Part shown: in pieces, positions 1 through 64,000 of the stretch
Layout of the letters: each line of letters starts with the position of its first letter
How positions within the stretch are numbered: position 1 is the first letter of the stretch
From: Pseudomonadota bacterium
Lineage (GTDB): Bacteria > Pseudomonadota > Gammaproteobacteria > JAKAQQ01
Direction: 5' to 3'
DNA: 64,000 nucleotides
Assembly (NCBI GenBank): GCA_027365475.1
Contig: DAHXNI010000080.1
Location: 5,490 to 69,489 of the forward strand
Program-made: the position numbers and the translations under genes
The notes under the pieces: model-generated
What the model was told of the DNA's origin: nothing
Seen by the model: the letters and a program-made list of their open reading frames with translations, nothing else
The model's database searches: none

Positions 1-1946
1 GGTCTCCCCGGTCGATGGCCATCCAACTCCGCCCGACCAGGACCCCGTCAGGGGTCACAAAACAGTGGCCAGCGGAAAGACTCTGGCGTCTCGCCAGTGC
101 ATCAGCCAGCGAGACCGCGGGCAGCGCATGCGCGAAAAAATCATCGAGATCGACTCCCGGGGCGATCAGCGAGGGGAAGCTGCTTGGAGGAGCACGTCTT
201 CCCTCAGAAGCATGTACCTCGAACAAAACAACGGTGCTTGAAGCGAGTGCCGCAAACGATTCGGAACAGGTTTCGAGCCGTTCGACACCAATGGCCTTCA
301 GTCGATTCCCCAGTACCGCGCGTACCAGAGGTTCCGCGCCCGGATCAACTTCCAAAAGGTCAGCCAGTCGCGGACGGTGGTGGAGACTGTTTTTTTCGAG
401 CCATTTCCTGGCCTCCTCGCCGTCCAGTGCCAACGCCTGCGCCCTCAGCTGTTCATGGGTGTTGAGACGAGCCTTGGCCTGTTCGCGCTCGATAGCGGTA
501 CGATTGAGCTCCGCCTCCGCTTGCCTCAGGCTCGCCTGCTCTTGATCGAGGTTATGCTTCCGCTCCGCAAGCTCGGTTTCATGTTTCGATCTCTCACGCA
601 ACCGTACCTCATGGACCAAACGGGACTGTTCGCGTTTCTCAAGCAAAGCCGGAAACGTGGCCGCATCCAGCTTGCGCGTGAGTTCCCCTTGCTGATCACG
701 CAGGTTGGTCAGGGAATCCAATGCGTGCTTGTGTTCGAGCACCAGGAGTTCCGCGCGCTGCCGGGTTTCTGCCATCCGGTCGCGCAGCTCATCCAAATGA
801 TCTTCCAGGTCACTTTTCTGTTTCTCGACTGCACGAAGATCAAAACCGAGACGGGAAATTTCGCTGCGCGTGGCCTCAAGTGCTTGCTCGAGGGCCGCGC
901 GTTCCATGTGACCCTGATCCAGATATCCCTCGTCAGCATTTAACCGGGCTCCAATCCGTGCCCGCTCATCTGCGATCCGTTCCTTGTCCCTGGCGAGCCG
1001 GTCGCGCTCGGCGATACGATGCTCGCGCGCAGACTGAAGCTGGGCAATGCGCTTTTCGGTCTCATAGACGTGCCGCTGGGCTTCCTGGTCGGCGAGCGAG
1101 GCATTCCGGCGGCGTTCGGCGAGTTCAAGCAGGAGCAGTTCAAGCCGCGTTTGCTGGGCTTTGATAGCCTCAGTGGCGACCTCACGTTCACGGATCTCGC
1201 GGTTGAGCTCCAGCAATTTTTCATTGAAGCTCTGCTTCTCCAGTATACATAGTCGGCTCCGGGTGAGCCGCTCCGCCTCGCGGAGTGCGCGGAAACGTTC
1301 CGCTTGGCGGGCCTGCTGGGCAAGCTGATTAAGGCGTTTTCCCAACTCGCCCCTGATCTCGTTGACGCGCTCCAATCGTTCACGCGTGTTTTCGACGCGC
1401 GCGAGTGTTTCTCGGCGCCGTTCCTTATACTTGGATACGCCCGCTGCTTCCTCCAGGAAAAGCTGCCATTCCTCGGGCTTCAAATCCACCAGACGGGAAA
1501 TGGTCCCCTGTTCGATGATCGCATAACTGCGAGGTCCGAGACCCGTTCCCAGAAAAATATCGGTGATATCGCGCCGCCGACACGTTGATCCGTTGAGGTA
1601 ATACTGCGAGATGCCATCCCGCCCGACCACCCGGCGGATCGCGATTTCGTTGTATGCGGCGTAGTCTCCTCCGATCCGTCCATCACTGTTGTCGAACACG
1701 AGTTCCACCGACGCCTGCCCAGCTGGTTTCCGGGTATGGGAACCTCCAAAAATCACATCCGGCATCGACTCGCCACGAAGGATTTTGGCTGAACTTTCGC
1801 CCATGACCCAACGCACGGCATCGATCAAGTTTGATTTTCCGGCACCGTTGGGGCCGGTTATAGCCGCGATCCCCTCAGGGAATTCCAGTGTGGTGGGATC
1901 GGCAAATGACTTGAAACCACTGAGCTTGATTTTGAGTAAACGCATA
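1..1946 (-). CDS. smc: Chromosome segregation protein SMC, N-terminal ~648 codons; C-terminal part lies beyond the window start
   Basis: Manual minus-strand translation from ATG at 1946 reads MRLLKIKLSGFKSFADPTTLEFPEGIAAITGPNGAGKSNLIDAVRWVMGE... (Walker A GPNGAGKSN). Long coiled-coil heptad-rich sequence follows. The frame is open to position 1. It was missed by the ORF track because no stop falls in the window. Confidence 0.85.
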
Positions 1947-1989
1947 CGTTGTGGGAACCGCCCCGAAGTCGTCCTAGTGTAAAGTATTT

Positions 1990-2427
1990 ATGAACTTGAC
2001 AAATGCGTGCTTTGAAATGCCGAGCAGCCCCTCACGATCACTTTCCACCTTCCCCAACCCGGAGCCGGGGCGTGACTACGAGATCCGGATGGACGTTCCC
2101 GAGTTCACTTGCCTGTGTCCACTGACCGGCCAACCGGATTTTGCCTTCCTCGCACTATGCTACATCCCGGCGGAACTTTGCCTCGAACTCAAAGCGCTCA
2201 AACTCTACTTCTGGTCGTACCGGAACGAAGGGGCGTTTCATGAAGCCGTCTCCAACCAGATTCTAAATGACCTGGTTCGCGCCTGCCAGCCCCATTACCT
2301 GCGTCTTACGGCTCGATTCAATACCCGGGGCGGGATCCGAACCACGGTCATCGTCGAACATCGTGCACAGGAATGGGCTGGAACACCCCCCCGTCCGGAA
2401 GATCCCGGACCCCCTCCGGTCCGATAA
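1990..2427 (+). CDS. queF: NADPH-dependent 7-cyano-7-deazaguanine reductase QueF (type I, short form)
   Basis: Motif [15 protein letters not shown] is the QueF catalytic-Cys signature; [12 protein letters not shown] and FHEAVSN resemble type I QueF. 145 aa. Confidence 0.8.
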
Positions 2428-2626
2428 CCCACCCCTGTACGGAGCCTTTACTATGGCTCAAGCCTGGGATTCGGATACCGGCTTCTGAACCCCGAGTCCG
2501 AAGCCCACACAAAGCACCGGGTTACTTTGGGTGCGCTCATTTAGGTATAATGGGCGTTCGAATATACCCCTTTGCAGCTTAAGACAGTCGGCCCAATCGA
2601 CACCGGATGGAGCGGAATCCACCATC

Positions 2627-3190
2627 ATGCCCAAGCGTACCAAACCCGAACGTGCCATACCCACCAAGACGGCTTCGGGACGGAAAAAATCCCGTCTCTC
2701 GCCCGTCGGCGCCGGTACCCGGCTGCACGGACCGACCTCAGGCGAGACCCCCACTGCGGGCGCTTCCTTCCTGAGCACGCTCGGAGAAGGCATTGCACCC
2801 TATCCGATCCGGGAAAACGAAGCTTACATGAATCCGGCACAAAAGGAGCATTTTCACCGGATCCTGCTGGCTTGGAAAAAAGATCTCATGGAAGAAGCGG
2901 ATCGCACCGTGCATCACATGCAGGATGAGGCAATGAACTTCCCCGATCCCAATGACCGGGCAACCCAAGAATCCGAGTTCAGCCTGGAGCTCCGCACACG
3001 GGATCGCGAACGCAAACTCATCCGCAAGATCGACGAAGCACTGTTGCGCCTCGAAACCGACGAGTACGGTTTTTGCGACCATTGCGGGATCGAGATCGGG
3101 ATTCGCCGCCTCGAGGCACGCCCGACTGCAACCCAGTGCATTGACTGTAAAACCATCGAAGAAATCCGGGAAAAACAGCTCAACGGCTGA
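2627..3190 (+). CDS. dksA: RNA polymerase-binding transcription factor DksA
   Basis: YMNPAQKEHFHRILLAWKKDL ... C-terminal C4 zinc finger CDHCGIEIGIRRLEARPTATQCIDC. Start chosen at the ATG for MPKRTKPE; the exact start is uncertain. Confidence 0.8.
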   Translation: MPKRTKPERAIPTKTASGRKKSRLSPVGAGTRLHGPTSGETPTAGASFLSTLGEGIAPYPIRENEAYMNPAQKEHFHRILLAWKKDLMEEADRTVHHMQDEAMNFPDPNDRATQESEFSLELRTRDRERKLIRKIDEALLRLETDEYGFCDHCGIEIGIRRLEARPTATQCIDCKTIEEIREKQLNG

Positions 3191-3233
3191 ATCTGCAGTG
3201 AGCACAGCCCAAAGGCCCAGATCGGGGTCGGGG

Positions 3234-4220
3234 ATGGCTGGCCTGCATACCCGGCGGAGCGCCTTTAAGCCTGCCTGGTGGCTACCCGGTGGCCACGCGC
3301 AGACCCTTTACGCAGCCTATCTCAAGCATGCCCCCCGGCTTCAGCTCGAAACGCAGATTTTTGAGCTTCCCGATGGAGATTGCACGCGTGGGTTTTGGCT
3401 GCTGCCTCGCAGCCCGCACCAGCCGCTCGTCATGCTGCTACCCGGTCTCGAGGGGGATGCCGGCTCGCCATACATCCGGGGACTCGCCAGGCACTTGGCC
3501 CGTGCGGGGTATGGAATCCTGATCCTGCCCTTCCGAGGTACCCGGGGCAACCCGAATCGCAGGCGCGAGAGCTACCACGCGGGTTGGATTGGCGATCTCG
3601 ACTGGGTCGTCGAATATTTGAACCAAGAAGAAAAGACGGCACCTCTCGCAATCATCGGCTTTTCTCTTGGAGGCAACATGCTGCTCCGCTGGCTCGCGAC
3701 CTCACCGGGCGCCGCCCGGATCCAACAGGCGATCGGTGTTTCGATCCCGTTTGATCTTTCCTGTGTTGCACACGCGATGAGTCGGGGAACCGCGCGCCTG
3801 TATCAGGCGGCATTGATCCAGAACCTCAGGCGAGCAGCGTTTCAGAAGCTGGCTGATCACGGCCACCCGACACTCCAGTCCATTGACTTGCGAAAGCTGC
3901 GCACTTTTCTGGATTTTGATGGCAGATACGTCGCCCCCCTTTATGGCTTCCAGGATGCGGAAGACTACTACGCCCAAACCAGCTCCCGCTCCATTCTGGG
4001 TCGGATCAAGACCCCGACACTCATCCTCCAGTCCCTGGATGACCCCATCATCCCGGGGTACTGCCTGCCAGAGGAGTCGGAATGGAGTGCGTCCACCATC
4101 CTCGAGTGGAGCCCACACGGTGGGCATGTTGGCTTCATCCACGGCCGCTGGCCATTTTGGGGCCATGCGTGGATCAATGAGCGGATCACAGAAGCCCTCG
4201 CCCAAACCCGATCAGTATAG
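3234..4220 (+). CDS. alpha/beta-fold hydrolase, YheT/ABHD1-3-like
   Basis: 328 aa from the ATG for MAGLHTRR. Nucleophile elbow GFSLGGN, central Asp and C-terminal His consistent with the YheT family. Confidence 0.7.
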   Translation: MAGLHTRRSAFKPAWWLPGGHAQTLYAAYLKHAPRLQLETQIFELPDGDCTRGFWLLPRSPHQPLVMLLPGLEGDAGSPYIRGLARHLARAGYGILILPFRGTRGNPNRRRESYHAGWIGDLDWVVEYLNQEEKTAPLAIIGFSLGGNMLLRWLATSPGAARIQQAIGVSIPFDLSCVAHAMSRGTARLYQAALIQNLRRAAFQKLADHGHPTLQSIDLRKLRTFLDFDGRYVAPLYGFQDAEDYYAQTSSRSILGRIKTPTLILQSLDDPIIPGYCLPEESEWSASTILEWSPHGGHVGFIHGRWPFWGHAWINERITEALAQTRSV

Positions 4221-4398
4221 GGCCGAGCTCCGCCAAGCCAGACAATCCCGTGGCCCGCACGATGGTTTTTTCTGTTGGAGGGTCTGCCGTGGAAGAGTCG
4301 ACGAGCGCTTGCAGCACTTCTTCCGCGTTTCACTCAGCACCGTGATGAAAGTCGCGGTGCTGTACGTACTCGGCGGCTCGCGTATCCCGATCCCAATC

Positions 4399-6489
4399 TC
4401 AGGCGTTCTGGTCCAGTCCCTTCATGCTGAGCCGAACCCGGCCCTGCCGGTCGATTTCGAGCACCTTCACCTTGATCATATCGCCCTCGCTCAACCGGTC
4501 ACCGACTTTCTCCACCCGCTCCTCGGAGATTTGGGAAATATGAACCAGACCGTCGCGTCCTGGCAGAATGGAAACAAAGGCTCCGAATTCCATAAGCTTC
4601 ACAACGCGCCCTTCGTAGATCCGGCCCACTTCCACATCCGCCGTGATCTCCTCGATGCGGTTTTTGGCAGCTTCGGCTGAAGCCAGATTGACAGAGGCAA
4701 TCTTGATCGAACCATCATCCGCAATATCGATGGTCGCACCCGTTTCCTCTGTAATGGCCCGAATCACCGCTCCGCCCCGGCCGATCACTTCGCGGATCTT
4801 TTCAGGATGGATTTTCATGGTGAGATAGCGAGGAGCCCATTCCGACATCTCCTGGCGTGGCTCGACGATCACCTGGTTCATCGCCTTGAGGATGTGGAGC
4901 CGCCCTTCATGGGCCTGTTCCAGAGCCGACTGCATAATCGTTCGGTTGATCCCATCAATCTTGATGTCCATCTGAAGTGCCGTCACGCCCTTCTGGGTAC
5001 CGGCAACCTTGAAATCCATGTCACCCAAGTGGTCCTCATCCCCGAGAATGTCCGTAAGAACCGCAAACCGGTCTTTCCCCTTGATGAGACCCATGGCGAC
5101 ACCCGCCACTGCGGAGCGGATGGGAACACCGGCATCCATGAGAGCAAGACTCGTGCCGCAAACCGTAGCCATGGAACTCGAGCCATTCGATTCTGTGATC
5201 TCGGAGACCACTCGAACCACATAAGGATATTCGTCCATGTCAGGCATGACCCCCAAGATGGCGCGTTTGGCAAGGCGCCCATGCCCGATCTCGCGCCGCT
5301 TCGGGGAACCTAAAAATCCAGTTTCTCCAACAGCATAGGGCGGAAAGTTGTAATGCAGCATGAAGGGCTCGCGCCGCTCCCCTTCCAGTCCATCGATGAG
5401 CTGAGCATCTTTGGTAGTCCCCAAGGTCACGACCACGATGGCCTGGGTTTCTCCACGCGTGAACAGGGCCGACCCATGCGTGCGCGGCAACCAGCCGGTC
5501 TCAATCCGAATCGGACGCACCTCGCGAGTCGTGCGGCCATCAATGCGCGGATCTCCCGCCAGGATCCGTCCGCGCACGATTTCCCGTTCAATATCCTTGA
5601 ATATCTTGCGAACCGCATCTGCTCCACCGGCTTCACCCGCCTCAGTGGCGAAGTTTCCGAGGACGCGTGTCTCAATCTCCAAGAGTCGATTCTGTCGTGC
5701 CGATTTTTCTGCAATGGAATAAGCCGCCTCGAGATCGCTCTGACAAAGCTTACGGATCTCGCTTTCGAGATCCTGACTGGTCACGGGTGCCGACCAGGTC
5801 CATGGGGTCTTCCCGGCCTCGGCCTTGAGTGAGCGGATCGTCTCGATCGCCAGCTGCATTTTTTCGTGGCCGAACAAAACCGCCTCGAGCATCACGGATT
5901 CAGGGAGCTCGGAGGCTTCGGACTCAACCATGAGCACGCCACGTTCAGTACCCGCAACAACCAGGTCGAGATCAGATTTCTGGAGCTCTGTTGCGGTCGG
6001 ATTGAGAATGAATGCACCATCGACATATCCGATGCGGGCCGCTCCGAGCGTTCCATGGAATGGAATGCCGGACAGTTCGAGCGCTGCAGATGCACCGATC
6101 AAAGCCGGAATATCGGCATCCACCTCCGGGTTCATCGAAATCACCGTAGCGATCACCTGCACATCGTGAGTGAATCCCTTGGGGAAAAGCGGGCGGATCG
6201 GCCGGTCGATGAGCCGCGAAACCAGAGTTTCCTTTTCCGTGGGTCGCCCTTCACGCTTGAAAAACCCGCCAGGAATGCGTCCCGCAGCGTAGGTGCGTTC
6301 GAGATAGTTGACCGTTAAAGGCAGAAAATTCTGCCCGGCGTTGGGTTCGCGGCGGGCCACCACCGTCGTGAGGACACAGGTGTCGCCCATACTGACCAGA
6401 ACGGCACCATCGGCTTGACGGGCGATGCTGCCCGTCTCGATGGTCACCGTGTGCTGGCCAAAAACAAAAGATTTTTTTACCGTAGTCAC
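4399..6489 (-). CDS. pnp: Polynucleotide phosphorylase (PNPase)
   Basis: 696 aa. N-terminus [30 protein letters not shown], two RNase PH domains, KH and S1 domains at the C-terminus. Last gene of the nusA-infB operon. Confidence 0.95.
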
Positions 6490-6523
6490 GGTGGTGATCC
6501 TCAGAATAAATGAAACAGGGGAA

Positions 6524-6796
6524 TCAGCGACGGAGGCCGAGCTGGCTTACGACACTGTCATAGCGGCCCGGATCTTTGCGAGCGAGATAATCGAGGAGAC
6601 TTCTCCTCTGATTGACCATCATGAGCAGCCCGCGACGAGAGTGATGGTCTTTGCGATTTTTTTCAAAATGTTGCGATAGACTGTTGATCCGGTGGGTCAG
6701 GAGGGCCACCTGGACTTCCGGGGAACCGGTATCTCCCTGCTCTCTTTGGTATTTTTCGATCACTTCGGCTTTCGATGCCGGGGGCGCTTGGGTCAT
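6524..6796 (-). CDS. rpsO: 30S ribosomal protein S15
   Basis: From [17 protein letters not shown]..., 90 aa, S15 signature [26 protein letters not shown]. Classic position upstream of pnp. Confidence 0.9.
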
Positions 6797-6831
6797 GGCG
6801 GATCTCACTCTCATTCACTTGTAAATCCGCT

Positions 6832-7779
6832 TCATTCTAGCCTTTGGCCCTTCTGGACACAAGTGCCCCCGCAGATCAGCCGTACGGCCCGGAGCTCTCC
6901 GGAAGCCGTTTTTCTTCCCAGTCCCCAAAACCCCCCGTCGGCTCCGTGAAGCCGTACCAGTGCCGTCCCCGTCTCTCCAACCCAGGGCACCGTCTGCCCC
7001 TGCAGGATACGTCGCTCTGCCTCAGGTTCCAAAGTGATGGCTGCATAGTGTCGCAAACCCGAAGCGAGCGACAAAAGTGCCCTGTACTCGACTGCTGCGC
7101 CTTGAGCAACACATGGCGGGTCCAGCCCCTCAAATCCGACCATGTCCGGGGCATGAAAGACGCCGACCCGAAGGCGCCTGAGCTGGCTCACATGGGCCAC
7201 GGTACCCTGGCTTTGGGCCCAATCCTCAATCCAGGTCCGGATGTAGACACCCGGTCCACAGTCGATCTCAAGCGTCAGGAAAGGTGGGGCCCACGCAAGC
7301 ACATCCACCCGATCGACCACGATCCGCCGGGGTGTCCGCACCACTTCGATTCCCTTGCGCGCCAGCGCATAAAGCGGTTTTCCGCCCTGCTTGAGAGCCG
7401 AGTACATGGGTGGAATCTGAAGGCTCTCGCCCACACAAACCTTCGCGCTCTGGGTAACTTTGGCGAGTGTCCAATCCGGTATCGGACCGGTCTCGATCAC
7501 CTCCCCTTCGCGATCCCCCGTACTCGTCCGGGTCCCGATACAGGCCTCGACACGGTAGGTTTTCGGGGCGGCCAGGAGGTAGGGCAGAAACTTGGTTGCC
7601 TCTCCCAGGGCGATGGGCAGAAGCCCTGTGGCCAAGGGATCCAGTGTGCCGAGATACCCGCCGCGACGGGTTCCATAAACCCGTTTCACCTGCTGGAGAG
7701 CCTGGTTGGAACTCAACCCGGATGGTTTATCCAACACGAGGAAACCACAAGCTTGTGTGATCGAAGGTCCTGTATGCAC
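6832..7779 (-). CDS. truB: tRNA pseudouridine(55) synthase TruB
   Basis: GFLVLDKPSGLSSNQALQQVKR ... GTLDPLATGLLPIALGEATK (catalytic Asp motif). 315 aa. Confidence 0.9.
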   Translation of the reverse strand: MHTGPSITQACGFLVLDKPSGLSSNQALQQVKRVYGTRRGGYLGTLDPLATGLLPIALGEATKFLPYLLAAPKTYRVEACIGTRTSTGDREGEVIETGPIPDWTLAKVTQSAKVCVGESLQIPPMYSALKQGGKPLYALARKGIEVVRTPRRIVVDRVDVLAWAPPFLTLEIDCGPGVYIRTWIEDWAQSQGTVAHVSQLRRLRVGVFHAPDMVGFEGLDPPCVAQGAAVEYRALLSLASGLRHYAAITLEPEAERRILQGQTVPWVGETGTALVRLHGADGGFWGLGRKTASGELRAVRLICGGTCVQKGQRLE

Positions 7780-7789
7780 GAGGCCTCGG

Positions 7790-8149
7790 TCAGGTTTGGG
7801 GCGGTTTCAGCGTCCGCAGCAGCGCATCGACGCGTCGCACGGACTCCAGTTCGCGATCATATGCAAACCGGATTTCAGGCACATAACGCAGCGTCCAACC
7901 CCGTCCAATTTCCCGGCGGATCAGCCCTTGAGAGGCCGCCAGCGCCTGTTCAATCGATTCCGGCGTATCCGCGGCACCCGTCTCAAGTGCAAAAAAAAAC
8001 CTGGCGGACCTGAGATCCGGACTCATCTCGACACGCGTGAGGGTGACCGCGCGGAAACGGTCGCCACCCCCACCCTGAGCGAACCAGAGTCCGATCCGGC
8101 GCTGCAGTTCACGGGCGACACGCTGGTGCCTTTGCGAGCCAGTCTTCAT
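7790..8149 (-). CDS. rbfA: Ribosome-binding factor A
   Basis: 119 aa; [13 protein letters not shown] start typical of RbfA; lies between infB and truB. Confidence 0.9.
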
Positions 8150-10611
8150 ATCGACCGGGTCACCTCGGTTCTTTCGAAAACTTCAATCTGATCGCCCGGC
8201 TTGATGTCGTTGTAACCCTGAATCGCGATTCCGCATTCGGTACCGGACTGAACTTCTGCGACATCTTCCTTGAATCGTCTGAGCGAAGCGATGTTTCCCT
8301 CAAAAATCACCACGTGATTCCGAAGCACCCGAGCGGGACGATCCTTGAGAATCCGCCCTTCCGTCACAAGACTGCCCGCAACCTGGCCAAAACGAACGGC
8401 ACGAAACACTTCGCGCACTTGGGCGGTGCCAACAATCTGTTCACGGATCTCCGGTTTGAGCAATCCGCCCATCCGCTGGCGCATATCCTCGAGGACTTGA
8501 TAAATGACACTGTAATAATCCACCTCGACACCCTGTTCAGCCAGTGCGCGCTTGGCGCCTGCATCGGCTCGAACATTGAACGCGAGAATACGCGCGTGCG
8601 AAGCTGCGGCGAGATAGATATCCCCTTCCGTGAGTCCGCCGACACCGCTGCTCACGATCTGAACCGAGACCTCCGAGGTACCGAGCTCTGTGAGCGCCGA
8701 ACGAAGCGCTTCGAGTGATCCCTGTACGTCTGCCTTGAGAACCACCGCCACGGACTGGGGTTGGGCCTGCTCGAGGTGTGCAAACGCATCTCCACCATGA
8801 ACCGGTCCGCGTTGGCTCTGCAATCTTACCGTACGCATCTTTCCGCTCCGGTATTCTGCCAACTCGCGTGCCTGGCGTTCGTCCTGGACCACGGTAGCAA
8901 CATCGCCCGCCTGCGGTGGATTCGAGAATCCCAAAACCACGGCCGGCATGGATGGCGGCACCTCGACGATGCGTTCGCCGCGCTCGTTGAATAGTGCTCG
9001 CACCCGGCCATATTCCTTGCCTGCAAGAAGAATATCACCGACCCGTAGCGTGCCTCGCTGATTGAGAATGGTCGCGGTTGTTCCCCGTCCCGCTTCGAGA
9101 CTGGATTCGAGAACCACACCGACCGCACGGCCTTCCTGGGGTGCTTTGAGTTCAAGCACTTCCGACTGGACCAGGACGGCATCCAGCAGGGCATCGATGC
9201 CCGCTCCGGTTTTCGCCGACACCGGTATGAACATGGTTTCCCCACCCCATTCCTCGGGCAGAACCTCCTGCTGGGCGAGTTCACTCTTGACCCGCTCAAG
9301 ATCTGCTTCCGGCTTATCAATCTTGTTCACGGCAACCACGATCGGCACCTTGGCCGCGCGGGCGTGCTGGATGGCTTCAAGGGTCTGGGGTTTGACCCCA
9401 TCATCTGCCGCAACGACTAGAATCACGATATCCGTGACTTGTGCCCCTCGTGCGCGCATGGCGGTAAAAGCCGCATGTCCCGGTGTATCCAGGAACGTGA
9501 CGGTTCCCTTCGGAGTGTCCACATGATAGGCGCCAATATGCTGCGTAATACCGCCCGCTTCACCCGCCGCAACGCGGGTTCTGCGGATGTAGTCGAGCAG
9601 CGAGGTTTTGCCATGGTCGACATGACCCATGATGGTGACCACGGGCGGACGGGGCAAGGCATCCCCGGTCTCGCTTTCAAGCCCGCGGCTGAAATCCGTC
9701 TCGAGCGCATCCTCGCGCTGGACTTTGGCCTTGTGACCGAGTTCTTCAACGACAAGAACCGCCGTCTCCTGGTCGATCTGCTGGTTGATGGCTGCCATGA
9801 CCCCCATGTTGAGCAGTGCCTTGATCAACTCGGAGGCTTTCATGCCGAGACGTTGGGCCAGTTCTCCCACTCCGATCATTTCCGGAATCACGACTTCCCG
9901 GATTTGAGGAAGGACCTTTTCCGCAACCACCCGCTCGCGTCCCGGGCGAGCACCGGCGGTACTGCCCGGTTTGAGTGACAGCCGGCCCGCCGGCGAACCC
10001 GCCGGGCGACCCGCCGGTTTCGCGTGGACCTTGTTCCGCTGGCGTTTTTCTTCTTCTTCGAGCTCACGCCGGAGCTGGGCTTCCGCCCGGCGGCGTTCTT
10101 CATCCTGTTTCTGACGGGCTTCGACTTCAACCCGTTCACGGGACTCCCGTTCACGCTGCTCTTTCTCCACATCCCGCTGCCGCTGTTCCTCCTCTTGGCG
10201 GATCTTGTCCTGCTGCTGGCGGCGCAAATCATCCTCGCGGCTCAACACTTGCTGGCGCTCGACCTCGATCGCCTCGAGTTCCCGGCGACGCGACTCCTGC
10301 TCAAGCAGTACTTCCCGCTTGACATAGGTCCGGCGCTGTTTGACCTCAACGTTCACCGTCTTGCTGCGTCCTTGGGCCCCCGCGACCTTGAGCGCACTGA
10401 CCGAGCGACGTTTCAGCGTGATCCGGGAGGGCGCCGCATCGTCACCTGCCTCATGGTGCCGCAGGAAATTCAGCAAAAGCATCTTTTGATCTTCCGTAAC
10501 GACAACATCCGGCCCCGCAAGGGCGATCCCTGCTTCGCGAAACTGAGTGATGAGCCGATCAACCGGAGTCCTTACGGATTCAGCAAACTCGCGAACCGTC
10601 TGGTCAGTCAT
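8146..10611 (-). CDS. infB: Translation initiation factor IF-2
   Basis: 821 aa; [13 protein letters not shown] start, charged E/R/Q-rich linker, GTPase motifs ([21 protein letters not shown]). 4-bp overlap with rbfA. Confidence 0.95.
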
Positions 10612-10614
10612 GGA

Positions 10615-12123
10615 TCACTCCCCCTCTCGTGTCGCTTCAGGCCCGAACCAGGGCGCGCGGGCCGCCATAATGATTCGGCCAGCCTGATCGAGATTGAGAC
10701 CTTCGACATCGGCCAGATCATCGACTGCGAGGTCTGCCAGGGCCTCACGCGTTGCAATTCCGCGTTTCAGGAGCTTATTGGCCAATATCTCGTCGATGCC
10801 CTCCACCGTCATGAGATCGGATGCTTCCAGTGCATCTTCGCGTTTTTCCTCGGCTGCGATGGCTTGCGTCAGCAAAAGATCCCGCGAACGGTTACGCAAC
10901 TGTTCAACGAGCTCGTCATCGAACTCCGAAATGGTGAGAAGCTCGCCTGTTGGAACATAAGCCACTTCTTCCACCGAAGAGAAACCCGCGCGCGCAAGCA
11001 GTTCCGCAACTTCCTCGTCGATGTTGAGCTGCTCAACGAAGAGGGCTTTCGACTGGCTGAGTTCCGTCTGTTTCTTTTCCTCGACCTGGACTTCCGTCAG
11101 AATATTGAGTTCCCAGCCCGTGAGCTGGCTGGCAAGCCGCACATTCTGCCCACCGCGCCCGATCGCCTGGGACAGGCGATTCTCATCGACTGCGATATCC
11201 ATGCTGTGCGAATCCTCATCCATGACGATGGATCGAACCTCAGCCGGGGACATGGCATTGATCACAAACTGCACGGGAGAATCGTCCCACTGGACGATGT
11301 CGATACGTTCGCCACCGAGTTCGTTCGAAACAGCCTGGACGCGCGCGCCGCGCATGCCGACGCACGCGCCCACCGCATCAATCCGGCTGTCACGGCTCAC
11401 AACTGCGATTTTGGCGCGCTGACCCGGATCCCGCGCAGCGCCCTTGACCTCGATGAGTCCCTGGCCGATTTCCGGAACCTCGAGCTTGAAAAGTTCGATG
11501 AGCAACTCGGGTGCCGTGCGGCTCACAATCAGTAGCGGCCCTCGCGCATCGGCATTGAGATCCCTGAGATACCCGCGCAGCCGATCACCCGGGCGAGGCA
11601 TCTCGCGCGGGATGGTCTCTTCGCGCAGGACGACCGCTTCCGCACCGGTGGTGAGCTCAAGGTAGATGTTCCCGCGCTCAGCGCGCTTCACCGTCCCTGA
11701 AACCAGCTGTCCCACCCGGTCCCGGTAGGCTTCGATGATGCGGGCACGCTCGGCCTCGCGCACTTTCTGCACGATGACCTGCTTTGCAACCTGGGCCGCG
11801 ATCCGTCCGAACGGGATCGAAGACAGCGGTTCCTCAACATGGGCGCCAACCGCGATGTCCGGCGTCCGCTTTTGAGCGTCTGCAAGCCGGATATCGGTAT
11901 TCTCATCAAATTCTTCCTGCTCTTCGGGCACGACGAGCCAGCGGCGGTAGCTTTCGTAGTCCCCACTCAGGCGGTTGATGGCAACCCGGGCCAGGAGGCG
12001 GTCTCCGTGCCGCTTGCAGGTGGCCGACGCGAGTGCAGCCTCGAGCGCCTCAAAAATCACTTCTTTGTCTACACCCCGCTCGTTGGCTACGGATTCGACC
12101 ACCACAAGAATCTCTTTCCCCAT
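10615..12123 (-). CDS. nusA: Transcription termination/antitermination factor NusA
   Basis: 502 aa; MGKEILVVVESVANERGVDKEVIFEALEAALA start, S1 and KH domains, C-terminal acidic repeats. Confidence 0.95.
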   Translation of the reverse strand: MGKEILVVVESVANERGVDKEVIFEALEAALASATCKRHGDRLLARVAINRLSGDYESYRRWLVVPEEQEEFDENTDIRLADAQKRTPDIAVGAHVEEPLSSIPFGRIAAQVAKQVIVQKVREAERARIIEAYRDRVGQLVSGTVKRAERGNIYLELTTGAEAVVLREETIPREMPRPGDRLRGYLRDLNADARGPLLIVSRTAPELLIELFKLEVPEIGQGLIEVKGAARDPGQRAKIAVVSRDSRIDAVGACVGMRGARVQAVSNELGGERIDIVQWDDSPVQFVINAMSPAEVRSIVMDEDSHSMDIAVDENRLSQAIGRGGQNVRLASQLTGWELNILTEVQVEEKKQTELSQSKALFVEQLNIDEEVAELLARAGFSSVEEVAYVPTGELLTISEFDDELVEQLRNRSRDLLLTQAIAAEEKREDALEASDLMTVEGIDEILANKLLKRGIATREALADLAVDDLADVEGLNLDQAGRIIMAARAPWFGPEATREGE

Positions 12124-12137
12124 AACAACCTCACTTC

Positions 12138-12596
12138 TCAGTAATCAGGCACCAGGCGGGCCTTGTCAATGTTTTCCCAAGGAATACGGTAGGCGGTCCC
12201 ATCGGCTTCCAGAGACACCCCATCGGGCTGGATGGCTCCGAGACGGCCCGTGAGGCGGGATTTGCCATCCACCGGCTCCCCGAACCTCAAGCGCACCAGA
12301 TGGCCGAGGAAGCGCTCGAAGTCCACCCTTCTCCTGAGCGGCCGATCCGGACCCGGAGAAGAGACCTCAAGATGGTAGGCATGGCGGATCGGGTCCTCGA
12401 CATCGAGGACTCCCGTCACCGCCCGGCTCACCTTCTCGCAGGCATCGAGCGAAACGCCCGATGGTCCGTCGATGTAGAGCCGGAGCACCCCACCGTTCCG
12501 CGTCAAGGCCACTTCGATCTCGACCAAGTCAAACCCGAGCGATTGAACCTCGGGCTCGAGGAGCCCGATGAGCCTCGCATACAAGGCATGAGCCAT
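12138..12596 (-). CDS. rimP: Ribosome maturation factor RimP
   Basis: Start taken at the ATG for MAHALYARLIGLLEP (152 aa). The track's upstream extension is not supported. Immediately upstream of nusA. Confidence 0.85.
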   Translation of the reverse strand: MAHALYARLIGLLEPEVQSLGFDLVEIEVALTRNGGVLRLYIDGPSGVSLDACEKVSRAVTGVLDVEDPIRHAYHLEVSSPGPDRPLRRRVDFERFLGHLVRLRFGEPVDGKSRLTGRLGAIQPDGVSLEADGTAYRIPWENIDKARLVPDY

Positions 12597-13444
12597 GCCC
12601 CAATCCTCCTTTGCGGAATAAAAAAGGGGCTCACGCCCCTTGTTTTTCGCTTCGCGGCTTCCCTCCGGATTTCGGCGTTCCCTGAACAGCCTATCGGACC
12701 GCATCCGAATTCCTCACATTCTAACGAGTTATCAACACTAATTCAACCGGTGTCGCTGATCGGGCCCAATCCATAACGCGGTACCGAGGATCGTCAGCGC
12801 CCCTGACCATCCCAGCTGACGCCTGGCAGCAGCTATTTGCCGATCCGCGCGCAATCCGGAAAGTGTTGGCGACGGTTTCCGTGCTGAGGCTCCACCGACT
12901 GGTTCCGGGATGGCCGGCCGATCCAGGAAGATACTTACCTTAATATTCCCGCAATCGATCCGGAACCGGACCAGACGCGGGGTCATTTCCAAAAACTGGG
13001 ACCGGCGCCGAGATGGACATCCGGTCCTGAAGATGGTGCCGGATCCTTGTTTTGGAACGTTTGTACCGACCCCTCCTCCGGTACCGGTTTCTGGTCGCGG
13101 ACAGTTCCGGCCAGTGCCTGCATTGCCGCAACACTCTCTCGCCTTTGCGATAAAACCACTGCTCGAGAAAATGGATGCACAGCATCCGTTCCGGCATGAT
13201 CGGCGGTCGCCCAGAACCATCCACTTTAAGACAGCTCAACGCCTCACAAAGCTCCACACAGCACCCAGGCATCTATTTTTGCGGGAAGCTGCTCGTACCG
13301 TGCCATTTTCAGAACCTGATTAAACCCCCGCTTGCACAATCGCTTTACCGGCTTCCTTGGCCTTGCCTCTCCGCATTCAAGAGGTTTGTTGTACGCTAAG
13401 AAAATGGGGACAAATCAGAGTTCTCGCCAAAAATGAGGTGGAAT

Positions 13445-13717
13445 ATGACAAGAATCTATTATGTCATTGCTGGCGCTGCGGCTGGTGCGTTCATTGGTTA
13501 CCTGCTGCGGCCATCGATTTGGCCCATAGGACAGCTTCCGTTTTTAACTGTGATAACACGCGGCGCCAACCTTCGGGGTATGGATCTGCTGTTACAATCC
13601 ACTGCACAGCAATCGTTTAACGACTTACTGATTGGTGCTGTGGCCGGTGCTGTATTGGGTTACGTGGTAAACCAGGTGATCGCGAAGAACAATAAAGCCG
13701 CCCTGAAAACAAAATGA
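13445..13717 (+). CDS. small membrane protein with two predicted TM helices and Gly-zipper motifs (GlsB/YeaQ/YmgE-like?)
   Basis: MTRIYYVIAGAAAGAFIGYLL ... LLIGAVAGAVLGYVVNQVI; AxxxG/GxxxG repeats. No further support. Confidence 0.4.
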   Translation: MTRIYYVIAGAAAGAFIGYLLRPSIWPIGQLPFLTVITRGANLRGMDLLLQSTAQQSFNDLLIGAVAGAVLGYVVNQVIAKNNKAALKTK

Positions 13718-14040
13718 AAAACTGACTACTCACGACACCCCGCCGTGTGGGAGGATCCTGGGTTCGGAAGCGCTTCTGGGACGCCCAGACTTGAATCAGC
13801 GTGCCGTTCACACTGAAAGGTTCCTCCAACAGAAGGTTCTGCCGACGGGCCGCTTCCGCCACCTCGATTGACAGGCCCAAGCACCAGCGGAACAACGGGT
13901 TGTACGAGCGCAGCGCAACCAGCTATCGCTCACCTCGGATCATGTGGATAACATCTGTCCATCTTCCCATCTCTGCGATCCTTCGACCGGAGGTGTTATA
14001 CCCTGTTATAGAGCGCGCGCCATCCATGATGACGTGGGCC

Positions 14041-15549
14041 CTATCCCATCCCGCCATCTGGGTTATGCGCCCACCAGTCCTCAAGGGAAACCCGCTGACG
14101 CTTTTCGAAGTGCCGATCCAGATCAGGGTGATCCTGACGAAAATGTGCTCCACGGCTCTCAATGCGCTGAAGCGCTGCAAAGACCCAGACCCAGCCGAGG
14201 AGTGCCATGGGTTGCTCCCCGCCTTTCATTTCAGCCGCCAGCTGAGCGAGCGCAGCCTCAAGTTCCATCCGTTCGCGCACAACACCCATACTCCGTCCGA
14301 GAATTGCGGAAACTGCTTTGGATTCGAAGGAGGGAATCGGCTGCCGCTCGGAAACTTTGTGTGTTCTGTGTGGGATGGGGGCATCCGCAAGCGATCGAGC
14401 CACCGCATGTCCGCAGACCACTGCCTCAAGAAGCGAGTTGCTGGCCAGGCGGTTCGCACCATGGAAACCCGTGGCAGCCACTTCGCCCACAGCCCACAGT
14501 CCCGGGATCGCGGCTTGTCCCCGCTCATCGACCTCGATCCCGCCCATGTGATAGTGCACGGCCGGGCAAATCGGGAGGAGATCCTTCCGGGGATCGAGTC
14601 CGCGCGCAAGGCAGACCGCGTAGATTGAGGGAAACCACACCGGGAAATCCGCACCCGGTTGCTTGCGGGCGTCCAGAAAGACCTGATGACCCTCCTCACG
14701 CTCAAACCAGACGGCGCGGGCGACCTGGTCCCGGGGCGCGAGCTCGGCTTGGGGTGCTTTCGCAAGGAACCGATTGCCTTTTTCGTCGACCAGGATGGCC
14801 CCATCGCCCCGAACCGCTTCGCTGATGAGGGGCAGCGTCTGCGTGCCCGTATCCAGTGCGGTCGGATGATACTGGATGAACTCCATGTCGATGAGTGGAG
14901 CACCAGCCAAAAGAGCCATGAGGAGACCCTGTCCCCGGGAACCCCTGGGATTGGTCGTGGCGGGGAAAAGTCCGCCGACCCCTCCCGTCGCCAGAACCAC
15001 CCGCCCGGACGGGAAAAAAGACGCTCCACCCGGCCCCACGGCCGAAACGCCCAGAATTCCTTCCTCGTCGTGCTCAAGCACGCGGGCCTCGAACCCTTCG
15101 ATAATTTCGATCGATGGCGTGGATCGAACCCGCCTGATCAGGGTTTCCATGATGATCCGGCCAGTCGCATCCCCTCCCGCATGCACAATGCGGTGTCTCG
15201 AGTGCCCCCCCTCAAGACCGAGCAGGAGGTCGCCACTTGCGCTCCGGTCGAACGGTACACCAAGCGTGGCAAGATAATCGATGGCCCAGGGGCCTGCCTG
15301 GGTAATGCGCTCCGTGACCTGAAGATCCGCAAGACCGCATCCCGCCCGTTGCGTATCGTCTGAATGACGTCGAGGATCATCGTCAGGCCCGACCGCTGCT
15401 GCGATGCCGCCCTGGGCCCAGAGGGACGACCCCTCGTTACCGAGTCGACCGCGAACCAGCAGCCGGATGGGTTTGGGCGCGAAAGAGAGTGCGGTGACGA
15501 GGCCCGCAATGCCGCCCCCCACGATGAGGGGCTGTGAAGAATCGTTCAA
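14041..15549 (-). CDS. nadB: L-aspartate oxidase
   Basis: 502 aa; FAD-binding GGGIAGL at the N-terminus, SLWAQGGIAA, RHSDDT, HYHMGGI motifs; 4-bp overlap with nadA. Confidence 0.9.
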   Translation of the reverse strand: MNDSSQPLIVGGGIAGLVTALSFAPKPIRLLVRGRLGNEGSSLWAQGGIAAAVGPDDDPRRHSDDTQRAGCGLADLQVTERITQAGPWAIDYLATLGVPFDRSASGDLLLGLEGGHSRHRIVHAGGDATGRIIMETLIRRVRSTPSIEIIEGFEARVLEHDEEGILGVSAVGPGGASFFPSGRVVLATGGVGGLFPATTNPRGSRGQGLLMALLAGAPLIDMEFIQYHPTALDTGTQTLPLISEAVRGDGAILVDEKGNRFLAKAPQAELAPRDQVARAVWFEREEGHQVFLDARKQPGADFPVWFPSIYAVCLARGLDPRKDLLPICPAVHYHMGGIEVDERGQAAIPGLWAVGEVAATGFHGANRLASNSLLEAVVCGHAVARSLADAPIPHRTHKVSERQPIPSFESKAVSAILGRSMGVVRERMELEAALAQLAAEMKGGEQPMALLGWVWVFAALQRIESRGAHFRQDHPDLDRHFEKRQRVSLEDWWAHNPDGGMG

Positions 15550-16523
15550 ATCGCAAGCATCCGTTCCACCGAACGACGTGCCCGATCCGCGATCCCTGCA
15601 TCGATTTCGACCGCATAGCGAAAGGACAAAAGCGATTCGCGGATCTTGGCAAGCGTGATCCGCTTCATGTGCGGGCAGAGATTGCAGGGCCGGATGAACT
15701 GGACTTCCGGGTGTTCAACCGAGACGTTGTCGCTCATGGAACACTCGGTGAGAAGTGCCACCTTGATCGGATGCTGATCATCGATATAGCGTGAGAGAGC
15801 CGCGGTCGAACCCGAGAAATCCGCCTCCTCGACCACCTCGGGTGTACATTCGGGATGTGCCAGAACCGTGAGATCCGGATGGACACGCCGGAGTTCGCGC
15901 ACCTCGGCGGCCCCAAATTGCTCGTGCACCATGCACCGACCCTTCCAGGGAATGATGGTGACCGTGGTTTCACGTGCCACGTTGGCAGCCAGATAGCGAT
16001 CTGGAACCAGGATCACCTGCGGACTGCCCAGGGATTCGACCACCCGACGCGCATTACTCGAAGTGCAGCAGATATCGGATTCGGCTTTGACCTGAGCTGA
16101 GGTATTCACATAGGTGACAACCGGTATCCCCGGGTGCTGCCTGCGCAGAGCACGCACATCCTCCGCCGTGATCGATTCGGCCAGTGAACAGCCTGCCAGA
16201 GGGTCGGGAATGAGAACCTGTTTGTCCGGATTGAGAAGCTTCGCAGTCTCTGCCATGAAGTAAACGCCCGCCATCACGATGACTTGGGCATCGAGCCGTG
16301 CTGCCTCGCGAGCGAGCTTCAGGCTGTCTCCGACCACATCTGCAATGCAATGGTAGATTTCCGGTGTCTGGTAATTGTGGGCAAGAATCACGGCGTTCCG
16401 GGTTCTCTTGAGCTCAAGAATGGCTTCGATCTCAGTCGCGAGAACGGGCCATTCCAGAGCGGGCACGAACGGGCGAACCCGCTCATATAAGCGATCCGGC
16501 TGTCTTTCCAGGGCAGTATTCAT
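15546..16523 (-). CDS. nadA: Quinolinate synthase A
   Basis: Start at the ATG for MNTALERQ, with a revcomp AGGAGG 8–13 nt upstream. Conserved Cys ligands and ILAHNYQ, VTYVNTSA motifs. Confidence 0.9.
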   Translation of the reverse strand: MNTALERQPDRLYERVRPFVPALEWPVLATEIEAILELKRTRNAVILAHNYQTPEIYHCIADVVGDSLKLAREAARLDAQVIVMAGVYFMAETAKLLNPDKQVLIPDPLAGCSLAESITAEDVRALRRQHPGIPVVTYVNTSAQVKAESDICCTSSNARRVVESLGSPQVILVPDRYLAANVARETTVTIIPWKGRCMVHEQFGAAEVRELRRVHPDLTVLAHPECTPEVVEEADFSGSTAALSRYIDDQHPIKVALLTECSMSDNVSVEHPEVQFIRPCNLCPHMKRITLAKIRESLLSFRYAVEIDAGIADRARRSVERMLAI

Positions 16524-16540
16524 GGGGCCCCTCCTATTAT

Positions 16541-16562
16541 GCTCACTCTGAGCATTAAATGC
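16541..16562. promoter_or_regulatory. palindrome ATGCTCA-CTC-TGAGCAT immediately upstream of the nadA RBS; candidate operator for the adjacent Nudix-type regulator
   Basis: Perfect 7-3-7 inverted repeat read directly from the sequence, within 20–40 nt of the nadA start codon. Confidence 0.3.
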
Positions 16563-16736
16563 GTAAAGGAGAATACCAATGCGCATATGGAATGTTATGC
16601 CCAAACGACCCGCACGTCAAATGGAGTGCCCTGTGATTCGCGTGTTCGTCGACTGGTAGAAACGAAACGCCCTGAATCGAAGAGAAGACCCATCCTTCAA
16701 TACTGTTCAAGGAATGGGGCCAAGCGCGATTGATGC

Positions 16737-17717
16737 CTACTTGGCCAGAGGGAGCTTCGATCCGACCATCATCCGTTCCTGGAGCACTGCACGCCGGAAT
16801 CGGTAGAGGCATGCGGGTCGCCCGCCGGTCTGGTTCTCGATTCCCCCCGTGGGCTCAACCAGGTTTTGGAACGCGATCAAACGCCTGAAGTTCTGCTTGT
16901 GAACCCGGCGCCCGGCCAGTGCCTCGACCGCCTTCTGCAATCTGAGATAGGTGAAAGACTCTGGCAAAAGCTCAAACACCACAGGACGGTATTTGATCTT
17001 AGCCCGCAGCCGTGCGATGCCGGTTGCGAGGATCCGCCGGTGGTCGTGCTGCATCCCCTCTCCCGTGGCCAATCGCCCCGCCGGATGGTTCCTGTACCCT
17101 CGCCGCCGCGATTCCTCGACAAGTCCCGCCTCGTAAAGAAGCTCATAGCGCTGAAGGACCCACTCCTCATTCCATGGTTCGCCTTTGGCTCCGAAGGTGT
17201 GACGGACACGGCTCATTCGCGCTCGGCGGATCTCGACCGAGGCTGCGCGATGCACCCAGGTGTCGAGCGTATCGAGGATCGGATCCAGCACCAAAGGCCG
17301 CCCCAGGCGATGATCTTCCCAAGGGAAATAGCGGTACCAGCCCTGCCAGCCCACACCGGGATCCCCCGATGCCGTTGCCTCAAGGGTCAGACCGAGATAG
17401 CTCACGGAGATGACCTGTTTCGGTTCTGAATCCTCGAGACGGTCCTGGTCCGCGAACGTGTAGAGCTGCTCGATATGGCCGAGTGCATGGTGGGTTTTGC
17501 GTTCAACCCAGGAACGCACACCCGCCTGGAGCGATCGATGCCCCGTTTCGAGCGGGCCGGAAGGCAAGGTCAGCCCTCGATCAAGTGTGAGGATCCGGGG
17601 GCTGTCTCCGGTCACGGCAACGATCACGGCAATGAGTTCGGCCGAAAGCGGTGGCAGAAAATGGGATTCCGGGGCCAGGTCTGCCGATGGATCGATGCGA
17701 GGCGGGGGGGTACGCAT
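16737..17717 (-). CDS. Nudix-related transcriptional regulator of NAD metabolism (NrtR/NadQ-like)
   Basis: 326 aa. N-terminal degenerate Nudix-like region; C-terminal FELLPESFTYLRLQKAVEALAG...NFRRL resembles the NrtR winged-helix signature. Divergent from the nadA-nadB operon. Confidence 0.55.
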   Translation of the reverse strand: MRTPPPRIDPSADLAPESHFLPPLSAELIAVIVAVTGDSPRILTLDRGLTLPSGPLETGHRSLQAGVRSWVERKTHHALGHIEQLYTFADQDRLEDSEPKQVISVSYLGLTLEATASGDPGVGWQGWYRYFPWEDHRLGRPLVLDPILDTLDTWVHRAASVEIRRARMSRVRHTFGAKGEPWNEEWVLQRYELLYEAGLVEESRRRGYRNHPAGRLATGEGMQHDHRRILATGIARLRAKIKYRPVVFELLPESFTYLRLQKAVEALAGRRVHKQNFRRLIAFQNLVEPTGGIENQTGGRPACLYRFRRAVLQERMMVGSKLPLAK

Positions 17718-17876
17718 GGCTGAGTGCGACAGGGGTTTACAGACCGGATGGGTTCCCTTCCCATCCTACCCGAACAATGACCCTACGGTCATTCAAAGAA
17801 AAGGTTTGGACTGCTTTTGACAGAATCGGTCGGACCGGTACAATGAATCCACCTCACGGCCTGGTCCATTCCTCCA

Positions 17877-18884
17877 ATGAAACTGGATCGCTCCCCCTCC
17901 TCCGCCACTTGGTACCGCCGCGGCGGCGGGATCGATTTCAAGGATCTCACCGAGCAGCAGATCCTGGCCCTCGCGATCTCATTTGAGGAAGATGATGCGA
18001 GAATCTATGAACAGTACGCGGATGCCCTCCGCGAAAACTACCCCACGAGCGCACAAATGTTCACGGTCGTGGCCCAGGAAGAACACCAGCACCGCCATCG
18101 CCTGATTGACCTCTACCAGGCCAAGTTCGGCGACCGGATCCCCCTCATTCGGCGCCAGGATGTACGGGGGTTCATCGAACGCAAGCCGATCTGGCTGATC
18201 CAGCCTCTGGACATCGGGAAGATCCGGCGCCAGGTCGAAATGATGGAATCTGAATCCGCAGCCTTTTATGCGAAGGCAGCTCATCGCAGCCAGGATGCGG
18301 CCATTCGAAAACTCCTGGGCGATCTGGCTGCTGAAGAAAGCGTACATGAAGCCAAGGCGGAATCGATCGAAAGCGAGCTGATCACCGATGCCGTGCATGT
18401 GAGTGAAAAAGAAACCCATCGGCGGCAGATGCTGCTTCAGATCATCCAGCCCGGGCTTGCGGGACTCATGGATGGATCCGTCTCGACACTGGCACCCATT
18501 TTCGCAGCGGCTTTCGCGACACAGGACACTTGGAGCACATTCCTGATCGGACTCGCTGCAGCGATCGGAGCCGGGATCAGTATGGCCTTTGCGGAAGCCA
18601 TGTCCGACACCGGACTGCTGACCGGCCGCGGAAGCCCCTGGATCCGGGGTCTCGTCACGGGCGGCATGACCACTTTGGGCGGCTTGTTTCACACGTTCCC
18701 GTTCCTGATTTCAAACTTCAGGCTGGCGGTTAGTGTGGCTGTCGGCGTTGTCCTCGTCGAACTCACCACCATCGCCTGGATCCGCAAGCGATTTATGGAT
18801 ACACCATTCCTGGCGGCGGTCTTTCAGGTCGTGGTCGGTGGAGCCCTGGTTTTTCTGGCCGGAATTCTGATCGGCAGCGCCTGA
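17877..18884 (+). CDS. mbfA: Membrane-bound ferritin MbfA (erythrin/rubrerythrin-like domain fused to VIT1/CCC1 iron transporter domain)
   Basis: N-terminal ferritin-like E..H motifs (EEHQHRHRL; EESVHEAKAE). C-terminal VIT1 domain IIQPGLAGLMDGSVSTLAPIFAAAFATQD ... five TM segments. Near-collinear with Bradyrhizobium/Agrobacterium MbfA. Confidence 0.85.
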   Translation: MKLDRSPSSATWYRRGGGIDFKDLTEQQILALAISFEEDDARIYEQYADALRENYPTSAQMFTVVAQEEHQHRHRLIDLYQAKFGDRIPLIRRQDVRGFIERKPIWLIQPLDIGKIRRQVEMMESESAAFYAKAAHRSQDAAIRKLLGDLAAEESVHEAKAESIESELITDAVHVSEKETHRRQMLLQIIQPGLAGLMDGSVSTLAPIFAAAFATQDTWSTFLIGLAAAIGAGISMAFAEAMSDTGLLTGRGSPWIRGLVTGGMTTLGGLFHTFPFLISNFRLAVSVAVGVVLVELTTIAWIRKRFMDTPFLAAVFQVVVGGALVFLAGILIGSA

Positions 18885-18890
18885 TTCCGC

Positions 18891-19460
18891 TCAGAGCCCT
18901 GCAGTCAAGGCACCAGGCGACAGAGGGGCAGTCGGTCCGCCCGCACCGCCAGCCGTACCCAGAAGCAGCTGGTTCTTGAGATCGGCCACTTTGACCCAAA
19001 AGAGAATCCAGAGCACCACGGATGCGATCCAGGAGATCCACCCCAGGAACGGAACCACCGTGCAGACGACCAGCACCGACATGGCAATGCCCAGCCCGTA
19101 ACCACAGTCACCCACGTTCGTCACACCGCGCGATGCGAACTCCCTTCTCAGGGAGTGGGAGACATGTGACACGATGAAGAAGTTCCATACGAGATTGAAG
19201 ATCGGGATGAGGTTCAACCAGACCAAGCCGGGCGTGAGGCTCCGCCTGTCCGGTTGGACCGCCTGCAGCGCACTTTGCATGGTGATCAGGTAGAAAATGA
19301 GCGGAATCAGCCAGATCGCAGAGAAAAGCAAGATACAGGCAAACACAAAAAAGAGGATGTAGCCGACCATGCCGACCGCCGTACCAGCCAGCATGCCTGC
19401 GAAAAGCCCGTGCATCATGGCATGCATCCCCTGTGGTCCCCAAGTCATGTGATGATTCAT
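18891..19460 (-). CDS. membrane protein, paralog 1 of a tandem pair (shared motif IPLFNLVWNFF)
   Basis: 189 aa, 4 predicted TM helices; paralogous to 19506-19937. Confidence 0.5.
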   Translation of the reverse strand: MNHHMTWGPQGMHAMMHGLFAGMLAGTAVGMVGYILFFVFACILLFSAIWLIPLIFYLITMQSALQAVQPDRRSLTPGLVWLNLIPIFNLVWNFFIVSHVSHSLRREFASRGVTNVGDCGYGLGIAMSVLVVCTVVPFLGWISWIASVVLWILFWVKVADLKNQLLLGTAGGAGGPTAPLSPGALTAGL

Positions 19461-19505
19461 GTGCAGATACCTCTACACCGGATTTGTGAAAAAAAGTCCG
19501 TCACT

Positions 19506-19937
19506 TCAGTGTTGGCTGAGTCTCTGCCGGTAGCCGGACATCTGGATCCAATAGAGGATCCAGCAGATGAACCCGGCCAAGCCCGTCAGCAAGCCCACTA
19601 CTGGAATCAGTGACAGCGCCACCAAAACACTCATGGCCATGCCCACTCCAAAGCCAAATCCCTCACTGGGCAGATTGCGGCTCGCAAACTCGGTCTTGAG
19701 CGAATCTCGGATCTTGATGACCACGAAAAAGTTCCAGACCAGGTTGAACAGGGGGATCAGGAGCAGGAAGACGAGCCCCGGTTCCAGCCGCCGGGCACTG
19801 GGGGAGACCGCCTGAAGCGTTTTCATCAGTGTAATGAGGTAAAGAATATAGATCACCAGCCCAACGAGGAGGCCCAAAATACCCCAGATATTGCCCGCAA
19901 AGAGCGACGGGTAAAACAGAGGTGAATGCATGTTCAA
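19506..19937 (-). CDS. membrane protein, paralog 2 of the tandem pair
   Basis: 143 aa; shares LQAV.P..R.L.PGLV.L.LIP.FNLVWNFF...S with its neighbour. Confidence 0.5.
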   Translation of the reverse strand: MNMHSPLFYPSLFAGNIWGILGLLVGLVIYILYLITLMKTLQAVSPSARRLEPGLVFLLLIPLFNLVWNFFVVIKIRDSLKTEFASRNLPSEGFGFGVGMAMSVLVALSLIPVVGLLTGLAGFICWILYWIQMSGYRQRLSQH

Positions 19938-20108
19938 ACTCCCGTATTTTGCGTTCGTACCTCAAACCGGAAACGCGTGTTTCCCGTTCAGGCGACTCAT
20001 TCTGGTGTGACTATGCTGCAACGGAAATATCCTGTCAAGTGCGCTGTGGAAGGGGGAGTCAGCTCACCTGAGCAGGATCTTGAGCATGCCGGCCATACCT
20101 CTTATCGA

Positions 20109-20591
20109 TCAGTCAGACGCGGGTTCGACCACGATGGTGGGAACAGGGGTAACCGGGAAGTTGACCGAGCGGGCAATGAAGCAGCGCTCATGCGCTGTGT
20201 GATGGAGCTCTCTCGATTTTGCCTGATCTGAACCGGCAGCCAAAGTCACATGAGGATGCAAGATGACCTCCTTGAACTGTCCTGCTCCACCCGGCTTCTC
20301 TTCGAGCATCACGCCTTCCGCGTCGTCTTCATAGGCGATCACGCAGATACCGGATGCGGCACAAAGACCAAGGTACCAAAGCTGATGACAGGCAGAGAGC
20401 GCAGCAACCAGCAGATCTTCCGGGTTCCAGCGGGCGGCATCACCTCGGAAACAGCCGTCCGATGATCCTTGGAGGGGCGGCTTCTCCCCTGCACTCAGTA
20501 TGAAATCTCGGCTGTGACCCTGCAGCGATACCGAGTCCGAGCCTCCGGTCCATACCAGATGCACGTGATAACGATGCAGTTTTTCCGCCAT
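20109..20591 (-). CDS. osmC: OsmC/Ohr family peroxiredoxin-like protein
   Basis: From MAEKLHRYHVHLVWTG; OsmC signature NPEDLLVAALSACH and a second conserved Cys near the C-terminus. Confidence 0.75.
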   Translation of the reverse strand: MAEKLHRYHVHLVWTGGSDSVSLQGHSRDFILSAGEKPPLQGSSDGCFRGDAARWNPEDLLVAALSACHQLWYLGLCAASGICVIAYEDDAEGVMLEEKPGGAGQFKEVILHPHVTLAAGSDQAKSRELHHTAHERCFIARSVNFPVTPVPTIVVEPASD

Positions 20592-20774
20592 CGTTATCGC
20601 AAGCCCTGGCCAACAAGACATTCAAGCATGTCAATCCTTACCCGTCTGTGGTTGGAGTCAAAAGCGCGACCCCGCCAGTATAGTCTGGCCTCGCAGCTCG
20701 GAGCCCCTGTGCAGATGAGTTCGCATAGATCGACGGGGGTATCACGTGCTATTTACAGTTGAAGAATGCTCTTC

Positions 20775-22016
20775 TCATTGCGAAACGGGCTGCTCATCAG
20801 GTTTTTTCTTGCCAGCGAGTCGTGACCACCGCTCATGAATCCGGTTTTTCCGAACCTGGGTCGTGATGCGGCAGACTGCATGGACGGGTCGCTTGAGTAC
20901 GGTGCGGGACAGCCATCGGACGATCGGCCGACAGAACCCGGGCACATCGGCGAAAAGGCTTGCATGATCCAGAAAAGGCCTGATCACAACCTCCGCATGA
21001 GGGGTGTTTCGTGCGAGTCGCTGGATACTTGATGGGGGTGCGATGCGATCTGCTGCTCCGCCGAGATAGAGTACCGGCGCCCGTATACTCCCCACCCATG
21101 CCGCAGGGCGGGCCTTTGCGAGGTTGACTCCAGCAAGCCGCCCCGCGTGGTGTAAGGCTTTCGGCCACACGCGCGAATGGGGACCCGGGATGAGGCCGAA
21201 AACATTCCAAACGGTATCTGATACAAAAGAACTGTGCGAAAAACGGACGATAACCTTTGCGATGCTCGACCAGGGGGAAACGGCGATGACCCCATCCGGT
21301 TCCGTCTTCCGCGCAGAAGCCATGAGGGCCACACCCGCTCCGTAGGAGACTCCAAAATAGACCCAGGGCGAGGCCAGCAACCGCTCATGCTTGAGCGTGG
21401 CGATCAGCCGCTTGAGATCATGACGATCACGAAGGCCCCAGGTGAGATCGGGTGCCCGGGCATCCCCCTGACCCCGAAGATCGACCAGGACCGTGCGCCA
21501 ACCCCAACTTGCAAAGTAGAGCGCCCAGGGCAGGAGCGTCGCCTTACCCATTCCCCAACCGGTCAGGAGAATGATGGTCCCGATGGGTTTTGTGGGGGCT
21601 ATCCGGGAGATGCGAGTTCGCAACATGGCAGCCATCTTGGTCCATGAGATGCGACCATGTTTGGAACACCGGGTTTTACACTGCCCGAGCAAATGCACGA
21701 AGCCGATGCTGAAGCTTCCACCAGGTCGATTCTTCCGGTACCCGACCGAGATGGTCGGATCATAGGGTGCCGGATCAATGACCGCCGCATTGATCGTACC
21801 TCCGTCCGGCGGGGGAACCGCCAGCGTGATCCGTCGGGCATAGAACGGACGCGCCAAAACACGGAAAGCGTCAGATTGTGGTGGATGGACGATCTGGCGG
21901 CCCACCCAGGATGGGGTGACACAACCCCCGAGAGCGCCAAGGAACACCACTCCGATCACCATCCGAATGAAACTCGATATCCGGCGGCCTGTCGGAACCT
22001 CTTTATTTGTTGTCAT
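20775..22016 (-). CDS. alpha/beta hydrolase, probable lipoprotein
   Basis: Start at the ATG for MTTNKEV; the track's start 4 codons upstream is a TTG. Signal peptide with lipobox LGALGG-C. DLRGQGD plus GVSYGAG nucleophile elbow. The start abuts the island boundary. Confidence 0.6.
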   Translation of the reverse strand: MTTNKEVPTGRRISSFIRMVIGVVFLGALGGCVTPSWVGRQIVHPPQSDAFRVLARPFYARRITLAVPPPDGGTINAAVIDPAPYDPTISVGYRKNRPGGSFSIGFVHLLGQCKTRCSKHGRISWTKMAAMLRTRISRIAPTKPIGTIILLTGWGMGKATLLPWALYFASWGWRTVLVDLRGQGDARAPDLTWGLRDRHDLKRLIATLKHERLLASPWVYFGVSYGAGVALMASARKTEPDGVIAVSPWSSIAKVIVRFSHSSFVSDTVWNVFGLIPGPHSRVWPKALHHAGRLAGVNLAKARPAAWVGSIRAPVLYLGGAADRIAPPSSIQRLARNTPHAEVVIRPFLDHASLFADVPGFCRPIVRWLSRTVLKRPVHAVCRITTQVRKNRIHERWSRLAGKKKPDEQPVSQ

Positions 22017-22048
22017 CGGATAGGGCAATTTCCATATTATCGATTGAA

Positions 22049-22091
22049 TGGTAGCGGGGGCAGGATTTGAACCTGTAACCTTCGGGTCATG
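22049..22091 (-). repeat. degenerate copy of the 3' end of tRNA-fMet (distal att site of island element A)
   Basis: tggtagcgggggcaggatttgaacctgtaaccttcgggtcatga: revcomp matches the tRNA 3' end (T-arm, acceptor, CCA) with 3 mismatches. Confidence 0.75.
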
Positions 22092-22375
22092 AAAAAACCT
22101 GGAAAAGGCGAAAATAGATCAATCGGTTACGTACAATATAACTTGTTATTCAATCACTTGGGATCACATCGTTGATCCGGCGATAACCCTGTTTTGGACT
22201 CCGAGTGAACCAAATTTGTCCCACGAAAATGATTCTACTACTCTCGGATCTCTATGGAAAGCGACGCGCCAGTTTCGGTTCTGTGAACCCTGCAACGTAA
22301 TAGGCTACCGGACTCGCGCTCGTGCTGTAACTGTACTGTCCACCACGATCCAAATGGCTCAGAAGGGATAACTTG
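22049..22375. repeat. ~320-bp direct repeat, copy 1 (att plus conserved island-end sequence); copy 2 at 28217-28545
   Basis: The two copies were aligned by eye; they are largely identical, with scattered substitutions and one or two small indels. Confidence 0.8.
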
Positions 22376-22645
22376 AGAAGATGGCAGGCCTCTACCATGC
22401 CTCCCGCTGCGCACTGTGCACAAGTTCTTGAGTCGCACACGCTACCATGGCACCGCCTGCGAACCATCGCTTGAATCCGGTTGGGGTTCACATACGGATA
22501 GATTGCACTTGGTTTTTGAGCGCGCCCTTCGAGTTTCAATCGTTACACTTTACACTCAAATTGTCTCCCAGAAGGATACGAACTTGCCACTGGGTATCGT
22601 TTTTGTTATATTAGATGTGCAATACGTTTCTTTTAGGGGCGCAAG

Positions 22646-23482
22646 TTGAGAGAAAAATATCATTTGCAAACGAAGACACTCGGTCCAAGGGCAGCGCAGC
22701 TCTTCACTGAACTGAATGAACTGCGCCGGAGTGTGTTCACCTTGGCGGATGTGGAATCGATCACCGGCCTGTCGTCGGCATCGGCCCGCAATCTCGTGCA
22801 CAAGGCCCAGCAGCGAGGCTTGGTGACGCGACTGAAGCCTGGCCTGTACAACCTCGTGCCATTCGAACTCGGCCGGGCCACTGAGCACATCGACAGCCCG
22901 TACTTGATCGCGCGCGAACTCGCCGGTGCAGCACCCTACTTCCTATCGCACGGCACCGCGCTTGAGTTGCATCGCATGGTGACGCAGCCGACCTTCACCT
23001 TGTATGTGTCATGCACGCGACGCGTGCGTCCGCAGACGGTGGGCGGCTATGACTTTCGGTTTATCCACATTAAGGCGGAGCAAGCGTTCGGGGTCATGAA
23101 GCACTGGATCGACAAGGAGCGTTTCGTGATGATCAGCGACATGGAGCGCACGATCATCGACGGTCTGCGCCACCCGGCATTTGCCGGTGGCATTACCGAA
23201 GTCGCCAAGGGCTTGTGGATGAAGCGGGACGTACTGAAAGTCGAACGGCTGCTGGACTATGCGTGCCGCTTCGGCGTCGGCGCCGTCGTGCGCCGTCTCG
23301 GCTACCTGCTGGAACACTATGGCCTGGCCGATGCTTCGGTGCTGGAGCTGCTGCGCAGCATGCTGACGGCAACTTACCAGCGCCTTGATCCACTGCTCCC
23401 CGCCGAGGGCGCATTCCTCTCACGTTGGCGGCTCCAGCTCAACGTGACTCCCGAAGAACTGGATGCCGTGAGGCTTGGCTGA
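22646..23482 (+). CDS. AbiEi-type antitoxin / transcriptional regulator (type IV TA)
   Basis: 278 aa; N-terminal wHTH region, C-terminal domain typical of AbiEi; stop overlaps the start of the downstream nucleotidyltransferase (TGATGA). Confidence 0.65.
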   Translation: MREKYHLQTKTLGPRAAQLFTELNELRRSVFTLADVESITGLSSASARNLVHKAQQRGLVTRLKPGLYNLVPFELGRATEHIDSPYLIARELAGAAPYFLSHGTALELHRMVTQPTFTLYVSCTRRVRPQTVGGYDFRFIHIKAEQAFGVMKHWIDKERFVMISDMERTIIDGLRHPAFAGGITEVAKGLWMKRDVLKVERLLDYACRFGVGAVVRRLGYLLEHYGLADASVLELLRSMLTATYQRLDPLLPAEGAFLSRWRLQLNVTPEELDAVRLG

Positions 23483-24324
23483 TGATTCCTCAACGCAACA
23501 TTTCCCTGATCGCGAACACGCTGGTGACCTCTGGAGGGAGGCGCATCCCCGAGGCCGTCATCGAACGCGATTACGTGCTGGCCTGGTTCCTGACCGGTTT
23601 GTCCGGTCATCCGTTACGCGAGGTGCTGGCCTTCAAAGGTGGCACAGCCCTGCGACGCTGCTGGTTCGAGGATTATCGGTTTTCGGAAGACCTGGACTTC
23701 ACGCTGACCCGTCCGATCACCCTTGAAGATATCCTCGCTGGGTTGGGAGAAGTTTTTGCGGCGATTGAGGCCGCCTGCGGCTTGCGGATCGCTTTCGACC
23801 GCGAAGACCGCCACGGCCACCAGAACAGTCACACGTTTTATCTGCGCTACCAGGGGCCGCTGCCCACCGCGAACGACGTGAAGGTTGATATCGCGATCAA
23901 CGAAGTCCTGTGCTTCCCGCTGCAAGACCGCTCGATTCATCGCACCTACGGCAGCTTTGACGACCTGCCCGAAGGGCCGACCGTGAAGGTCTACGCCATC
24001 GAGGAGATCGTGGTTGAAAAGCTGCTGGCGTTGAGTGACCGAGCGCGTAACGAACCGCGCGACTTGTATGACCTCTGGTATCTGTTCGGTTCTACCGACT
24101 TGCGCGTTGCAGAAATACGCGCCGAACTCGATGCCAAGTTGGCACTACGGCAACGCGTCGTTGCTGGCATGGAGCAGGCAATCGCCGCCAAGGAAGATCG
24201 TCTTCGGCGGCTCTGGGCCGCTCGTCTCGCGCACCAGATGAGCCAATTGCCGCTGTTCGATGATGTCTTTCGGGAAGTGCTGCGTGCCGTTCGCGCTGCC
24301 GACTTGCCGAAGGCGGATGACTGA
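23482..24324 (+). CDS. AbiEii-type nucleotidyltransferase toxin (DUF1814)
   Basis: Start at the ATG for MIPQRNISL; FKGGTALRRCW...RFSEDLDF is the AbiEii/DUF1814 GS...DxD NTase motif; coupled to AbiEi. Confidence 0.75.
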   Translation: MIPQRNISLIANTLVTSGGRRIPEAVIERDYVLAWFLTGLSGHPLREVLAFKGGTALRRCWFEDYRFSEDLDFTLTRPITLEDILAGLGEVFAAIEAACGLRIAFDREDRHGHQNSHTFYLRYQGPLPTANDVKVDIAINEVLCFPLQDRSIHRTYGSFDDLPEGPTVKVYAIEEIVVEKLLALSDRARNEPRDLYDLWYLFGSTDLRVAEIRAELDAKLALRQRVVAGMEQAIAAKEDRLRRLWAARLAHQMSQLPLFDDVFREVLRAVRAADLPKADD

Positions 24325-24488
24325 TCGGGGTAGTGTACGGACTTATATGCAAATTCTTGGCGACCTGAAGCGGTCATGGCATGAGGGGGATTCCAACGAT
24401 CAACCCGGTGTCCTGTAGGAGGAACCATACCATGACCGCAAGAAGGCATAGCGCGAACCCAGTCGACCTGAAAGCCTTGTAAGCCGAG

Positions 24489-24632
24489 ATGACCGAACGG
24501 CTCGGGGCTGGCCCCCACGAACGGCAGGAAGGTCGCCAGGGCTACCGGGCCGGCCATTCTGAGTGTGGGCTCGTGACCCGCATCGGCAAACTGGAGCTGC
24601 GGGTCCCCCGGGACCGCAACGGGCAGTTCCAG
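24489..24632 (+). pseudogene. IS256-family transposase, N-terminal fragment, cut by the IS21 insertion
   Basis: MTERLGAGPHERQEGRQGYRAGHSECGLVTRIGKLELRVPRDRNGQFQ matches the IS256/mutator transposase N-terminus. Confidence 0.7.
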
Positions 24633-24702
24633 TGTCACGTCTCACCTTTTCGGGGCCACCCTCGTCTCACCTAATCGGGGCCACGCTGCCAGATGATTAT
24701 AT

Positions 24703-25464
24703 TTACGGATTACGCAGCGTGTTGTCAATCTCGCGTGTGGTAATGCGGCCCCTCAGTCGGTAGCTCTGGCCCTGGAAGATGACCGTGTGTGCCTGCTCGA
24801 AGAGGCGGTCGATGGTGGCGTTAGCGAGCACGCTGTTCGGGAAGACCTCGCCCCATTCCTCCACTGCGCGATTGGACGTGAGCACGAGCCCCGAGCTGTA
24901 CTTGTGCCGGTCCATGAGATCGAACACCTCTTCGGCCGTCTCGCGGTTCATGGCGACCGCCGCCCAATCGTCGATGACCCACAGTTTGCAGGACAAGAGG
25001 CGCTTGAAGAACTGATCGAGCGTGCCCTCGCGCTTTGCCGCCGTAATGTGCTCGATCAGCTTCTTGTGCGTGGCGAAGTAGACCCGGTGTCCACGGCGGG
25101 CGGCGCCCATGCCGAGGGCGAGGGCGACATGGGTTTTCCCGATCCCACAGGGACCGAGGAGGAGCGCGATGCCGTGTTCGTCTATGAACTGCAAGGTGGC
25201 GAGTTCGCGGATCTGCAGCTCATCGATCGCGGGATTAAAACTGAAGTCAAACGTCTCGAGCGATGCCGGCTCTGGGAAGCCCGCCTGCTTGAAGCGAAGC
25301 TTCAACGCGTTTTGTTTTCTCGCATCGAGTTCGCGCGTCAGGAGATCCGATAACCAATCGAGGTTCACCGCCTTCGGGTGTTGTAACAACACCGGCTCAA
25401 GCTCGCGTGCGGCGGTCGACAGACGCAGGCTGCGCAGTTGCGTTTTGACCGTTTCGATGTTCAT
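24703..25464 (-). CDS. istB: IS21-family helper ATPase IstB
   Basis: 253 aa; Walker A GPCGIGKTH, Walker B LWVIDDW. Confidence 0.85.
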   Translation of the reverse strand: MNIETVKTQLRSLRLSTAARELEPVLLQHPKAVNLDWLSDLLTRELDARKQNALKLRFKQAGFPEPASLETFDFSFNPAIDELQIRELATLQFIDEHGIALLLGPCGIGKTHVALALGMGAARRGHRVYFATHKKLIEHITAAKREGTLDQFFKRLLSCKLWVIDDWAAVAMNRETAEEVFDLMDRHKYSSGLVLTSNRAVEEWGEVFPNSVLANATIDRLFEQAHTVIFQGQSYRLRGRITTREIDNTLRNP

Positions 25465-25466
25465 GC

Positions 25467-27044
25467 CTCATGCTCCGGGGGTTGGGTGGGACGAAGCGAG
25501 AGCAGGTCGGTGTAGACCGACAGGTCTCGCGTGAACTTGTTTTTCGGGCGCGCCACAGGGGCTGCGTTCACCGCCGTTGCGGCTTGAGCGCGCTGCAGCA
25601 GACTCGCGACCTTGCGATACGAGTAGCACTTCAGGTCGATCGCCGAGCGGCAGGCGGCATGGATGTCGGCGGGCGCGTATTGCTTATCGAGGGAGAGAAT
25701 CCCTCAGACCTTGCGGGTATCGATGAAGCCCTGGCCCTGGGTCAGGAGCATCACGACGAGTGCTTCGACTGCCGGCCCCAATTGCCGTGCCCGCAGGCGG
25801 TAGAGCGACCGATCCGAGAGGGAGCGCTCCCAAGGCTTCAAATGCTCAGGTTTGGTTTGTTTCGAGCGGTAGGGATCGGTCAGCCGTGCATGGGTTTCGA
25901 TCAGGATTCCCCGGTGATAAATGGCCAGGCGCGTCCTCCCGCCGAGCATCAGCACCTCCTCGCCGATGTAGCGCTCCACCACCGAGTAGTAGCGGTTGGC
26001 AAACCGCACATGGCCGTCGCGGCGCACGGTGGCAGTCGCCGTCTCTTCGATCTCGTAGGCCACCGCGGGTAGCGCGCGCAGGTGCTCGCGGTCCCGAGGA
26101 AGATCATCGATCGGTCGGCGTTGCGTCGTACCGTGGCGGCGCGCATTGGCGAGCACCAGTTTGCGATCAAGATAGTCCTGCGACTCCTCGAGACTCACGA
26201 ACTCGCCATGGGCCTCGTAGAGACGGCGCACATACGGCATCAGGCGCTCGACCTTGCCCTTCTTCGCGGGCTCGCGCGGGGGCAGGCATTCGATGGTAAA
26301 CCCGTAATGCGCGGCCAAGCGCTCAAAGGCGGGGTTGAGCAGCGGCTCGAAGCGCGAGGCCTCAAGACAAAAGCACTTCGGGTTGTCGGAGGTCAGCCGC
26401 ACGGGCACGCCAGCGATCTCGCCGAGCATGCTTTCGATGGCCGCGAGCGTGGTGGCGACGTCGTTCCTCCAGACGAGCCGCACCATCAGATAGCGGGAGA
26501 AGCCGAGCACGCCGACGAAGGCCCAGAGCGCGCGCCGGGTGCGGTGCGCGGGATCCGCGACCCGCGCGAGCAATCCCCAGTCGAGAATCAGGGCCTCCCC
26601 GGGCTCGTGCACGATCTCGGGGATCACGCGCTCGCCTTGGGTGCCGCGGGCGAGTTCGGCCAGCGCATGGCGATGCAAGAAGCGGTAGAAGCTGGGGCGC
26701 GTGACGGCAACACCGAGCGTGGCGCCGAGCTCTTCGAAGACAGTGATGGCATGCCAGCCCGCGCGCAACCGCTCCTCGATCCACGCGCCATGGGCACTGA
26801 GGACGGCATCGATGCCCGAACGCGGCTCGGTGCGGCGATCGGCCCGATCGGGGAAGAGTGCCTCGGGGTAGACCGGCAGCGCGCGGCCCGCCAGGTAGCC
26901 GTGCTCGGCGGCGAGCGCCTTGATCTTCTCGAAGCGCCCGTTGCCAATCTTGAGATGTTCTTTAATCCAGCGGCGGCTTTTGCCCGCCACCAATAGCTCT
27001 ACGATCTTTCGGTCCACCAGTCGCCTCCGGGTTAACTGCCTCAT
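25467..27044 (-). pseudogene. istA: IS21-family transposase IstA, interrupted by an in-frame TGA at 25704-25706
   Basis: 446-aa ORF with HTH and DDE domains. A C-terminal ~79 codons (GILSLDKQYAPADIHAACRSAIDLKCYSYRKVASLL...) continue in the same frame after the TGA, down to the istB start. Either a nonsense mutation or a sequencing error. Confidence 0.75.
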
Positions 27045-27124
27045 GCCGCGCTCCCCTTGCTGTAGTAGAAGCGCGCAGCTTAACCATGACCGGACGGGTG
27101 GCCCCGATTAGGTGAGACGGAACA

Positions 27125-28008
27125 GTTCCAGACAGCGCTCCGAAAAGGCGTTCGTGGCGGCCCTGGCCGAGATGTATGGGCAGGGGTCTCCACCCGCAAG
27201 GTCAAGGCGATCACCGAGGAGCTCTGTGGCCACCAGTTTTCCGCGTCCAGCATCAGTGCGATCAACCACAGTCTCGATGCCACACTCACGGAGTTTGCCG
27301 AACGACGCCTCGACGAACCCTACCCCTACCTCATCCTCGATGCCCGTTACGAGAAGGTGCGCGAAGGCGGCGTGATCCGTTCCCAGGCGATCCTGATCGC
27401 GATCGGCATCCACCCGGGCGGCCGTCTGGAAGTCCTGGCGGTGGACGTGGCCCCTCGCGAGAGCGCCTCGAGCTGGAAAGACTTCCTGGTGCGCCTCAGG
27501 GAGCGGGGCCTGCACGGCGTCGAGTTCGTGGTCTCCGACGACCATGCGGGACTCAAGCAGGCCCTCACCGAGGTCCTGACCGGCGCCGCCTGACAGCGGT
27601 GTTACGTCCATTTTTTAAGAAATGCACTCGACTACCTCCCCCGAAGAGCCGATGACGACTGCCTGCAGGAGCTGCGGTGGCTCTATGACCAGCGGGACCT
27701 CACAGAAGCCCAGCGGGATCTCGCCGCGTGGCTGTCCAAGTGGTCTACGAAATACCCAAAACTTGCCAACTGGGTCGAGGACAGCATCGGTGAGACGCTC
27801 ACCTTCTACCGGCTGCCCCGAGCCCACCACAAGCACATGAAGTCGACAAATATGTTGGAGCGCTTAAATGAGGAGATCAAACGCCGCACCCGAGTGGTGC
27901 GGATCTTCCCGAACACCGAGTCCTGTCTACGCCTGGTACGGGCCCTGTGCGTCGAGATCCATGAAGCTTGGCTTGAGGACAACCGCACCTCAACATGGAT
28001 GTGCTGAA
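27125..28008 (+). pseudogene. IS256-family transposase, C-terminal ~290 codons: ~18-bp internal deletion, a frameshift in a G-run (~27165), and a TGG->TGA nonsense at 27590-27592
   Basis: The sequence is spread over different frames. The in-frame TGA sits where the family-conserved Trp of WQRCxVHFxRN is expected. Confidence 0.7.
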
Positions 28009-28098
28009 AGAGCAGCGTCGCGAACGACTTCGGCAGGCCGCCTAATGAAACCGTCCTTCATACCAAAAATGAATTTGCACAACTTGACGTACAGAACC

Positions 28099-28127
28099 GC
28101 TTCCGACTTGCTGCCGAAGGTCGCCAT
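28099..28127 (-). pseudogene. 29-bp remnant of the 5' end of a tyrosine integrase gene (element A integrase, deleted)
   Basis: gcttccgacttgctgccgaaggtcgccATG matches the intact integrase at 48699-48725 plus its start at 48790-48799. The same downstream P-arm-like sequence and att follow. It directly abuts the IS256 right IR. Confidence 0.55.
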
Positions 28128-28216
28128 GGCTGCTCCTCCATTGGCCTCAGTTCGAGCTCAGTGGACCAATAAAGGTCAAGTCATGAGTCGTGGCATGTTA
28201 TAAGTTATTGATTTTG

Positions 28217-28262
28217 TGGTAGCGGGGGCAGGATTTGAACCTGCGACCTTCGGGTTATGAGA
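28217..28262 (-). repeat. exact copy of the 3' 46 nt of tRNA-fMet (att site between island elements A and B)
   Basis: The revcomp gtctcataacccgaaggtcgcaggttcaaatcctgcccccgctacca is identical to the 3' half of the intact tRNA at 48898-48943. Confidence 0.85.
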
Positions 28263-28545
28263 CCTGAAAAAGGCAAAAATAGATCAATCGGTTACGTACG
28301 ATATAACTTGTTATTCAATCACTTGGGATCACATCGTTGACCCGGCGATAACCCTGTTTTAGACTCCGAGTGGACCAAATTTGTCCCAAGAAAATGATTT
28401 TAACACTCTCGGATCTCGTATGGAAATGGACGCGCCAGTTTCGGTTGTGTGAACCCTGCAGCGTAATAGGCGACCGGACTCGCGCTCGTGCTGTAGCTGT
28501 ATGTACACCACGATCCAAGTGGCTCAGAAAGTTTCACTTGAGTCA
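28217..28545. repeat. ~320-bp direct repeat, copy 2 (see 22049-22375)
   Basis: Alignment by eye. Confidence 0.8.
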
Positions 28546-28754
28546 CAAAGTCGGGCCGCGCCCGCATCGGCCGGTTCCTAAACCCACCGGAGCAAACCGC
28601 TGATGGGCGGAGTGGGGCTGGTTATGGTTTCATCTCCCAGACATCTGTAGATCAGCATTATGATGCAAGCACTCAGGCCGGTATACTGCAACAGATTGTC
28701 CGAGCGTTTCCAGCTGATCGGTAACACACACTGGATTTAGGGGGGTTCGCCACT

Positions 28755-30324
<1,570 letters not shown>

Positions 30325-30332
<8 letters not shown>

Positions 30333-30651
30333 GGCTTTCGACATCGAAATTCTGCGCGGAGCCGCGGCACAGGGGCGCCTTCACTGGCACCAGCATGCGT
30401 TGGAGCGCTTTCTGGAGCGCGGGATTTCCCGCGCCGAGATCGTAAGCGCTATCATGAACGGTGAGGTGATCGAGGTCTACCCAACGGATCGCCCGTATCC
30501 GAGTTGTCTCATTCTGTACGTGGAGGCGGAGCCGGTGCACGTGGTGGCCGCCGCCGAGCCTGCCACGCGGATGTGCCATGTCATCACCGCGTACCGGCCG
30601 GACCTTGAGTATTTCGAACCGGATTTCAAGACCAGGAGGAAAAAGTCATGA
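30325..30651 (+). CDS. DUF4258-family protein (putative toxin of a DUF4258/YgiT pair)
   Basis: 108 aa; [30 protein letters not shown]...HVVAA...VITAYRPD fits the DUF4258 pattern. 8-bp overlap with hsdM, 4-bp overlap with the next gene. Confidence 0.6.
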
Positions 30652-30893
30652 GCGAGGACTTCGGGCATTGCCCCCTTTGCGGCGGCGAAAAGCAACCGGG
30701 CACCACGACCTTTGCCGTCGATTTGAAATTCGGCGTCGTGGTGGTCAGGGAAGTTCCCGCGTTCGTCTGCACGAAATGTGGCGATGCGTGGATCGACGAT
30801 CCGGTGGCGGCGAAGCTGGAAGGCATCGTTACGGACGCGCGTCGCAAGCACGCCGTGGTGGAGGTTACGCACTGGCAGCAGGTAGCGGCGTGA
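30648..30893 (+). CDS. YgiT-type zinc-finger protein (MqsA-like antitoxin partner of DUF4258)
   Basis: 81 aa; CPLCGGEK...REVPAFVCTKCGDAW two CxxC pairs, typical YgiT/MqsA N-terminal zinc finger. Confidence 0.65.
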   Translation: MSEDFGHCPLCGGEKQPGTTTFAVDLKFGVVVVREVPAFVCTKCGDAWIDDPVAAKLEGIVTDARRKHAVVEVTHWQQVAA

Positions 30894-31250
30894 GCCGCGA
30901 GGATGCGACCGGCGAGCCGCCGCAAGGCGGCCGACAATGGGCGTGATGATCTGGCGACTCGCTTGCCGGGGCGGTGCGGGATCCCTGTCCGGACGGCGCG
31001 CTGAGCTGCCGGCACACACACGGTCGAGTGACGAGTTCGAGCGCTTGAGGTTTCATGCCGGCGCCTCAAGTTCAAGGCCACAAATTCTGACCTTGAACCG
31101 AATCCCTTGAGCCGAAGTAAAAGCGGCCCGATTTTGGACCATGAGATGAGAAATGAAAACGCGGTGGCTTGCAGTACCGCTTGAACAGCGGTTTGCCGAG
31201 TCTGAAAGGCTGCAAAAGACGATACGAGAAAATCGGCGGAGGTTCTTGTC

Positions 31251-32129
31251 ATGAGTGGTAGCTGGAGTCTGAGTCAGACGACCTTTGCGGAGCTTGACTG
31301 GAAGATGCTTCAAGGTCGACCAGGGCTGGGTTTCTATCGGCTCATAGCGCAGGTTGATCTTACCACCCACGGCAAACAGGTGGGAGAAGAAGTCGCGGTA
31401 ACAAATATTGGTGGTGAACTGTGGATACGCGGAAAGGGCAACCAGGAACACTTCTTGGGTTACCTAAGGCGGCAAGGCACAGAATTCCCCCTTACAACCT
31501 ATCGGCATATATCCAAAGGGAATATCTCACTTGAGATTGAATTGGATGCAAGACGCATTGAAGCATTAGAGCAAATCAGGCTCGGAGGGGACTTATCTTT
31601 CAGGATGAACTTATATGGAGTGGCCTCTGGCGGCCGCGAAAAAAGTTCACAGGAAGTGCAGGCCACACTTCAATACCGGGCCAATCAGAGCACCTGGGCC
31701 GAGATACTTGAGCAGATGGGCTATCGGCAAACGATGCTCTTGGAGATTCCAGTGCCCGGAGACGAGGTCAGCCCACAGTTACAGGAGGCGGTGAAGCATC
31801 TCCAAACTGCGCAGACACATATGCTGCGTGGGCATTTCCGGGACGCGGTCGGTGCATGCCGAGATGTTGTGGAATCGCTGTCTATCACCTTGAGTGACGA
31901 GAAAGACCAATTGCCGGAGGCGATCCAATCTTGGTTCAAAGACACGCGGTCAATGGATAAAAAAGAAAGACTCCGGATCGTTCGGCGGGCGCTCAAGGTA
32001 TTGACCCATCCGGCCCGGCATGCGGACGAGGTCTCGGCTTCGATAGAGTGGGGACCGACGGATGCGAGGACGGTTATTCTTATGGCAGCAGCTTTACTCC
32101 AAATAGCCGCTGAAGAGAAACAATCATAG
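31251..32129 (+). CDS. hypothetical protein (292 aa), no recognisable domain; embedded between the TA pair and hsdS
   Basis: Clean ATG start. Appears AT-richer than its neighbours by eye. The long ORF is not overlapped by a convincing alternative. Confidence 0.5.
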   Translation: MSGSWSLSQTTFAELDWKMLQGRPGLGFYRLIAQVDLTTHGKQVGEEVAVTNIGGELWIRGKGNQEHFLGYLRRQGTEFPLTTYRHISKGNISLEIELDARRIEALEQIRLGGDLSFRMNLYGVASGGREKSSQEVQATLQYRANQSTWAEILEQMGYRQTMLLEIPVPGDEVSPQLQEAVKHLQTAQTHMLRGHFRDAVGACRDVVESLSITLSDEKDQLPEAIQSWFKDTRSMDKKERLRIVRRALKVLTHPARHADEVSASIEWGPTDARTVILMAAALLQIAAEEKQS

Positions 32130-32224
32130 TGTTGATGAACAATGACGGGCAGGAAATTCGCGCACATGCCCAACTTGGCGTGGAGGCACCTGGATATGGA
32201 GAAAATGAGGTCATTGCTCGGAAT

Positions 32225-33520
<1,296 letters not shown>

Positions 33521-33524
<4 letters not shown>

Positions 33525-35083
33525 ACGCCAAGGTGCTGTCGCCAGTACTTACCAGCCGACGATCGATTCTTGATCTGACGTACAACGAAGCGCGCACCTT
33601 CTTGCTCAAGCCGGAAAGTTATTGCAGTCTGGACTTGCCGCCGTACATCGCCTTTGGCGATTTAATTAATGGTGTACATCAGATCCTCGACGGAAAAAGA
33701 CTGACAGATTTTAAGAAAAAGAAACAGGCCAATCCGAGAGACCACGATGACGTCAATTACACCATCCTGCACAACAAGGATGGAAAGTATGCGTGGCGTC
33801 CATTCCAACTGATTCATCCGGCCCTGTATGTTTCGCTCGTGCACGCGATTACCGAAGAGGACAGCTGGAAGCTGATTCGTGATCGTTTTCAGAAATTCGC
33901 GACCAATAACAAGATACGTTGCCTGAGTTTGCCAGTGATGTCGTTCTCGGATGAGAAAGACCGGGCAGAACAGGTCTCGCACTGGTGGAACGCGGTTGAG
34001 CAGCGCTCCATCGAGCTGTCACTTGACTACGGCTACCTTATCGAAACTGATATCACTGACTGTTACGGTGCCATCTACACGCATTCGATTGCCTGGGCGT
34101 TGCACACGAAAGACGAGGCGAAGAAAAAAACAAACCGTAATAACCCGAACCTCATCGGCAATGTCATTGACAGCCATATTCAGGACATGCGCCACGGCCA
34201 GACCAACGGCATTCCACAGGGCTCTGTATTGATGGATTTTATCGCCGAGATGGTGCTCGGCTTTGCCGACCAGGCGTTGTCAGAACGTCTCCAGACGAAG
34301 AAAGACATTACGGATTACCGGATATTGCGTTACCGGGACGATTATCGCATCTTCATCAACAGTCCGCAGGTTGGCGATGAGATCGTCAAGTTGATCACCG
34401 AAACAACTGCGGATCTTGGCCTGAAGCTCAGTCTGCCCAAAACCAAAATGAGCAACAACATTGTGCGAGCCTCGATCAAGAGCGACAAGCTGGCATGGAT
34501 GGCCCGAAAACAATCCGACGAGAACCTGCAGAAGCACCTGCTTATCATTTACGGCCACGCGACCAGCTTCCCCAACACGGGTAGCCTTGTAATCGCACTG
34601 AATGGTTACCACAAGCGCGTCTCAAAACTTACATCACTCTTAAGTCCCCAGCCATTGATCGCCATCGTGGTTGATATCGCCTACCGCAATCCGAGAACCT
34701 ACCCTATCTGTGCAGCGATCCTCAGCAAGCTGCTGAGCTTTATTGCAAACAATGACGAGCGTCTGGACATTGTCAAGCGCATCCGGAAAACTTTCTCTCA
34801 GATACCCAACACCGGACATATGCAAATCTGGTTGCAGCGAGTGACATTCCCGCTCGACAGAAATATCGACTATGACGAGACCGTGTGCAAGCTGGTGGTA
34901 GCAGGCAATACAGGCAATATTAGGCCTCTGTGGAATAATGACTGGATTTCATGTCCCGAGCTTAAAGCCGCCGTAAACGCGACCAAGATCGTCGACACTA
35001 CAACTCGCGACAAAATAGCTCAGGTCATCTCGCCGAAGGAGGTAGAGTTATTCCTGTCCAAGACTGGCGAGGGTTATTACTGA
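33521..35083 (+). CDS. Reverse transcriptase (RNA-directed DNA polymerase), stand-alone 520 aa, defence-associated (Abi/UG/DRT-like)
   Basis: RT motifs: ETDITDCYGAIYTHSIAWAL (motif A, catalytic Asp), GIPQGSVLMDFIAEMVL (motif B'), ILRYRDDYRIFI (motif C, YxDD), LGLKLSLPKTKM (motif D). ~110-aa N-terminal and ~170-aa C-terminal extensions of unknown function. The ATG overlaps the hsdS stop (ATGA). AT-richer than flanking hsd genes by eye. Confidence 0.85.
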
Positions 35084-35186
35084 TGGCCTTTCTCGCCAAA
35101 GCTTGCTTGGAAAGCATGCTGTTAGCCAATCGGCTATCCGGCGACCCGCGCATCGCTAACACTGAAAAGAGCATGCCGACACGAAG

Positions 35187-36338
35187 ATGACCCGAATCCC
35201 CATCAACCCCGATCTGCTGATTTGGGCGCGCGAGCGTGCTGGATTGGACAGGCTCGCGCTGGCAAGACCCTTCCCCAAACTCTCCGAGTGGGAAGACGGG
35301 GCACTAGCGCCAACCTTGCGGCAATTAGAGAACTTCGCCAGAGCGGTGCATGTGCCCGTGGGGTTCTTGTTCTTGCCCACTCCGCCGGAGGAGGTGCTAC
35401 CTATCCCCGATTTTCGTACGCTGGCTGCCCGTAAAGTCTCCCGCCCCAGTCCAAATTTGCTAGACACGATTTATCTGTGCCAGCAACGGCAAGACTGGTT
35501 TCGCGAATATGCCCGCATACACGCGCTGACACCATTACCCTTCGTGGGCAGTGTACGCGTGCGGGATGCACCCGAGCACATAGCAGGAATGATGCAGCAG
35601 GCGCTGTCACTCTCGATCTCGGAGCGACAGCAGCTGCCCACCTGGACCGATGCCCTGCGCCAGCTCATCAATAAGACGGAAGACGCTGGCGTTCTAGTGA
35701 TGTCCAGCTCCACCCTCGGTAGCAACAGCCACCGCAAGTTGGATGTGTCGGAGTTCCGCGGTTTTGCGCTGGCGGACGACCTGGCACCACTGGTATTCAT
35801 CAATGCCGCCGATAGCAAGGCGGCGCAGATGTTCACGCTGGCACACGAGCTGGCGCACCTGTGGCTGGGAGAGAGCGGCATTTCCAATACCGAGGCGGGG
35901 CAGTTTCCCAAGCAAGGTGTCGAACGCTGGTGCAACGCGGTGGCCTCGGAATTTCTGGTACCCCTAGCTGCGCTGCGGCGCAAGCATCAGGCCGATGTGC
36001 CGTTAGAGGCTGAGATTCAGCGCCTGGCGCGTACTTTCAAAGTCAGTACGCTGGTGGTCCTACGCCGACAGTTTGATGCGGGTTTCATTGATCAGACCAC
36101 CCTCTGGCAGAACTATCTAGACGAACTGGCCCGTATCCGCGCGCTCGACCAGAGTGGTAGCGGTAGCGGCGATTTCTACCGCACTCTGGGAGCACGTACC
36201 GGAAAGCGATTCGCACGAGCAGTGCTCTCTAGTACGCTGGAAGGGCAGACCCTGTTTCGGGATGCCTTTCGGATGCTGGGCGTGCGCAAGACTTCCACTT
36301 TCTATGAGGCGGCGCGCGAGCTGGGGGTGATGCTGTGA
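35187..36338 (+). CDS. XRE-family HTH domain fused to ImmA/IrrE (DUF955) zinc metallopeptidase
   Basis: 383 aa; N-terminal HTH region; HEXXH zinc-binding motif in FTLAHELAHLWLGE. Confidence 0.8.
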   Translation: MTRIPINPDLLIWARERAGLDRLALARPFPKLSEWEDGALAPTLRQLENFARAVHVPVGFLFLPTPPEEVLPIPDFRTLAARKVSRPSPNLLDTIYLCQQRQDWFREYARIHALTPLPFVGSVRVRDAPEHIAGMMQQALSLSISERQQLPTWTDALRQLINKTEDAGVLVMSSSTLGSNSHRKLDVSEFRGFALADDLAPLVFINAADSKAAQMFTLAHELAHLWLGESGISNTEAGQFPKQGVERWCNAVASEFLVPLAALRRKHQADVPLEAEIQRLARTFKVSTLVVLRRQFDAGFIDQTTLWQNYLDELARIRALDQSGSGSGDFYRTLGARTGKRFARAVLSSTLEGQTLFRDAFRMLGVRKTSTFYEAARELGVML

Positions 36339-36835
36339 GCTACCTGCTTGATGCTAACGTCTTCATCCAGGCCAAGAACCTGCACTATGGACTGGATTTC
36401 TGCCCCGCCTTCTGGGATTGGTTGATCGACAATAACGCGGCTGGTCGTGTGTTCAGTATCGATAAGATCGCGGATGAAATCGCGGCTGGCGCCGACGAAC
36501 TGAACGATTGGGCGCGTGAACAGAGCCATGGCCTGTTTCTACAAACCGGCCCGTCGGTCGCGGCCCAGTTCGGGAAGGTCAGCACTTGGACTATGCAGCA
36601 ACAGTACGAACCGGGAGCTATAAACACCTTTTTGCAGGTAGCTGACTTCTATCTCATTGCCCACGCCCTAGCGTCTGGGCATGTGGTAGTGACTCACGAA
36701 GTGCCAGCCAACTCGGCCAAGCGTGTCAAAATCCCAAATGCATGCATCGGTTTGGGTGTGAAGTTCATGACACCCTATGAAATGCCGCGAACAGAACGTG
36801 CACGATTTGTTCTGAGCAGGGGCAGTGGTCACTGA
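36335..36835 (+). CDS. DUF4411-family protein (PIN-like; usual partner of ImmA/IrrE-HTH proteins)
   Basis: GTG start giving [18 protein letters not shown]..., the characteristic DUF4411 N-terminus. 4-bp overlap upstream, 1-bp overlap with hsdR. Confidence 0.7.
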
Positions 36836-39800
36836 TGAGTTTGTTTTCTGAATCCACCGTCGAATCAGCCGCCCTTGGGTGGCTGGAGTCCCTCGGTTAT
36901 GCCATCCTCAACGGTCCCGATATTGCCATCGGCATGCCGGATGCCGAGCGTAGCGATTACGGCCAAGTGGTGTTGCCGCAGCGGCTGCGCGAAGCCCTAG
37001 CGCGACTTAACCCCGAGCTTCCCGCCGAGGCGCTGGAAGACGCCTTCCGCAAGCTGACGCGGCCGGAGGGTGTTGAGCCAGTGGCGCGCAACCACGGCGT
37101 ACATCGCCTTCTGGTGGAAGGGGTGACGGTCGAATATCGCACCGCTGCTGGTGAGATCCGTGGTGCACAAGCACAGGTAATCGACTGCGATATTCCAGAA
37201 AATAATGACTGGCTCGCGGTCAACCAGTTCACCGTTACCGAAAACAAGCACAATCGGCGGCCGGATGTGGTGCTATTCATCAACGGCCTGCCGCTGGTGC
37301 TGATCGAGTTGAAGAATGCCGCTGACGAAAACGCCACCCTATGGTCGGCTTTTCAGCAGCTCCAGACCTACCAGGCGGAACTTCCCACGCTCTTTGCCTA
37401 TAACGCGCTGCTGGTGATTTCAGACGGTGTCGAGGCGCGCATCGGCACGTTTACCGCCGGACGGGAGTGGTTCAAACCCTGGCGCACGATTGCCGGTGAA
37501 ACGCTGGCCGATCCCAACCTGCCGGAATTGCAGGTGATGCTGGAGGGTGTGTTCAATAAGCGGCGATTGCTCGCTCTTCTGCGGGATTTCATTGTCTTCG
37601 AAGATGAAGGCAGAGGGCGCTTAGTCAAGAAGATGGCGGGCTATCACCAGTTCCACGCCGTGAATGTGGCTGTCGCAGAGACACTCCGAGCGGCGAAACT
37701 GGGGGCAGCCGAAGCCATGGGGCGTTATGAGAGTGGACGCCAACCCGGTGGCGATCCCGGTGATCGGCGCATTGGCGTCGTCTGGCATACCCAGGGCTCC
37801 GGCAAGAGCTTGACCATGGTTTTCTATGCCGGTCGCATTATCCGCGAACCCGCGATGGCGAATCCCACTATTGTGGTCCTCACCGACCGCAACGACTTGG
37901 ACGATCAGCTTTTCGGTACCTTTTCCCGCTGCACCGACATGTTACGCCAGCCGCCGGTACAGGCCGACAGCCGAGCTGATCTCCACGACAAACTCAACGT
38001 GGATGCGGGAGGTGTGGTGTTTACCACTCTCCAGAAGTTCTTCCCCGAAACGAAAGGTGACCGGCACCCGGTGCTTTCAACACGGCATAACATTGTGGTG
38101 ATTGCCGATGAGGCGCATCGTAGTCAGTATGACTTCATTGATGGCTTTGCCCGCCACATGCGAGATGCACTCCCCCATGCCTCCTTCATCGGCTTTACCG
38201 GCACCCCGATCGAGCAAACCGATGCCAATACCCGGGCAGTGTTCGGCGATTACATCAGCATTTATGATATCCAGCGGGCGGTTGAAGACCGGGCGACCGT
38301 ACCGATTTACTACGAGAGCCGCCTTGCCAAGCTCAATCTCAATGAAGCGGAAAAGCCGACCATCGACGCTTCCTTCGAGGAAGTCACCGAGGGCGAGGAA
38401 GTGGACCGCAAGGAAAAACTCAAGAGCAGGTGGGCGCAGCTTGAAGCTGTGGTCGGCGCGGAGACGCGTCTCAAGCGAATTGCTGAGGATATCGTCTCCC
38501 ATTTCGAGGCACGACAGGAGGCCATCGACGGCAAGGCGATGATTGTGTGCATGAGCCGGCGTATCTGCCTGGATCTCCACGATGAGATCAAGAAACTGCG
38601 CCCGTCCTGGATTCACGCCGATGATGATAAGGGTTTGATGAAGGTAGTCATGACTGGCAACGCCTCGGAAGGTCCCCGGGTGGCTGAACACGCGCGTAAT
38701 AAGGCACGGCGCGAAGACTTGGCCAATCGCTTTCGGGATGCCGGGGACCCCCTGAAACTCGTCATCGTCCGGGACATGTGGCTCACAGGCTTCGATGCCC
38801 CGAGCCTTCATACCATGTATCTCGACAAGCCCATGCGCAACCATGGGCTGATGCAGACCATCGCGCGGGTAAACCGGGTATTCAAGAACAAACCTGGCGG
38901 ACTGGTTGTGGATTATCTGGGACTGGCGCCGGCACTCAAGGCGGCGCTCGCCACCTACACGGAAAGCGGCGGTACGGGCCGGACCGCTATTGACCAGAAA
39001 GAAGCCATCGCGGTCATGCAGGAGAAATACGAGATCTGCACCGGACTGCTGCATGGTTTCGATTGGTCCCGGTGGAGTTCGGGTACCCCACAAGAGCGCT
39101 TAGCGCTGCTACCGGCCGCCCAAGAACATCTCCTCAAACAAGAGGACGGTAAAACCCGTTGGCTTCAAGCTGTGCAGGCATTGTCTCAAGCTTTTGCCCT
39201 CGCGGTTCCGAGTGCCGAGGCCCTCGATATCCGCGATGATGTGGCATTCTTCCAGGCCTTGAGGGCAAGTCTTGCCAAGCGTGCACCGGGAGAAGCGAGC
39301 TCGGAAGAAGATCTCGACCAAGCGGTTCGCCAGATCGTCTCCCGGGCGGTGGCTTCGGAAGGCATCCTGGATATTTTCGCTGCGGCGGGTTTGAAAAAAC
39401 CCGATCTCTCGATCCTCTCCGAAGAGTTCCTGGCAGAGGTACGCGGCATGCCCCAGAAGAATCTGGCGGTTGAATTGTTGCGCAAGCTTCTGGACGGTGA
39501 GATCCGCACCAGCGGTCGCAAGAATATAGTGCAGGCCCGGACTTTCTCAGAGATGCTGGAGAAAACCCTGCATCGCTACCAGAGTCGGGCGATCGAAGCC
39601 GCCCAGGTCATCGAGGAACTCATTGATCTGGCCCGGGATATCCGGGAGGCCCAGGCGCGGGGCGAACAACTGGGATTGACGGACGATGAGATTGCGTTCT
39701 ACGATGCGCTGGAAACCAATGACAGCGCAGTGAAGGTGTTGGGCGAGCCGACGCTCAAAGACATTGCCCGGGAACTGGTCAAGACTGTGCGCAGCAATGT

Positions 39801-39966
39801 CACCATTGACTGGACGCTGCGGGAAAATGTCCGCGCTAAACTGCGCGTCTCGGTCAAGCGCATCTTGCGCGAGTACGGCTATCCGCCGGATAAGCAGGAA
39901 AAAGCCACACAGACTGTTCTTGAACAGGCAGAACTCTTATCCGGCCAATGGGCTGAGGTCTCATGA
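36835..39966 (+). CDS. hsdR: Type I restriction enzyme, endonuclease/helicase subunit HsdR
   Basis: 1043 aa; N-terminal nuclease domain, SF2 helicase motifs ([10 protein letters not shown]; [15 protein letters not shown] box), C-terminal HsdR_C. Confidence 0.9.
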
Positions 39967-40127
39967 AATGGGTTCCGGTGGTGATTTTCTGGTCGTCGCA
40001 ATTGTGTGGTGGATCGCCTTTCGAATAATTTGGACACACATCTGGGCGTCGAATGAGAGCAACGGTAAGTGTACATGTGCGAGATGAAGCGTTGGTCAGT
40101 CGGAGATATGGAGTATGCTTACTTTCA

Positions 40128-40880
40128 TTATGACTGAAGCAAACCTTCAAGCCTAATATGCATACCTGCGGTCGCCAATTCCTGAGCAACTTTGGTACGC
40201 CACGCCCCCTTTTCGTCAAGTTCGGTGAACAAGACCCCATGAAGATCGGAAGGAACGTCAAGACCTGATACAAACAGTGCAGATACACGGCTCCGGCCGA
40301 GCTTGCCCGTGAAGTACCCGAGTTCAAGTATTACGTTCTGGCGTGCTCTCGGCGCGAGGTCTGCCTGGGCGCCAGCCTTCGATCCAACGTCATCTCCAGT
40401 CAAGAGAACGACTGCAAAGGGTACATCAGCATAGGACTCAAACTTTTCAATGACGGTTCTACCCTGGTTGGCCTGTTCATGGAGGATGATCGGTTCAAGA
40501 CCTACATGCTCCAAAAAGCGCGCGACTAACTCCTTTGCAGCTATGTCGTGGCCATGTACCAAAAAGACATTTCGGGAATTCGATTCGGTTACAGGTGCGC
40601 GCTGCGCAGATCCGGTCGGTAATTTTGACTCAACCAATCTAACAGGCTCAATTCGCAGAGCCAAACCTTCGAGATAACCAAGCTGGCAGTCACGATACTT
40701 CCGCCATTCAAGGTAAGGGTACCCTGCGTCAAACGCTGCGAATGCGGAAGCGGTCTCCTCTCCAAGTGCTGCACGAAGGAAAGCCTCGGATCGGCTAGAC
40801 CAGGTTGAGTATTCGGTCGCGGAATCGCATTTCAGACCAATGTCAATCAGCGTTTCGACTCGCTGTGCAAAAGACTCCAT
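40128..40880 (-). CDS. TIR-like (COG4271/PF10137-type) domain protein with ~110-aa N-terminal domain of unknown function
   Basis: C-terminal ~135 aa NVFLVHGHD..ARFLEHVGLEPIILHEQANQGRTVIEKFE..VPFAVVLLTGDD...RARQNVILELGYFTGKLGRSRV matches the consensus of the 'predicted nucleotide-binding protein containing TIR-like domain' family. Confidence 0.55.
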   Translation of the reverse strand: MESFAQRVETLIDIGLKCDSATEYSTWSSRSEAFLRAALGEETASAFAAFDAGYPYLEWRKYRDCQLGYLEGLALRIEPVRLVESKLPTGSAQRAPVTESNSRNVFLVHGHDIAAKELVARFLEHVGLEPIILHEQANQGRTVIEKFESYADVPFAVVLLTGDDVGSKAGAQADLAPRARQNVILELGYFTGKLGRSRVSALFVSGLDVPSDLHGVLFTELDEKGAWRTKVAQELATAGMHIRLEGLLQS

Positions 40881-41039
40881 GGTGGCTCCGCTCCGTTGTG
40901 TGCGCTCTAACGATTAATATAGGGACGCAAGTTTCCGTATAACAATTATTAGGGTGCCCATTGTGCTCATGTAATCCCCTGATTCGCAAGTACTTTCAGA
41001 TTTCCTGCGTTTCTATAATACCCCCTATCATACGGACAG

Positions 41040-41335
41040 TTTGGAATGGCCCTGACTGGCGAGTAAGCGCCAGGTTTCGGCGTCAACGCAGAGTCAGGCC
41101 CTGAATGCAATTGTTTTTCTCTATGACTGTATCTTGTCCAAGCCTTTGAGCGAAATGATGGGGCTCAAGCGGGTTCCGCACCGTCACCGGATTCCAGTGA
41201 TCCTGACCTGAGAAGAGATCAAAGCGGTGCTGGGCTTAATGGCGGGTCTCGTTCGGGACGAGCTCCCGTCCGCGGTCGATGCCCACGAAAGACTGCATGG
41301 AAGCCGATTCGTAGACGGCGTCTTCGAGGGCAGAA
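41040..41335 (+). pseudogene. fragment of an integron-integrase/XerD-like tyrosine recombinase (N-terminal domain), with in-frame stops
   Basis: LASKRQVSASTQSQALNAIVFLYDCILSKPLSEMMGLKRVPHRHRIPVILT*EEIKAVLGLMAGLV parallels IntI ([22 protein letters not shown]...[22 protein letters not shown]). No catalytic domain follows. Confidence 0.45.
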
Positions 41336-41384
41336 CCCGCCCTCATATCCCGATTTACCCGAATACCTGAATAACCATCGAGGG

Positions 41385-42356
41385 ATGGTGAGCATTGATA
41401 CCGATTGGCACAGGGGTGGGCATATAATCGAATCCCTGATCATGAGCGCTCTTTTTTACGACCCTGAAAAAAAGCTGCGGTACGCTCTACCGCCTCGGCT
41501 CCCCCACTGGCTGCCCCAGGCGATCGCAGAGTTCGTGAGGAAGATCGCCGCCCGGGAACCCGCTCCTCAAAACCTCGATGCGGCACTCTGGTGGCACGAA
41601 GATTACGGGCCGCGCCTCAAGCGGCTCATCACCCATCGGGACATGGAGCGGGTCTGGACCCGGCTGGCCCAAGCTCCCCTCAACCCGAGCATACAAGCCG
41701 TACCCGGAAATGTAGAATCGATCCGGGAGGTGTTTCTCGTCTCCTACCTCCGCACCGCTGTCTATCCGGGCCTGCCCGAATCCTTCGTGGAGAGCATCCC
41801 CTCCTGCGAGGAAATCCAGGAAACCCTCTGTGACATCGCCCGGCTCGCCGAAAAACTCTGCGACCGGCTCGGCGGGAAAACCCCAGATTGTGATCATCAC
41901 TTCACCCCGTGGCTCATGTTTGAGGCCGCGTCCAGAAAGGTCCGGTCCGACCCACAACTCGCCCCCCTGCGCGAGAAACTCCTTTGGCTCCAAAAGGTCC
42001 ATGAAAACCATTACTGGCGACCGGGCAATCCCTCTGCCGACGACCACCTGATCAACCTCCGGGCACCGTTCTCCTCCCTGAACCTGCAGCTTGAGAGCCT
42101 GGGCCTCCTGGCCCGCATCGCCGCCAAAGAGCAGCCCAAAACTCCCAAGCGTTCAAAGACCTTATATCCCCGCCTCCTCGCCCAGACCCTTGCCCGCCTA
42201 GCTGATTCCTGCCTCGCGGGTCACTACTGGCAGGCCATCGCCACCACCGTCACGGTTTCTCTCGCACTCGATCCCCCCTTCACCGAATCCCACGTCCGCT
42301 CCTGCCTTCGGGAGGGCGCAGGAAAATCACGGAAAAGCACCCCGAATCATACGTAA
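41385..42356 (+). CDS. hypothetical protein (323 aa; alternative start at 41445), no recognisable domain
   Basis: Long ORF with a GAGGGA RBS-like sequence 4 nt upstream of the ATG; divergent from the TIR-like gene. Confidence 0.45.
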   Translation: MVSIDTDWHRGGHIIESLIMSALFYDPEKKLRYALPPRLPHWLPQAIAEFVRKIAAREPAPQNLDAALWWHEDYGPRLKRLITHRDMERVWTRLAQAPLNPSIQAVPGNVESIREVFLVSYLRTAVYPGLPESFVESIPSCEEIQETLCDIARLAEKLCDRLGGKTPDCDHHFTPWLMFEAASRKVRSDPQLAPLREKLLWLQKVHENHYWRPGNPSADDHLINLRAPFSSLNLQLESLGLLARIAAKEQPKTPKRSKTLYPRLLAQTLARLADSCLAGHYWQAIATTVTVSLALDPPFTESHVRSCLREGAGKSRKSTPNHT

Positions 42357-42416
42357 ACCCGGGAGCCATCGCCCCTATCATCAATGGTGAATCCACTCCA
42401 TTCGAGGTTCACCTCC

Positions 42417-42473
42417 ATGAAACAGCTCATCGACATCGACACACTCTCCGAAACCCTCGCCATCCCCAACCGG
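42417..42473 (+). pseudogene. AlpA-like (phage transcriptional regulator) gene, 5' fragment cut by an IS insertion
   Basis: MKQLIDIDTLSETLAIPNR: the 'LS..L.I' start of the AlpA HTH, truncated at the IS left end. Confidence 0.4.
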
Positions 42474-44534
42474 GGTTTAACAAGTAGCAAAAAATATGTT
42501 TCCCATTCAAGTTGTTACGATTTCAAGAATCGAGTGTGCGTTACCAACGCCTCAACGTGGTATCAAACGACCAGTTTCTTGGTCTCCCCCGGCTTCGGAC
42601 CAAGCCCCAAGGCCTGGTAAATCGCCTGGAGTTCGGGTTCGGCCACCGTGCTCTGGCGCACATGCAGCGTGCGCCCATCGCGGCGGCGAACGCTGGCCGT
42701 GACACGGCGCTGAACCGATAAGATCTCGCGCAGGCTCGACCAGCTCTCGTGGATGCCCTTTTCCTTCAGTGGGCGCCGCAGGGTCTGCACCACTTGATAG
42801 GCGAGCACGCTGATGAACAGATGCCCATCGGTGCGCGCTTCCTTGTGATGATAGACCGGCCGCAGGCCGAGCTCCGACTTCAGGCTGCGAATCACCGCCT
42901 CCAGGTCGGTCAGCATGATATAGGTGTGCCACAACCGCGCCTCGTCCCAGTGGGTTTCATTGGTGCGAAGACAATAGACGCCGGGGTGGGTAAGGAGCGT
43001 GCCCTCGATTGGCTGTTTCACCCAAGTGAGCGAGGCCGCTTGCTCACCGCTCTCATCGGGCGTCAAGGCAATGAGGTAATGCTGTCCCACGCGGCTTCGC
43101 TCCTTCAGTCGTCCAATGCGTTCCTGGAGCTTCGAGATGCGTTTTTCACCGCGGGGTTTGTCGAGTCCCTCGGCCATGGCCTTCAGCCCGGTCTCGAGCC
43201 GCGCACACAGCCGCCGCGCGATCGCCGACTCCTTCGCTTGGCGTCCCGTGGAGTAGCAATGCAGTTGCACCTCGCTGCCATCCGCGCTGGTTACCTTCTG
43301 GATCTGGAGGGTCTCGTGGCTCGCCGTCTCGATCGCGATGGCAGGGGCCGCCTCGAAGTGGCGCGTGCGCTTGCGGCTGACGACGAGATAGCGATACCCG
43401 CAGGCGACGAGCCAGGCGAGGTTCGCCTCACTCGCGATACCGGCATCCATCACGATGAGACAGCCGCGGGGAGCGCCCAGCCCCGCCAGCATCGCTTCGA
43501 GCGTTTTGACCTCCGCGGCATTGCCGGCAAAGGTCTGGGAGCGGCGAATAAAGCCGCTGCCATCGAGTACGAGCCCGAGCGTCACGAGCGGACAATCACT
43601 TCGTTTTTCCTTGGAACGCCCGCGGGCAGCCTGGGGATTGGCGGCGGCGGTGCCTTCAAAATACGTATTCGTGAGATCGTAGAGCGTTACCGTGGTCTCT
43701 AGCCCAAAGAGATCGCGGACGTTCTCAAAGAGCTTGGATTCGATCGTGGCGCGGTATTTGATGAGCCGATCCGATGCCCGATAGAGCGCCATCATCGACA
43801 TCGCCTCGAAATCGACTTCCATCAATTCACCCAAACCACTCGTCATCGTGAGCCAGCGCCAGGTGGCCAGTTCCGAGCCCGGTTGGGCCAGGCGTCCGAT
43901 CACGTTGGCCAGGGCGGCGTTCTTTAATTTACCATTGAAGCCACACTCGGTGAGGATCGCCTCCAGCCCCAGTTGCTTCATGGCATGCCAGGCGACGTAC
44001 TCGACACCGATCGAGCGCGGACGCACCTGCTCGAGCGAGTCGAGGGCGACCTCCGCAAACACCGGGGGCGCGGTGGCGGAGGCTACCGCGGCAGGGGTTG
44101 GCGCGCGCACCACCAACCGCGCCGCATAGCGTTGCGCCAGGCGCTCGAGGCGCGGGCCCAAGGGCACGGCCGAGAGCGATGTCTGGGCGGAGAGAATCTG
44201 CTCGAGGCGGGCACAGAGCGCGGGCCAATGCTTGGGGGCCACGCCAAAATCCCGCCCGAGATTGAGCCGCGCCACCTGGCGGACACTCTTTCCGTGTCGT
44301 TCGCTGCTCACCAGGCGATAAGTGACGTAGGACTCCCCATTCAGTTTGCTGCGCGTGGCGGTGCGGCGGATGAACATGCACGCACGCTACACACCCGCGG
44401 TGCCCGGGACAAGGGGGTCAATGAAATATTATGGCACTACAAACGGCCCGCGCGAACCGGGTGGTCGAAACATCAATACGTTACCTTCGCCAAGGGGGTC
44501 GAGAAGGCATGTTTTGGAAGGGGAAGTGTTAAAG
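42474..44534 (-). mobile_element. IS1634-family (IS4 superfamily) insertion sequence, ~2.06 kb, flanked by ACCGG on both sides
   Basis: Imperfect terminal IRs (GGTTTAACAAG.. / ..CTTTAACAC); single 604-aa transposase; ACCGG at 42469-42473 and 44535-44539. The exact ends are uncertain. Confidence 0.6.
42563..44377 (-). CDS. IS1634/IS4-family DDE transposase
   Basis: 604 aa; the size and the MFIRRTATRSKLNGESYVTYRLV... N-terminus are typical of IS1634-group transposases. Confidence 0.7.
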   Translation of the reverse strand: MFIRRTATRSKLNGESYVTYRLVSSERHGKSVRQVARLNLGRDFGVAPKHWPALCARLEQILSAQTSLSAVPLGPRLERLAQRYAARLVVRAPTPAAVASATAPPVFAEVALDSLEQVRPRSIGVEYVAWHAMKQLGLEAILTECGFNGKLKNAALANVIGRLAQPGSELATWRWLTMTSGLGELMEVDFEAMSMMALYRASDRLIKYRATIESKLFENVRDLFGLETTVTLYDLTNTYFEGTAAANPQAARGRSKEKRSDCPLVTLGLVLDGSGFIRRSQTFAGNAAEVKTLEAMLAGLGAPRGCLIVMDAGIASEANLAWLVACGYRYLVVSRKRTRHFEAAPAIAIETASHETLQIQKVTSADGSEVQLHCYSTGRQAKESAIARRLCARLETGLKAMAEGLDKPRGEKRISKLQERIGRLKERSRVGQHYLIALTPDESGEQAASLTWVKQPIEGTLLTHPGVYCLRTNETHWDEARLWHTYIMLTDLEAVIRSLKSELGLRPVYHHKEARTDGHLFISVLAYQVVQTLRRPLKEKGIHESWSSLREILSVQRRVTASVRRRDGRTLHVRQSTVAEPELQAIYQALGLGPKPGETKKLVV

Positions 44535-44538
44535 ACCG

Positions 44539-44766
44539 GCCAAGGGATCCATCCGCAACGCGCTCTGGCGCGGACAGGGCGGCATCAACATCCCGAATCC
44601 TATCCGCATCGGCCGCTGCCTGCGCTGGGATACCGAATCTGTCGACCAGTGGATCGCGGGCAAGTCCACAGAGCCATCATCCGCCCGGGGGAAACGCCGG
44701 AAAAGACCGGATGCGCTTCCGGCCCGACCATACAGTCTGTCGGGAAAACCCGGTGCTGAGACGTGA
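44539..44766 (+). pseudogene. AlpA-like regulator, 3' portion (HTH recognition helix and C-terminus)
   Basis: AKGSIRNALWRGQGGINIPNPIRIGRCLRWDTESVDQWIAGKS matches the Phage_AlpA pattern (P.PI.IG.R.VRW...EV..WI). Confidence 0.55.
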
Positions 44767-45506
44767 CCGCGCCCGCGTGGCCATCTCCGCCCGGGACCAC
44801 CCCACCCAGTTTCCGCTTTCTCCTTACCGATGCGGGCGATCGCTGCTGGCCAGGCCAGGACCCGGTTTCCATCGGTCGCCTGGTTTTCGGACGATCACAA
44901 TGGAAGGGATCAGGCTCAGAGGCTTCCCAAGTTTGCGGTCGTCATCAGAACTGAACCAGCCGATGGGTGCTGCGGACGCTCCCCGATAAGGAATGTTCAG
45001 GCCTCATGCGAATCGATTCACTGAAAACTGCCGGATCGTTGCCCACGCCGGCTCCCCTGGATCAGCTGCCCGTGTTCGAGCAGGAAGCCGCACTCGTGGA
45101 ACAGTCTGCTGAATATAATCGGCTATGTGCAATCTCTGGTTGGAAACTGAAATTTGCTATACGAATTCCGGTATTCTTGATACATTGCCTCTGGTTGGAA
45201 TAAGGCTTGCCTATCACCTGAATGTCGCTTCACACTTGGTTGCAAATCATGAATTCCTCAGAAGTCGAATGCCTGCAACTGACCCACACTGGTCAGCCCG
45301 ACTGACCACAACAAATGTCTGGTTTTCGGCCGGAGCCGCCGGTGGCGTGCTGCACCAGCCAGGTCAGCTATGCACCACACACCGGCCATTGGCTAGAGAT
45401 GCCGCTGACGGGCCGCTTTCAACTTCGGCGAATGTCGCCGACGAATATCGCGTTGCCGCCAAAACAGCTATAATGTATCGCATCTGCAATGCAATCGGAG
45501 ACATCG

Positions 45507-45776
45507 ATGAAAACCACCACCATCCCGCCGCTGCGTGTATCCCCCGCGCTTCGCAAACAAGCCGAAGCGGTTCTGGAGCAGGGAGAGACGCTCTCCGGCT
45601 TCGTGCTCGAGGCCCTAAACCGAAACATTGAGTACCGCAAGGCGAGACAGGAGTTTCTTGCGCGCGGGTTAGCCAGCGCCGCGATCGCCAAAAAATCCGG
45701 GAAATATGTCCCGGCCGATCGGGTGATCGAGAAACTTGCGCGCAAACTGGTAAAAGTCAAACAACGCTTGGCCTAG
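45507..45776 (+). CDS. parD: ParD-family RHH antitoxin
   Basis: MKTTTIPPLRVSPALRKQAEAVLEQGETLSGFVLEAL (ribbon-helix-helix) ... RQEFLARGLASAAIAKKSGKYVPADRVIEKL, a ParD-like C-terminus. Start chosen at the second ATG with a GGAGAC RBS. Confidence 0.6.
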   Translation: MKTTTIPPLRVSPALRKQAEAVLEQGETLSGFVLEALNRNIEYRKARQEFLARGLASAAIAKKSGKYVPADRVIEKLARKLVKVKQRLA

Positions 45777-45780
45777 CCCA

Positions 45781-46083
45781 GTGAAACGCTATAAGGTTCG
45801 CTTCACGCCGGAGGCGGAAGACGATTTGCTGCGTCTCTATGAGTTTTTGCTGGAAAAGGACTTGGCGGCGGCCGAACGCGCTTTGGAGGCAATCCAAGGG
45901 GCCGTTGAATTACTGCGTTTCTCACCATTCTCTTGCCGCAAGGCACTCACCCGCAATCCTTTTCTGAGAGAACTCATTATTCCTTTCGGGTCCGCAGGAT
46001 ACGTGGCATTGTTTGAAATTGAGTCAGTAAACACGATAAACATCCTGGCCGTTCGGCACCAGCGCGAGGAGGATTACCAGTGA
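45781..46083 (+). CDS. parE: ParE/RelE-family toxin
   Basis: GTG start; YKVRFTPEAEDDLLRLYEFL...ELIIPFGSAGYVALFEIES..INILAVRHQREEDY is the ParE fold signature; 4 nt downstream of parD. Confidence 0.75.
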   Translation: MKRYKVRFTPEAEDDLLRLYEFLLEKDLAAAERALEAIQGAVELLRFSPFSCRKALTRNPFLRELIIPFGSAGYVALFEIESVNTINILAVRHQREEDYQ

Positions 46084-46203
46084 GAGGAGTCGACTCCCTA
46101 CGAAAGATGCCCAACGGCTGCTTCCAGGTACATACCCCTAAAGGCAGCACGCGGCCAGAAGCGGACGTTGAGCGATTCAATAGCACGATGATAGGGCGTC
46201 CTC

Positions 46204-46746
46204 ATGCGTAATTACGTAGCGCTGTTCCGCGGTATCAACGTGATGGGTAGCAATTCGCTACCGATGAAGGAGCTTGCTGCGCTTCTACAGCGTGAAGGCC
46301 TTAGCGACGTGCGCACTTACATCCAAAGCGGCAACGCTCTATTTCGCAGCGCGGCCGGAAGCGCGCATTTGTTGGCCAGTCGCATTGGCCGTGCGGTATA
46401 CGAGGCAAAGGGTTTTCATCCAAAGGTCGTTGTACTGAACGTAAGGGAGCTGGAAAGAGCAGCGTCGAACAATCCGTTTCCAAAGGCTGAAGACCAACCT
46501 CAGACGTTGCATCTATTTTTCCTTTCCGAAGTCCCGTTCCGTGCGGATCTGATATCGCTCGGCCGCCTGAGGTCCGACAGGGAAGCGTTCGCACTCAAGG
46601 GTAAGGTCTTCTATCTGCATACGCCGGACGGATTTGCCGTATCGAAGGTGTGCGCACAAGTGGAACGGCATGTTCATGTGGACGCGACGGCACGCAACTG
46701 GAATACCGTAACAAAGCTCCTGGAGATGGCGAACGCGGTCGAATGA
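46204..46746 (+). CDS. DUF1697-family protein
   Basis: MRNYVALFRGINVMGSNSLPMKELAALLQREGLSDVRTYIQSGNALF matches the DUF1697 N-terminal consensus. Confidence 0.7.
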   Translation: MRNYVALFRGINVMGSNSLPMKELAALLQREGLSDVRTYIQSGNALFRSAAGSAHLLASRIGRAVYEAKGFHPKVVVLNVRELERAASNNPFPKAEDQPQTLHLFFLSEVPFRADLISLGRLRSDREAFALKGKVFYLHTPDGFAVSKVCAQVERHVHVDATARNWNTVTKLLEMANAVE

Positions 46747-47770
46747 CTTCTCCGGGTCGAAAGTGTGAGTAGGCATTTTCGACAAGCGGTCATACCGGCT
46801 AAAGTCCAGTAAAATGTTTTGTCGGCAACGTTCGAACGGCTGCAACGCGCAGAGAAGCGGTCGACCATATTGTGAGCCCTCGATGACCGCACAGGCCGAG
46901 TAGCAGACCTTCATGGCCATCACTCTGACTGGCTGTTCCTGGCACGAGGCTGCCATTGGCCAACGGGTTGCAGTAGCTTTCATCGCGCCATTCAGCAGAC
47001 CACCATTTATCCATTTTCAGCCAAACTTGCCCATGCCGTTCTGCCCCTCGCAATATGCGAGCCATGGCATGCCTGAATCCTATTCAGCCCGGGCGCTCGG
47101 CATCTGAAAACACATATCCCTGAAGCAGGCAGGCACCCTCCACCCTCTGAGCGGAACTTTTCGCCTATCACGGCAGCATCACGGCTATATGCACGCTTGA
47201 TATCAGCAAATCTGCTTATGCAATACCCTCCTAAAGTATGTTTATGTAGTGTGCCACCTCGCTTTCCACCTCAGCTTTTATACTTATGTATTCGAGAAAC
47301 AGGGCCATATGCTTGCAAAGCACAGTTTCGGCATAACGTTTGGCATGCGCATAAAATAAAACGCATAAAATCAGGCTCAGGGCAACGCAATTTATGCACA
47401 GTGAGTCTTGGGGCTACTTGGCAATAGATTGCTTGGTTTTTGAGTGCGACGTGACACTGCAGTCAAAATTTTCGTCGCATGGTTCAACGTCCACGGGATG
47501 GACCGTTATGTCACCTGAGATCGGAGACCAGCTCGCTGGAATGGCGCAGAGATCTCGGCCAGGATCCCAGGGAGGTTCCGGACCCGCCGTACGGACTTGC
47601 AGAGCTCCTTGGGCATCGCACACCCATCAAGCGGGCGCGAGAATCGTTCGCTCCGCTTTGCTCGTGGTAAACCAGTCAGTCACACCTTCAGACCAACCGA
47701 AGACACGCCGGTTATGGCCAATCCAGTACACCTTAGGGCCGTACTCCGGCCCGACAGCCTGTTCCACTGG

Positions 47771-48799
47771 TCAACCCAGTCTCTTGGCGAGATCCTCGGC
47801 CCGGAGATGGGTATAGCGCTTCAGCATCTCAAGCGTCTTGTGTCCGGTGATGGCCGCAACCTCCATCGGATTGAACCCTTTCTCGAAGAGCCGGCTCGTG
47901 GCTTCATGCCGGAGATCATGGAATCTGAGATCCACCATCGGCTCGAGCGCCTGTGAGCTTTGGCTCTTCTTGCCCATCGCAGCCCGTGCCGTGATCCGTG
48001 CGAATGCCTGGCTGATCGCATCTGCCGTCATCCCGAACACCGAGCCATCAAGCCTCCGGGGCAGCCCCTTGAGCACCTCGAGCGCCCGGCTCGAGAGCGG
48101 CACATCCCGCCTCTCCCCGTTCTTCGTCTCCTCGAGATGGATGACCCGATTCCCCCAGTCCACCTGTTCCCAACGCATCCCTGCAATTTCTCCCCGCCGC
48201 ATGGCCGTTTCCAGGGCGAGCACGATAATCGGCCCGATCATCCCCCCATAGGCCTTGGCACGGGCCAATAGCTCATCACCCTCCCCCGGCTCAAGTCTCC
48301 GTTTCCGTCCGGGCGGAAGCTTGGGACGCGCCGCGCGTGCCAGGGCAACCGGGTTCTGGAGGCTTTCCATGCCCCACGAGGTCCGGGCGAGTTCGAAGAC
48401 ACGGGAGATGATACCGAGGTCGAGCTTGATCGTGTGCGGGTTCATGCCTTCCATCTCGCGCTCGTGAATGAATCCGGCAATGTCCTTCCCGCGAATGCCG
48501 GCGAGCTTACGCAGGGCAAGTGGTCGCTTCTCAATGGCACGGGCCCGGTAGGTGGCCATCTTCCGGCCCTTAAGCCTTGGCACGTACTCGGTCACGAAAC
48601 GCTCCAGCGCCTCGGCAAGTGTCGTCTCCTCCGCCTCGGTGCGCGAGAGAAAGATTCCCCGGCCCATTTCGGACTCGATGCCGTGTGCCCAAGCTGCCGC
48701 TTCCGACTTGCTTCCGAAGGTCGCCGTCTCGACCGGATACCCACGCCGCCGGACGCGCACCCGCCACTGCCCCGATTTCCGCCGTTCGAATGTCGCCAT
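47771..48799 (-). CDS. int: Tyrosine-type site-specific integrase (phage integrase family) of the tRNA-fMet island
   Basis: 342 aa; catalytic R...HxLRH...Y motifs (RRGEIAGMRWEQV; HDLRHEATSRL; LKRYTHL); start 98 bp from the tRNA 3' end. Confidence 0.9.
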   Translation of the reverse strand: MATFERRKSGQWRVRVRRRGYPVETATFGSKSEAAAWAHGIESEMGRGIFLSRTEAEETTLAEALERFVTEYVPRLKGRKMATYRARAIEKRPLALRKLAGIRGKDIAGFIHEREMEGMNPHTIKLDLGIISRVFELARTSWGMESLQNPVALARAARPKLPPGRKRRLEPGEGDELLARAKAYGGMIGPIIVLALETAMRRGEIAGMRWEQVDWGNRVIHLEETKNGERRDVPLSSRALEVLKGLPRRLDGSVFGMTADAISQAFARITARAAMGKKSQSSQALEPMVDLRFHDLRHEATSRLFEKGFNPMEVAAITGHKTLEMLKRYTHLRAEDLAKRLG

Positions 48800-48897
48800 G
48801 GCTGCTCCTCCATTGGCCTCAGTTCGAGCTCAGTGGACCAAATTTGGACCAAAAGGTCAAGTCATGGGTCGTGACAGTTTCTATCTTATTGATTTTG

Positions 48898-48974
48898 TGG
48901 TAGCGGGGGCAGGATTTGAACCTGCGACCTTCGGGTTATGAGCCCGACGAGCTGCCAGACTGCTCCACCCCGCA
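48898..48974 (-). tRNA. tRNA-fMet (initiator, anticodon CAT), intact; integration target of the island
   Basis: The revcomp (T)GCGGGGTGGAGCAGTCTGGCAGCTCGTCGGGCTCATAACCCGAAGGTCGCAGGTTCAAATCCTGCCCCCGCTACCA folds as a cloverleaf. It has three G-C pairs in the anticodon stem and an unpaired 1:72 position, both hallmarks of bacterial initiator tRNA. The encoded CCA is present. Confidence 0.9.
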
Positions 48975-49089
48975 TCCCGATTGCGAGATCATTCTAAACG
49001 GTTATCATCCGATCATCAAATTCGCCGGGATGGATGAACCCGTGAGGGCGCCTCACATTCTGCCTTTTTCTTCCGAACCCATCAAGCGA

Positions 49090-50535
49090 TCAGTAGCGTA
49101 CCGCCCACGCACAGAGCTGCCACAAGGCATCGGGAACCAGTCCCAGAACAATCAGGGCCAACCCATTCATGGAGAGGATCAGTTCAGGGATTCCCCAGGG
49201 AACGGACATCGCCTTCTGGTTGGCAACCCGGTCGAAATACATGATTTTGACGACCCGGAGATAGTAGAACGCACCCACGACCGCCATGATCACGGCCAAA
49301 ACGGCCACCCAAACCTCGCCCTGGCCGAGAAGCGCCCGAAGAATCGAGAGCTTGGCCCAGAACCCGACGAAGGGAGGGATCCCGGCCAGAGAGAACATGG
49401 CAAACAGCATGAGGAGCGACCACCATGGGTGGATCTGGCTCAGCCCGGCGAGATCATCAAGATCTTCGACATCGCGTCCACGCGCCCGAAGTACGAGGAG
49501 AATGCCGAATGCGAGAAGGGTCATCGTCACATAGATGATCGTGTAATAGACGGCCGCGATCTCGCCAGAAATGGTGCCGGTCGCGATGCCAAGCAGGATG
49601 AAACCCACATGCCCGATAGCCGAATACGCGAGCAGGCGCTTAAAATTGCTCTGGGCGAGCGCCGCCAGATTGCCGACCAAAAGCGACAGAATCGCCACCC
49701 CGAGCACCATGGGCATCCATTGGGCTGAAAGCGGATGCAGACCCGCAACCAAAAGGCGCATGATGAGCGCAATCGCACCGAGTTCGGGGATTGTTCCGAC
49801 GAGCAGGGTGATCGGCGTGGGTGATCCTTCATAGACATCCGGCACCCACATGTGAAATGGGGCTGCGCCAAACTTGAACGCAAGGGCCACGATCACGAAT
49901 GCGGTTGCAAAGAGGAAAAGCACACGGTCCCCGCCTCCGAGCCCAGCGATCATCTTGGGAAGCATCGCAAGCGAAAGCGTGCCGCTCAGACCATAGAGCA
50001 GCGACAGACCATAAAGCAGGATACCCGAAGCGATCGCTCCCAGGAAAAAGTACTTCATCGCGGCTTCGGCAGCAATCACCCGTTCGCGGTCGATTGAAAC
50101 CAGTGCATAAAGCGAGAGCGAAAGCAGCTCGATTCCGAGGAACAGAACGAGAACATTGGCGCCCGTCACGATCGCGAGAATCCCGAGTGTCGCGCTGAGC
50201 AAGAGCGCATAGTACTCCCCGTGTCCGAAACCGTGCCGCTCGAGATCGCCGATCGAGTAAATGACCACAAGCAGTGCCACAACCGATACGGACACCACCA
50301 GCAGGCGCGACAGGGGGTCGACGATGAGTCCGCCGTCAAAAAATACACCCCAGCTGGCCGCAGTCCAGAAACTCGCGGACATCGCGGCGAGACCCAATGC
50401 CAAAAGCGTGCTCGCCGGAATGGCGAAAGCGAGCGTCCGATCCCTGACGAAAGGACGCAGAGCCTCGAGCAAAACCACGAAGAGTACACCGCCTGCGACC
50501 CAGGCTTCCGGAGCAATCGCCGACATCGACATCAT
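49090..50535 (-). CDS. nuoN: NADH-quinone oxidoreductase subunit N
   Basis: 481 aa polytopic membrane protein, antiporter-like; nuo operon order. Confidence 0.9.
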   Translation of the reverse strand: MMSMSAIAPEAWVAGGVLFVVLLEALRPFVRDRTLAFAIPASTLLALGLAAMSASFWTAASWGVFFDGGLIVDPLSRLLVVSVSVVALLVVIYSIGDLERHGFGHGEYYALLLSATLGILAIVTGANVLVLFLGIELLSLSLYALVSIDRERVIAAEAAMKYFFLGAIASGILLYGLSLLYGLSGTLSLAMLPKMIAGLGGGDRVLFLFATAFVIVALAFKFGAAPFHMWVPDVYEGSPTPITLLVGTIPELGAIALIMRLLVAGLHPLSAQWMPMVLGVAILSLLVGNLAALAQSNFKRLLAYSAIGHVGFILLGIATGTISGEIAAVYYTIIYVTMTLLAFGILLVLRARGRDVEDLDDLAGLSQIHPWWSLLMLFAMFSLAGIPPFVGFWAKLSILRALLGQGEVWVAVLAVIMAVVGAFYYLRVVKIMYFDRVANQKAMSVPWGIPELILSMNGLALIVLGLVPDALWQLCAWAVRY

Positions 50536-50554
50536 GATTCAGTCACCTGTCTCG

Positions 50555-52084
50555 TCATGGACCCAGGCCCCGTGGAATCTTGGTCGCAAGAGCCTGGTGG
50601 ACCAGGTGAGCAACCGAGGCCCGCATGACGTCCAAAATCGGCGACGGCCAGAGACCGAAAAGGAGAACGGGCACGACAAGCAGGAATAGGAACAGGCGTT
50701 CACGCATCGTGACATCGACCAGTTTCGCAACCGGCTCGTTCAAAACCGGGCCAAAAACCACACGCTTGATGAGCCAGAGGGTAAAACCGGCTCCGATGAC
50801 GAGATTCAGGGCTGCGAAGAGGCTCCACCAGGGATTGGCCACCCAAGTGGCGAGGATCACCTGGAACTCTCCCACAAACCCGCTTGTTCCGGGGAGACCC
50901 ACATTCGCCATGGCGAAGAACACGAACAGTGCACCGAACACGGGCATGGTCCGGGCGATGCCGCCATAGGTTGAGATCTCCCGGGAGTGCAACCGATCGT
51001 AGAGAACGCCCACACAGAGAAAAAGGGCAGCCGAAACCAGGCCGTGGGAGATCATCTGGAAGATACCGCCCTGAACGCCCATGCGGGCCGCTTCGATGGC
51101 GGAGGCACCCGCCATAAAGAAAAGCGCAAAGAACCCGAGCGTCACGAACCCCATGTGTACAATCGAGGAATAGGCAATCAGCTTCTTCATATCGGTCTGG
51201 ACGAGTGCAACGAAACCGATATAGACGATGGCAATAAGCGAAAGGGCCACCATGAGTCCCGAGAAATAGCGGCTCGCATCCGGCGTGATCGGGAGGCTCA
51301 GGCGCAGAAATCCGTAGGCTCCCATCTTCAGCATGATCGCGGCCAGGATGACGGATCCTCCGGTCGGCGCCTCGACATGCGCATCCGGCAGCCACGTATG
51401 CACAGGCCACATGGGTACCTTGACCGCGAAGGCCAGCAGAAAAGCGATGAAGAGCCAGATCTGTGTCCCGAGACCGAGCGGCGTGCGCTGCAGAGTGAGA
51501 AGATCATAGCTGCCGGTCCGCTGGCCGAGGTAGATCAGGGCCACCAGCATGAGGACAGATCCGAGAAAGGTATAGAGGAAAAACTTGAAACTGGCGTAGA
51601 TCCGACGCGGCCCACCCCACACGCCGATGATGATGAACATCGGGATGAGCATGGCTTCCCAGAAAAAATAGAACAGGAGGCCATCCAGTGCCGCAAAGAC
51701 TCCATTCATGAATCCTTCCATGAGGAGAAACGCCGCGAAATAGGCGGCCTGCTTGTATTCGATGACCCGCCAGCCCGCCAGCACCACGAGCACGGTGCTG
51801 AAGGTCGTGAGCACGAGGAACGGCAGGGAAATCCCATCGATCCCGAGGTGGTAGTTCACATGAAGCAGCGGGATCCAGGCGATTCGTTCCACGAATTGCA
51901 TGCTCGCCGTGCCGTCGCGGAATCCGATCCAGACCACCACACTCAACGCGAATGCGAGGATCGAAGTCACCAGGGCAAAGCCGCGCGCGAAAGACGGTGC
52001 ACGGGATCCGAGAGCGAGGAGTACGAGCCCGGATGCCACCGGAAACCAGATCAGGAAACTCAACCAGAACGAAGCCGGTATCAT
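50555..52084 (-). CDS. nuoM: NADH-quinone oxidoreductase subunit M
   Basis: 509 aa antiporter-like subunit. Confidence 0.9.
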   Translation of the reverse strand: MIPASFWLSFLIWFPVASGLVLLALGSRAPSFARGFALVTSILAFALSVVVWIGFRDGTASMQFVERIAWIPLLHVNYHLGIDGISLPFLVLTTFSTVLVVLAGWRVIEYKQAAYFAAFLLMEGFMNGVFAALDGLLFYFFWEAMLIPMFIIIGVWGGPRRIYASFKFFLYTFLGSVLMLVALIYLGQRTGSYDLLTLQRTPLGLGTQIWLFIAFLLAFAVKVPMWPVHTWLPDAHVEAPTGGSVILAAIMLKMGAYGFLRLSLPITPDASRYFSGLMVALSLIAIVYIGFVALVQTDMKKLIAYSSIVHMGFVTLGFFALFFMAGASAIEAARMGVQGGIFQMISHGLVSAALFLCVGVLYDRLHSREISTYGGIARTMPVFGALFVFFAMANVGLPGTSGFVGEFQVILATWVANPWWSLFAALNLVIGAGFTLWLIKRVVFGPVLNEPVAKLVDVTMRERLFLFLLVVPVLLFGLWPSPILDVMRASVAHLVHQALATKIPRGLGP

Positions 52085-52096
52085 GTCGATGACCCC

Positions 52097-54040
52097 TCAG
52101 TACCGGACCAGCGCCCAGAAAACCAGAACCACGAGCGCGGACACCATGGTGAACGCGTACTGATAAAGGAATCCGGTCTGGAGTTTGCGCACGAGGGAAC
52201 CCAACCACCCGATTCTGGATGCCGTCCCGTTCACGGCCATACCATCGATCACCCGCTCATCCCCCCACTTCCAGAGTCCGCGGCCCAAGAGCACACTCCC
52301 GGCAGCTCCGAGGCGCAGATACAAAGCATCGAAACCATACCCCTGGAGCAGCATCCGGTAGAGCGGGCCGGCTCCGGCCGCGACACGCGCCGGCCATTCG
52401 GGTCGCCAAAGATAGCCGTAGACAGCCACGCCGAGTCCGGCCAGCATGAGGTAGAACGTGGGTGCATCCCAGGCACTCAGGAAAAAGTGCCAGGCGGTGA
52501 GGTGCGCGAATCGGGCGAGCGGATTGACCCCGAGCGGGGTGGCGAGCGACGAGGCAAAAAATGAACCGCCGAGGAGCGGGTGGAAAAGGATCCAGCCCAC
52601 CGCGAGCGCCGGAACTGCGAGCATGACGAGCGGCAGGGTCACAACCCAGGGGCTTTCGTGAAGGTGCTCACGGGTGTGTGCATCCATCCGTTCGGTGCCA
52701 TGGAACACCATGAAGAGCATGCGAAACGTGTAAAGCGCGGTCACGAACACGCTCAAAAGGAGGAGCACGTAGGCGAAGGCCGCACCGGCAATCGGACTCT
52801 GGCCCACGGCATCGATCAGCGCATCCTTGGAGAAATAACCCGAGAACCCGGGAAACGCGACCAGTGCCAGCGCGCCCACCAGGAAGGTGGCATAGGTCAC
52901 CGGCAGATATTTGCGCAATCCTCCCATCTTGCGCATGTCCTGTTCATGATGCATGGCCAGAATGACCGACCCCGCCGCAAGAAAGAGCAGTGCCTTGAAG
53001 AAGGCATGGGTCACGAGATGGAAAATTCCCGCGGCAAAGGCCGAGGCTCCAAGGCCAGCCATCATGTAACCCAACTGCGAAAGGGTCGAATAGGCGATCA
53101 CCCGTTTGATGTCGGTCGCGACGACACCCAAAATGCCCATGAAGAATGCCGTGAGCGACCCGATCACCAGGATCACGCTGAGCGCCACGGGGGCATGGAT
53201 ATAAAGCGGCGAAAGCCGCGCTACGAGATAAACACCGGCGGTCACCATGGTGGCCGCATGGATCAGTGCGGAAATGGGGGTCGGACCCTCCATGGAATCC
53301 GGTAGCCAGACATGGAGTGGAATCTGTGCGGATTTGCCCATGGCACCCACGAAAAGGAGGAGCCCCATGAGCGTGAGCACCTGGACGTGCCAGCCAAACC
53401 CCAGATTCACCGTTGTTCCGACGAGATCCGGAACCCGCGCGAACACGGCTGCATAGGCCAGGGATCCCGTATAGTGGAGCACCATGGCGATCCCCAGGAT
53501 AAAACCCAGATCACCGATGCGGTTGACCAGAAACGCCTTGAGCGCAGCAGCAGTGGCGGTCGGCTTCTCGAACCAGAAACCGATCAGGAGATAGGAAACG
53601 AGACCCACCCCTTCCCAGCCGATGAAAAGCTGAAGGAAATTATTCGCCAGGACGAGAAGCAGCATGGCGAAGGTGAAAAGTGAAATGTAGGAGAAGAAAC
53701 GAATATCTCCAGGGTCATCCGCCATATACCCAATGCTGTAGATATGGACTGCAAGGGAGACGAAGGTGACCACAAGGGCCAAAAGCGCGCTCAGGGGATC
53801 GACCAGGAAACCAATCTGGAATGGAATCCCGCCGCTCACCATCCAGGTATAGACAGGAGCATCCAGACGGGCACCGCCCAAAACCCTGAGGAGGACCCAG
53901 AACGACAGCACACAGGAGACGGCGACACCCGCGATCGTGAGCATATGGGTCAGGCGCCGGCCGAGGTGCGATCCGGCGAGCCCCGTGACCAGGGCCGCCA
54001 TGAGCGGGGCCAGAATAATCCAGAGTGCGAGGGATGCCAC
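52097..54040 (-). CDS. nuoL: NADH-quinone oxidoreductase subunit L
   Basis: 647 aa antiporter-like subunit. Confidence 0.9.
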   Translation of the reverse strand: MASLALWIILAPLMAALVTGLAGSHLGRRLTHMLTIAGVAVSCVLSFWVLLRVLGGARLDAPVYTWMVSGGIPFQIGFLVDPLSALLALVVTFVSLAVHIYSIGYMADDPGDIRFFSYISLFTFAMLLLVLANNFLQLFIGWEGVGLVSYLLIGFWFEKPTATAAALKAFLVNRIGDLGFILGIAMVLHYTGSLAYAAVFARVPDLVGTTVNLGFGWHVQVLTLMGLLLFVGAMGKSAQIPLHVWLPDSMEGPTPISALIHAATMVTAGVYLVARLSPLYIHAPVALSVILVIGSLTAFFMGILGVVATDIKRVIAYSTLSQLGYMMAGLGASAFAAGIFHLVTHAFFKALLFLAAGSVILAMHHEQDMRKMGGLRKYLPVTYATFLVGALALVAFPGFSGYFSKDALIDAVGQSPIAGAAFAYVLLLLSVFVTALYTFRMLFMVFHGTERMDAHTREHLHESPWVVTLPLVMLAVPALAVGWILFHPLLGGSFFASSLATPLGVNPLARFAHLTAWHFFLSAWDAPTFYLMLAGLGVAVYGYLWRPEWPARVAAGAGPLYRMLLQGYGFDALYLRLGAAGSVLLGRGLWKWGDERVIDGMAVNGTASRIGWLGSLVRKLQTGFLYQYAFTMVSALVVLVFWALVRY

Positions 54041-54045
54041 GGCTG

Positions 54046-54351
54046 CTATCCTTTGAGCTGGTCGAGGTCTTGGACATTGATGCTTTGGCGGTGGCGGAAC
54101 ACGACCACCAGAAGCGCCAACCCGATCGCCGACTCGGCAGCGGCGACCGTGAGAACAAAGAAAACGAAGATCTGGCCCTCCCGGTTCATGAGGTAACGGG
54201 AGAATGCGACGAAGTTGATGTTAACCGCAAGGAGAATGAGCTCGACGCACATGAGGAGAACCACGAGATTCTTGCGGTTGATGAAAAGTCCCATGACCGC
54301 GAGCGCGAAGAGAATGGCGCCCAGGATGAGATAGTCATTCAGCGGGATCAT
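54046..54351 (-). CDS. nuoK: NADH-quinone oxidoreductase subunit K
   Basis: 101 aa, 3 TM helices; NuoK N-terminus [15 protein letters not shown]. Confidence 0.9.
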
Positions 54352-54977
54352 GTCGATGCTCCACGACGCGGGGGCTTGGGCGAGACGAGCCGCACCCGGT
54401 CCCGGGCCCGGACACGCACCTGTTCGGACGGTTTCTGGCTCTGGATACCCGCGCGATGCCGAAGCGTGAGCAGGATGGCGGCGATCAACCCAACCAGGAG
54501 AATCATGCCGGCCAGTTCGAACGGGTAGAGATCACGCCGATAAAGCTCCGTCCCGAGCGCGCGGGTATTGTCATGTCTCGCGAGGACATGGATCGGGGCC
54601 GCAAGCCCGTGGAACCCGAGCGTGTGGGCCCAGAACAGATAGACGAGCTCCAGGATGAGGATCAGTGCCACGACGGCCCCGAGCGGCGCGTAGCGGACAA
54701 AACCTTCACGGAGTTTCTCGACTTCCACATCCAGCATCATGACCACAAAAAGAAGCAGCACCAGAACCGCACCCACATAGATCAGGATCAGGATGATGCC
54801 GAGAAACTCCGCACCCGCCAGAATCCAGAGTACCGCCGTATTAAAGAAACAGAGCACCAGAAACAGCGCCGCATGAACCGGGTGCCGAACCGTGATGACG
54901 CGGAATGCAGAAACCACGAGAATGGTCCCGAACACCCAGAACACGCCCTCCTCGATCCAGTCAGCCGGGTTCATCAT
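54348..54977 (-). CDS. nuoJ: NADH-quinone oxidoreductase subunit J
   Basis: 209 aa membrane subunit; 4-bp overlap with nuoK. Confidence 0.9.
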
Positions 54978-54983
54978 CGGTGC

Positions 54984-55472
54984 TTACCGGAAGGACGCAT
55001 CTGATTCCCGATCGCGCGCGATCTGGGCCTCGAATTTGTCGCCGATGGCCAATAGCTTTTCCTTGGTCATGATCTGCTGCCCCCGTTCCTCGAAATGGAA
55101 CTCATAGATCCGCGTCTCGACAATGGAGTCGACAGGACAGGCTTCCTCGCAAAATCCGCAGTAGATGCACTTGAAGAGGTCAATGTCATATCGGGTCGTG
55201 CGCCGCGTTCCATCCGCACGCTTTTCCGAATCGATTGTGATGGCCAGGGCCGGGCAGACGGCTTCACAGAGTTTGCAGGCGATGCAGCGTTCTTCCCCGT
55301 TCGGATAACGGCGCAGCGCGTGCAGTCCGCGGAACCGTGCCGACTGAGGCGTCTTCTCATCCGGGTAGCGGAGCGTGAACTTGCGCGAGACAAACTCGCG
55401 AAAGGTGACTCCGAGACCCATAAACAGCTCCACAAGGAGGAATCCCTTGAGAAACGAACGGAACCGTTTCAT
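54984..55472 (-). CDS. nuoI: NADH-quinone oxidoreductase subunit I (2x[4Fe-4S] ferredoxin)
   Basis: [12 protein letters not shown] and [12 protein letters not shown] cluster motifs. Confidence 0.9.
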
Positions 55473-56509
55473 GACAGTCCCCCATGGAACCAGGGTCCGA
55501 CCTGCCCGATGATGAAAGCGGATTCGACCACAAGCCAGACCAGCGTGGCAGGGATGAAAACCTTCCAGCCGAGCCGCATGATCTGGTCATAGCGGTAACG
55601 GGGGAAAGTGGCACGGAACCAGAGAAACAGAAACAGGAGCACACCGATCTTGAGGGCAAGCCAAACCAGTCCGTTGGCACTCAAAAGCGGGATTCCGAGT
55701 CCGGCTAGAGGCGATCCCCAACCCCCCAAAAACAGGGTTGCGGCCAGCGCCGCAATCAGGATCATGTTGGCGTATTCGGCCAGGAAAAAGACCGCGAACG
55801 CCGTACCTGAATATTCGACGTGAAAACCGGCGACGATTTCGGATTCTCCTTCAGCCACATCAAAAGGCGCGCGGTTGGTTTCGGCCACTCCGGATACGAA
55901 GTAGATCATGAAAAGCGGCAGCAACGGTATGAAATACCAGTGGAGGATCCCGCCCGACTGGTTCTCGACGATGTGCTCGAGATTGAGCGTCTGGGCCGCC
56001 ATCACGACGCCAATCAGGGCAAACCCCATTGCGATCTCGTATGAGATGATCTGCGCGGCCGAACGCATGGCACCCAGGAGGGCATATTTGGAATTCGAGG
56101 CCCAGCCGGCCAGAATGACGCCGTAGACACCGATCGAGGTCAGCGCGAGCACATAGATGAGCCCGGCATTGACATTGGCCAGAATGAGCCCCCGTGCAAA
56201 CGGAATCACGGCCCAGGTCGCCAGTGCCGGAACGATGGCTAAAACCGGTGCGACGACGAAGAGAAGTCCGCTCGAACGCTCCGGGATGATGATTTCCTTG
56301 AAGAGGAGTTTCAGCACATCCGCAAACGGCTGGAGCAACCCCCACTGTCCAACCCGATTCGGTCCGAGCCGTGATTGCATATAACCGATCACCTTCCGCT
56401 CCGCGTAGGTGAGGTAGGCAACTGAGAGGATCACAACCACAGTAACCACGAGAATGCCCACGAGGTGGGGCAGAAACCAGGATTCGAGACCCAAAAGCCA
56501 GGGGTTCAT
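55469..56509 (-). CDS. nuoH: NADH-quinone oxidoreductase subunit H
   Basis: Start at the ATG for [11 protein letters not shown], which gives a 4-bp overlap with nuoG. The longer track ORF is not supported. Confidence 0.85.
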
Positions 56510-58923
56510 GTGTGCCCCCCCGTTGAATCCGCGGTGGAGGAAAAAACCAGGTCCAAAGGCCCCCAGGAGGCACCCCATCCCCAAGCCGCTTCGGTCGCGG
56601 CATCGAGCCAGACGACACCGCGCGGGATCCCGTCATGAAAGGCGACCGGGACCGTTGAGGCATTCTGCACCGGGCGCGGACGGGCGAAACTCCCGGCCCC
56701 CACACCCTGCTCCTTGGCATCCGCGGGATGCATGTAAAGTGTGCGGGCACGACGGGCGAGACCGGTCGACTGAAGTGGTGCGGAATGCCGCACACAGGGG
56801 TCGCCGCCATAGGGCGCACGGCGTGCGATCCGGTACCAACCCTGCCGCGCCCGATCCGGGCCCTGGACAGCTTCAGGCGGGGAATCCGGGCCTTTAGTCT
56901 CGGCGAGGGGAGCATGCGCGGCGATTTCCGCAAGAATCGCATCACGGGACTCGTACTCAAAACCCCTGAGTCCCATTCTCTGACCCAAAACCCGGAGAAT
57001 CTTCCAACCCGGCCGGGCCTCGCCCAAGGGTGGGACCAGGGCCTCAAAACCATTCATCCGCCCTTCGAGATCAATATAGGTTCCACCGGTCTCCACCTGG
57101 GCTGCGAGCGGCAGCACGATGCTCGCGCACGTGGCATGGGAGGGTGCAAGCCAGGAGGCGAGCACCAAAACCTCTTCCGCCGCCCCGAGTGCGCGCATGG
57201 CGGTGACGGGGTCCCAGAGGTCATATTCGGGCTCGACTCCAAGGAGGCAATAGAGTTTCCGGGGTTGATCGAAGAGTTCCCGGGCTATCACTCGTGGTGC
57301 ACCCGCGCCCCGGAGCGCTCCAATCCGTGCAGCGCCAAGCGCGTTCGGGCCGGAGGGGAGGCGCACCCAGCGGGCACCCGTCCGGCGGGCGATCTCGGAG
57401 ACGAGACGGGTCAGCACACTACCCAGCGGATGAGCCTCAACCCATTCGCCCAGGATGATCTGCACCCGCGGACCGCGTTCCAAGAACTTCACGAGCACGC
57501 CAAGATCGTCCGCTCCGATCGGAGCCTGTGTGGCCCAATCCTGTACCCAGGCCGGAAGCGGCTCCGGCTCATTTGAAGCGATGGCCCCAAGGAGTCTGGC
57601 CAGTCCTCCGATCATGCCCTCGGGCCCGAGAGGCTCATTGAAAACGGTTGCATAGTTAGCATCGAACCGCACCGGGTTGAACACCGCCACCTGGGCACCA
57701 TGCAGTGACGCACGACGCACCCGCAAGTTGAGCAGCGGGTACTCGTTCCTTAAATCCGTTCCGATCAGGAGAAAACCTTCCTGGGCTTCAAACTCGGCCA
57801 GCGACAGGCCGAGTGTCTCATGCTCCGCGAGATCGTCTGCCGAGGGTCTCGCATCTGCACGGAACAGACGCGAATCGACTCCCTCGACACCCAGTTCCTT
57901 CAGGATTTTTTCGAAAAGATACATCTCCTCAAGCGTGCACTGAGGGGAGTAAAGGGCGCCCACGGCCTCCGGTCCGGCTTCGGCCACCACCCGTTTCAGA
58001 CGGTCGGCAAAAGCATCGAGCGCAACCTCCCACTCGGCCGGGGCGAGCGTTCCATCCGTCGTGCGGATCTTGGGCGAGATGATCCGGTCGTCCGTGTAAA
58101 GCCCCGCATAACCGAAGCGATCACGATCGGACAACCAAATCCCATTCCGATCGGGCGCAGCACGCGGGACAACCCGCATGAGCCGCCCCCGGAGCGTGTG
58201 ACCCCAGAGATGGGATCCCATTGCATCGTGCGCCGAAATTCCCGGCAGAGCCAGCATTTCCCAGGTACGTGCTGCAAAACGGAATGGCTTGGAGTTGAGC
58301 GCACCGACCGGGCAGAGATCGATGATATTGCCGGACAGCTCCGATTCGAGCTCCCGTCCGAGGAAGCTCCGCACCTCTGTGTGTTCGCCCCTCCCGGTAA
58401 TGGCAAGTTCCGGATCACCCGCAATTTCCTGGCCGAAGCGGACACACCGCGAACAGTAGATGCAGCGTGTCATATCGGTGCTCACGAGCGGTCCGATGTT
58501 CTCGTCGGCCACAACCCGTTTGGATTCCTGGAACCTAGAGTGATCGAACCCGTACCCCATGGCGAGATCCTGAAGCTCACATTCCCCACCCTGGTCGCAG
58601 ACCGGACAGTCGAGCGGGTGATTGATGAGGAGAAACTCCATGGTCGCATGCTGGGCGGACAATGCCCGGGGCGACCGGGTCGACACCCGCATCCCTTCAG
58701 TTACGGGAGTCGCACAGGCTGGCAAGGGCTTCGGTGCTTTTTCCACTTCGACCAGACACATCCTACAGTTGGCCGCGATCGTAAGATGCGGGTGATAGCA
58801 AAAACGCGGAATGTAGATTCCGGCGCGATCGGCGACCTGGATCACCATCTCGCCTTTCTCGGCCTCAAGCGGTTGCCCGTCGATTTCGAGGTGTACGATG
58901 GCCTTTGCGGGTACTGCGTTCAT
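56506..58923 (-). CDS. nuoG: NADH-quinone oxidoreductase subunit G
   Basis: Start at the ATG for [18 protein letters not shown] (ATGA overlap with nuoF). N-terminal 2Fe-2S/4Fe-4S Cys clusters (CYHPHL..C..C; [10 protein letters not shown]). Confidence 0.9.
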
Positions 58924-60236
58924 GCGACCGACCGCTCGTGATCCGGCTCTCGGGCCGCAAAAGGGCATCCCTGGTGACGAATGTGCGCATCAAACTCGTC
59001 CGCAAAGTGCTGGATGAAACTCCAGACCGGCATGGCCGCGGCATCGCCCAGAGCGCAGATGGTGTGCCCTTCGATGTTGTGTGCCACGCTCACGAGCCGG
59101 TCGAGATCTTCTTTCCGGCCCGCTCCGGCCTCGATCCGCCGCACCATGCGGTAGAGCCAGCCGGTACCCTCACGGCAGGGCGTGCATTGTCCACAGGATT
59201 CAGAATAGTAGAACCGGCTGATCCGTTCCAGTACACGGACGAGGCAGGTCGTTTCATCCATCACGATGACCGCACCGGAGCCGAGCAGGGAACCTGCCTT
59301 TTTGACACTGTCATAGTCCATGTTGACGGCCATCATGGCCGGACCCGGTATGATCGGGACGGAAGATCCGCCGGGAATGACCGCCTTGAGCGTGTGCCCG
59401 GCACGCACTCCCCCTGCCCGTTCCAGGAGTTCGGCGAAAGGGGTGCCGAGCGGGACTTCGTAGTTCCCGGGGCGAGCCACATGTCCGGTCACCGAGAAGA
59501 TCTTCGGCCCGCCGGCACCGGGTACGCCCTGATCGGCGAACCACTGGGCACCGTGGTGGAGAATGGCGGGAACCGAGGCCAGCGTTTCGGTGTTGTTGAT
59601 GGTCGTGGGATGCCCATAAAGCCCGTGACTTGCGGGAAACGGCGGCTTGAAACGCGGGAACCCCTTTTTGCCTTCGAGCGATTCGAGCAGTGCGGTTTCC
59701 TCCCCGCAGATATAGGCACCCGCACCCAAGTGGGTATGAAGATCGATTGACACTCCGCTGCCCCGGATATTCGATCCGAGCCAGCCCTCTCGGTAGGCTT
59801 CTTTGAGCGCCGATTCGAAGCGGGGGTAGGGTTCATCCATGAACTCCCCGCGGATATAGTTATAGCCCACATTCACGCCCATGGCATAACAGGCGATGGC
59901 CATCCCTTCGACCAGCGCATGTGGATTGAATCGGAGAATGTCACGATCCTTGCAGGTCCCAGGCTCACTTTCATCGGAGTTGCAGACGATATATTTCGGA
60001 CCCTGACTGCCCTGGGGCATGAATCCCCATTTGACTCCGGTCGGAAAACCGGCCCCTCCCCGACCCCTCAAGCCGGACTGTTTGACAGTTTCAATGACCG
60101 CTGCGGGTGGAATCTTCTCGCGCAAAATCCGCTCCCAGGCCTCATAGCCACCGATTGCGCGATAGGTCTCAAGGCTCCAAGGCACCTCGTGACCGAGCGT
60201 GGCATAACAAACCGGGCCCACATGACTGTCACTCAT
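58920..60236 (-). CDS. nuoF: NADH-quinone oxidoreductase subunit F (NADH/FMN-binding)
   Basis: [16 protein letters not shown] motif and C-terminal 4Fe-4S Cys motif ([12 protein letters not shown]). Confidence 0.9.
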
Positions 60237-60724
60237 GAAAGCCCTTCCAGAATCTCATCCACCCGCTCGGGGGTGAGATGCTCGTAGTAGACATGATCGA
60301 CCATCATCATCGGTGCGCCCGCACACGCGGCAAGACATTCTTCTTCCGGCTTGAGATAGAACCGCCCGTCCGGTGTCGACTGCCCGGGTCGGATGCCGAG
60401 CCGTTTCTCGATATGGGACAGGATCGACTCACCCCCACAGAGCATGCAGGAGACATTCGTGCAGACCGAGATGCTGTGGCGGCCGATCGGCTTTCTCTCA
60501 TACATCGAATAGAAGCTGGCCACCTCCTCGACCTCGACCGGAGGCAGGCCGAGATAGCCCGCAACGGCTTCCAGTGATTCCGGGCTGAGCCATCCGCCGT
60601 TTTCCTCCTGCACGATCCGAAGCGCTGCCAAAACAGCCGATCGCTTGCCGTAGGGGGGGTACTTACCCACCCACTGATCGATCTCAGCCTGTACCCGGGG
60701 TGTGAGGACCCTGGAGGCGCTCAT
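60233..60724 (-). CDS. nuoE: NADH-quinone oxidoreductase subunit E
   Basis: 163 aa; thioredoxin-like 2Fe-2S subunit with Cys motifs ([10 protein letters not shown]; CLAACAGAP). Confidence 0.9.
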
Positions 60725-61974
60725 CGATCGATCTCCCCAAACACAATGTCCTGAGAACCGATGATCGCAACCAGATCGGCGATCATGTGACCCCGCGACA
60801 TCTCGTCCAGCGCCGCAAGATGCGGGAAACCAGCCGGACGCACCTTGACGCGATAGGGCTTGTTGGCACCATCGGACACGAGATAGATTCCAAACTCCCC
60901 CTTCGGGTGCTCAACCGCAGCGTAGACCTCCCCTTCCGGAACCACATAACCCTCGGTGAAGAGCTTGAAGTGGTGAATCAGGGCTTCCATGTCGTGCTTC
61001 ATGACGGCGCGCGGCGGTGCGACCACCTTGTAATCATCGATCAGGACCGGACCCGGATGGCTGGCGAGCCAGTCGACACACTGGCGCACCAGACGGCTCG
61101 ACTGGCGCATCTCCTCAATCCTTACGAGGTAGCGGTCATAGCAGTCGCCCACCCGACCGATGGGAACGTCAAACTCAAGCTGATCATAGACTTCATAGGG
61201 CTGCATCTTTCGCAGATCCCAGGCCACTCCCGAACCGCGCAACATGGGCCCTGTAAAACCAAGCTGGAGCGCACGTTCTGCGGTCACCACTCCGACGCCA
61301 ACCGTGCGCTGTTTCCAGATCCGGTTATCCGTGAGGAGCGCTTCCGACTCGTCGATCCGCTGGGGAAACCGCTCGGAAAAATCGCGGATGAAATCCAGTA
61401 GGGATCCCTCGCGGTTCCGGTTGCGTTCGCGGAGTTCTCGCTTGGAACGCCAACGCGAGGGAGCGTATTGGGGCATCCGGTCCGGCAGGTCGGCGTGCAC
61501 CCCACCCGGGCGGTAATAGGTTGCGTGCATGCGCGTTCCCGAGACCGCCTCGTACATGTCCATGATGTCTTCCCGGTCCCGGAAGCAGTACAGGAAAACA
61601 CTCATTGCGCCGATATCGAGCGCATGGGCTCCCAGCCAGAGCAGATGGTTCGTAATCCGGGTGAGTTCATCGAACAGCACGCGGATATAGCGGGCACGAA
61701 TCGGGATCTCGACCCCGAGCAATCGCTCTATGGCCAGCACGTAGGCGTGTTCATTGCACATCATGGAAACGTAGTCGAGCCGGTCCATATAGCCGATGCT
61801 CTGGTTGAACGGCTTGCTTTCCGCGAGCTTCTCGGTTGCGCGGTGCAAGAGCCCCACGTGGGGATCCACCTTGCGAATCACTTCGCCATCCAGTTCGAGG
61901 ACGAGACGCAGAACCCCGTGCGCAGCAGGGTGCTGGGGTCCGAAGTTCATCGTGTAGTTCTGGATCTCAGGCAT
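60721..61974 (-). CDS. nuoD: NADH-quinone oxidoreductase subunit D
   Basis: Start at [24 protein letters not shown] (417 aa). Confidence 0.9.
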
Positions 61975-62686
61975 GGTCTTTGGGCGGCGGCTGGGCAGCA
62001 TCCGTGTAACGGGCATCGTGCCGGATGACCCGGGGCACGAGCTCACGCGGCGCAATCGAGACCGGTTCGTAGATCACCCGTCCCGCTTGAGGGTCATAAC
62101 GAACTTCCACCTCGCCGGAAAGCGGGAAATCCTTGCGGAAGGGATGGCCGATAAATCCATAGTCGGTGAGGATGCGGCGGAGGTCCGGATGGCCGGCGAA
62201 GAGAATACCGAAGAGATCAAAGACTTCCCGCTCGAACCAATTGGCGGATGCATAAACGTCAACGATCGACGGCACCCGTGGAGTCGCATCGGATTCCGTG
62301 AAGACCTTGAGCCTCAGGCGCCAGTTTTCGGTCAGGGACAAGAGGTGGTAGACCACGGCAAAGCGCTGTCGCGGCTTATCCGGCTTCGCTTCGGGATCCT
62401 GGATGGGATCCCGGGACACCGCCCGGCTGAATCCGGTTTGCGTGCTGGACGCGGTCACCCAGTCTTCCTCTCCGTAGGTGAGATAATCGACTGCGGTGAC
62501 ATCCATCAGCTGTTCGAAATGAAATCGTGGGTCGTCCCGAAGCGTCTCCGCCACCTGGTAAAGCAGCCCGGGAGCCAGTGTCCACACCAGTTCCCCGACA
62601 CGATTGATCTCAACCGCGGCATCCGGCCAGACTCCGAGTATCCGGCCGCGTAGTTCGTCCAGAGTGGGATCTGCGGAATCGGTCAC
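61967..62686 (-). CDS. nuoC: NADH-quinone oxidoreductase subunit C (start uncertain: GTG at 62686 overlapping the nuoB stop, or an upstream ATG)
   Basis: NuoC 30-kDa subunit. The choice of start codon is ambiguous. Confidence 0.75.
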
Positions 62687-63198
62687 GGAGATGCCTGAAT
62701 GACGGGCGCCTTGTGGCGACGGATTTTTTTCTGCAGCTGCAGAATCCCATACAGCAGGGCTTCGGCGGTGGGTGGGCAACCCGGGACATAGATGTCGACG
62801 GGGACGATCCGGTCACAACCCCGAACCACCGAGTAGGAGTAGTGATAGTACCCCCCCCCGTTCGCACAGGACCCCATGGAAATCACCCACTTGGGTTCCG
62901 GCATCTGGTCGTATACACGGCGCAAGGCCGGGGCCATCTTGTTGACGAGCGTCCCGGCCACGATCATCACATCGGACTGGCGTGGGCTCGGCCGGAAGAC
63001 GACACCGAACTGGTCGAGATCATAGCGGGCCGCACCCGCATGCATCATTTCGACGGCGCAGCAGGCCAGCCCGAAGGTCATGGGCCAAAGTGAACCGGTG
63101 CGCGCCCAGTTGACCAGCTGGTCCAGGGACGTCGTGGCGTACCCCTTTTGGTCGAAGTGACTGAGTTCCGGGGGCAACGCGACCGCGCTCATTCCCAT
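62683..63198 (-). CDS. nuoB: NADH-quinone oxidoreductase subunit B
   Basis: [12 protein letters not shown]...[12 protein letters not shown]...GCPP: N2-cluster Cys ligands. Confidence 0.9.
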
Positions 63199-63545
63199 TC
63201 AAGACCCCCCTTGCTCCACTCGTAGAGGAACCCCACGACCAGGATCAGGAGAAAAAGTCCCATGGCCCAGAAGCCGGGCCAGCCGATTTCGCGCAACGCC
63301 ACGGCCCATGGAAACAGGAAGGTGATCTCAAGATCGAAAAGAATGAAGAGGATTGCAACCAGGTAGTAGCGAACTTCAAACTTCATGCGGGCATCTTCGA
63401 AAGGCTCGAATCCGCATTCATAAGGGCGGGTCTTGGCCGGATCGCGCCGACCGGGTCCAAAGAAAAACCCGAGTGAGAGGAGCGCCGTACCGACTACTCC
63501 ACCGACACCCAAAAACAGAAGGACAGTCAGGTAGTTTGGAAGCAT
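63189..63545 (-). CDS. nuoA: NADH-quinone oxidoreductase subunit A
   Basis: 118 aa; PYECGF motif, 3 TM helices; first gene of the operon. Confidence 0.9.
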
Positions 63546-63662
63546 CGAGTGGGCACGGCTTTCAAATCGGTGCCCTATTTTAACCGATGCAGATCGGACC
63601 TGCTGTCCGTTTTCTGCTACGGACCATGACCTCCGTCAGGCCCGAGCGATTTTCCTCTGACT

Positions 63663-63746
63663 GGTGCCGACGGTGAGACTCGAACTCACACGGCTCGCGC
63701 CACCGCCCCCTCAAGACGGCGTGTCTACCAATTCCACCACGTCGGC
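63663..63746 (-). tRNA. tRNA-Leu (anticodon GAG), class II with long variable arm
   Basis: The revcomp GCCGACGTGGTGGAATTGGTAGACACGCCGTCTTGAGGGGGCGG(TGGCGCGAGCCGTG)TGAGTTCGAGTCTCACCGTCGGCACCA has a 7-bp acceptor stem, anticodon loop TT-GAG-GG, a 14-nt variable arm, and a T-loop GTTCGAGTC. Confidence 0.85.
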
Positions 63747-63783
63747 AAGTACTGAAACCAGAGCCCCCACTTCGCCCAGGCGA

Positions 63784-64000
63784 TCAACCTTTTCCGCCCG
63801 GAACCGGAAGCGGTTGGGACTTTTTGACGGGGGCCGGAAGCGGTTTCGTTTTCTGGGGTGCCCGGGTCGGATGATGCGCTTTGGCGCTTAAAACCAGTCC
63901 CGCACTGGACCCGCTTCCGGTCTGGGTCACATATGTCAGGGCAATGCAGTTCGCAAAAAAAAGTACCGCAGCGACTGCGGTCGTCCGGCTCAGAAAGTTG
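63784..64000 (-). CDS. secG: Preprotein translocase subunit SecG, 3' portion (gene continues beyond the window end)
   Basis: The minus-strand translation ...FLSRTTAVAAVLFFANCIALTYV... matches the SecG second TM helix, followed by a Gly/Pro/Lys-rich tail. Classic secG-tRNA-Leu-nuoA arrangement. Confidence 0.6.
   Translation of the reverse strand, partial: NFLSRTTAVAAVLFFANCIALTYVTQTGSGSSAGLVLSAKAHHPTRAPQKTKPLPAPVKKSQPLPVPGGKG

Follow-up and report, generated by a model that had tools for sequence, protein, structure and literature searches.

Organization of the locus

The window, the whole 64,000-nt stretch of DNA that was analyzed, contains an intact tRNA gene whose 3′ portion recurs at two distant positions:

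48898-48974, minus strand: intact initiator tRNA-Met(CAT) (ARAGORN; Rfam RF00005, 64.4 bits; sequence features)
48898-48942, minus strand: att copy 1, the regenerated target (3′-terminal 45 nt of the tRNA, anticodon loop through CCA)
28217-28261, minus strand: att copy 2, a displaced tRNA 3′ fragment identical to the tRNA at 45/45 positions
22049-22093, minus strand: att copy 3, a degenerate tRNA 3′ fragment identical at 41/45 positions, with the first 27 nt from CCA exact

Inspection of the tRNA sequence reveals the hallmarks of an initiator, with an unpaired 1:72 position (U1/U72), a GGG/CCC anticodon stem and A11. The tRNAs that follow nuoN in other Gammaproteobacteria are identical or nearly identical to it. 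All three att copies are in direct orientation, and the intact tDNA and the displaced fragments bound the island. A 25-nt att probe allowed up to three mismatches matches the window at these three sites only, with 0 matches expected by chance. The identity block begins at the first base of the CTCATAA anticodon loop, a position that the Islander database terms anticodon-centred (PMC4383910). The initial annotation, made from the sequence alone, had described a 46-nt exact repeat at 28217-28262; the repeat does recur exactly, but over 45 nt, as position 28262 mismatches. Its degenerate copy at 22049 is borne out, as is the intact initiator tRNA followed by an integrase, which begins 98 nt past the tRNA 3′ end and so adjoins the regenerated tDNA.

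The copies delimit two elements. Element 1 (28262-48897, 20.6 kb) lies next to the tRNA and retains an integrase and both attachment arms intact, while element 2 (22094-28216, 6.1 kb) lies beyond it.

Attachment arms and repeats

Each att copy is accompanied by repeated flanking sequence:

28262-28542, minus strand: distal (P) arm of element 1, non-coding, 90% identical to 22094-22377
28372-28387: dyad TTGGGACAAATTTGGTCC in the distal arm of element 1 (motif search)
22094-22377, minus strand: distal (P) arm of element 2, with the dyad at 22207-22222 (one mismatch)
48800-48897, minus strand: integrase-side (P′) arm of element 1, the tRNA-integrase spacer (motif search; spacers of related integrases)
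28099-28216, minus strand: integrase-side arm of element 2 together with the first 10 integrase codons (MATFGSKSEA)

The two distal arms agree at 258/285 positions; the direct repeat that had been estimated at ~320 bp is thus real, but spans ~285 bp. On the integrase side, the arm of element 1 carries the family motif AAATCAATAAG immediately past CCA, followed by two direct TTTGGTCC repeats spaced 11 nt apart (48835-48850). The corresponding arm of element 2 is 84% identical, and a 9-nt deletion has removed one of its two TTTGGTCC repeats. Judging by their sequence, the ~285-bp repeats are the distal arms of attP, bearing the same motif as the tRNA-integrase spacer. An arm-type motif predicted to bind integrase is present on both attP arms and separate from the core. 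GGACCAAATTTGKNCC is restricted to the three att regions within the window, where 0.01 chance matches are expected. No ORF is conserved between the two distal arm copies and no Rfam family is found in the arms, and a coding or known-RNA role was therefore dropped.

Self-BLAST across the whole window, comparable to the self dot-plot suggested with the initial annotation, recovers the att, arm and integrase-start repeats and no others. The spacer repeat pairs 28115-28261 with 48787-48942 (89%), and the integrase-start repeat pairs 28097-28125 with 48697-48725 (96.6%), in agreement with the earlier observation that the spacer and the integrase 5′ end recur at 28099-28216. The repeat copies differ by ~10% and are therefore not a collapsed duplication, an artefact that had been raised as one alternative. 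This divergence also bears on whether a single island duplicated its own att site and arm by replication slippage or homologous recombination, with no second integration. Direct repeats of a few hundred base pairs can indeed originate from duplication, but the middle copy possesses a second integrase start and its own arm, and these would not result from copying the distal end. Moreover, the two elements have no other sequence in common, and the integrase remnant of element 2 is not a recent copy of the element 1 gene, as it lacks 24 codons relative to that gene and its arm is 84% identical. We consider local duplication highly improbable.

A further sequence adjoins the far att copy:

22012-22048, minus strand: 37 nt resembling an integrase-side arm (24/37 identical, ungapped, anchored at the CCA end)

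Only 3 of the 127,926 37-mers in the window score as high. AAATCAATAAG is element-borne in five other loci. A third element, older than the other two and now almost gone, probably left this segment behind, given its resemblance to an integrase-side arm right beside the far att copy. The agreement of the att copies with the tRNA falls with distance from it (45/45, then 41/45), and the integrase goes from intact to 10 codons to absent. Sensitive BLAST near rimP detects no fourth att or arm copy.

The integrase and its family

47771-48799, minus strand: element 1 integrase, 342 aa, a lambda-Int-like tyrosine recombinase (Pfam PF00589)

Residues R201, K226, H294, R297, H320, and Y329 are unchanged across an alignment of 31 integrase homologues and make up the R-K-H-R-H/W-Y catalytic set. 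The AF2 model has a mean pLDDT of 84.5, and Foldseek aligns it with full-length lambda Int (1z1b) over 350 columns (E 1e-10). The modeled N-terminal domain contains β-strands at residues 2-6, 12-16, and 24-28 and an α-helix at residues 31-47, with pLDDT of ~87-91. The enzyme is thus predicted to have a lambda-type arm-binding domain, consisting of a three-stranded sheet and a helix. None of the small ORFs scanned matches an excisionase of the Xis or AlpA type, though the small size of excisionases makes them easy to overlook. When the integrase region was searched against plasmids, only tRNA genes matched. In principle, the integrase could excise element 1 alone and, with lower efficiency, act in cis to excise element 2 or the composite.

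The integrase belongs to a family of 7622 database proteins at E<=1e-20. About 25 related integrases are located 100-200 bp downstream of a tRNA gene on the same strand, and more than 12 tRNA species are represented. Among 12 loci of related integrases that were compared, most tRNA-integrase spacers feature two or three direct copies of a short motif ~11 nt apart, with the motif sequence differing from one related integrase to another. No att repeats are found downstream of the related integrases within flanks of up to ~11 kb, so the boundaries of other family elements could not be set.

A broader proposal, which we offer tentatively and hold to be rather doubtful, is that this is a large uncharacterized family that is always placed just downstream of a tRNA gene, has come to use over a dozen different tRNA species, and whose members each have an arm motif of their own that changes with the integrase. 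Core and arm specificity would then be separable modules, the three nested generations at this locus would represent one lineage reusing one site, and the element 1 integrase might move its decayed neighbor in cis. If core and arm specificity do evolve separately, the family would constitute a natural series for the retargeting of tyrosine integrases, and the locus would be a record of one lineage reusing one tRNA site.

Cargo of element 1

28755-30332, plus strand: hsdM (Pfam, PADLOC)
30325-30651, plus strand: DUF4258 protein (Pfam)
30648-30893, plus strand: 81-aa ORF, no family match
31251-32129, plus strand: 292-aa ORF, no family match
32235-33524, plus strand: hsdS (Pfam, PADLOC)
33521-35083, plus strand: AbiP2-type reverse transcriptase (E 4e-204)
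35187-36338, plus strand: M78 peptidase (Pfam)
36335-36835, plus strand: DUF4411 protein (Pfam)
36835-39966, plus strand: hsdR (Pfam, PADLOC)
40128-40880, minus strand: TIR-domain protein (PADLOC PDC-S35; Pfam CAP12-PCTIR_TIR)
41385-42356, plus strand: 323-aa protein, no assigned function
42470-44539, minus strand: IS1634-family insertion sequence, 2070 bp (NCBIfam NF033559, E 2.5e-83)
42563-44377, minus strand: IS1634 transposase
45507-46746, plus strand: block of a putative antitoxin (89 aa), ParE and a DUF1697 protein (Pfam; gene calls)
45781-46083, plus strand: ParE toxin (Pfam)
46204-46746, plus strand: DUF1697 protein (Pfam)

The region 28755-39966 is a type I restriction-modification operon with guest genes, in which the AbiP2 reverse transcriptase is embedded. 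The 323-aa protein also occurs in a related element at a tRNA-Arg gene. The IS1634-family element is absent from the same point in the metagenome-assembled genome (MAG) GCA_054609815.1, where the contig joins 44540 directly to 42469. Pfam, NCBIfam and PADLOC detect no relaxase, coupling protein, type IV secretion component or oriT in the ORFs scanned between 22 and 49 kb, a region in which three proteins (292, 323, and 168 aa) have no family assignment. Element 1 is therefore not classed as an integrative and conjugative element (ICE), since no conjugation or mobilization genes were found in either element.

Element 2, a decayed remnant

22646-24324, plus strand: AbiEi/AbiEii type IV toxin-antitoxin (abortive infection) pair (Pfam PF13338, PF08843)
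~24443-24632: left part of an IS256-family remnant
24633-27124, minus strand: IS21-family element inside the IS256 remnant (Pfam, NCBIfam)
24703-25464: istB of the IS21 element
25704-27044: istA of the IS21 element
27125-28098, plus strand: right part of the IS256-family (Transposase_mut) remnant

Element 2 contains the AbiE pair, the IS21 element, and the IS256 remnant only. When the two IS256 halves are joined in silico, the translation matches PF00872 (E 3e-118), and the intervening IS21 element ends in inverted repeats and is flanked by a GTTCCAG target duplication. The initial annotation called this element riddled with insertion sequences; it is indeed broken by them, but they amount to one IS21 nested in one IS256-family remnant. 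Its statement that the inner element lacks an integrase holds, since the gene is cut after codon 10 by the IS256-family remnant. tblastn with the element 1 integrase finds no second copy across the window.

With its att sites still recognizable and its integrase gone, element 2 has the content of a cis-mobilizable element (CIME). One copy of the integrase-side motif is lost, the distal dyad has one mismatch, and the far core matches at 41/45 positions. Cis-mobilization may no longer work, because of the lost motif copy in the middle arm and the four mismatches of the far core.

Taken over both elements, the type I restriction-modification system, the AbiP2 reverse transcriptase, the PDC-S35 TIR protein, and AbiE make the region a defence island. 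The defence cargo described from the sequence alone is thereby confirmed with Pfam and PADLOC.

Synteny and independent assemblies

12138-12704, minus strand: rimP, followed by nusA

In five distant Gammaproteobacteria, rimP closely follows tRNA-fMet, with the tblastn-matched region starting 17-171 bp past the tRNA; at one locus (L082) this region overlaps the tRNA. The distant relatives have the order nuoN-tRNA-rimP-nusA with nothing between. rimP is therefore the likely ancestral neighbor of the tRNA, as it follows tRNA-fMet directly in five related genomes. The tRNA and rimP lie 4-8 kb apart in three other lineages, with ordinary genes between them, so the segment from 12.7 to 22.0 kb need not be part of the island. 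No empty site in a close relative is present among the NuoN matches listed from the genome collection, the best of which are 48-50% identical. The only moderately close homologue of the flanking abhydrolase (72% identity) lies in an unrelated context.

The left junction is supported by independent assemblies (Logan SRR36271373 and SRR36271343, 99.97%), and the tRNA-integrase junction by the independent MAG GCA_054609815.1. The middle junction (28099-28542) and all of ~24.4-40.2 kb are present in one metagenome contig only, a JGI contig that matches the window. Exact-protein look-ups with HsdM, a 45-aa integrase remnant, and a 167-aa ORF return this same contig and no second assembly. Together with the breaks that other assemblies show at these att and arm repeats, this leaves room for a metagenome chimera, in which element 1 of one strain was joined to element 2 of another via the shared att sequence. 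The longest exact stretches that the middle junction shares are nevertheless only 57 nt with the tRNA junction and 40 nt with the far junction, which would be little overlap for a misjoin, given the large k-mers that assemblers usually apply. The middle junction also has its own versions of both arms, ~10-16% diverged, and so was not spliced together from the outer two. Finally, the identical abhydrolase is encoded on four contigs, and in every one it adjoins the element 2 arm, never the element 1 arm. A chimeric join is, in our estimation, quite improbable.

In two other assemblies, element 2 and its left junction diverge from the window no more than the neighboring core does, with 3-4 differences over 12-13.7 kb of element 2 plus core. 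Element 1 varies between strains, with 142 differing positions in 6.3 kb. Independent acquisition of element 1 in the MAG strain was considered and dropped because the 2.3% divergence is patchy, not uniform.

Probable tandem accretion at the initiator tRNA

The locus is probably best explained by site-specific tandem accretion, in which related genomic islands were successively inserted at the 3′ half of the initiator tRNA gene. The central claim of the initial annotation, that two related integrase-type elements lie head-to-tail at tRNA-fMet with three att copies, is upheld, and the paired arms are 90% and 84% identical. In the proposed sequence of events, each element would bring an attP composed of a ~285-bp distal arm, a 45-nt tRNA copy, and a 98-nt integrase-side arm, followed by the integrase gene. 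Crossover, probably in the anticodon-loop region, would split the tRNA gene; the element's own 45 nt would restore it, and the old 3′ fragment would be displaced to the far end of the element. Repeated insertion at the regenerated tRNA would leave the newest element next to the tRNA. Element 2 would have lost its integrase to an IS256-family insertion and deletion and later taken up the IS21 element, becoming an att-flanked, integrase-less remnant, and the third element would have been worn down to 37 nt of arm.

The same arrangement could have arrived in one piece, if accretion took place in an earlier host and the 27-kb composite was then excised by recombination between its outermost att sites and entered this genome in a single integration. 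A review describes observed transfer of composite CIME-ICE tandems elsewhere (PMC5704250), and at this locus the outermost att sites can still be recognized, as can both outer arms. Against this, the third arm remnant beside the far att copy is more easily explained by stepwise stacking in place, and the difference between the far core (41/45) and the middle core (45/45) suggests different ages at the site. The strain comparison, in which element 2 and the left junction track the core and element 1 does not, points the same way. We therefore judge single-piece arrival to be unlikely and retain stepwise accretion at the tRNA gene.

Comparison with known systems

Tandem tRNA islands and integrase-less, cis-mobilizable remnants are already well documented, and our understanding of how islands form is unchanged by this locus. 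It does provide a clean, fully delimited case of defence-island growth and decay at a tRNA hotspot, with the parts in their probable order of age. Its arm-site architecture can be read from sequence alone, which is useful for annotation and teaching, and it could serve as a starting point for work on a tRNA-targeting integrase family that is widespread but unstudied.

As in lambda Int and its attP, a full-length structural match that includes the N-terminal sheet and helix is predicted by the model, and short motifs are present on both arms. The present system differs in its 22% sequence identity to lambda Int, its tRNA gene target and the lack of a detected Xis, and its arm binding is predicted.

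The Dehalococcoides ssrA islands are likewise arranged in tandem downstream of a single-copy essential RNA gene with direct repeats of its 3′ end (McMurdie 2011, PMC3146451). Some of them lack integration modules and have been proposed to be cis-mobilizable (PMC3146451). Their recombinase is a serine enzyme with crossover in the T-loop, their repeat is 20 bp long and their cargo is dehalogenase genes (PMC3146451), whereas the present locus combines a tyrosine integrase with a 45-nt repeat and defence genes.

Accretion is also known from the CIMEs related to ICESt1 and ICESt3 of Streptococcus thermophilus (Pavlovic 2004 and Bellanger 2011, as reviewed in PMC5704250). There, as proposed here, integration and decay to an att-flanked, integrase-less element are followed by a related newcomer, giving a tandem with three att sites. 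Relative to that account, the present elements have no detected conjugation or mobilization genes, the newcomer is on the tRNA side, and cis-mobilization is hypothetical.

Close parallels are also found among the tandems in Islander, which lists 125 tandems of at least two and 4 of at least three among 3919 islands (Hudson, Lau and Williams 2015, PMC4383910). Like those arrays, the locus combines an intact tDNA and displaced direct 3′ fragments with a tyrosine integrase beside the regenerated tDNA and an anticodon-centred identity block. A strict Islander tandem has an integrase in every member, whereas only element 1 has one here. Unlike those arrays, the locus has an initiator tRNA as its target and an uncultured gammaproteobacterium as its host.

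tRNA gene and att repeats

Two related islands, element 1 and element 2, lie head-to-tail at a tRNA-Met(CAT) gene, one of two tRNA genes that ARAGORN finds in the window. Its unpaired 1:72 position (U1/U72), GGG/CCC anticodon stem and A11 identify it as an initiator tRNA, and identical or near-identical sequences occur 3' of nuoN in other Gammaproteobacteria. We note that U1/U72 stands in place of the C1/A72 of E. coli and that this version is kept across several gammaproteobacterial lineages, again 3' of nuoN (comparison loci L006-L083).

Features of the tRNA-fMet array
48898-48974, minus strand: tRNA-Met(CAT) (ARAGORN; Rfam 64.4 bits)
28262-48897: element 1, 20,636 bp
47771-48799: int1, the element 1 tyrosine integrase, 342 aa (PF00589), starting 98 nt past the tRNA
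42470-44539: IS1634-family element
41385-42356: 323-aa protein with no family match, element 1
28262-28542: non-coding distal arm, end of element 1
22094-28216: element 2, 6,123 bp
24633-27124: nested IS21, with terminal inverted repeats and a GTTCCAG duplication
12138-12704: rimP, 36.2 kb from the tRNA

The 3' 45 nt of the tRNA (48898-48942) recur at 28217-28261 (middle att, 45/45) and 22049-22093 (far att, 41/45). This bears out the initial annotation, which had the tRNA 3' end recurring at two further sites; the exact copy that it reported exists, with a length of 45 nt, one base fewer than the 46 it gave. A 25-nt att probe allowing up to three mismatches matches the three att sites only, with no match expected by chance in the window. 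Whole-window self-BLAST returns just four repeat pairs, all at these sites. A collapsed duplication, which the annotation had raised as a possible artefact, is ruled out because the copies are ~10% diverged. The 45-nt identity block starts exactly at the first anticodon-loop base (CTCATAA), corresponding to the anticodon-centred class that holds 2083 of 3919 islands in Islander (PMC4383910).

Self-BLAST repeat pairs
28205-28542 and 22037-22377: 89.8% over 342 nt
48787-48942 and 28115-28261: 89%
48875-48941 and 22026-22092: 85%
48697-48725 and 28097-28125: 96.6%

Content of the two elements

Read in the tRNA direction, that is, with falling coordinates, element 1 opens with int1, followed by a gene-free stretch of ~1 kb, DUF1697, and ParE with a small partner. 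The limits of its IS1634-family element are set by a MAG contig in which 44540 directly adjoins 42469. Next after the 323-aa protein is a TIR protein (PADLOC type PDC-S35), followed by a type I R-M operon. The interval from hsdS to hsdR in this operon (33521-36835) is occupied by an AbiP2-type reverse transcriptase (PADLOC E 4e-204), an M78 (ImmA/IrrE) peptidase and DUF4411, and DUF4258 with an 81-aa partner lies 3' of hsdM; together with these guests the operon is a nested multi-system defence operon.

The stretch without a gene call at the int1 3' end (46747-47770) contains three close TTATGC(G) repeats. When element 1 in the window is compared with the MAG copy, no other stretch varies as much (38 differences in 250 bp, indels of 4-15 nt). 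This stretch may be the remains of a gene, or a regulatory or origin-like segment. The 323-aa protein is common to element 1 and a related tRNA-Arg element (L093 3321-4204) at 74% nucleotide identity, and its gene may belong to the core set of this island family.

Element 2 starts with a copy of the integrase-side arm, the spacer between tRNA and integrase, and the first ten integrase codons (MATFGSKSEA). The remnant lacks 24 codons that int1 has, and its frame is broken at ~28098 by an IS256-family element, whose own frame, with the IS21 removed in silico, matches Transposase_mut (E 3e-118). AbiEi/AbiEii and another distal arm (22094-22377) make up the remainder. Outside the arms, self-BLAST detects no sequence common to the two elements. 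No conjugation or mobilisation genes were found in either, which makes them plain integrative islands outside the definitions of ICEs and IMEs.

Assembly support and strain differences

The window matches JGI metagenome contig Ga0257086_100039, the only assembly in which the middle junction and all of ~24.4-40.2 kb are seen. The left junction (abhydrolase, far att, arm and AbiE) is reproduced in two independent Logan assemblies at 99.97%, nuoN, the tRNA and the integrase 5' end in MAG GCA_054609815.1 at 99.97%, and element 1 DNA is present in two MAGs. It is very improbable that the arrangement is an assembly chimera: both arms at the middle junction are diverged versions found at that junction alone, it has no exact stretch longer than 57 nt in common with another junction, and the element 2 arm adjoins the abhydrolase in every contig with an identical abhydrolase.

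Other strains have different IS insertions in these islands, as seen at the end of L002, the start and end of L091 and the start of L088, and the IS load of the islands is strain-specific. In the MAG, an AT-rich element with CCGAACTTTCG ends lies inside int1 (window 48569-48576) and a GTAACT...-ended sequence lies at 40234, inside the TIR gene; a similar GTAACT... sequence abuts 24442 in a Logan assembly. Between window and MAG, element 1 (40234-48576; L091, L092) has 142 differing positions in 6.3 kb, patchily distributed, against four in the 12 kb of nuo genes next to it. Compared with the core, the island is evolving or recombining at a far higher rate.

Putative arm sites and integrase family

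No ORF is conserved between the two distal arms, and neither arm matches an Rfam family. They carry a dyad, TTGGGACAAATTTGGTCC, and TTTGGTCCAAATTTGGTCC is found in the tRNA-integrase spacer; the pattern GGACCAAATTTGKNCC matches the window at 22207, 28372 and 48835 only, with 0.01 matches expected by chance. Among 56 metagenome loci encoding related integrases, ~25 have a same-strand tRNA 100-200 bp upstream of the integrase gene, representing more than 12 tRNA species. In most of 12 compared spacers an 8-9-nt motif occurs as two or three direct copies ~11 nt apart; its sequence varies from integrase to integrase, and in several related loci AAATCAATAAG directly follows the CCA.

In an AlphaFold model of the integrase built from a 31-sequence alignment (mean pLDDT 84.5), the N-terminal part is a three-stranded sheet plus helix, and the whole model aligns with lambda integrase (1z1b, E 1e-10). 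R201, K226, H294, R297, H320 and Y329 are invariant among the 31 homologues. The arm motifs, modelled N-terminal domain and invariant residues together point to a heterobivalent-integrase architecture, with putative arm-type sites on both attP arms that the integrase would bind. Element 1 appears equipped for integrase-mediated excision, save for an excisionase, none being recognisable in it.

Integrases 40-82% identical to int1 (L093, L094, L101-L146) lie just 3' of many tRNAs: Arg (four anticodons), Leu (three), Thr, His, Ala, Cys, Phe, Ser, Lys, SeC and Met. The one most similar to int1 (82%) targets tRNA-Arg(CCT) instead of tRNA-fMet, and target switching appears frequent among them.

Insertion site and flanking DNA

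Five related genomes, among the matches listed for a NuoN search, have the order nuoN, tRNA-fMet, rimP, nusA, which resembles the E. coli metY-rimP-nusA-infB operon. In these genomes the rimP region matched by tblastn lies 17-171 bp past the tRNA, and overlaps it in L082. In the window, the abhydrolase, OsmC, rubrerythrin-VIT1 and NrtR-NadA-NadB genes occupy 12.7-22.0 kb together with a weak trace of a DUF772 transposase; this stretch may represent an older acquisition. The corresponding position in three other lineages is filled by 4-8 kb of ordinary genes that include no integrase, which weakens this reading. The trace, a DUF772-type N-terminus (~13100-13230, E 0.004, below the Pfam threshold), falls in the gap without a gene call upstream of rimP (12705-13445).

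A probable third generation and the proposed order of events

Past the CCA end of the far att lie 37 nt (22012-22048) that agree with the element 1 integrase-side arm at 24/37 positions when compared ungapped from that end; only three of the 127,926 window 37-mers score as high. In loci at tRNA-Arg and another tRNA-Met, the AAATCAATAAG motif belongs to the element, and the sequence downstream of the tRNA in empty-site genomes is quite different, consisting of terminator hairpins. The simplest reading is that the far att formerly lay next to a third element that has since lost both integrase and body. Given this trace, decay would grow with distance from the tRNA. The integrase passes from intact to ten codons to absent and the att match from 45/45 to 41/45; element 1 keeps a full set of arm motifs, and in element 2 the integrase-side arm has lost one motif copy and the distal dyad has one mismatch.

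Stepwise integration is the best explanation suggested by these sequences: each new element would integrate at the regenerated tRNA, so that the newest adjoins it, and older ones would decay by IS insertion and deletion. The main alternative, arrival of an already composite element in one step, is known in other systems (PMC5704250); the third remnant and the graded att decay fit it less well.

Comparison with known systems

Islander lists 125 tandems of two or more islands, and four of three or more, at tRNA/tmRNA genes (PMC4383910); since element 2 lacks an integrase, the present array falls outside its strict definition of a tandem. It does fit the scheme described for ICESt1/ICESt3, namely integration, decay to an integrase-less, att-flanked CIME, and renewed integration (reviewed in PMC5704250), a type of history also proposed for Dehalococcoides ssrA islands (PMC3146451). 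Both tandem tRNA arrays and CIME-type histories are thus already known, and the array is a further case. What adds a little to it is the apparent three-generation gradient at one tRNA, along with the large uncharacterised integrase family, with its changing tRNA targets and matching arm motifs.

Follow-up and report, generated by a model that had tools for sequence, protein, structure and literature searches.

An Abi-P2 family reverse transcriptase-like polymerase gene embedded in a type I restriction-modification operon of a gammaproteobacterium

A gene for a reverse transcriptase (RT) located within a type I restriction-modification (R-M) operon raises the questions of which family the enzyme belongs to, what it does there and whether its position has a function. 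Such a gene was found in a 64,000-nucleotide stretch of Gammaproteobacteria DNA (contig DAHXNI010000080.1, positions 5,490 to 69,489 of the forward strand), which is referred to below as the window. A preliminary description of the locus had suggested an uncharacterised DRT-like RT family. Its observation of the gene was confirmed in the present analysis, and its interpretation was partly supported.

Family membership and integrity of the RT

The Abi-P2 family RT-like DNA polymerase gene was identified at 33521–35083 on the + strand, as previously claimed. The open reading frame (ORF) was intact, encoded 520 amino acids and was read from the earliest in-frame start codon downstream of a stop; the family assignment was based on matches in PADLOC, PDB (7R08) and Pfam. 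The RT motifs noted earlier were all present, namely DITDCYGAIYTH at residues 177–188, NGIPQGSVLMD at 229–239, YRDDY at 271–275 and LSLPKTKM at 303–310. According to the PADLOC results, the AbiP2 profile (PDLC03744) matched the protein end to end with 677 bits (E=4e-204), and residues 12–514 were aligned with positions 3–486 of the 489 in the profile. The second-best model was RT_UG14 with 168 bits, and the scores of Drt6 (158 bits), Drt4 (141 bits) and AbiK (95 bits) were weaker. The AbiP2 profile was therefore the best by far, which supported the earlier view that the RT stands alone and is of a defence type within the Abi/UG lineage. Moreover, the founding proteins of the family had lower scores on the AbiP2 model than the window RT, with 537 bits for P2-EC30 and 530 bits for P2-EC58. 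A single-gene pattern was also evident, in that the neighbours differed among 80 related loci and one solitary copy was carried by a plasmid.

The Abi-P2 protein of P2-EC30 has a crystal structure (7R08), and residues 13–511 of the window RT were aligned by phmmer to residues 32–540 of its chain (E=4.6e-96). The identity to the two P2 proteins was 34–36% over approximately 97% of the length. The domain identity was settled because the sequence match to 7R08 was full-length. The RT-like domain, which consisted of the fingers and palm, covered approximately residues 13–325 (33557–34495, + strand), and this approximate boundary was drawn from the 7R08 alignment, the end of the RVT_1 match at residue 312 and the published structure (PMC9508834). 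The C-terminal helical (alpha-solenoid) domain covered approximately residues 326–511 (34496–35053, + strand), and its boundary, likewise approximate, was taken from the continuous alignment with 7R08 and the same publication. At the sequence level, both the fingers/palm region and the helical domain in place of the thumb were homologous to the solved Abi-P2. The N- and C-terminal extensions, which had been regarded as unassignable, were aligned with the fingers subdomain and the helical domain of 7R08, respectively.

A DRT-like family that is uncharacterised, carries novel domains at both termini and possibly relies on a structured RNA template would be in keeping with the Pfam result, in which only RVT_1 was recognised (residues 136–312). 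It would also fit the search of NCBIfam, a collection with no Abi-P2 model, in which the best matches were Drt4 and Drt3b, far under cut-off. The scores against the equivalog cut-offs were 114 vs 450 for Drt4, 100 vs 350 for Drt3b, 25 vs 390 for Drt2 and 27 vs 550 for Drt5, and none was reached. However, both the AbiP2 profile and the 7R08 alignment extended over the full length of the protein. The preliminary description had named beforehand a comparison with the UG, Abi and DRT profiles, in which nesting within a characterised family would speak against novelty, and the protein fell squarely within Abi-P2. A novel DRT-like family is thus very improbable.

The RNA evidence bears on this family proposal and on a further one, that of a retron or group II intron RT. 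The Rfam scan of 28000–41500 at E<=1 gave 0 matches, for intron and retron RNA families as for all others. The folding of the 103-nt spacer between the RT and the following M78 gene was no more stable than that of shuffled sequence (z=-0.42). In two related loci, L038 and L023, the RT was joined to both hsdS and hsdR by gaps of 0–1 nt or by overlaps, leaving no intergenic space. A noncoding RNA (ncRNA) template, for which a scan had been proposed earlier, was rejected on the empty Rfam result and the spacer z value; such a template was neither found nor expected for the Abi-P2 family (PMC9508834). All of this argues against a DRT-like family with an RNA template. For a retron or intron RT, weak similarity of the RT core was recorded with TIGR04416 (54.5 bits) and retron_St85_RT (NF038233, 23 bits), but the cut-offs of these models were 300 and 235, respectively, and both scores were far under them. 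Furthermore, the DNA 5' of the RT was hsdS coding sequence, with no room for msr/msd, and no maturase or endonuclease domain was found by Pfam. The earlier statement that the protein was neither a retron nor a group II intron RT therefore held, and such an identity can be practically dismissed.

The catalytic and priming residues were evaluated in an alignment of 79 sequences, which included the P2 reference proteins. Tyr42 (codon TAC, 33644–33646, + strand) is the predicted protein-priming residue, and in its LPPY context it was aligned with Tyr61 (LPAY), the priming tyrosine of the P2-EC30 Abi-P2, which is located in a fingers loop near the N-terminus; polymerase activity was abolished by the Y61F change in that enzyme (PMC9508834). 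The catalytic aspartate of motif A, Asp177, is encoded at 34049–34051 and the YRDD catalytic motif (residues 271–274) at 34331–34342, both on the + strand and both read directly from the sequence. Tyr42, Asp177, YRDD and Lys307-Thr308 were all invariant in 79/79 sequences. The arginine of YRDD, where other RTs carry a hydrophobic residue, is a peculiarity of Abi-P2 (PMC2602772). A substitution of catalytic residues, which would have pointed to a pseudogene, was not seen in the ORF. The idea of an RT relic, decayed or inactive and travelling with the operon, had no specific support, although the total GC of the gene was below that of its neighbours. Against such a relic were the uninterrupted 520-aa ORF, its length typical of the family, the intact and invariant catalytic and priming residues, and the identical 520-aa protein on three contigs from two data sources (JGI and Logan), and this possibility is remote. 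As judged from its sequence, the protein is an ordinary, intact member of Abi-P2, within the class 1 UG/Abi RT-like polymerases.

The host operon and its genomic island

The gene order of the operon, all on the + strand, was hsdM, DUF4258, YgiT, a 292-aa protein, hsdS, RT, M78, DUF4411 and hsdR. The methyltransferase subunit gene hsdM (28755–30332) was identified by HsdM_N, N6_Mtase, TIGR00497 and PDB 3KHK (E=4e-147). It was followed by a toxin-antitoxin-like pair (30325–30893) composed of a DUF4258 protein (30325–30651; Pfam DUF4258) and a YgiT-type zinc-finger protein (30648–30893; TIGR03831 YgiT_finger), whose start and stop codons overlapped. The embedded cargo protein of 292 aa (31251–32129) had no family match in Pfam, PADLOC or NCBIfam, and a homologue with 43% identity was located upstream of hsdS in the related locus L034. 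The specificity subunit gene hsdS (32235–33524) had two target-recognition domains, represented by two Methylase_S stretches, and its gene call was 427 aa; an alternative start was the ATG at 32241. Downstream of the RT, an HTH-Peptidase_M78 protein (35187–36338), which was RmrA-like (PADLOC RmrA, E=1e-19), and a DUF4411 protein (36335–36835), both recognised by Pfam, together covered 35187–36835. The restriction subunit gene hsdR (36835–39966) carried HSDR_N, ResIII, SWI2_SNF2, T1R_D3-like and T1RH-like_C and matched TIGR00348 with 566 bits. The best solved relative of HsdR was that of EcoR124 (E=5.5e-34), a partial-coverage match too weak to denote a type I subtype. The neighbours of the RT (HsdS, HTH-Peptidase_M78, DUF4411 and HsdR) were those given in the preliminary description. 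A cassette of three genes, RT, M78 and DUF4411, was also considered and rejected; because this order recurred only in one other locus, L041, the three were treated as independent modules.

The start codon of the RT lay on the stop codon of hsdS. The shared ATGA was read at 33521–33524 (+ strand), where the RT begins at 33521 and hsdS ends at 33524. This 4-nt stop/start overlap involved different frames and suggests translational coupling of hsdS and RT; the earlier term 'translationally fused' was an overstatement, as there was no protein fusion. The same kind of overlap joined hsdM to DUF4258, DUF4258 to YgiT, M78 to DUF4411 and DUF4411 to hsdR, and the RT was not unique in this respect. A single promoter-like site was located upstream of hsdM at 28337, and no promoter- or terminator-like sites were found in the intergenic gaps from hsdM to hsdR. 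The RT was co-oriented and tightly packed in the operon, which probably supplies its expression.

The RT had been described as AT-richer than the hsd genes and, for that reason, as a secondary insertion. The first statement was correct for total GC, which was 0.504 for the RT vs 0.566 for hsdS, 0.583 for hsdR and 0.619 for hsdM, but not at third codon positions, where the GC of the RT (0.647) did not differ from that of hsdS (0.635) and hsdR (0.676). The low total GC of the RT reflects amino-acid composition. Because the third-position values matched those of hsdS and hsdR, there was no sign of a separate late insertion, and this scenario was rejected, the whole operon also lying within one att-bounded island. 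The island was approximately 20.7 kb in length and was located at tRNA-Met. Its left direct repeat (28171–28264, no strand assigned; family D1), a copy of the 3' part of tRNA-Met plus flank, was 91% identical to the right repeat at 48852–48945. The right end (47771–48974, - strand), identified by Phage_integrase, tRNA and repeat matches, comprised a tyrosine integrase (47771–48799), the right repeat and tRNA-Met (48898–48974). The RT was hence one of several defence cargo genes of a type I R-M operon on an integrase-bearing island. It lay between the hsd genes of one system and on the same strand, which is how embedded defence genes are defined by Payne et al. The operon, with four embedded modules, fits the pattern of that 2024 preprint ('guilt by embedding'), in which co-oriented known or candidate defence cargo was reported for type I R-M, BREX and DISARM loci.

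Predicted mechanism and relation to known polymerases

The best explanation, to which we assign a probability of roughly 80%, is that the gene encodes an Abi-P2 polymerase with protein-primed, untemplated synthesis of single-stranded DNA (ssDNA) and is autonomous defence cargo of the R-M operon. The P2-EC30 Abi-P2 forms a trimer, its synthesis is template-independent and protein-primed, and its helical domain replaces the thumb (PMC9508834). By homology with this enzyme at 34–36% identity, the window RT would form a trimer, each subunit would load the initial nucleotide onto its own Tyr42, and random-sequence ssDNA would then be extended in a template-free manner. Both the thumb subdomain and the template strand would be replaced by the C-terminal helical domain, and an ncRNA partner would not be needed. 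The RT would most likely confer phage defence through this type of synthesis. The ORF570 protein of P2-EC30 excludes phage T5 in E. coli, for which the YRDD region is required (PMC8632793). The subsequent defence step, ssDNA accumulation, is borrowed by analogy from the model for DRT4 and DRT6 (PMC12783706). On this analogy, ssDNA may be made constitutively and cleared by host exonucleases, and a phage ssDNA-binding or annealing protein may stabilise it, upon which the infection would abort. Transcription would be supplied by the operon and translational coupling probably by the hsdS overlap, and the RT would represent a second line of defence, mechanistically independent of the restriction enzyme.

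The window RT shared with the Abi-P2 proteins of P2-EC30 (ORF570, 7R08) and P2-EC58 (ORF544) the full-length profile, the two-domain layout, YRDD with arginine, the priming tyrosine, a similar length and the single-gene organisation. It differed from them in its limited identity and in the absence of several short insertions that the helical domain of P2-EC30 carries. In the tree, it belonged to a large environmental clade, and the P2 pair was separated by a long branch. Moreover, the P2 pair is carried in the hypervariable region of P2 prophages, whereas the window RT belonged to a type I R-M operon within an island at tRNA-Met. AbiK of Lactococcus, DRT4 (UG15) and DRT6 are also class 1 UG/Abi proteins with an RT core and a helical domain, and they perform protein-primed, template-independent ssDNA synthesis, as does the characterised Abi-P2. 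Phage T5 is acted on by both DRT4 and Abi-P2. However, AbiK and DRT4 are hexamers, unlike the trimeric P2-EC30 Abi-P2, and the helical domains cannot be aligned by sequence (PMC9508834).

Recurrent placement of the RT after hsdS

The gene order around the RT was explored in the closest 80 genomic relatives, among which 68 loci were evaluable. The RT was directly after hsdS in 19 of the 68 (approximately 28%), with a -4/-1 stop/start overlap in 15 of these 19, and hsdR was within 20 nt downstream of the RT in 9 loci. In L007/L008, L016, L023, L033 and L038, the RT was the sole gene between hsdS and hsdR. The loci with the RT after hsdS came from more than 10 phyla and had differing Hsd families; HsdR identity to that of the window ranged from 25% to 78% among the related loci. 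The divergence of the RT was uncorrelated with that of HsdR (rho=-0.005, n=21), which gave no support to joint inheritance of RT and Hsd as the source of the synteny. The differing partners and the lack of correlation suggest repeated capture at this one site.

PrrC in EcoprrI likewise represents one abortive-type defence gene that is co-oriented with the hsdMSR operon in which it is nested. The prrC gene is positioned between hsdS and hsdR. The window RT could be a true Abi-P2 polymerase whose function in this clade is tied to the type I enzyme, in the manner of PrrC and EcoprrI. The HsdM/S/R complex would restrain the RT, or be monitored by it, and the RT would fire once restriction had been disabled by an anti-restriction protein of a phage. 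The recurrent placement, the range of host phyla and the apparent repeated capture are consistent with such a tie, and Stp, an anti-restriction peptide of T4, releases PrrC, which is equivalently embedded (Payne et al. preprint). However, PrrC is an ABC-ATPase/anticodon nuclease and the window RT a polymerase with no sequence relationship to it (RVT_1 was the sole domain found), and only the genomic position is in common with a PrrC-type effector. Furthermore, the founding Abi-P2 functions within a P2 prophage that has no hsd genes nearby, an adjacent hsd gene was missing in about 70% of the related loci, some relatives were solitary on plasmids, and embedded and non-embedded RTs were intermixed in the RT tree. 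The slot after hsdS may be merely the least harmful insertion site; for embedded genes as a whole, co-orientation reaches 96.7% (Payne et al. 2024 preprint). The window operon also holds three unrelated cargo modules. We consider a tie of this kind unlikely. The autonomy of the RT, as in the preferred reading of an independent Abi-P2 polymerase, is indicated by the solitary plasmid relatives, the loci without adjacent hsd genes and the absence of correlation with HsdR.

Nevertheless, the regularity after hsdS exceeded the expectation for a simple passenger, which may point to a functional link between the RT and the R-M enzyme. The regular placement directly after hsdS was specific to the clade of the window RT, unlike the general embedding reported by Payne et al. 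Both the Abi-P2 family, with its solved structure, and the occurrence of defence genes nested within type I R-M operons are documented. For the pairing of Abi-P2 with type I R-M, no description was found in the full-text literature searched. Abi-P2 was absent from the main text of the Payne et al. 2024 preprint, the term 'AbiP2' was absent from the 11 supplementary files examined, and the hsd mentions in the structural papers were E. coli strain genotypes only.

The single gene adds little to what is known of the family, and the comparative placement of hsdS and RT is a useful by-product. It is doubtful, yet conceivable, that the large environmental Abi-P2 clade serves type I R-M systems as a dedicated partner, which would be repeatedly captured after hsdS, translated in step with it, able to sense the loss or inhibition of R-M and able to trigger an ssDNA-based abortive defence. 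If so, the clade would be the polymerase counterpart of PrrC in EcoprrI. If the placement is functional and does not merely mark a permissive site, it would provide a tractable route to what triggers Abi-P2 and a way to ask whether template-independent polymerases back up inhibited restriction.

Family assignment of the reverse transcriptase

The 520-aa reverse-transcriptase-like ORF (RT) was located at 33521..35083 on the + strand, and its motifs were read from the ORF and its alignment at residues 177–188, 229–239, 271–275 and 303–310. Position, length and quoted motifs were exactly as given in the preliminary description. The proposed profile-HMM comparison with the UG, Abi and DRT families was clear. 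The PADLOC AbiP2 model matched RT with 677 bits (E = 4e-204), residues 12–514 covering profile positions 3–486 of 489, whereas the runner-up models RT_UG14, Drt6 and Drt4 reached 168, 158 and 141 bits, and AbiK 95. The founding Abi-P2 proteins from E. coli P2 prophages, P2-EC30 ORF570 and P2-EC58 ORF544, scored 537 and 530 bits with the same model, both below RT, and were 36% and 34% identical to RT over ~97% of its length. In NCBIfam, which holds no Abi-P2 model, the DRT, retron and group II intron models all scored far under their cut-offs, in agreement with the earlier view that RT belongs to neither of the latter two groups. Profile comparison thus unambiguously identified RT as an Abi-P2 protein, one more representative of an established family. 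This full-length match refuted the suggestion of an uncharacterised DRT-like family with unknown domains, by the very outcome that the preliminary description had named as refuting it.

RT residues 13–511 aligned with the Abi-P2 crystal structure 7R08, solved for the P2-EC30 protein (E = 4.6e-96). By this sequence match, the terminal extensions, once considered unassignable, correspond to known domains. The ~110-aa N-terminal stretch is part of the enlarged fingers subdomain, and the ~170-aa C-terminal stretch is the alpha-solenoid helical domain, which Abi polymerases have instead of a thumb (PMC9508834).

At the Y/FxDD motif RT has YRDD, with the Arg that Simon and Zimmerly described as conserved in Abi-P2 (PMC2602772). 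The Y61F substitution abolishes DNA synthesis by Abi-P2 (Figiel et al.); in the 7R08 alignment, Tyr61 (LPAY) was opposite Tyr42 (LPPY) of RT. Tyr42, Asp177, Tyr182, Tyr186, His188, YRDD, Lys307-Thr308 and most of the NGIPQGS.LMD motif (residues 229–239) were invariant or nearly so in an alignment of 79 sequences (RT, 76 genomic relatives and the two P2 proteins). Therefore, as judged from sequence, the RT gene is intact and the checked catalytic and priming residues are kept.

The possibility of a structured ncRNA template was not borne out. An Rfam scan of 28000–41500 with permissive filters gave 0 matches at E ≤ 1, and the predicted fold of the 103-nt spacer 3' of RT was not more stable than that of shuffled sequence (z = −0.42). 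Moreover, the hsdS, RT and hsdR ORFs of two related loci, L038 and L023, abut or overlap with a largest gap of 1 nt, leaving no intergenic room. The absence of an ncRNA signal agrees with the template-independent synthesis published for the Abi-P2 family.

The operon and its integrative island

The window comes from a metagenomic contig (JGI 3300024473) and is chromosomal, with pnp, infB, nusA, nadB and nadA in its left part and the nuo operon in its right part. A tRNA-Met gene (48898–48974, −) lies beside a tyrosine integrase (47771–48799, −). The 3' part of this tRNA with its flank (48852–48945) was repeated at 28171–28264 (91% identity) and, more weakly, at 22003–22096. The repeats and the integrase place the type I operon in a ~20.7-kb integrative island. 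A neighbouring second island of ~6 kb carries AbiEi/AbiEii and IS21, and the three copies suggest two tandem integrative islands at tRNA-Met. The ~440 nt just inside both left ends were 93–94% alike (22097–22377 versus 28262–28542), and an integrase 5' remnant (28097–28169) matched 48697–48841. Inside the islands, the R-M operon was flanked by AbiEi/AbiEii (22646–24324, +), IS21 istA/istB (24703–27044, −) and a DDE_Tnp_1 transposase (42563–44377, −). Convergent with the hsdR end lies a gene of markedly low GC3 (0.49; 40128–40880, −); its 250-aa product has a CAP12/Pycsar-type TIR domain and matches the PADLOC candidate PDC-S35 (E = 4e-67).

The operon order, all on the + strand, is hsdM, DUF4258, YgiT, a 292-aa protein, hsdS, RT, M78, DUF4411 and hsdR. 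Consensus scans found a single promoter-like site, 5' of hsdM, and no terminator-like sites in the intergenic gaps; a single transcription unit from hsdM to hsdR is weakly suggested. The DUF4258 and YgiT-type zinc-finger (MqsA-like) genes, directly after hsdM with overlapping codons (30325–30893), form a toxin–antitoxin-like pair. The 292-aa protein (31251–32129) had no match in Pfam, PADLOC or NCBIfam and the lowest GC3 of all operon genes (0.56); possibly it is one more candidate for a defence gene embedded in R-M. A 43% identical homologue lies just 5' of hsdS in L034, a locus of candidate division NPL-UPA2. The HTH-Peptidase_M78 and DUF4411 genes occupy 35187–36835; the former matched RosmerTA antitoxin RmrA models, and PADLOC contains no model for the latter. 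In the related locus L041 (11627–13263), where RT follows hsdR rather than precedes it, this pair again lies 3' of RT, each protein being 56% identical to its counterpart in the window.

The hsdS ORF (32235..33524) ends with TGA, and 33521–33524 reads ATGA, with three bases common to this stop and the RT start codon. The hsdS and RT frames differ. The junction is a stop/start overlap of the type associated with translational coupling rather than a fusion, and the earlier term "translationally fused" overstates it. Overlaps also occur at hsdM/DUF4258 (−8), DUF4258/YgiT (−4), M78/DUF4411 (−4) and DUF4411/hsdR (−1), and this feature is not peculiar to RT in the operon. One gene caller, but not another, annotated a 35-codon ORF (35083–35190, +) whose start overlaps the RT stop (TGATG) and whose stop overlaps the M78 start (ATGA). 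Should this ORF be genuine, all junctions from hsdS to hsdR would be stop/start overlaps. It may encode a leader peptide or be a chance ORF; in L041, too, the M78 start coincides with the end of a short ORF, of 31 codons and unrelated to this one.

RT had also been regarded as AT-richer than its neighbours and secondarily inserted. Its total GC (0.504) was indeed lower than that of hsdS (0.566), hsdR (0.583) and hsdM (0.619), but its GC3 (0.647) was similar to that of hsdS (0.635) and hsdR (0.676). Hence the low total GC reflects a Lys/Asn/Ile/Asp-rich composition, not recent foreign origin, which argues against secondary insertion.

Recurrence of the hsdS–RT arrangement

Scanning a single genome for each GTDB species yielded 153 confirmed RT relatives, of which the best 80 (47–83% identity, many phyla) were analysed. 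Their ORFs were searched with iteratively built HsdM, HsdS and HsdR HMMs, and the adjacent ORFs were compared with Pfam. Among these 80, HsdS was directly 5' of RT (≤100 nt) in 19 of the 68 loci with enough upstream sequence, with a stop/start overlap (−4, −1 or similar) in 15 of the 19, and HsdR was within 20 nt 3' of RT in nine loci. Where at least 3 kb was available on both sides, hsdM or hsdS upstream was combined with hsdR downstream in 12 of 41 loci. RT was the sole gene between hsdS and hsdR in L007/L008, L016, L023, L033 and L038. The L007 and L008 RT proteins are nearly identical and their gene spacing is identical, yet one MAG is placed in Thermodesulfobacteriota and the other in Zixibacteria, two different phyla. 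Either the binning is wrong or the transfer was very recent; HsdR is apparently split over two ORFs in both loci.

Other upstream neighbours were often R-M components (MmeI, Eco57I, N6_N4_Mtase, SWI2_SNF2 in Pfam). Since MmeI-, Eco57I- or N6_N4-type methyltransferase proteins lie immediately 5' of RT in further loci, the association may extend beyond type I systems. L003 and L022 are among the loci where another ORF takes the place of HsdS; in six such loci it is a nucleotidyltransferase (Polbeta/NTP_transf_2, MNT-like). Plasmid relatives of ~40% identity were solitary in Paracoccus and beside a type IIG enzyme in Pediococcus. The latter (L087, 5989–11235; P. damnosus plasmid pL21534-4, mobilizable, from a brewery environment) is 39% identical and directly 5' of a 1195-aa protein with an annotated TaqI-like C-terminal specificity domain, probably a type IIG R-M enzyme.

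In the tree, a large environmental clade was separated by a long branch from the P2 prophage pair. Loci with RT embedded among hsd genes occurred in most subclades of this environmental clade, intermixed with non-embedded ones, and a Bacteroidota subclade mostly lacked hsd neighbours. No correlation was seen between the identities of RT and of HsdR to the window (Spearman rho = −0.005, n = 21), and some partner systems were only 25–28% identical in HsdR and HsdM. Simple inheritance therefore does not account for the RT–Hsd pairing, which has formed anew or changed partners many times.

Relation to restriction-modification and possible mode of action

Defence genes nested in type I R-M operons are co-oriented in 96.7% of cases, and PrrC is the classic functionally coupled example (Payne et al., preprint). 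The literature searched, an incomplete collection, contained no report of a regular hsdS–AbiP2 arrangement, although PADLOC or DefenseFinder surveys already made may include it implicitly. A PrrC-like guardian role for RT is unlikely, and cross-talk with the R-M system is speculative. The proposal that the R-M operon provides RT expression is reasonable; the gene layout makes both this and a coupling to hsdS translation plausible.

Homology shows RT to have the Abi-P2 fold with intact catalytic and priming residues. As deduced from the P2-EC30 enzyme, an RT trimer primed on Tyr42 would make untemplated ssDNA. Phage T5 is affected by both DRT4 and Abi-P2. By analogy with the related single-gene systems DRT4 and DRT6 (PMC12783706), RT would produce the ssDNA constitutively, with host exonucleases trimming it; a phage DNA-binding protein would shield it, and its build-up would cause the infection to be aborted.

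Follow-up and report, generated by a model that had tools for sequence, protein, structure and literature searches.

The 250-aa protein described here is a real single-gene TIR protein, and its gene is an ordinary new member of an already known candidate family. We put at roughly 60% the probability that it forms, by itself, a single-gene candidate for abortive infection, made up of a helical bundle, a linker and a TIR NADase of the Cap12/PycTIR clade. The divergent 323-aa ORF beside it, which the first-pass annotation had joined with it in a two-gene module, is unrelated mobile-element cargo and is functionally not a partner of the TIR protein. All positions refer to the window, the whole stretch of 64,000 nucleotides that was analysed.

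The TIR gene, its family and its setting

28217..48945, no strand, genomic island of about 20.7 kb, with direct repeats of the tRNA-Met 3' part at both ends
36835..39966 (+), hsdR, with Pfam HSDR_N, SWI2_SNF2 and T1RH-like_C
40128..40880 (-), stand-alone TIR gene, an ORF of 250 aa plus stop, PDC-S35 family, subtype model PDLC05005
40916..40945 (-), sigma-70-like promoter match from a consensus scan, 36 nt upstream of the TIR start codon
47771-48799 (-), island integrase gene
48898-48974, tRNA-Met

Both ORFs of the first-pass annotation were present as claimed, the 250-aa ORF at 40128-40880 (-) and the 323-aa ORF at 41385-42356 (+), divergent from each other and directly after hsdR, and the motifs VFLVHGHD, VVLLTGDD and RARQNVILELGYFTGKLGR were all found in the 250-aa translation. 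The TIR-like assignment was upheld in a profile check, in which PF10137 matched residues 104-222 with an E-value of 5.8e-34 (117.1 bits, the cutoff being 24.7, with the alignment spanning profile positions 1-118 of 119), and the fold comparison agreed. Five PDC-S35 models of PADLOC matched the protein as well, with E-values from 3.3e-67 to 2e-37. PDLC05005 (E 3.3e-67) aligned residues 18-246 with model positions 23-261 of 264, and the four others covered the TIR half. PDC-S35 is a phage defence candidate, S standing for single gene (Payne et al. 2024, preprint 10.1101/2024.01.29.577857); it is one of 145 single- or multi-gene candidates given there as untested, and it was found via embedding in R-M, BREX or DISARM systems. 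No mention of the name 'PDC-S35' was found in the main texts of the literature or in the supplements of 10.1101/2024.01.29.577857, and nothing useful was found on COG4271. The gene agrees with PDC-S35 in its full-length PDLC05005 match, in being a single gene and in adjoining a type I R-M system, with no difference in sequence, but it lies beside hsdR in convergent orientation and is not embedded in the operon. The earlier description of an uncharacterised system without known partners has to be qualified, the family being already catalogued. The reading of the gene as a defence candidate is backed by the PF10137, PDC-S35, PDB profile and fold matches, and the protein is probably an NAD+-destroying anti-phage enzyme.

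The repeats that bound the island, at 28217-28264 and 48898-48945, have exact 32-nt copies and belong to repeat family D1 (91% identity). The island contains hsdMSR, AbiP2, an RmrA-like gene and ParE, and AbiE is located in the adjacent island. The hsdM and hsdS genes were confirmed, and the AbiP2 and RmrA-like genes are embedded in the type I R-M operon, of which hsdR is the last gene. The TIR gene is cargo of this tRNA-Met defence island, next to an R-M operon with further defence genes; it lies beside the operon and not inside it, convergent with hsdR across a 161-bp gap in which a terminator scan found none. It has no neighbour on the same strand, being surrounded by hsdR, pseudogene fragments, the gene of the 323-aa ORF (probably 304 aa) and a copy of IS1634. 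When the island was scanned with Rfam for an RNA that might go with the gene, for example of a retron, the tRNA alone was found. The promoter match is weak because the scan saw 1 site where 1.3 were expected by chance. Direct reading of the sequence showed a GGAG Shine-Dalgarno-like motif nearer to the TIR ATG than this match.

More than 6400 homologues of the 250-aa protein were found; nearly all of the best 120 are about 250 aa long, and most were aligned over the full length. They range over Proteobacteria, Acidobacteriota, Chlorobiota, Bacteroidota, Planctomycetota, Chloroflexota, cyanobacteria and one archaeal MAG, and relatives occur on 1161 plasmids and also in phages. Neighbour clustering was carried out with raw ORFs at 80 loci of TIR homologues, where the biggest neighbour cluster covered 6 loci. 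No neighbour is conserved in these 80 loci, and across them the TIR gene is without an obligatory partner. Its surroundings vary, for example among L004, L087, L098 and L099. Several close homologues are located among housekeeping genes, namely in the bio operon (L004, L087) and next to nuoN in Nitrosospira (L098), where no tRNA was found beside the homologue, and one relative lies inside a type III R-M operon along with MNT/HepT (L084). Nitrosomonas contigs have a 212-aa gene upstream of their TIR gene; it was considered as a partner and rejected, as it is confined to those related contigs and absent from the window and from all other loci.

Domain architecture and putative active site

40131..40571 (-), TIR domain, residues 104-250, Cap12/PycTIR clade (PF10137, Foldseek, PDB profile search)
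40245..40247 (-), D212 codon in the motif P-S-D, equivalent of SfSTING D110 (alignment iPSDlhG / LPTDLDG)
40323..40343 (-), codons of R180-Q-N182-V-I-L-E186, NAD-binding motif with putative catalytic glutamate (alignment; sequence reading)
40572..40649 (-), flexible linker, residues 78-103 (AF2 pLDDT, low identity)
40650..40880 (-), N-terminal four-helix domain, residues 1-77 (AF2), proposed sensor or clustering module

The AF2 model of the 250-aa protein has the TIR (flavodoxin-like) fold. Its best Foldseek matches were the TIR-STING structures 9lmq, 9lmr and 7un8 (probability 1.00, with E between 1.6e-6 and 6e-4), after which came MyD88, SARM1 and the SPARTA TIR. The TM-scores were modest (0.41 when normalised by the length of the full query, with 148 columns aligned), and loops 136-143 and 166-179 of the modelled TIR domain are of low confidence. 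A PDB profile search with the protein gave Cap12 at 1.1e-8 and PycTIR at 3.4e-3, the sequence-level alignment to Cap12 being limited to the TIR domain's C-terminal half (query 153-224). Both by sequence and by fold, the nearest TIR domains are those of Cap12/TIR-STING (SfSTING 7un8; 9lmq) and PycTIR (8jsj), whose R-x-N-x-x-x-E motif and trans-acting Asp are conserved in the 250-aa protein.

The stretch R180-Q-N182-V-I-L-E186 aligns with R-D-N-V-V-F-E of SfSTING. R180, N182, E186 (codon 40323-40325 (-)) and D212 align with SfSTING R78, N80, E84 and D110, and none of the four varies in any of the 28 sequences compared. In SfSTING, R78 and N80 contact NAD+, E84 is catalytic, and D110 acts in trans, completing the active site of the adjacent subunit (PMC9402430). 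From these four aligned residues we infer an NADase activity of the 250-aa protein. The sequence HGHD at residues 109-112 is invariant, and SfSTING differs there; S10 of SfSTING is listed among the residues coordinating NAD+ (PMC9402430). This difference could indicate another substrate, the protein being a nucleotide or nucleic-acid glycosidase like the MilB-type hydrolases, or else a non-defence housekeeping role. The TIR fold is indeed common to nucleotide hydrolases such as MilB (PMC9402430), and some close homologues have housekeeping genes around them. We nevertheless consider such a function unlikely: the NAD+-contact residues of SfSTING are conserved in the 250-aa protein, the family was recognised through its embedding in R-M, BREX or DISARM systems (10.1101/2024.01.29.577857), and the variable N-termini together with carriage on plasmids and in phages fit defence better than housekeeping.

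The helices of the N-terminal domain span residues 4-16, 21-39, 41-48 and 55-77 in the AF2 model, with pLDDT mostly 79-95 in this block, and linker residues 78-98 have pLDDT below 50. The N-terminal part had been called unassigned at first, and about 100 aa remained without any Pfam match; a Pfam scan of 21 N-domains of the family gave scattered chance hits only. The CesA chaperone, a weak PDB match (E 0.77), was dismissed as a relative of this domain. Mean pairwise identity is 37% in the N-domain, 16% in the linker and 69.5% in the TIR domain, and W27, W59, L70 and G72 are invariant in the N-domain of the homologues. In the 80 loci at least five unrelated N-terminal classes are joined to closely related TIR domains. 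The lower identity of the N-domain compared with the TIR domain and the swapping of these N-terminal classes suggest that the N-domain evolves like a sensor.

Proposed mechanism and its alternatives

By analogy with SpbK and TIR-STING, the TIR domains would be dispersed, or kept as an inactive dimer, in the uninfected cell. Upon infection the N-terminal bundle would bind a phage-made, probably multimeric protein, or would be clustered in some other way. Clustering would allow the TIR domains to pack, with D212 of one subunit completing the R180/N182/E186 pocket of its neighbour, and NAD+ would then be hydrolysed, leaving an infected cell that no longer supports phage growth. The NADase activity, the activation by clustering, the phage-protein trigger and the abortive-infection outcome are what we infer, whereas the analysis itself establishes the identity of the domain, its fold, the conserved active-site residues, the lack of any conserved partner and the independence of the two genes.

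SpbK, encoded on ICEBs1 of Bacillus subtilis, has a 4-helix bundle at residues 1-94 and, after a linker of 18 residues, a TIR domain at 113-266; it senses the SPbeta portal YonE, and clustering of the N-terminal domains by the phage portal activates it (PMC12847820). The 250-aa protein shares with it the four-helix bundle, the flexible linker of about 20 residues and a TIR domain at the C-terminus, is of similar length (266 aa in SpbK versus 250 aa), and is likewise the product of a single gene on an integrative element. The likeness is one of architecture only, seen between an AF2 model and the published description of SpbK, and the TIR domain here, unlike that of SpbK, is of the PF10137 Cap12/PycTIR clade. 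No SpbK chain was found in a PDB sequence search (E up to 10) or among the 50 Foldseek matches listed, in PDB copies that may or may not contain SpbK.

We suggest tentatively, at somewhat less than even odds, that PDC-S35 as a whole represents widespread SpbK-like one-protein phage sensors built on a Cap12-clade TIR, in which the small helical N-terminal classes are interchangeable and each is the receptor for a phage protein of its own. If this were true, the four-helix N-domain with invariant W27, W59, L70 and G72 would be a receptor not described before, one that recognises a phage protein and triggers NAD+ depletion by clustering. Should the mechanism hold, the SpbK principle, in which a tiny helical domain on a phage assembly clusters TIR NADases, would reach another TIR clade and many phyla, and the family would provide phage-protein sensors that are small and can be swapped. 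In practice the value is modest: the gene already carries a PADLOC flag as a candidate, and comparable one-protein TIR defences are validated systems in E. coli and Bacillus. Short single proteins with TIR as their sole recognised domain protect E. coli from phages in a manner dependent on the TIR active site (PMC11350192); these proteins are likened to the present one by description only and come from a different host clade.

Since the closest TIR domains, those of Cap12 and PycTIR, are signal-activated, the protein could instead be an orphan effector awaiting a nucleotide messenger made elsewhere in the genome by a CBASS, Pycsar, type III CRISPR or Thoeris system. An orphan effector of the TIR-SAVED kind is reported to work without its own cyclase (preprint 10.1101/2025.06.19.660554). 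Cap12 and PycTIR, however, carry a fused nucleotide sensor (STING, SAVED or cNMP-binding), whereas the 250-aa protein has a four-helix bundle in its place: the 77-residue helical block and the N-terminal 100 aa as a whole gave no match to STING, SAVED, cNMP-binding or CARF families. With the NCBIfam Cap12 models the score was 33 bits, far short of their cutoff of 450. Neither a CD-NTase nor a pyrimidine cyclase gene is located nearby, no cyclase was seen among the scanned island proteins, and the neighbour clusters of the 80 loci included none of cyclases. Dependence on such a messenger is very improbable on this evidence.

Alternatively, the TIR domain might act as a signal generator in the manner of ThsB, making a cADPR-type molecule for an unlinked receptor rather than depleting NAD+. 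TIR domains are capable of either role, and SpbK itself makes N1-cADPR, an unlinked receptor having been left open by the authors (PMC12847820). A Thoeris-type arrangement of ThsB with a ThsA-type effector differs from the present locus, as no effector operon is found here and no effector gene is conserved alongside the TIR gene in the 80 loci. In addition, the named members of PF10137 are CBASS and Pycsar effectors, and a catalogue of signalling TIRs dropped stand-alone TIRs by the same filter as TIRs that are likely to deplete NAD+ (10.64898/2025.12.03.692087). We regard signal generation as decidedly unlikely, and NAD+ depletion following clustering as the preferred reading.

The neighbouring 323-aa ORF

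41056..41247 (+), integrase pseudogene fragment with a stop in frame, covering the end of the N-terminal SAM-like domain (six-frame translation, PF13495)
41236..41346 (-), tentative IS5-type transposase N-terminal remnant, translation ...LEDAVYESASMQSFVGIDRGRELVPNETRH (DUF772 E 0.087, short of the cutoff)
41442..42356 (+), the '323-aa' ORF, probably a 304-aa gene, open from 41385 (substitution pattern, homologues)
42417..42469 (+), 5' end of an AlpA/HTH_17-like gene (MKQLIDIDTLSETLAIP...), interrupted by IS1634, remainder from about 44540
42470..44539 (-), IS1634-family insertion sequence, transposase 42563-44377 (NCBIfam transpos_IS1634 E 2.5e-83)

The pattern of substitutions marks the 323-aa ORF as a real coding gene: against a 60%-identical homologue, codon positions 1/2/3 carry 85/61/124 substitutions, and the indels are in frame. 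Translation probably starts at M21 (41442), giving 304 aa, because the homologue P0121 has 303 aa. The ORF had been described as having no recognisable domain, and none was found in Pfam, PADLOC or PHROGs, with nothing significant in NCBIfam; 20 members of the 304-aa family gave no Pfam match either. Two homologues were recovered in a search of 5.8e9 proteins and 23 by exhaustive HMMER. The AF2 model of the 304-aa protein is all-alpha (pLDDT 83, pTM 0.72), and a fold search against PDB and the viral BFVD gave nothing below E 0.3. The protein is all-alpha and of a rare family, and its gene is more likely part of a mobile-element remnant.

A two-gene defence cassette, in which the 323-aa protein would serve as sensor or regulator of the TIR-like protein, draws on the adjacent and divergent position of the two genes, on their joint presence in two further contigs (L001 and L002), and on the 323-aa protein being real and confidently folding. 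Besides the window, the TIR gene and the ORF occur together solely in these two contigs. Both represent the same island at 97.7% nucleotide identity and therefore do not count as independent co-occurrence. None of the 80 loci with a TIR homologue carries a relative of the ORF. Conversely, eight loci with homologues of the ORF (L003, L088-L094), including the 60%-identical homologue and six remote ones, have no TIR gene, and the remote homologues adjoin other genes. The same holds for plasmids, as relatives of the ORF were absent from all 72,556 searched, 1161 of which carry the TIR domain.

Base composition also separates the two genes. The earlier statement that both are richer in AT than the hsd genes proved true for the TIR gene (GC 52.1%, GC3 49%) and not for the 323-aa ORF (61.4% and 72.5%); hsdR, with GC 58.3% and GC3 67.6%, is poorer in GC than the ORF and richer than the TIR gene. 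The two supposed partners are 9 points apart in GC and 23 in GC3. Moreover, the spacer of about 560 bp between the TIR gene and the 304-aa gene holds integrase and transposase debris. The integrase pseudogene fragment within it matches positions 53-84 only of the 85 in PF13495 (E 3.2e-6) and was also called in L001 and L002, with 51 aa. Because of the GC gap, the debris in the spacer, the 0/80 co-occurrence and the homologues located elsewhere without a TIR gene, the two-gene idea fails, and we consider such a cassette extremely improbable. For this locus the negative result is the more useful one: the 323-aa gene should not be cloned as a part of the system, nor should the locus be listed among new two-gene systems.

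The integrase fragment, the 304-aa gene and the AlpA-like gene cut by IS1634 form a degraded mobile-element segment. Small ORFs 3' of the 304-aa homologues share their position only and do not all align, which gives a '304-aa + AlpA' module no more than loose support. The AlpA-like gene is intact in L001 (91 aa), its HTH_17 match being weak (E 0.026). The IS1634 copy is missing from L001 and L002, which are otherwise collinear with the window, and blastn against both breaks at 42469/44540.

The TIR gene and its predicted NADase pocket

The following features of the window are central to the analysis:

40128-40880, minus strand: TIR gene, 250-aa ORF
41385-42356, plus strand: 323-aa ORF
42470-44539: IS1634-family element, splitting a small AlpA/HTH_17-like gene

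The 250-aa ORF was found where the first-pass annotation had placed it, and the motifs quoted there were found in its translation. It is convergent with hsdR (36835-39966), across a 161-bp gap, and divergent from the 323-aa ORF. Residues 104-222 matched the CAP12/Pycsar effector TIR domain of Pfam, PF10137, over 118 of 119 profile positions (E 5.8e-34). The solved structures matching a profile of 28 homologues were two Cap12/TIR-STING proteins and PycTIR. The top PDB match of the AlphaFold2 model (mean pLDDT 74.9) was TIR-STING (E 1.6e-6, 148 aligned columns), followed by the TIR domains of MyD88, SARM1 and SPARTA. The TIR-like assignment was therefore upheld both by the Pfam profile and by structure comparison. 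Both genes had also been described as AT-richer than the hsd genes. This was true of the TIR gene (GC 52.1%, GC3 49%, against 58.3% and 67.6% in hsdR) but not of the 323-aa ORF, which is richer in GC than hsdR (GC 61.4%, GC3 72.5%).

In the cryo-EM structure of the TIR effector SfSTING, NAD+ is contacted by R78 and N80, the catalytic residue of the NADase pocket is E84, and D110 comes from the opposite TIR domain (PMC9402430). In the HMMER alignment, R-D-N-V-V-F-E of SfSTING corresponded to R180-Q-N182-V-I-L-E186 of the 250-aa protein, and P-T-D to P210-S-D212; R180, N182, E186 and D212 were invariant in 28 of 28 aligned homologues. Since the four pocket residues are aligned and invariant, the predicted NADase equipment looks intact, including the residue that would be effective only after TIR-TIR packing.

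Five PADLOC models matched the protein, all of them PDC-S35, a single-gene family of phage defence candidates, and one match was full-length (E 3.3e-67). The TIR gene is a stand-alone member of this already listed candidate family, and the earlier defence reading was judged reasonable. PDCs were presented by their source authors as candidates, ahead of any testing (10.1101/2024.01.29.577857). Single-protein TIR systems protect E. coli (PMC11350192), and a survey of signalling TIRs filtered out stand-alone TIRs in the same step as likely NAD+-depleting effectors (10.64898/2025.12.03.692087). The protein has more than 6400 homologues, the best 120 being nearly all about 250 aa long, and the family is distributed over many phyla. 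Relatives of the TIR domain are carried by 1161 plasmids, and a few phages also encode relatives; the family matches PHROG 16442. Escherichia phage vB_EcoM-689R2 (L095, ON470582.1 3105-3866) encodes a 253-aa PF10137 TIR protein, similar in size and layout to that of the window, in a gene with a DNA polymerase gene on one side and small hypothetical genes on the other. A 299-aa PF10137 protein with a TIR domain 55% identical to that of the window and a different N-terminus is encoded on about 1000 enterobacterial plasmids, IncI1 R64 (L097, NC_005014.1 38912-40091) among them. The R64-type gene is flanked by vapBC and by a gene for a P-loop NTPase, and is overlapped by an upstream 96-aa ORF lacking a Pfam match, with which it may form a two-gene variant of the family.

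Relation of the TIR gene to the 323-aa ORF

Against its 60%-identical homologue, the 323-aa ORF showed 85, 61 and 124 substitutions at codon positions 1, 2 and 3, with all indels in frame; judged from its sequence, it is a real gene. Its start is likely at 41442, because the resulting 304-aa protein matches a 303-aa homologue. Homologues numbered 2 in an indexed search and 23 in an exhaustive HMMER search of 1.84 billion representatives, so that the family founded by this protein is rare, with about 23 representatives; no relatives were found on plasmids. As described earlier, it had no recognisable domain: none of 20 family members had a Pfam match. The model was all-alpha and confident (pLDDT 83, pTM 0.72), and no fold match was found in the PDB or BFVD. 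The family may serve a mobile-element function not yet described.

The two genes had been proposed to form a module, with co-occurrence of the pair as a check. In a set of 80 TIR loci, none encoded a relative of the 323-aa ORF. Both genes occurred together in just two contigs, L001 and L002; their island is that of the window, with 97.7% nucleotide identity, except that the IS1634 copy is missing. In these two 'Gammaproteobacteria bacterium' MAGs the AlpA/HTH_17-like gene is intact (91 aa). Upstream of the 60%-identical homologue of the ORF lies a SRAP-type gene, not a TIR gene, and no TIR gene was found at the loci of the remote homologues either (all homologue loci: L003, L088-L094). At the latter, where the contig is long enough, a small 75-97-aa ORF comes next, followed in one case by a RepB-primase/PriCT/DUF3631 gene. 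In the 560-bp spacer of the window, part of an integrase SAM domain survives as a pseudogene fragment interrupted by an in-frame stop (PF13495, E 3.2e-6), and a weaker match points to an IS5-like remnant. The absence of co-occurrence, this debris and the sharp difference in composition between the two genes leave the module unsupported. On the simplest reading, defence cargo (the hsd operon and the TIR gene) here meets a decayed mobile-element segment, consisting in order of the integrase fragment, the 304-aa gene and the AlpA-like gene later split by IS1634.

No other conserved neighbour was found when the ORFs called up to 4 kb from the TIR gene in the 80 loci were clustered. The commonest neighbour family, an MNT-type nucleotidyltransferase that is the partner of the HepT toxin, occurred in only 6, and integrases, recombinases, Doc-like, XRE-peptidase and type III R-M genes in 3-4 each. 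We regard the TIR gene as very probably single-gene and unlinked to the 323-aa ORF. In a Paracoccaceae MAG (L084, 1-6550) a TIR gene and an MNT/HepT pair lie between the type III methylase and restriction subunit genes, an independent case of a PF10137-type TIR gene embedded in R-M. Other close homologues lie beside a biotin operon, beside nuoN or in a small mobile region. The closest, from Nitrosomonas (72-74% identity), have upstream a conserved same-strand gene, directly after the bio operon, for a 212-aa protein (L004, 7303-7941; L087, 7250-7888), which has no Pfam hit and is missing from the window and every other locus examined. In Nitrosospira sp. NpAV (L098, 9001-11423) a full-length homologue (54% identity) stands alone directly next to nuoN, the same chromosomal neighbourhood as that of the window's island; neither a tRNA nor island genes were detected there.

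The N-terminal bundle as a possible sensor

AlphaFold2 modelled the N-terminus as four helices (residues 4-77, block pLDDT mostly 79-95), joined by a disordered linker (78-98, pLDDT below 50) to the TIR domain. In agreement with the first-pass annotation, this region matched no Pfam family in any of 21 members. Its sequence diverges far more rapidly than that of the TIR domain: mean pairwise identity was 37% for the N-terminus, 16% for the linker and 69.5% for the TIR domain. The 80 loci, with their closely related TIR domains, contained at least five unrelated N-terminal classes (37, 19, 9, 3 and 2 members) and singletons; the protein of the window falls in the 19-member class. Such fast evolution and class diversity would fit a sensor role.

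In SpbK, a single-protein TIR of Bacillus subtilis ICEBs1, binding of the phage portal by the N-domains clusters the TIR domains and turns on NAD+ cleavage (PMC12847820). The 250-aa protein has the same architecture of bundle, linker and TIR domain. Its sequence showed no detectable similarity to that of SpbK, so it is kept as a 'works like' lead, with no membership claimed. From the conserved residues and this architectural analogy, we favour a mechanism in which phage would trigger clustering through the N-terminal bundle, the active sites of the clustered TIR domains would be completed in trans, and NAD+ depletion would lead to abortive infection. To the whole statement, a stand-alone candidate gene acting in this way, we assign a probability of about 0.6.

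Island setting and other defence genes

The surroundings of the TIR gene were arranged as follows:

22049-22080: copy of the tRNA-Met 3' part with 2 mismatches
22646-24324: AbiEi/AbiEii pair (6-kb island)
24703-25464 and 25704-27044, both minus strand: IstB and IstA-like genes of an IS21 element (6-kb island)
28217-28264: exact partial copy of the tRNA-Met 3' part
In the 20.7-kb island: hsdM
30325-30893, plus strand: DUF4258 gene and zinc-ribbon gene, embedded right after hsdM
31251-32129, plus strand: 292-aa ORF between hsdM and hsdS, GC 52.8%
After the 292-aa gene: hsdS
33521-36835, plus strand: three genes between hsdS and hsdR
Then: hsdR, the TIR gene, mobile-element debris with the 304-aa gene
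Then: a small gene followed by the ParE toxin gene
Then: DUF1697 gene and integrase gene
48898-48974, minus strand: complete tRNA-Met gene

An Rfam scan of the island region found only the tRNA. The hsdR, hsdM and hsdS products have type I restriction-modification domains as expected. The DUF4258 gene (E 4.8e-22) and the zinc-ribbon gene share 4 nt; the latter has weak MqsA/YokU-like antitoxin matches, and the pair is toxin-antitoxin-like. The 292-aa ORF, without a match in Pfam, PADLOC, PHROGs or NCBIfam, is a defence candidate by 'guilt-by-embedding', because it lies between hsdM and hsdS. The genes between hsdS and hsdR encode a defence reverse transcriptase of the AbiP2 type (PADLOC, E 4e-204) and an RmrA-like XRE/M78 peptidase, the latter gene being overlapped by a DUF4411 gene. 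The sequence upstream of the integrase is duplicated, 28097-28169 resembling 48697-48841. Together with the tRNA-Met 3' repeats, which mark the island boundaries, this duplication indicates that two islands integrated one after the other at a single tRNA-Met hotspot next to the nuo operon.
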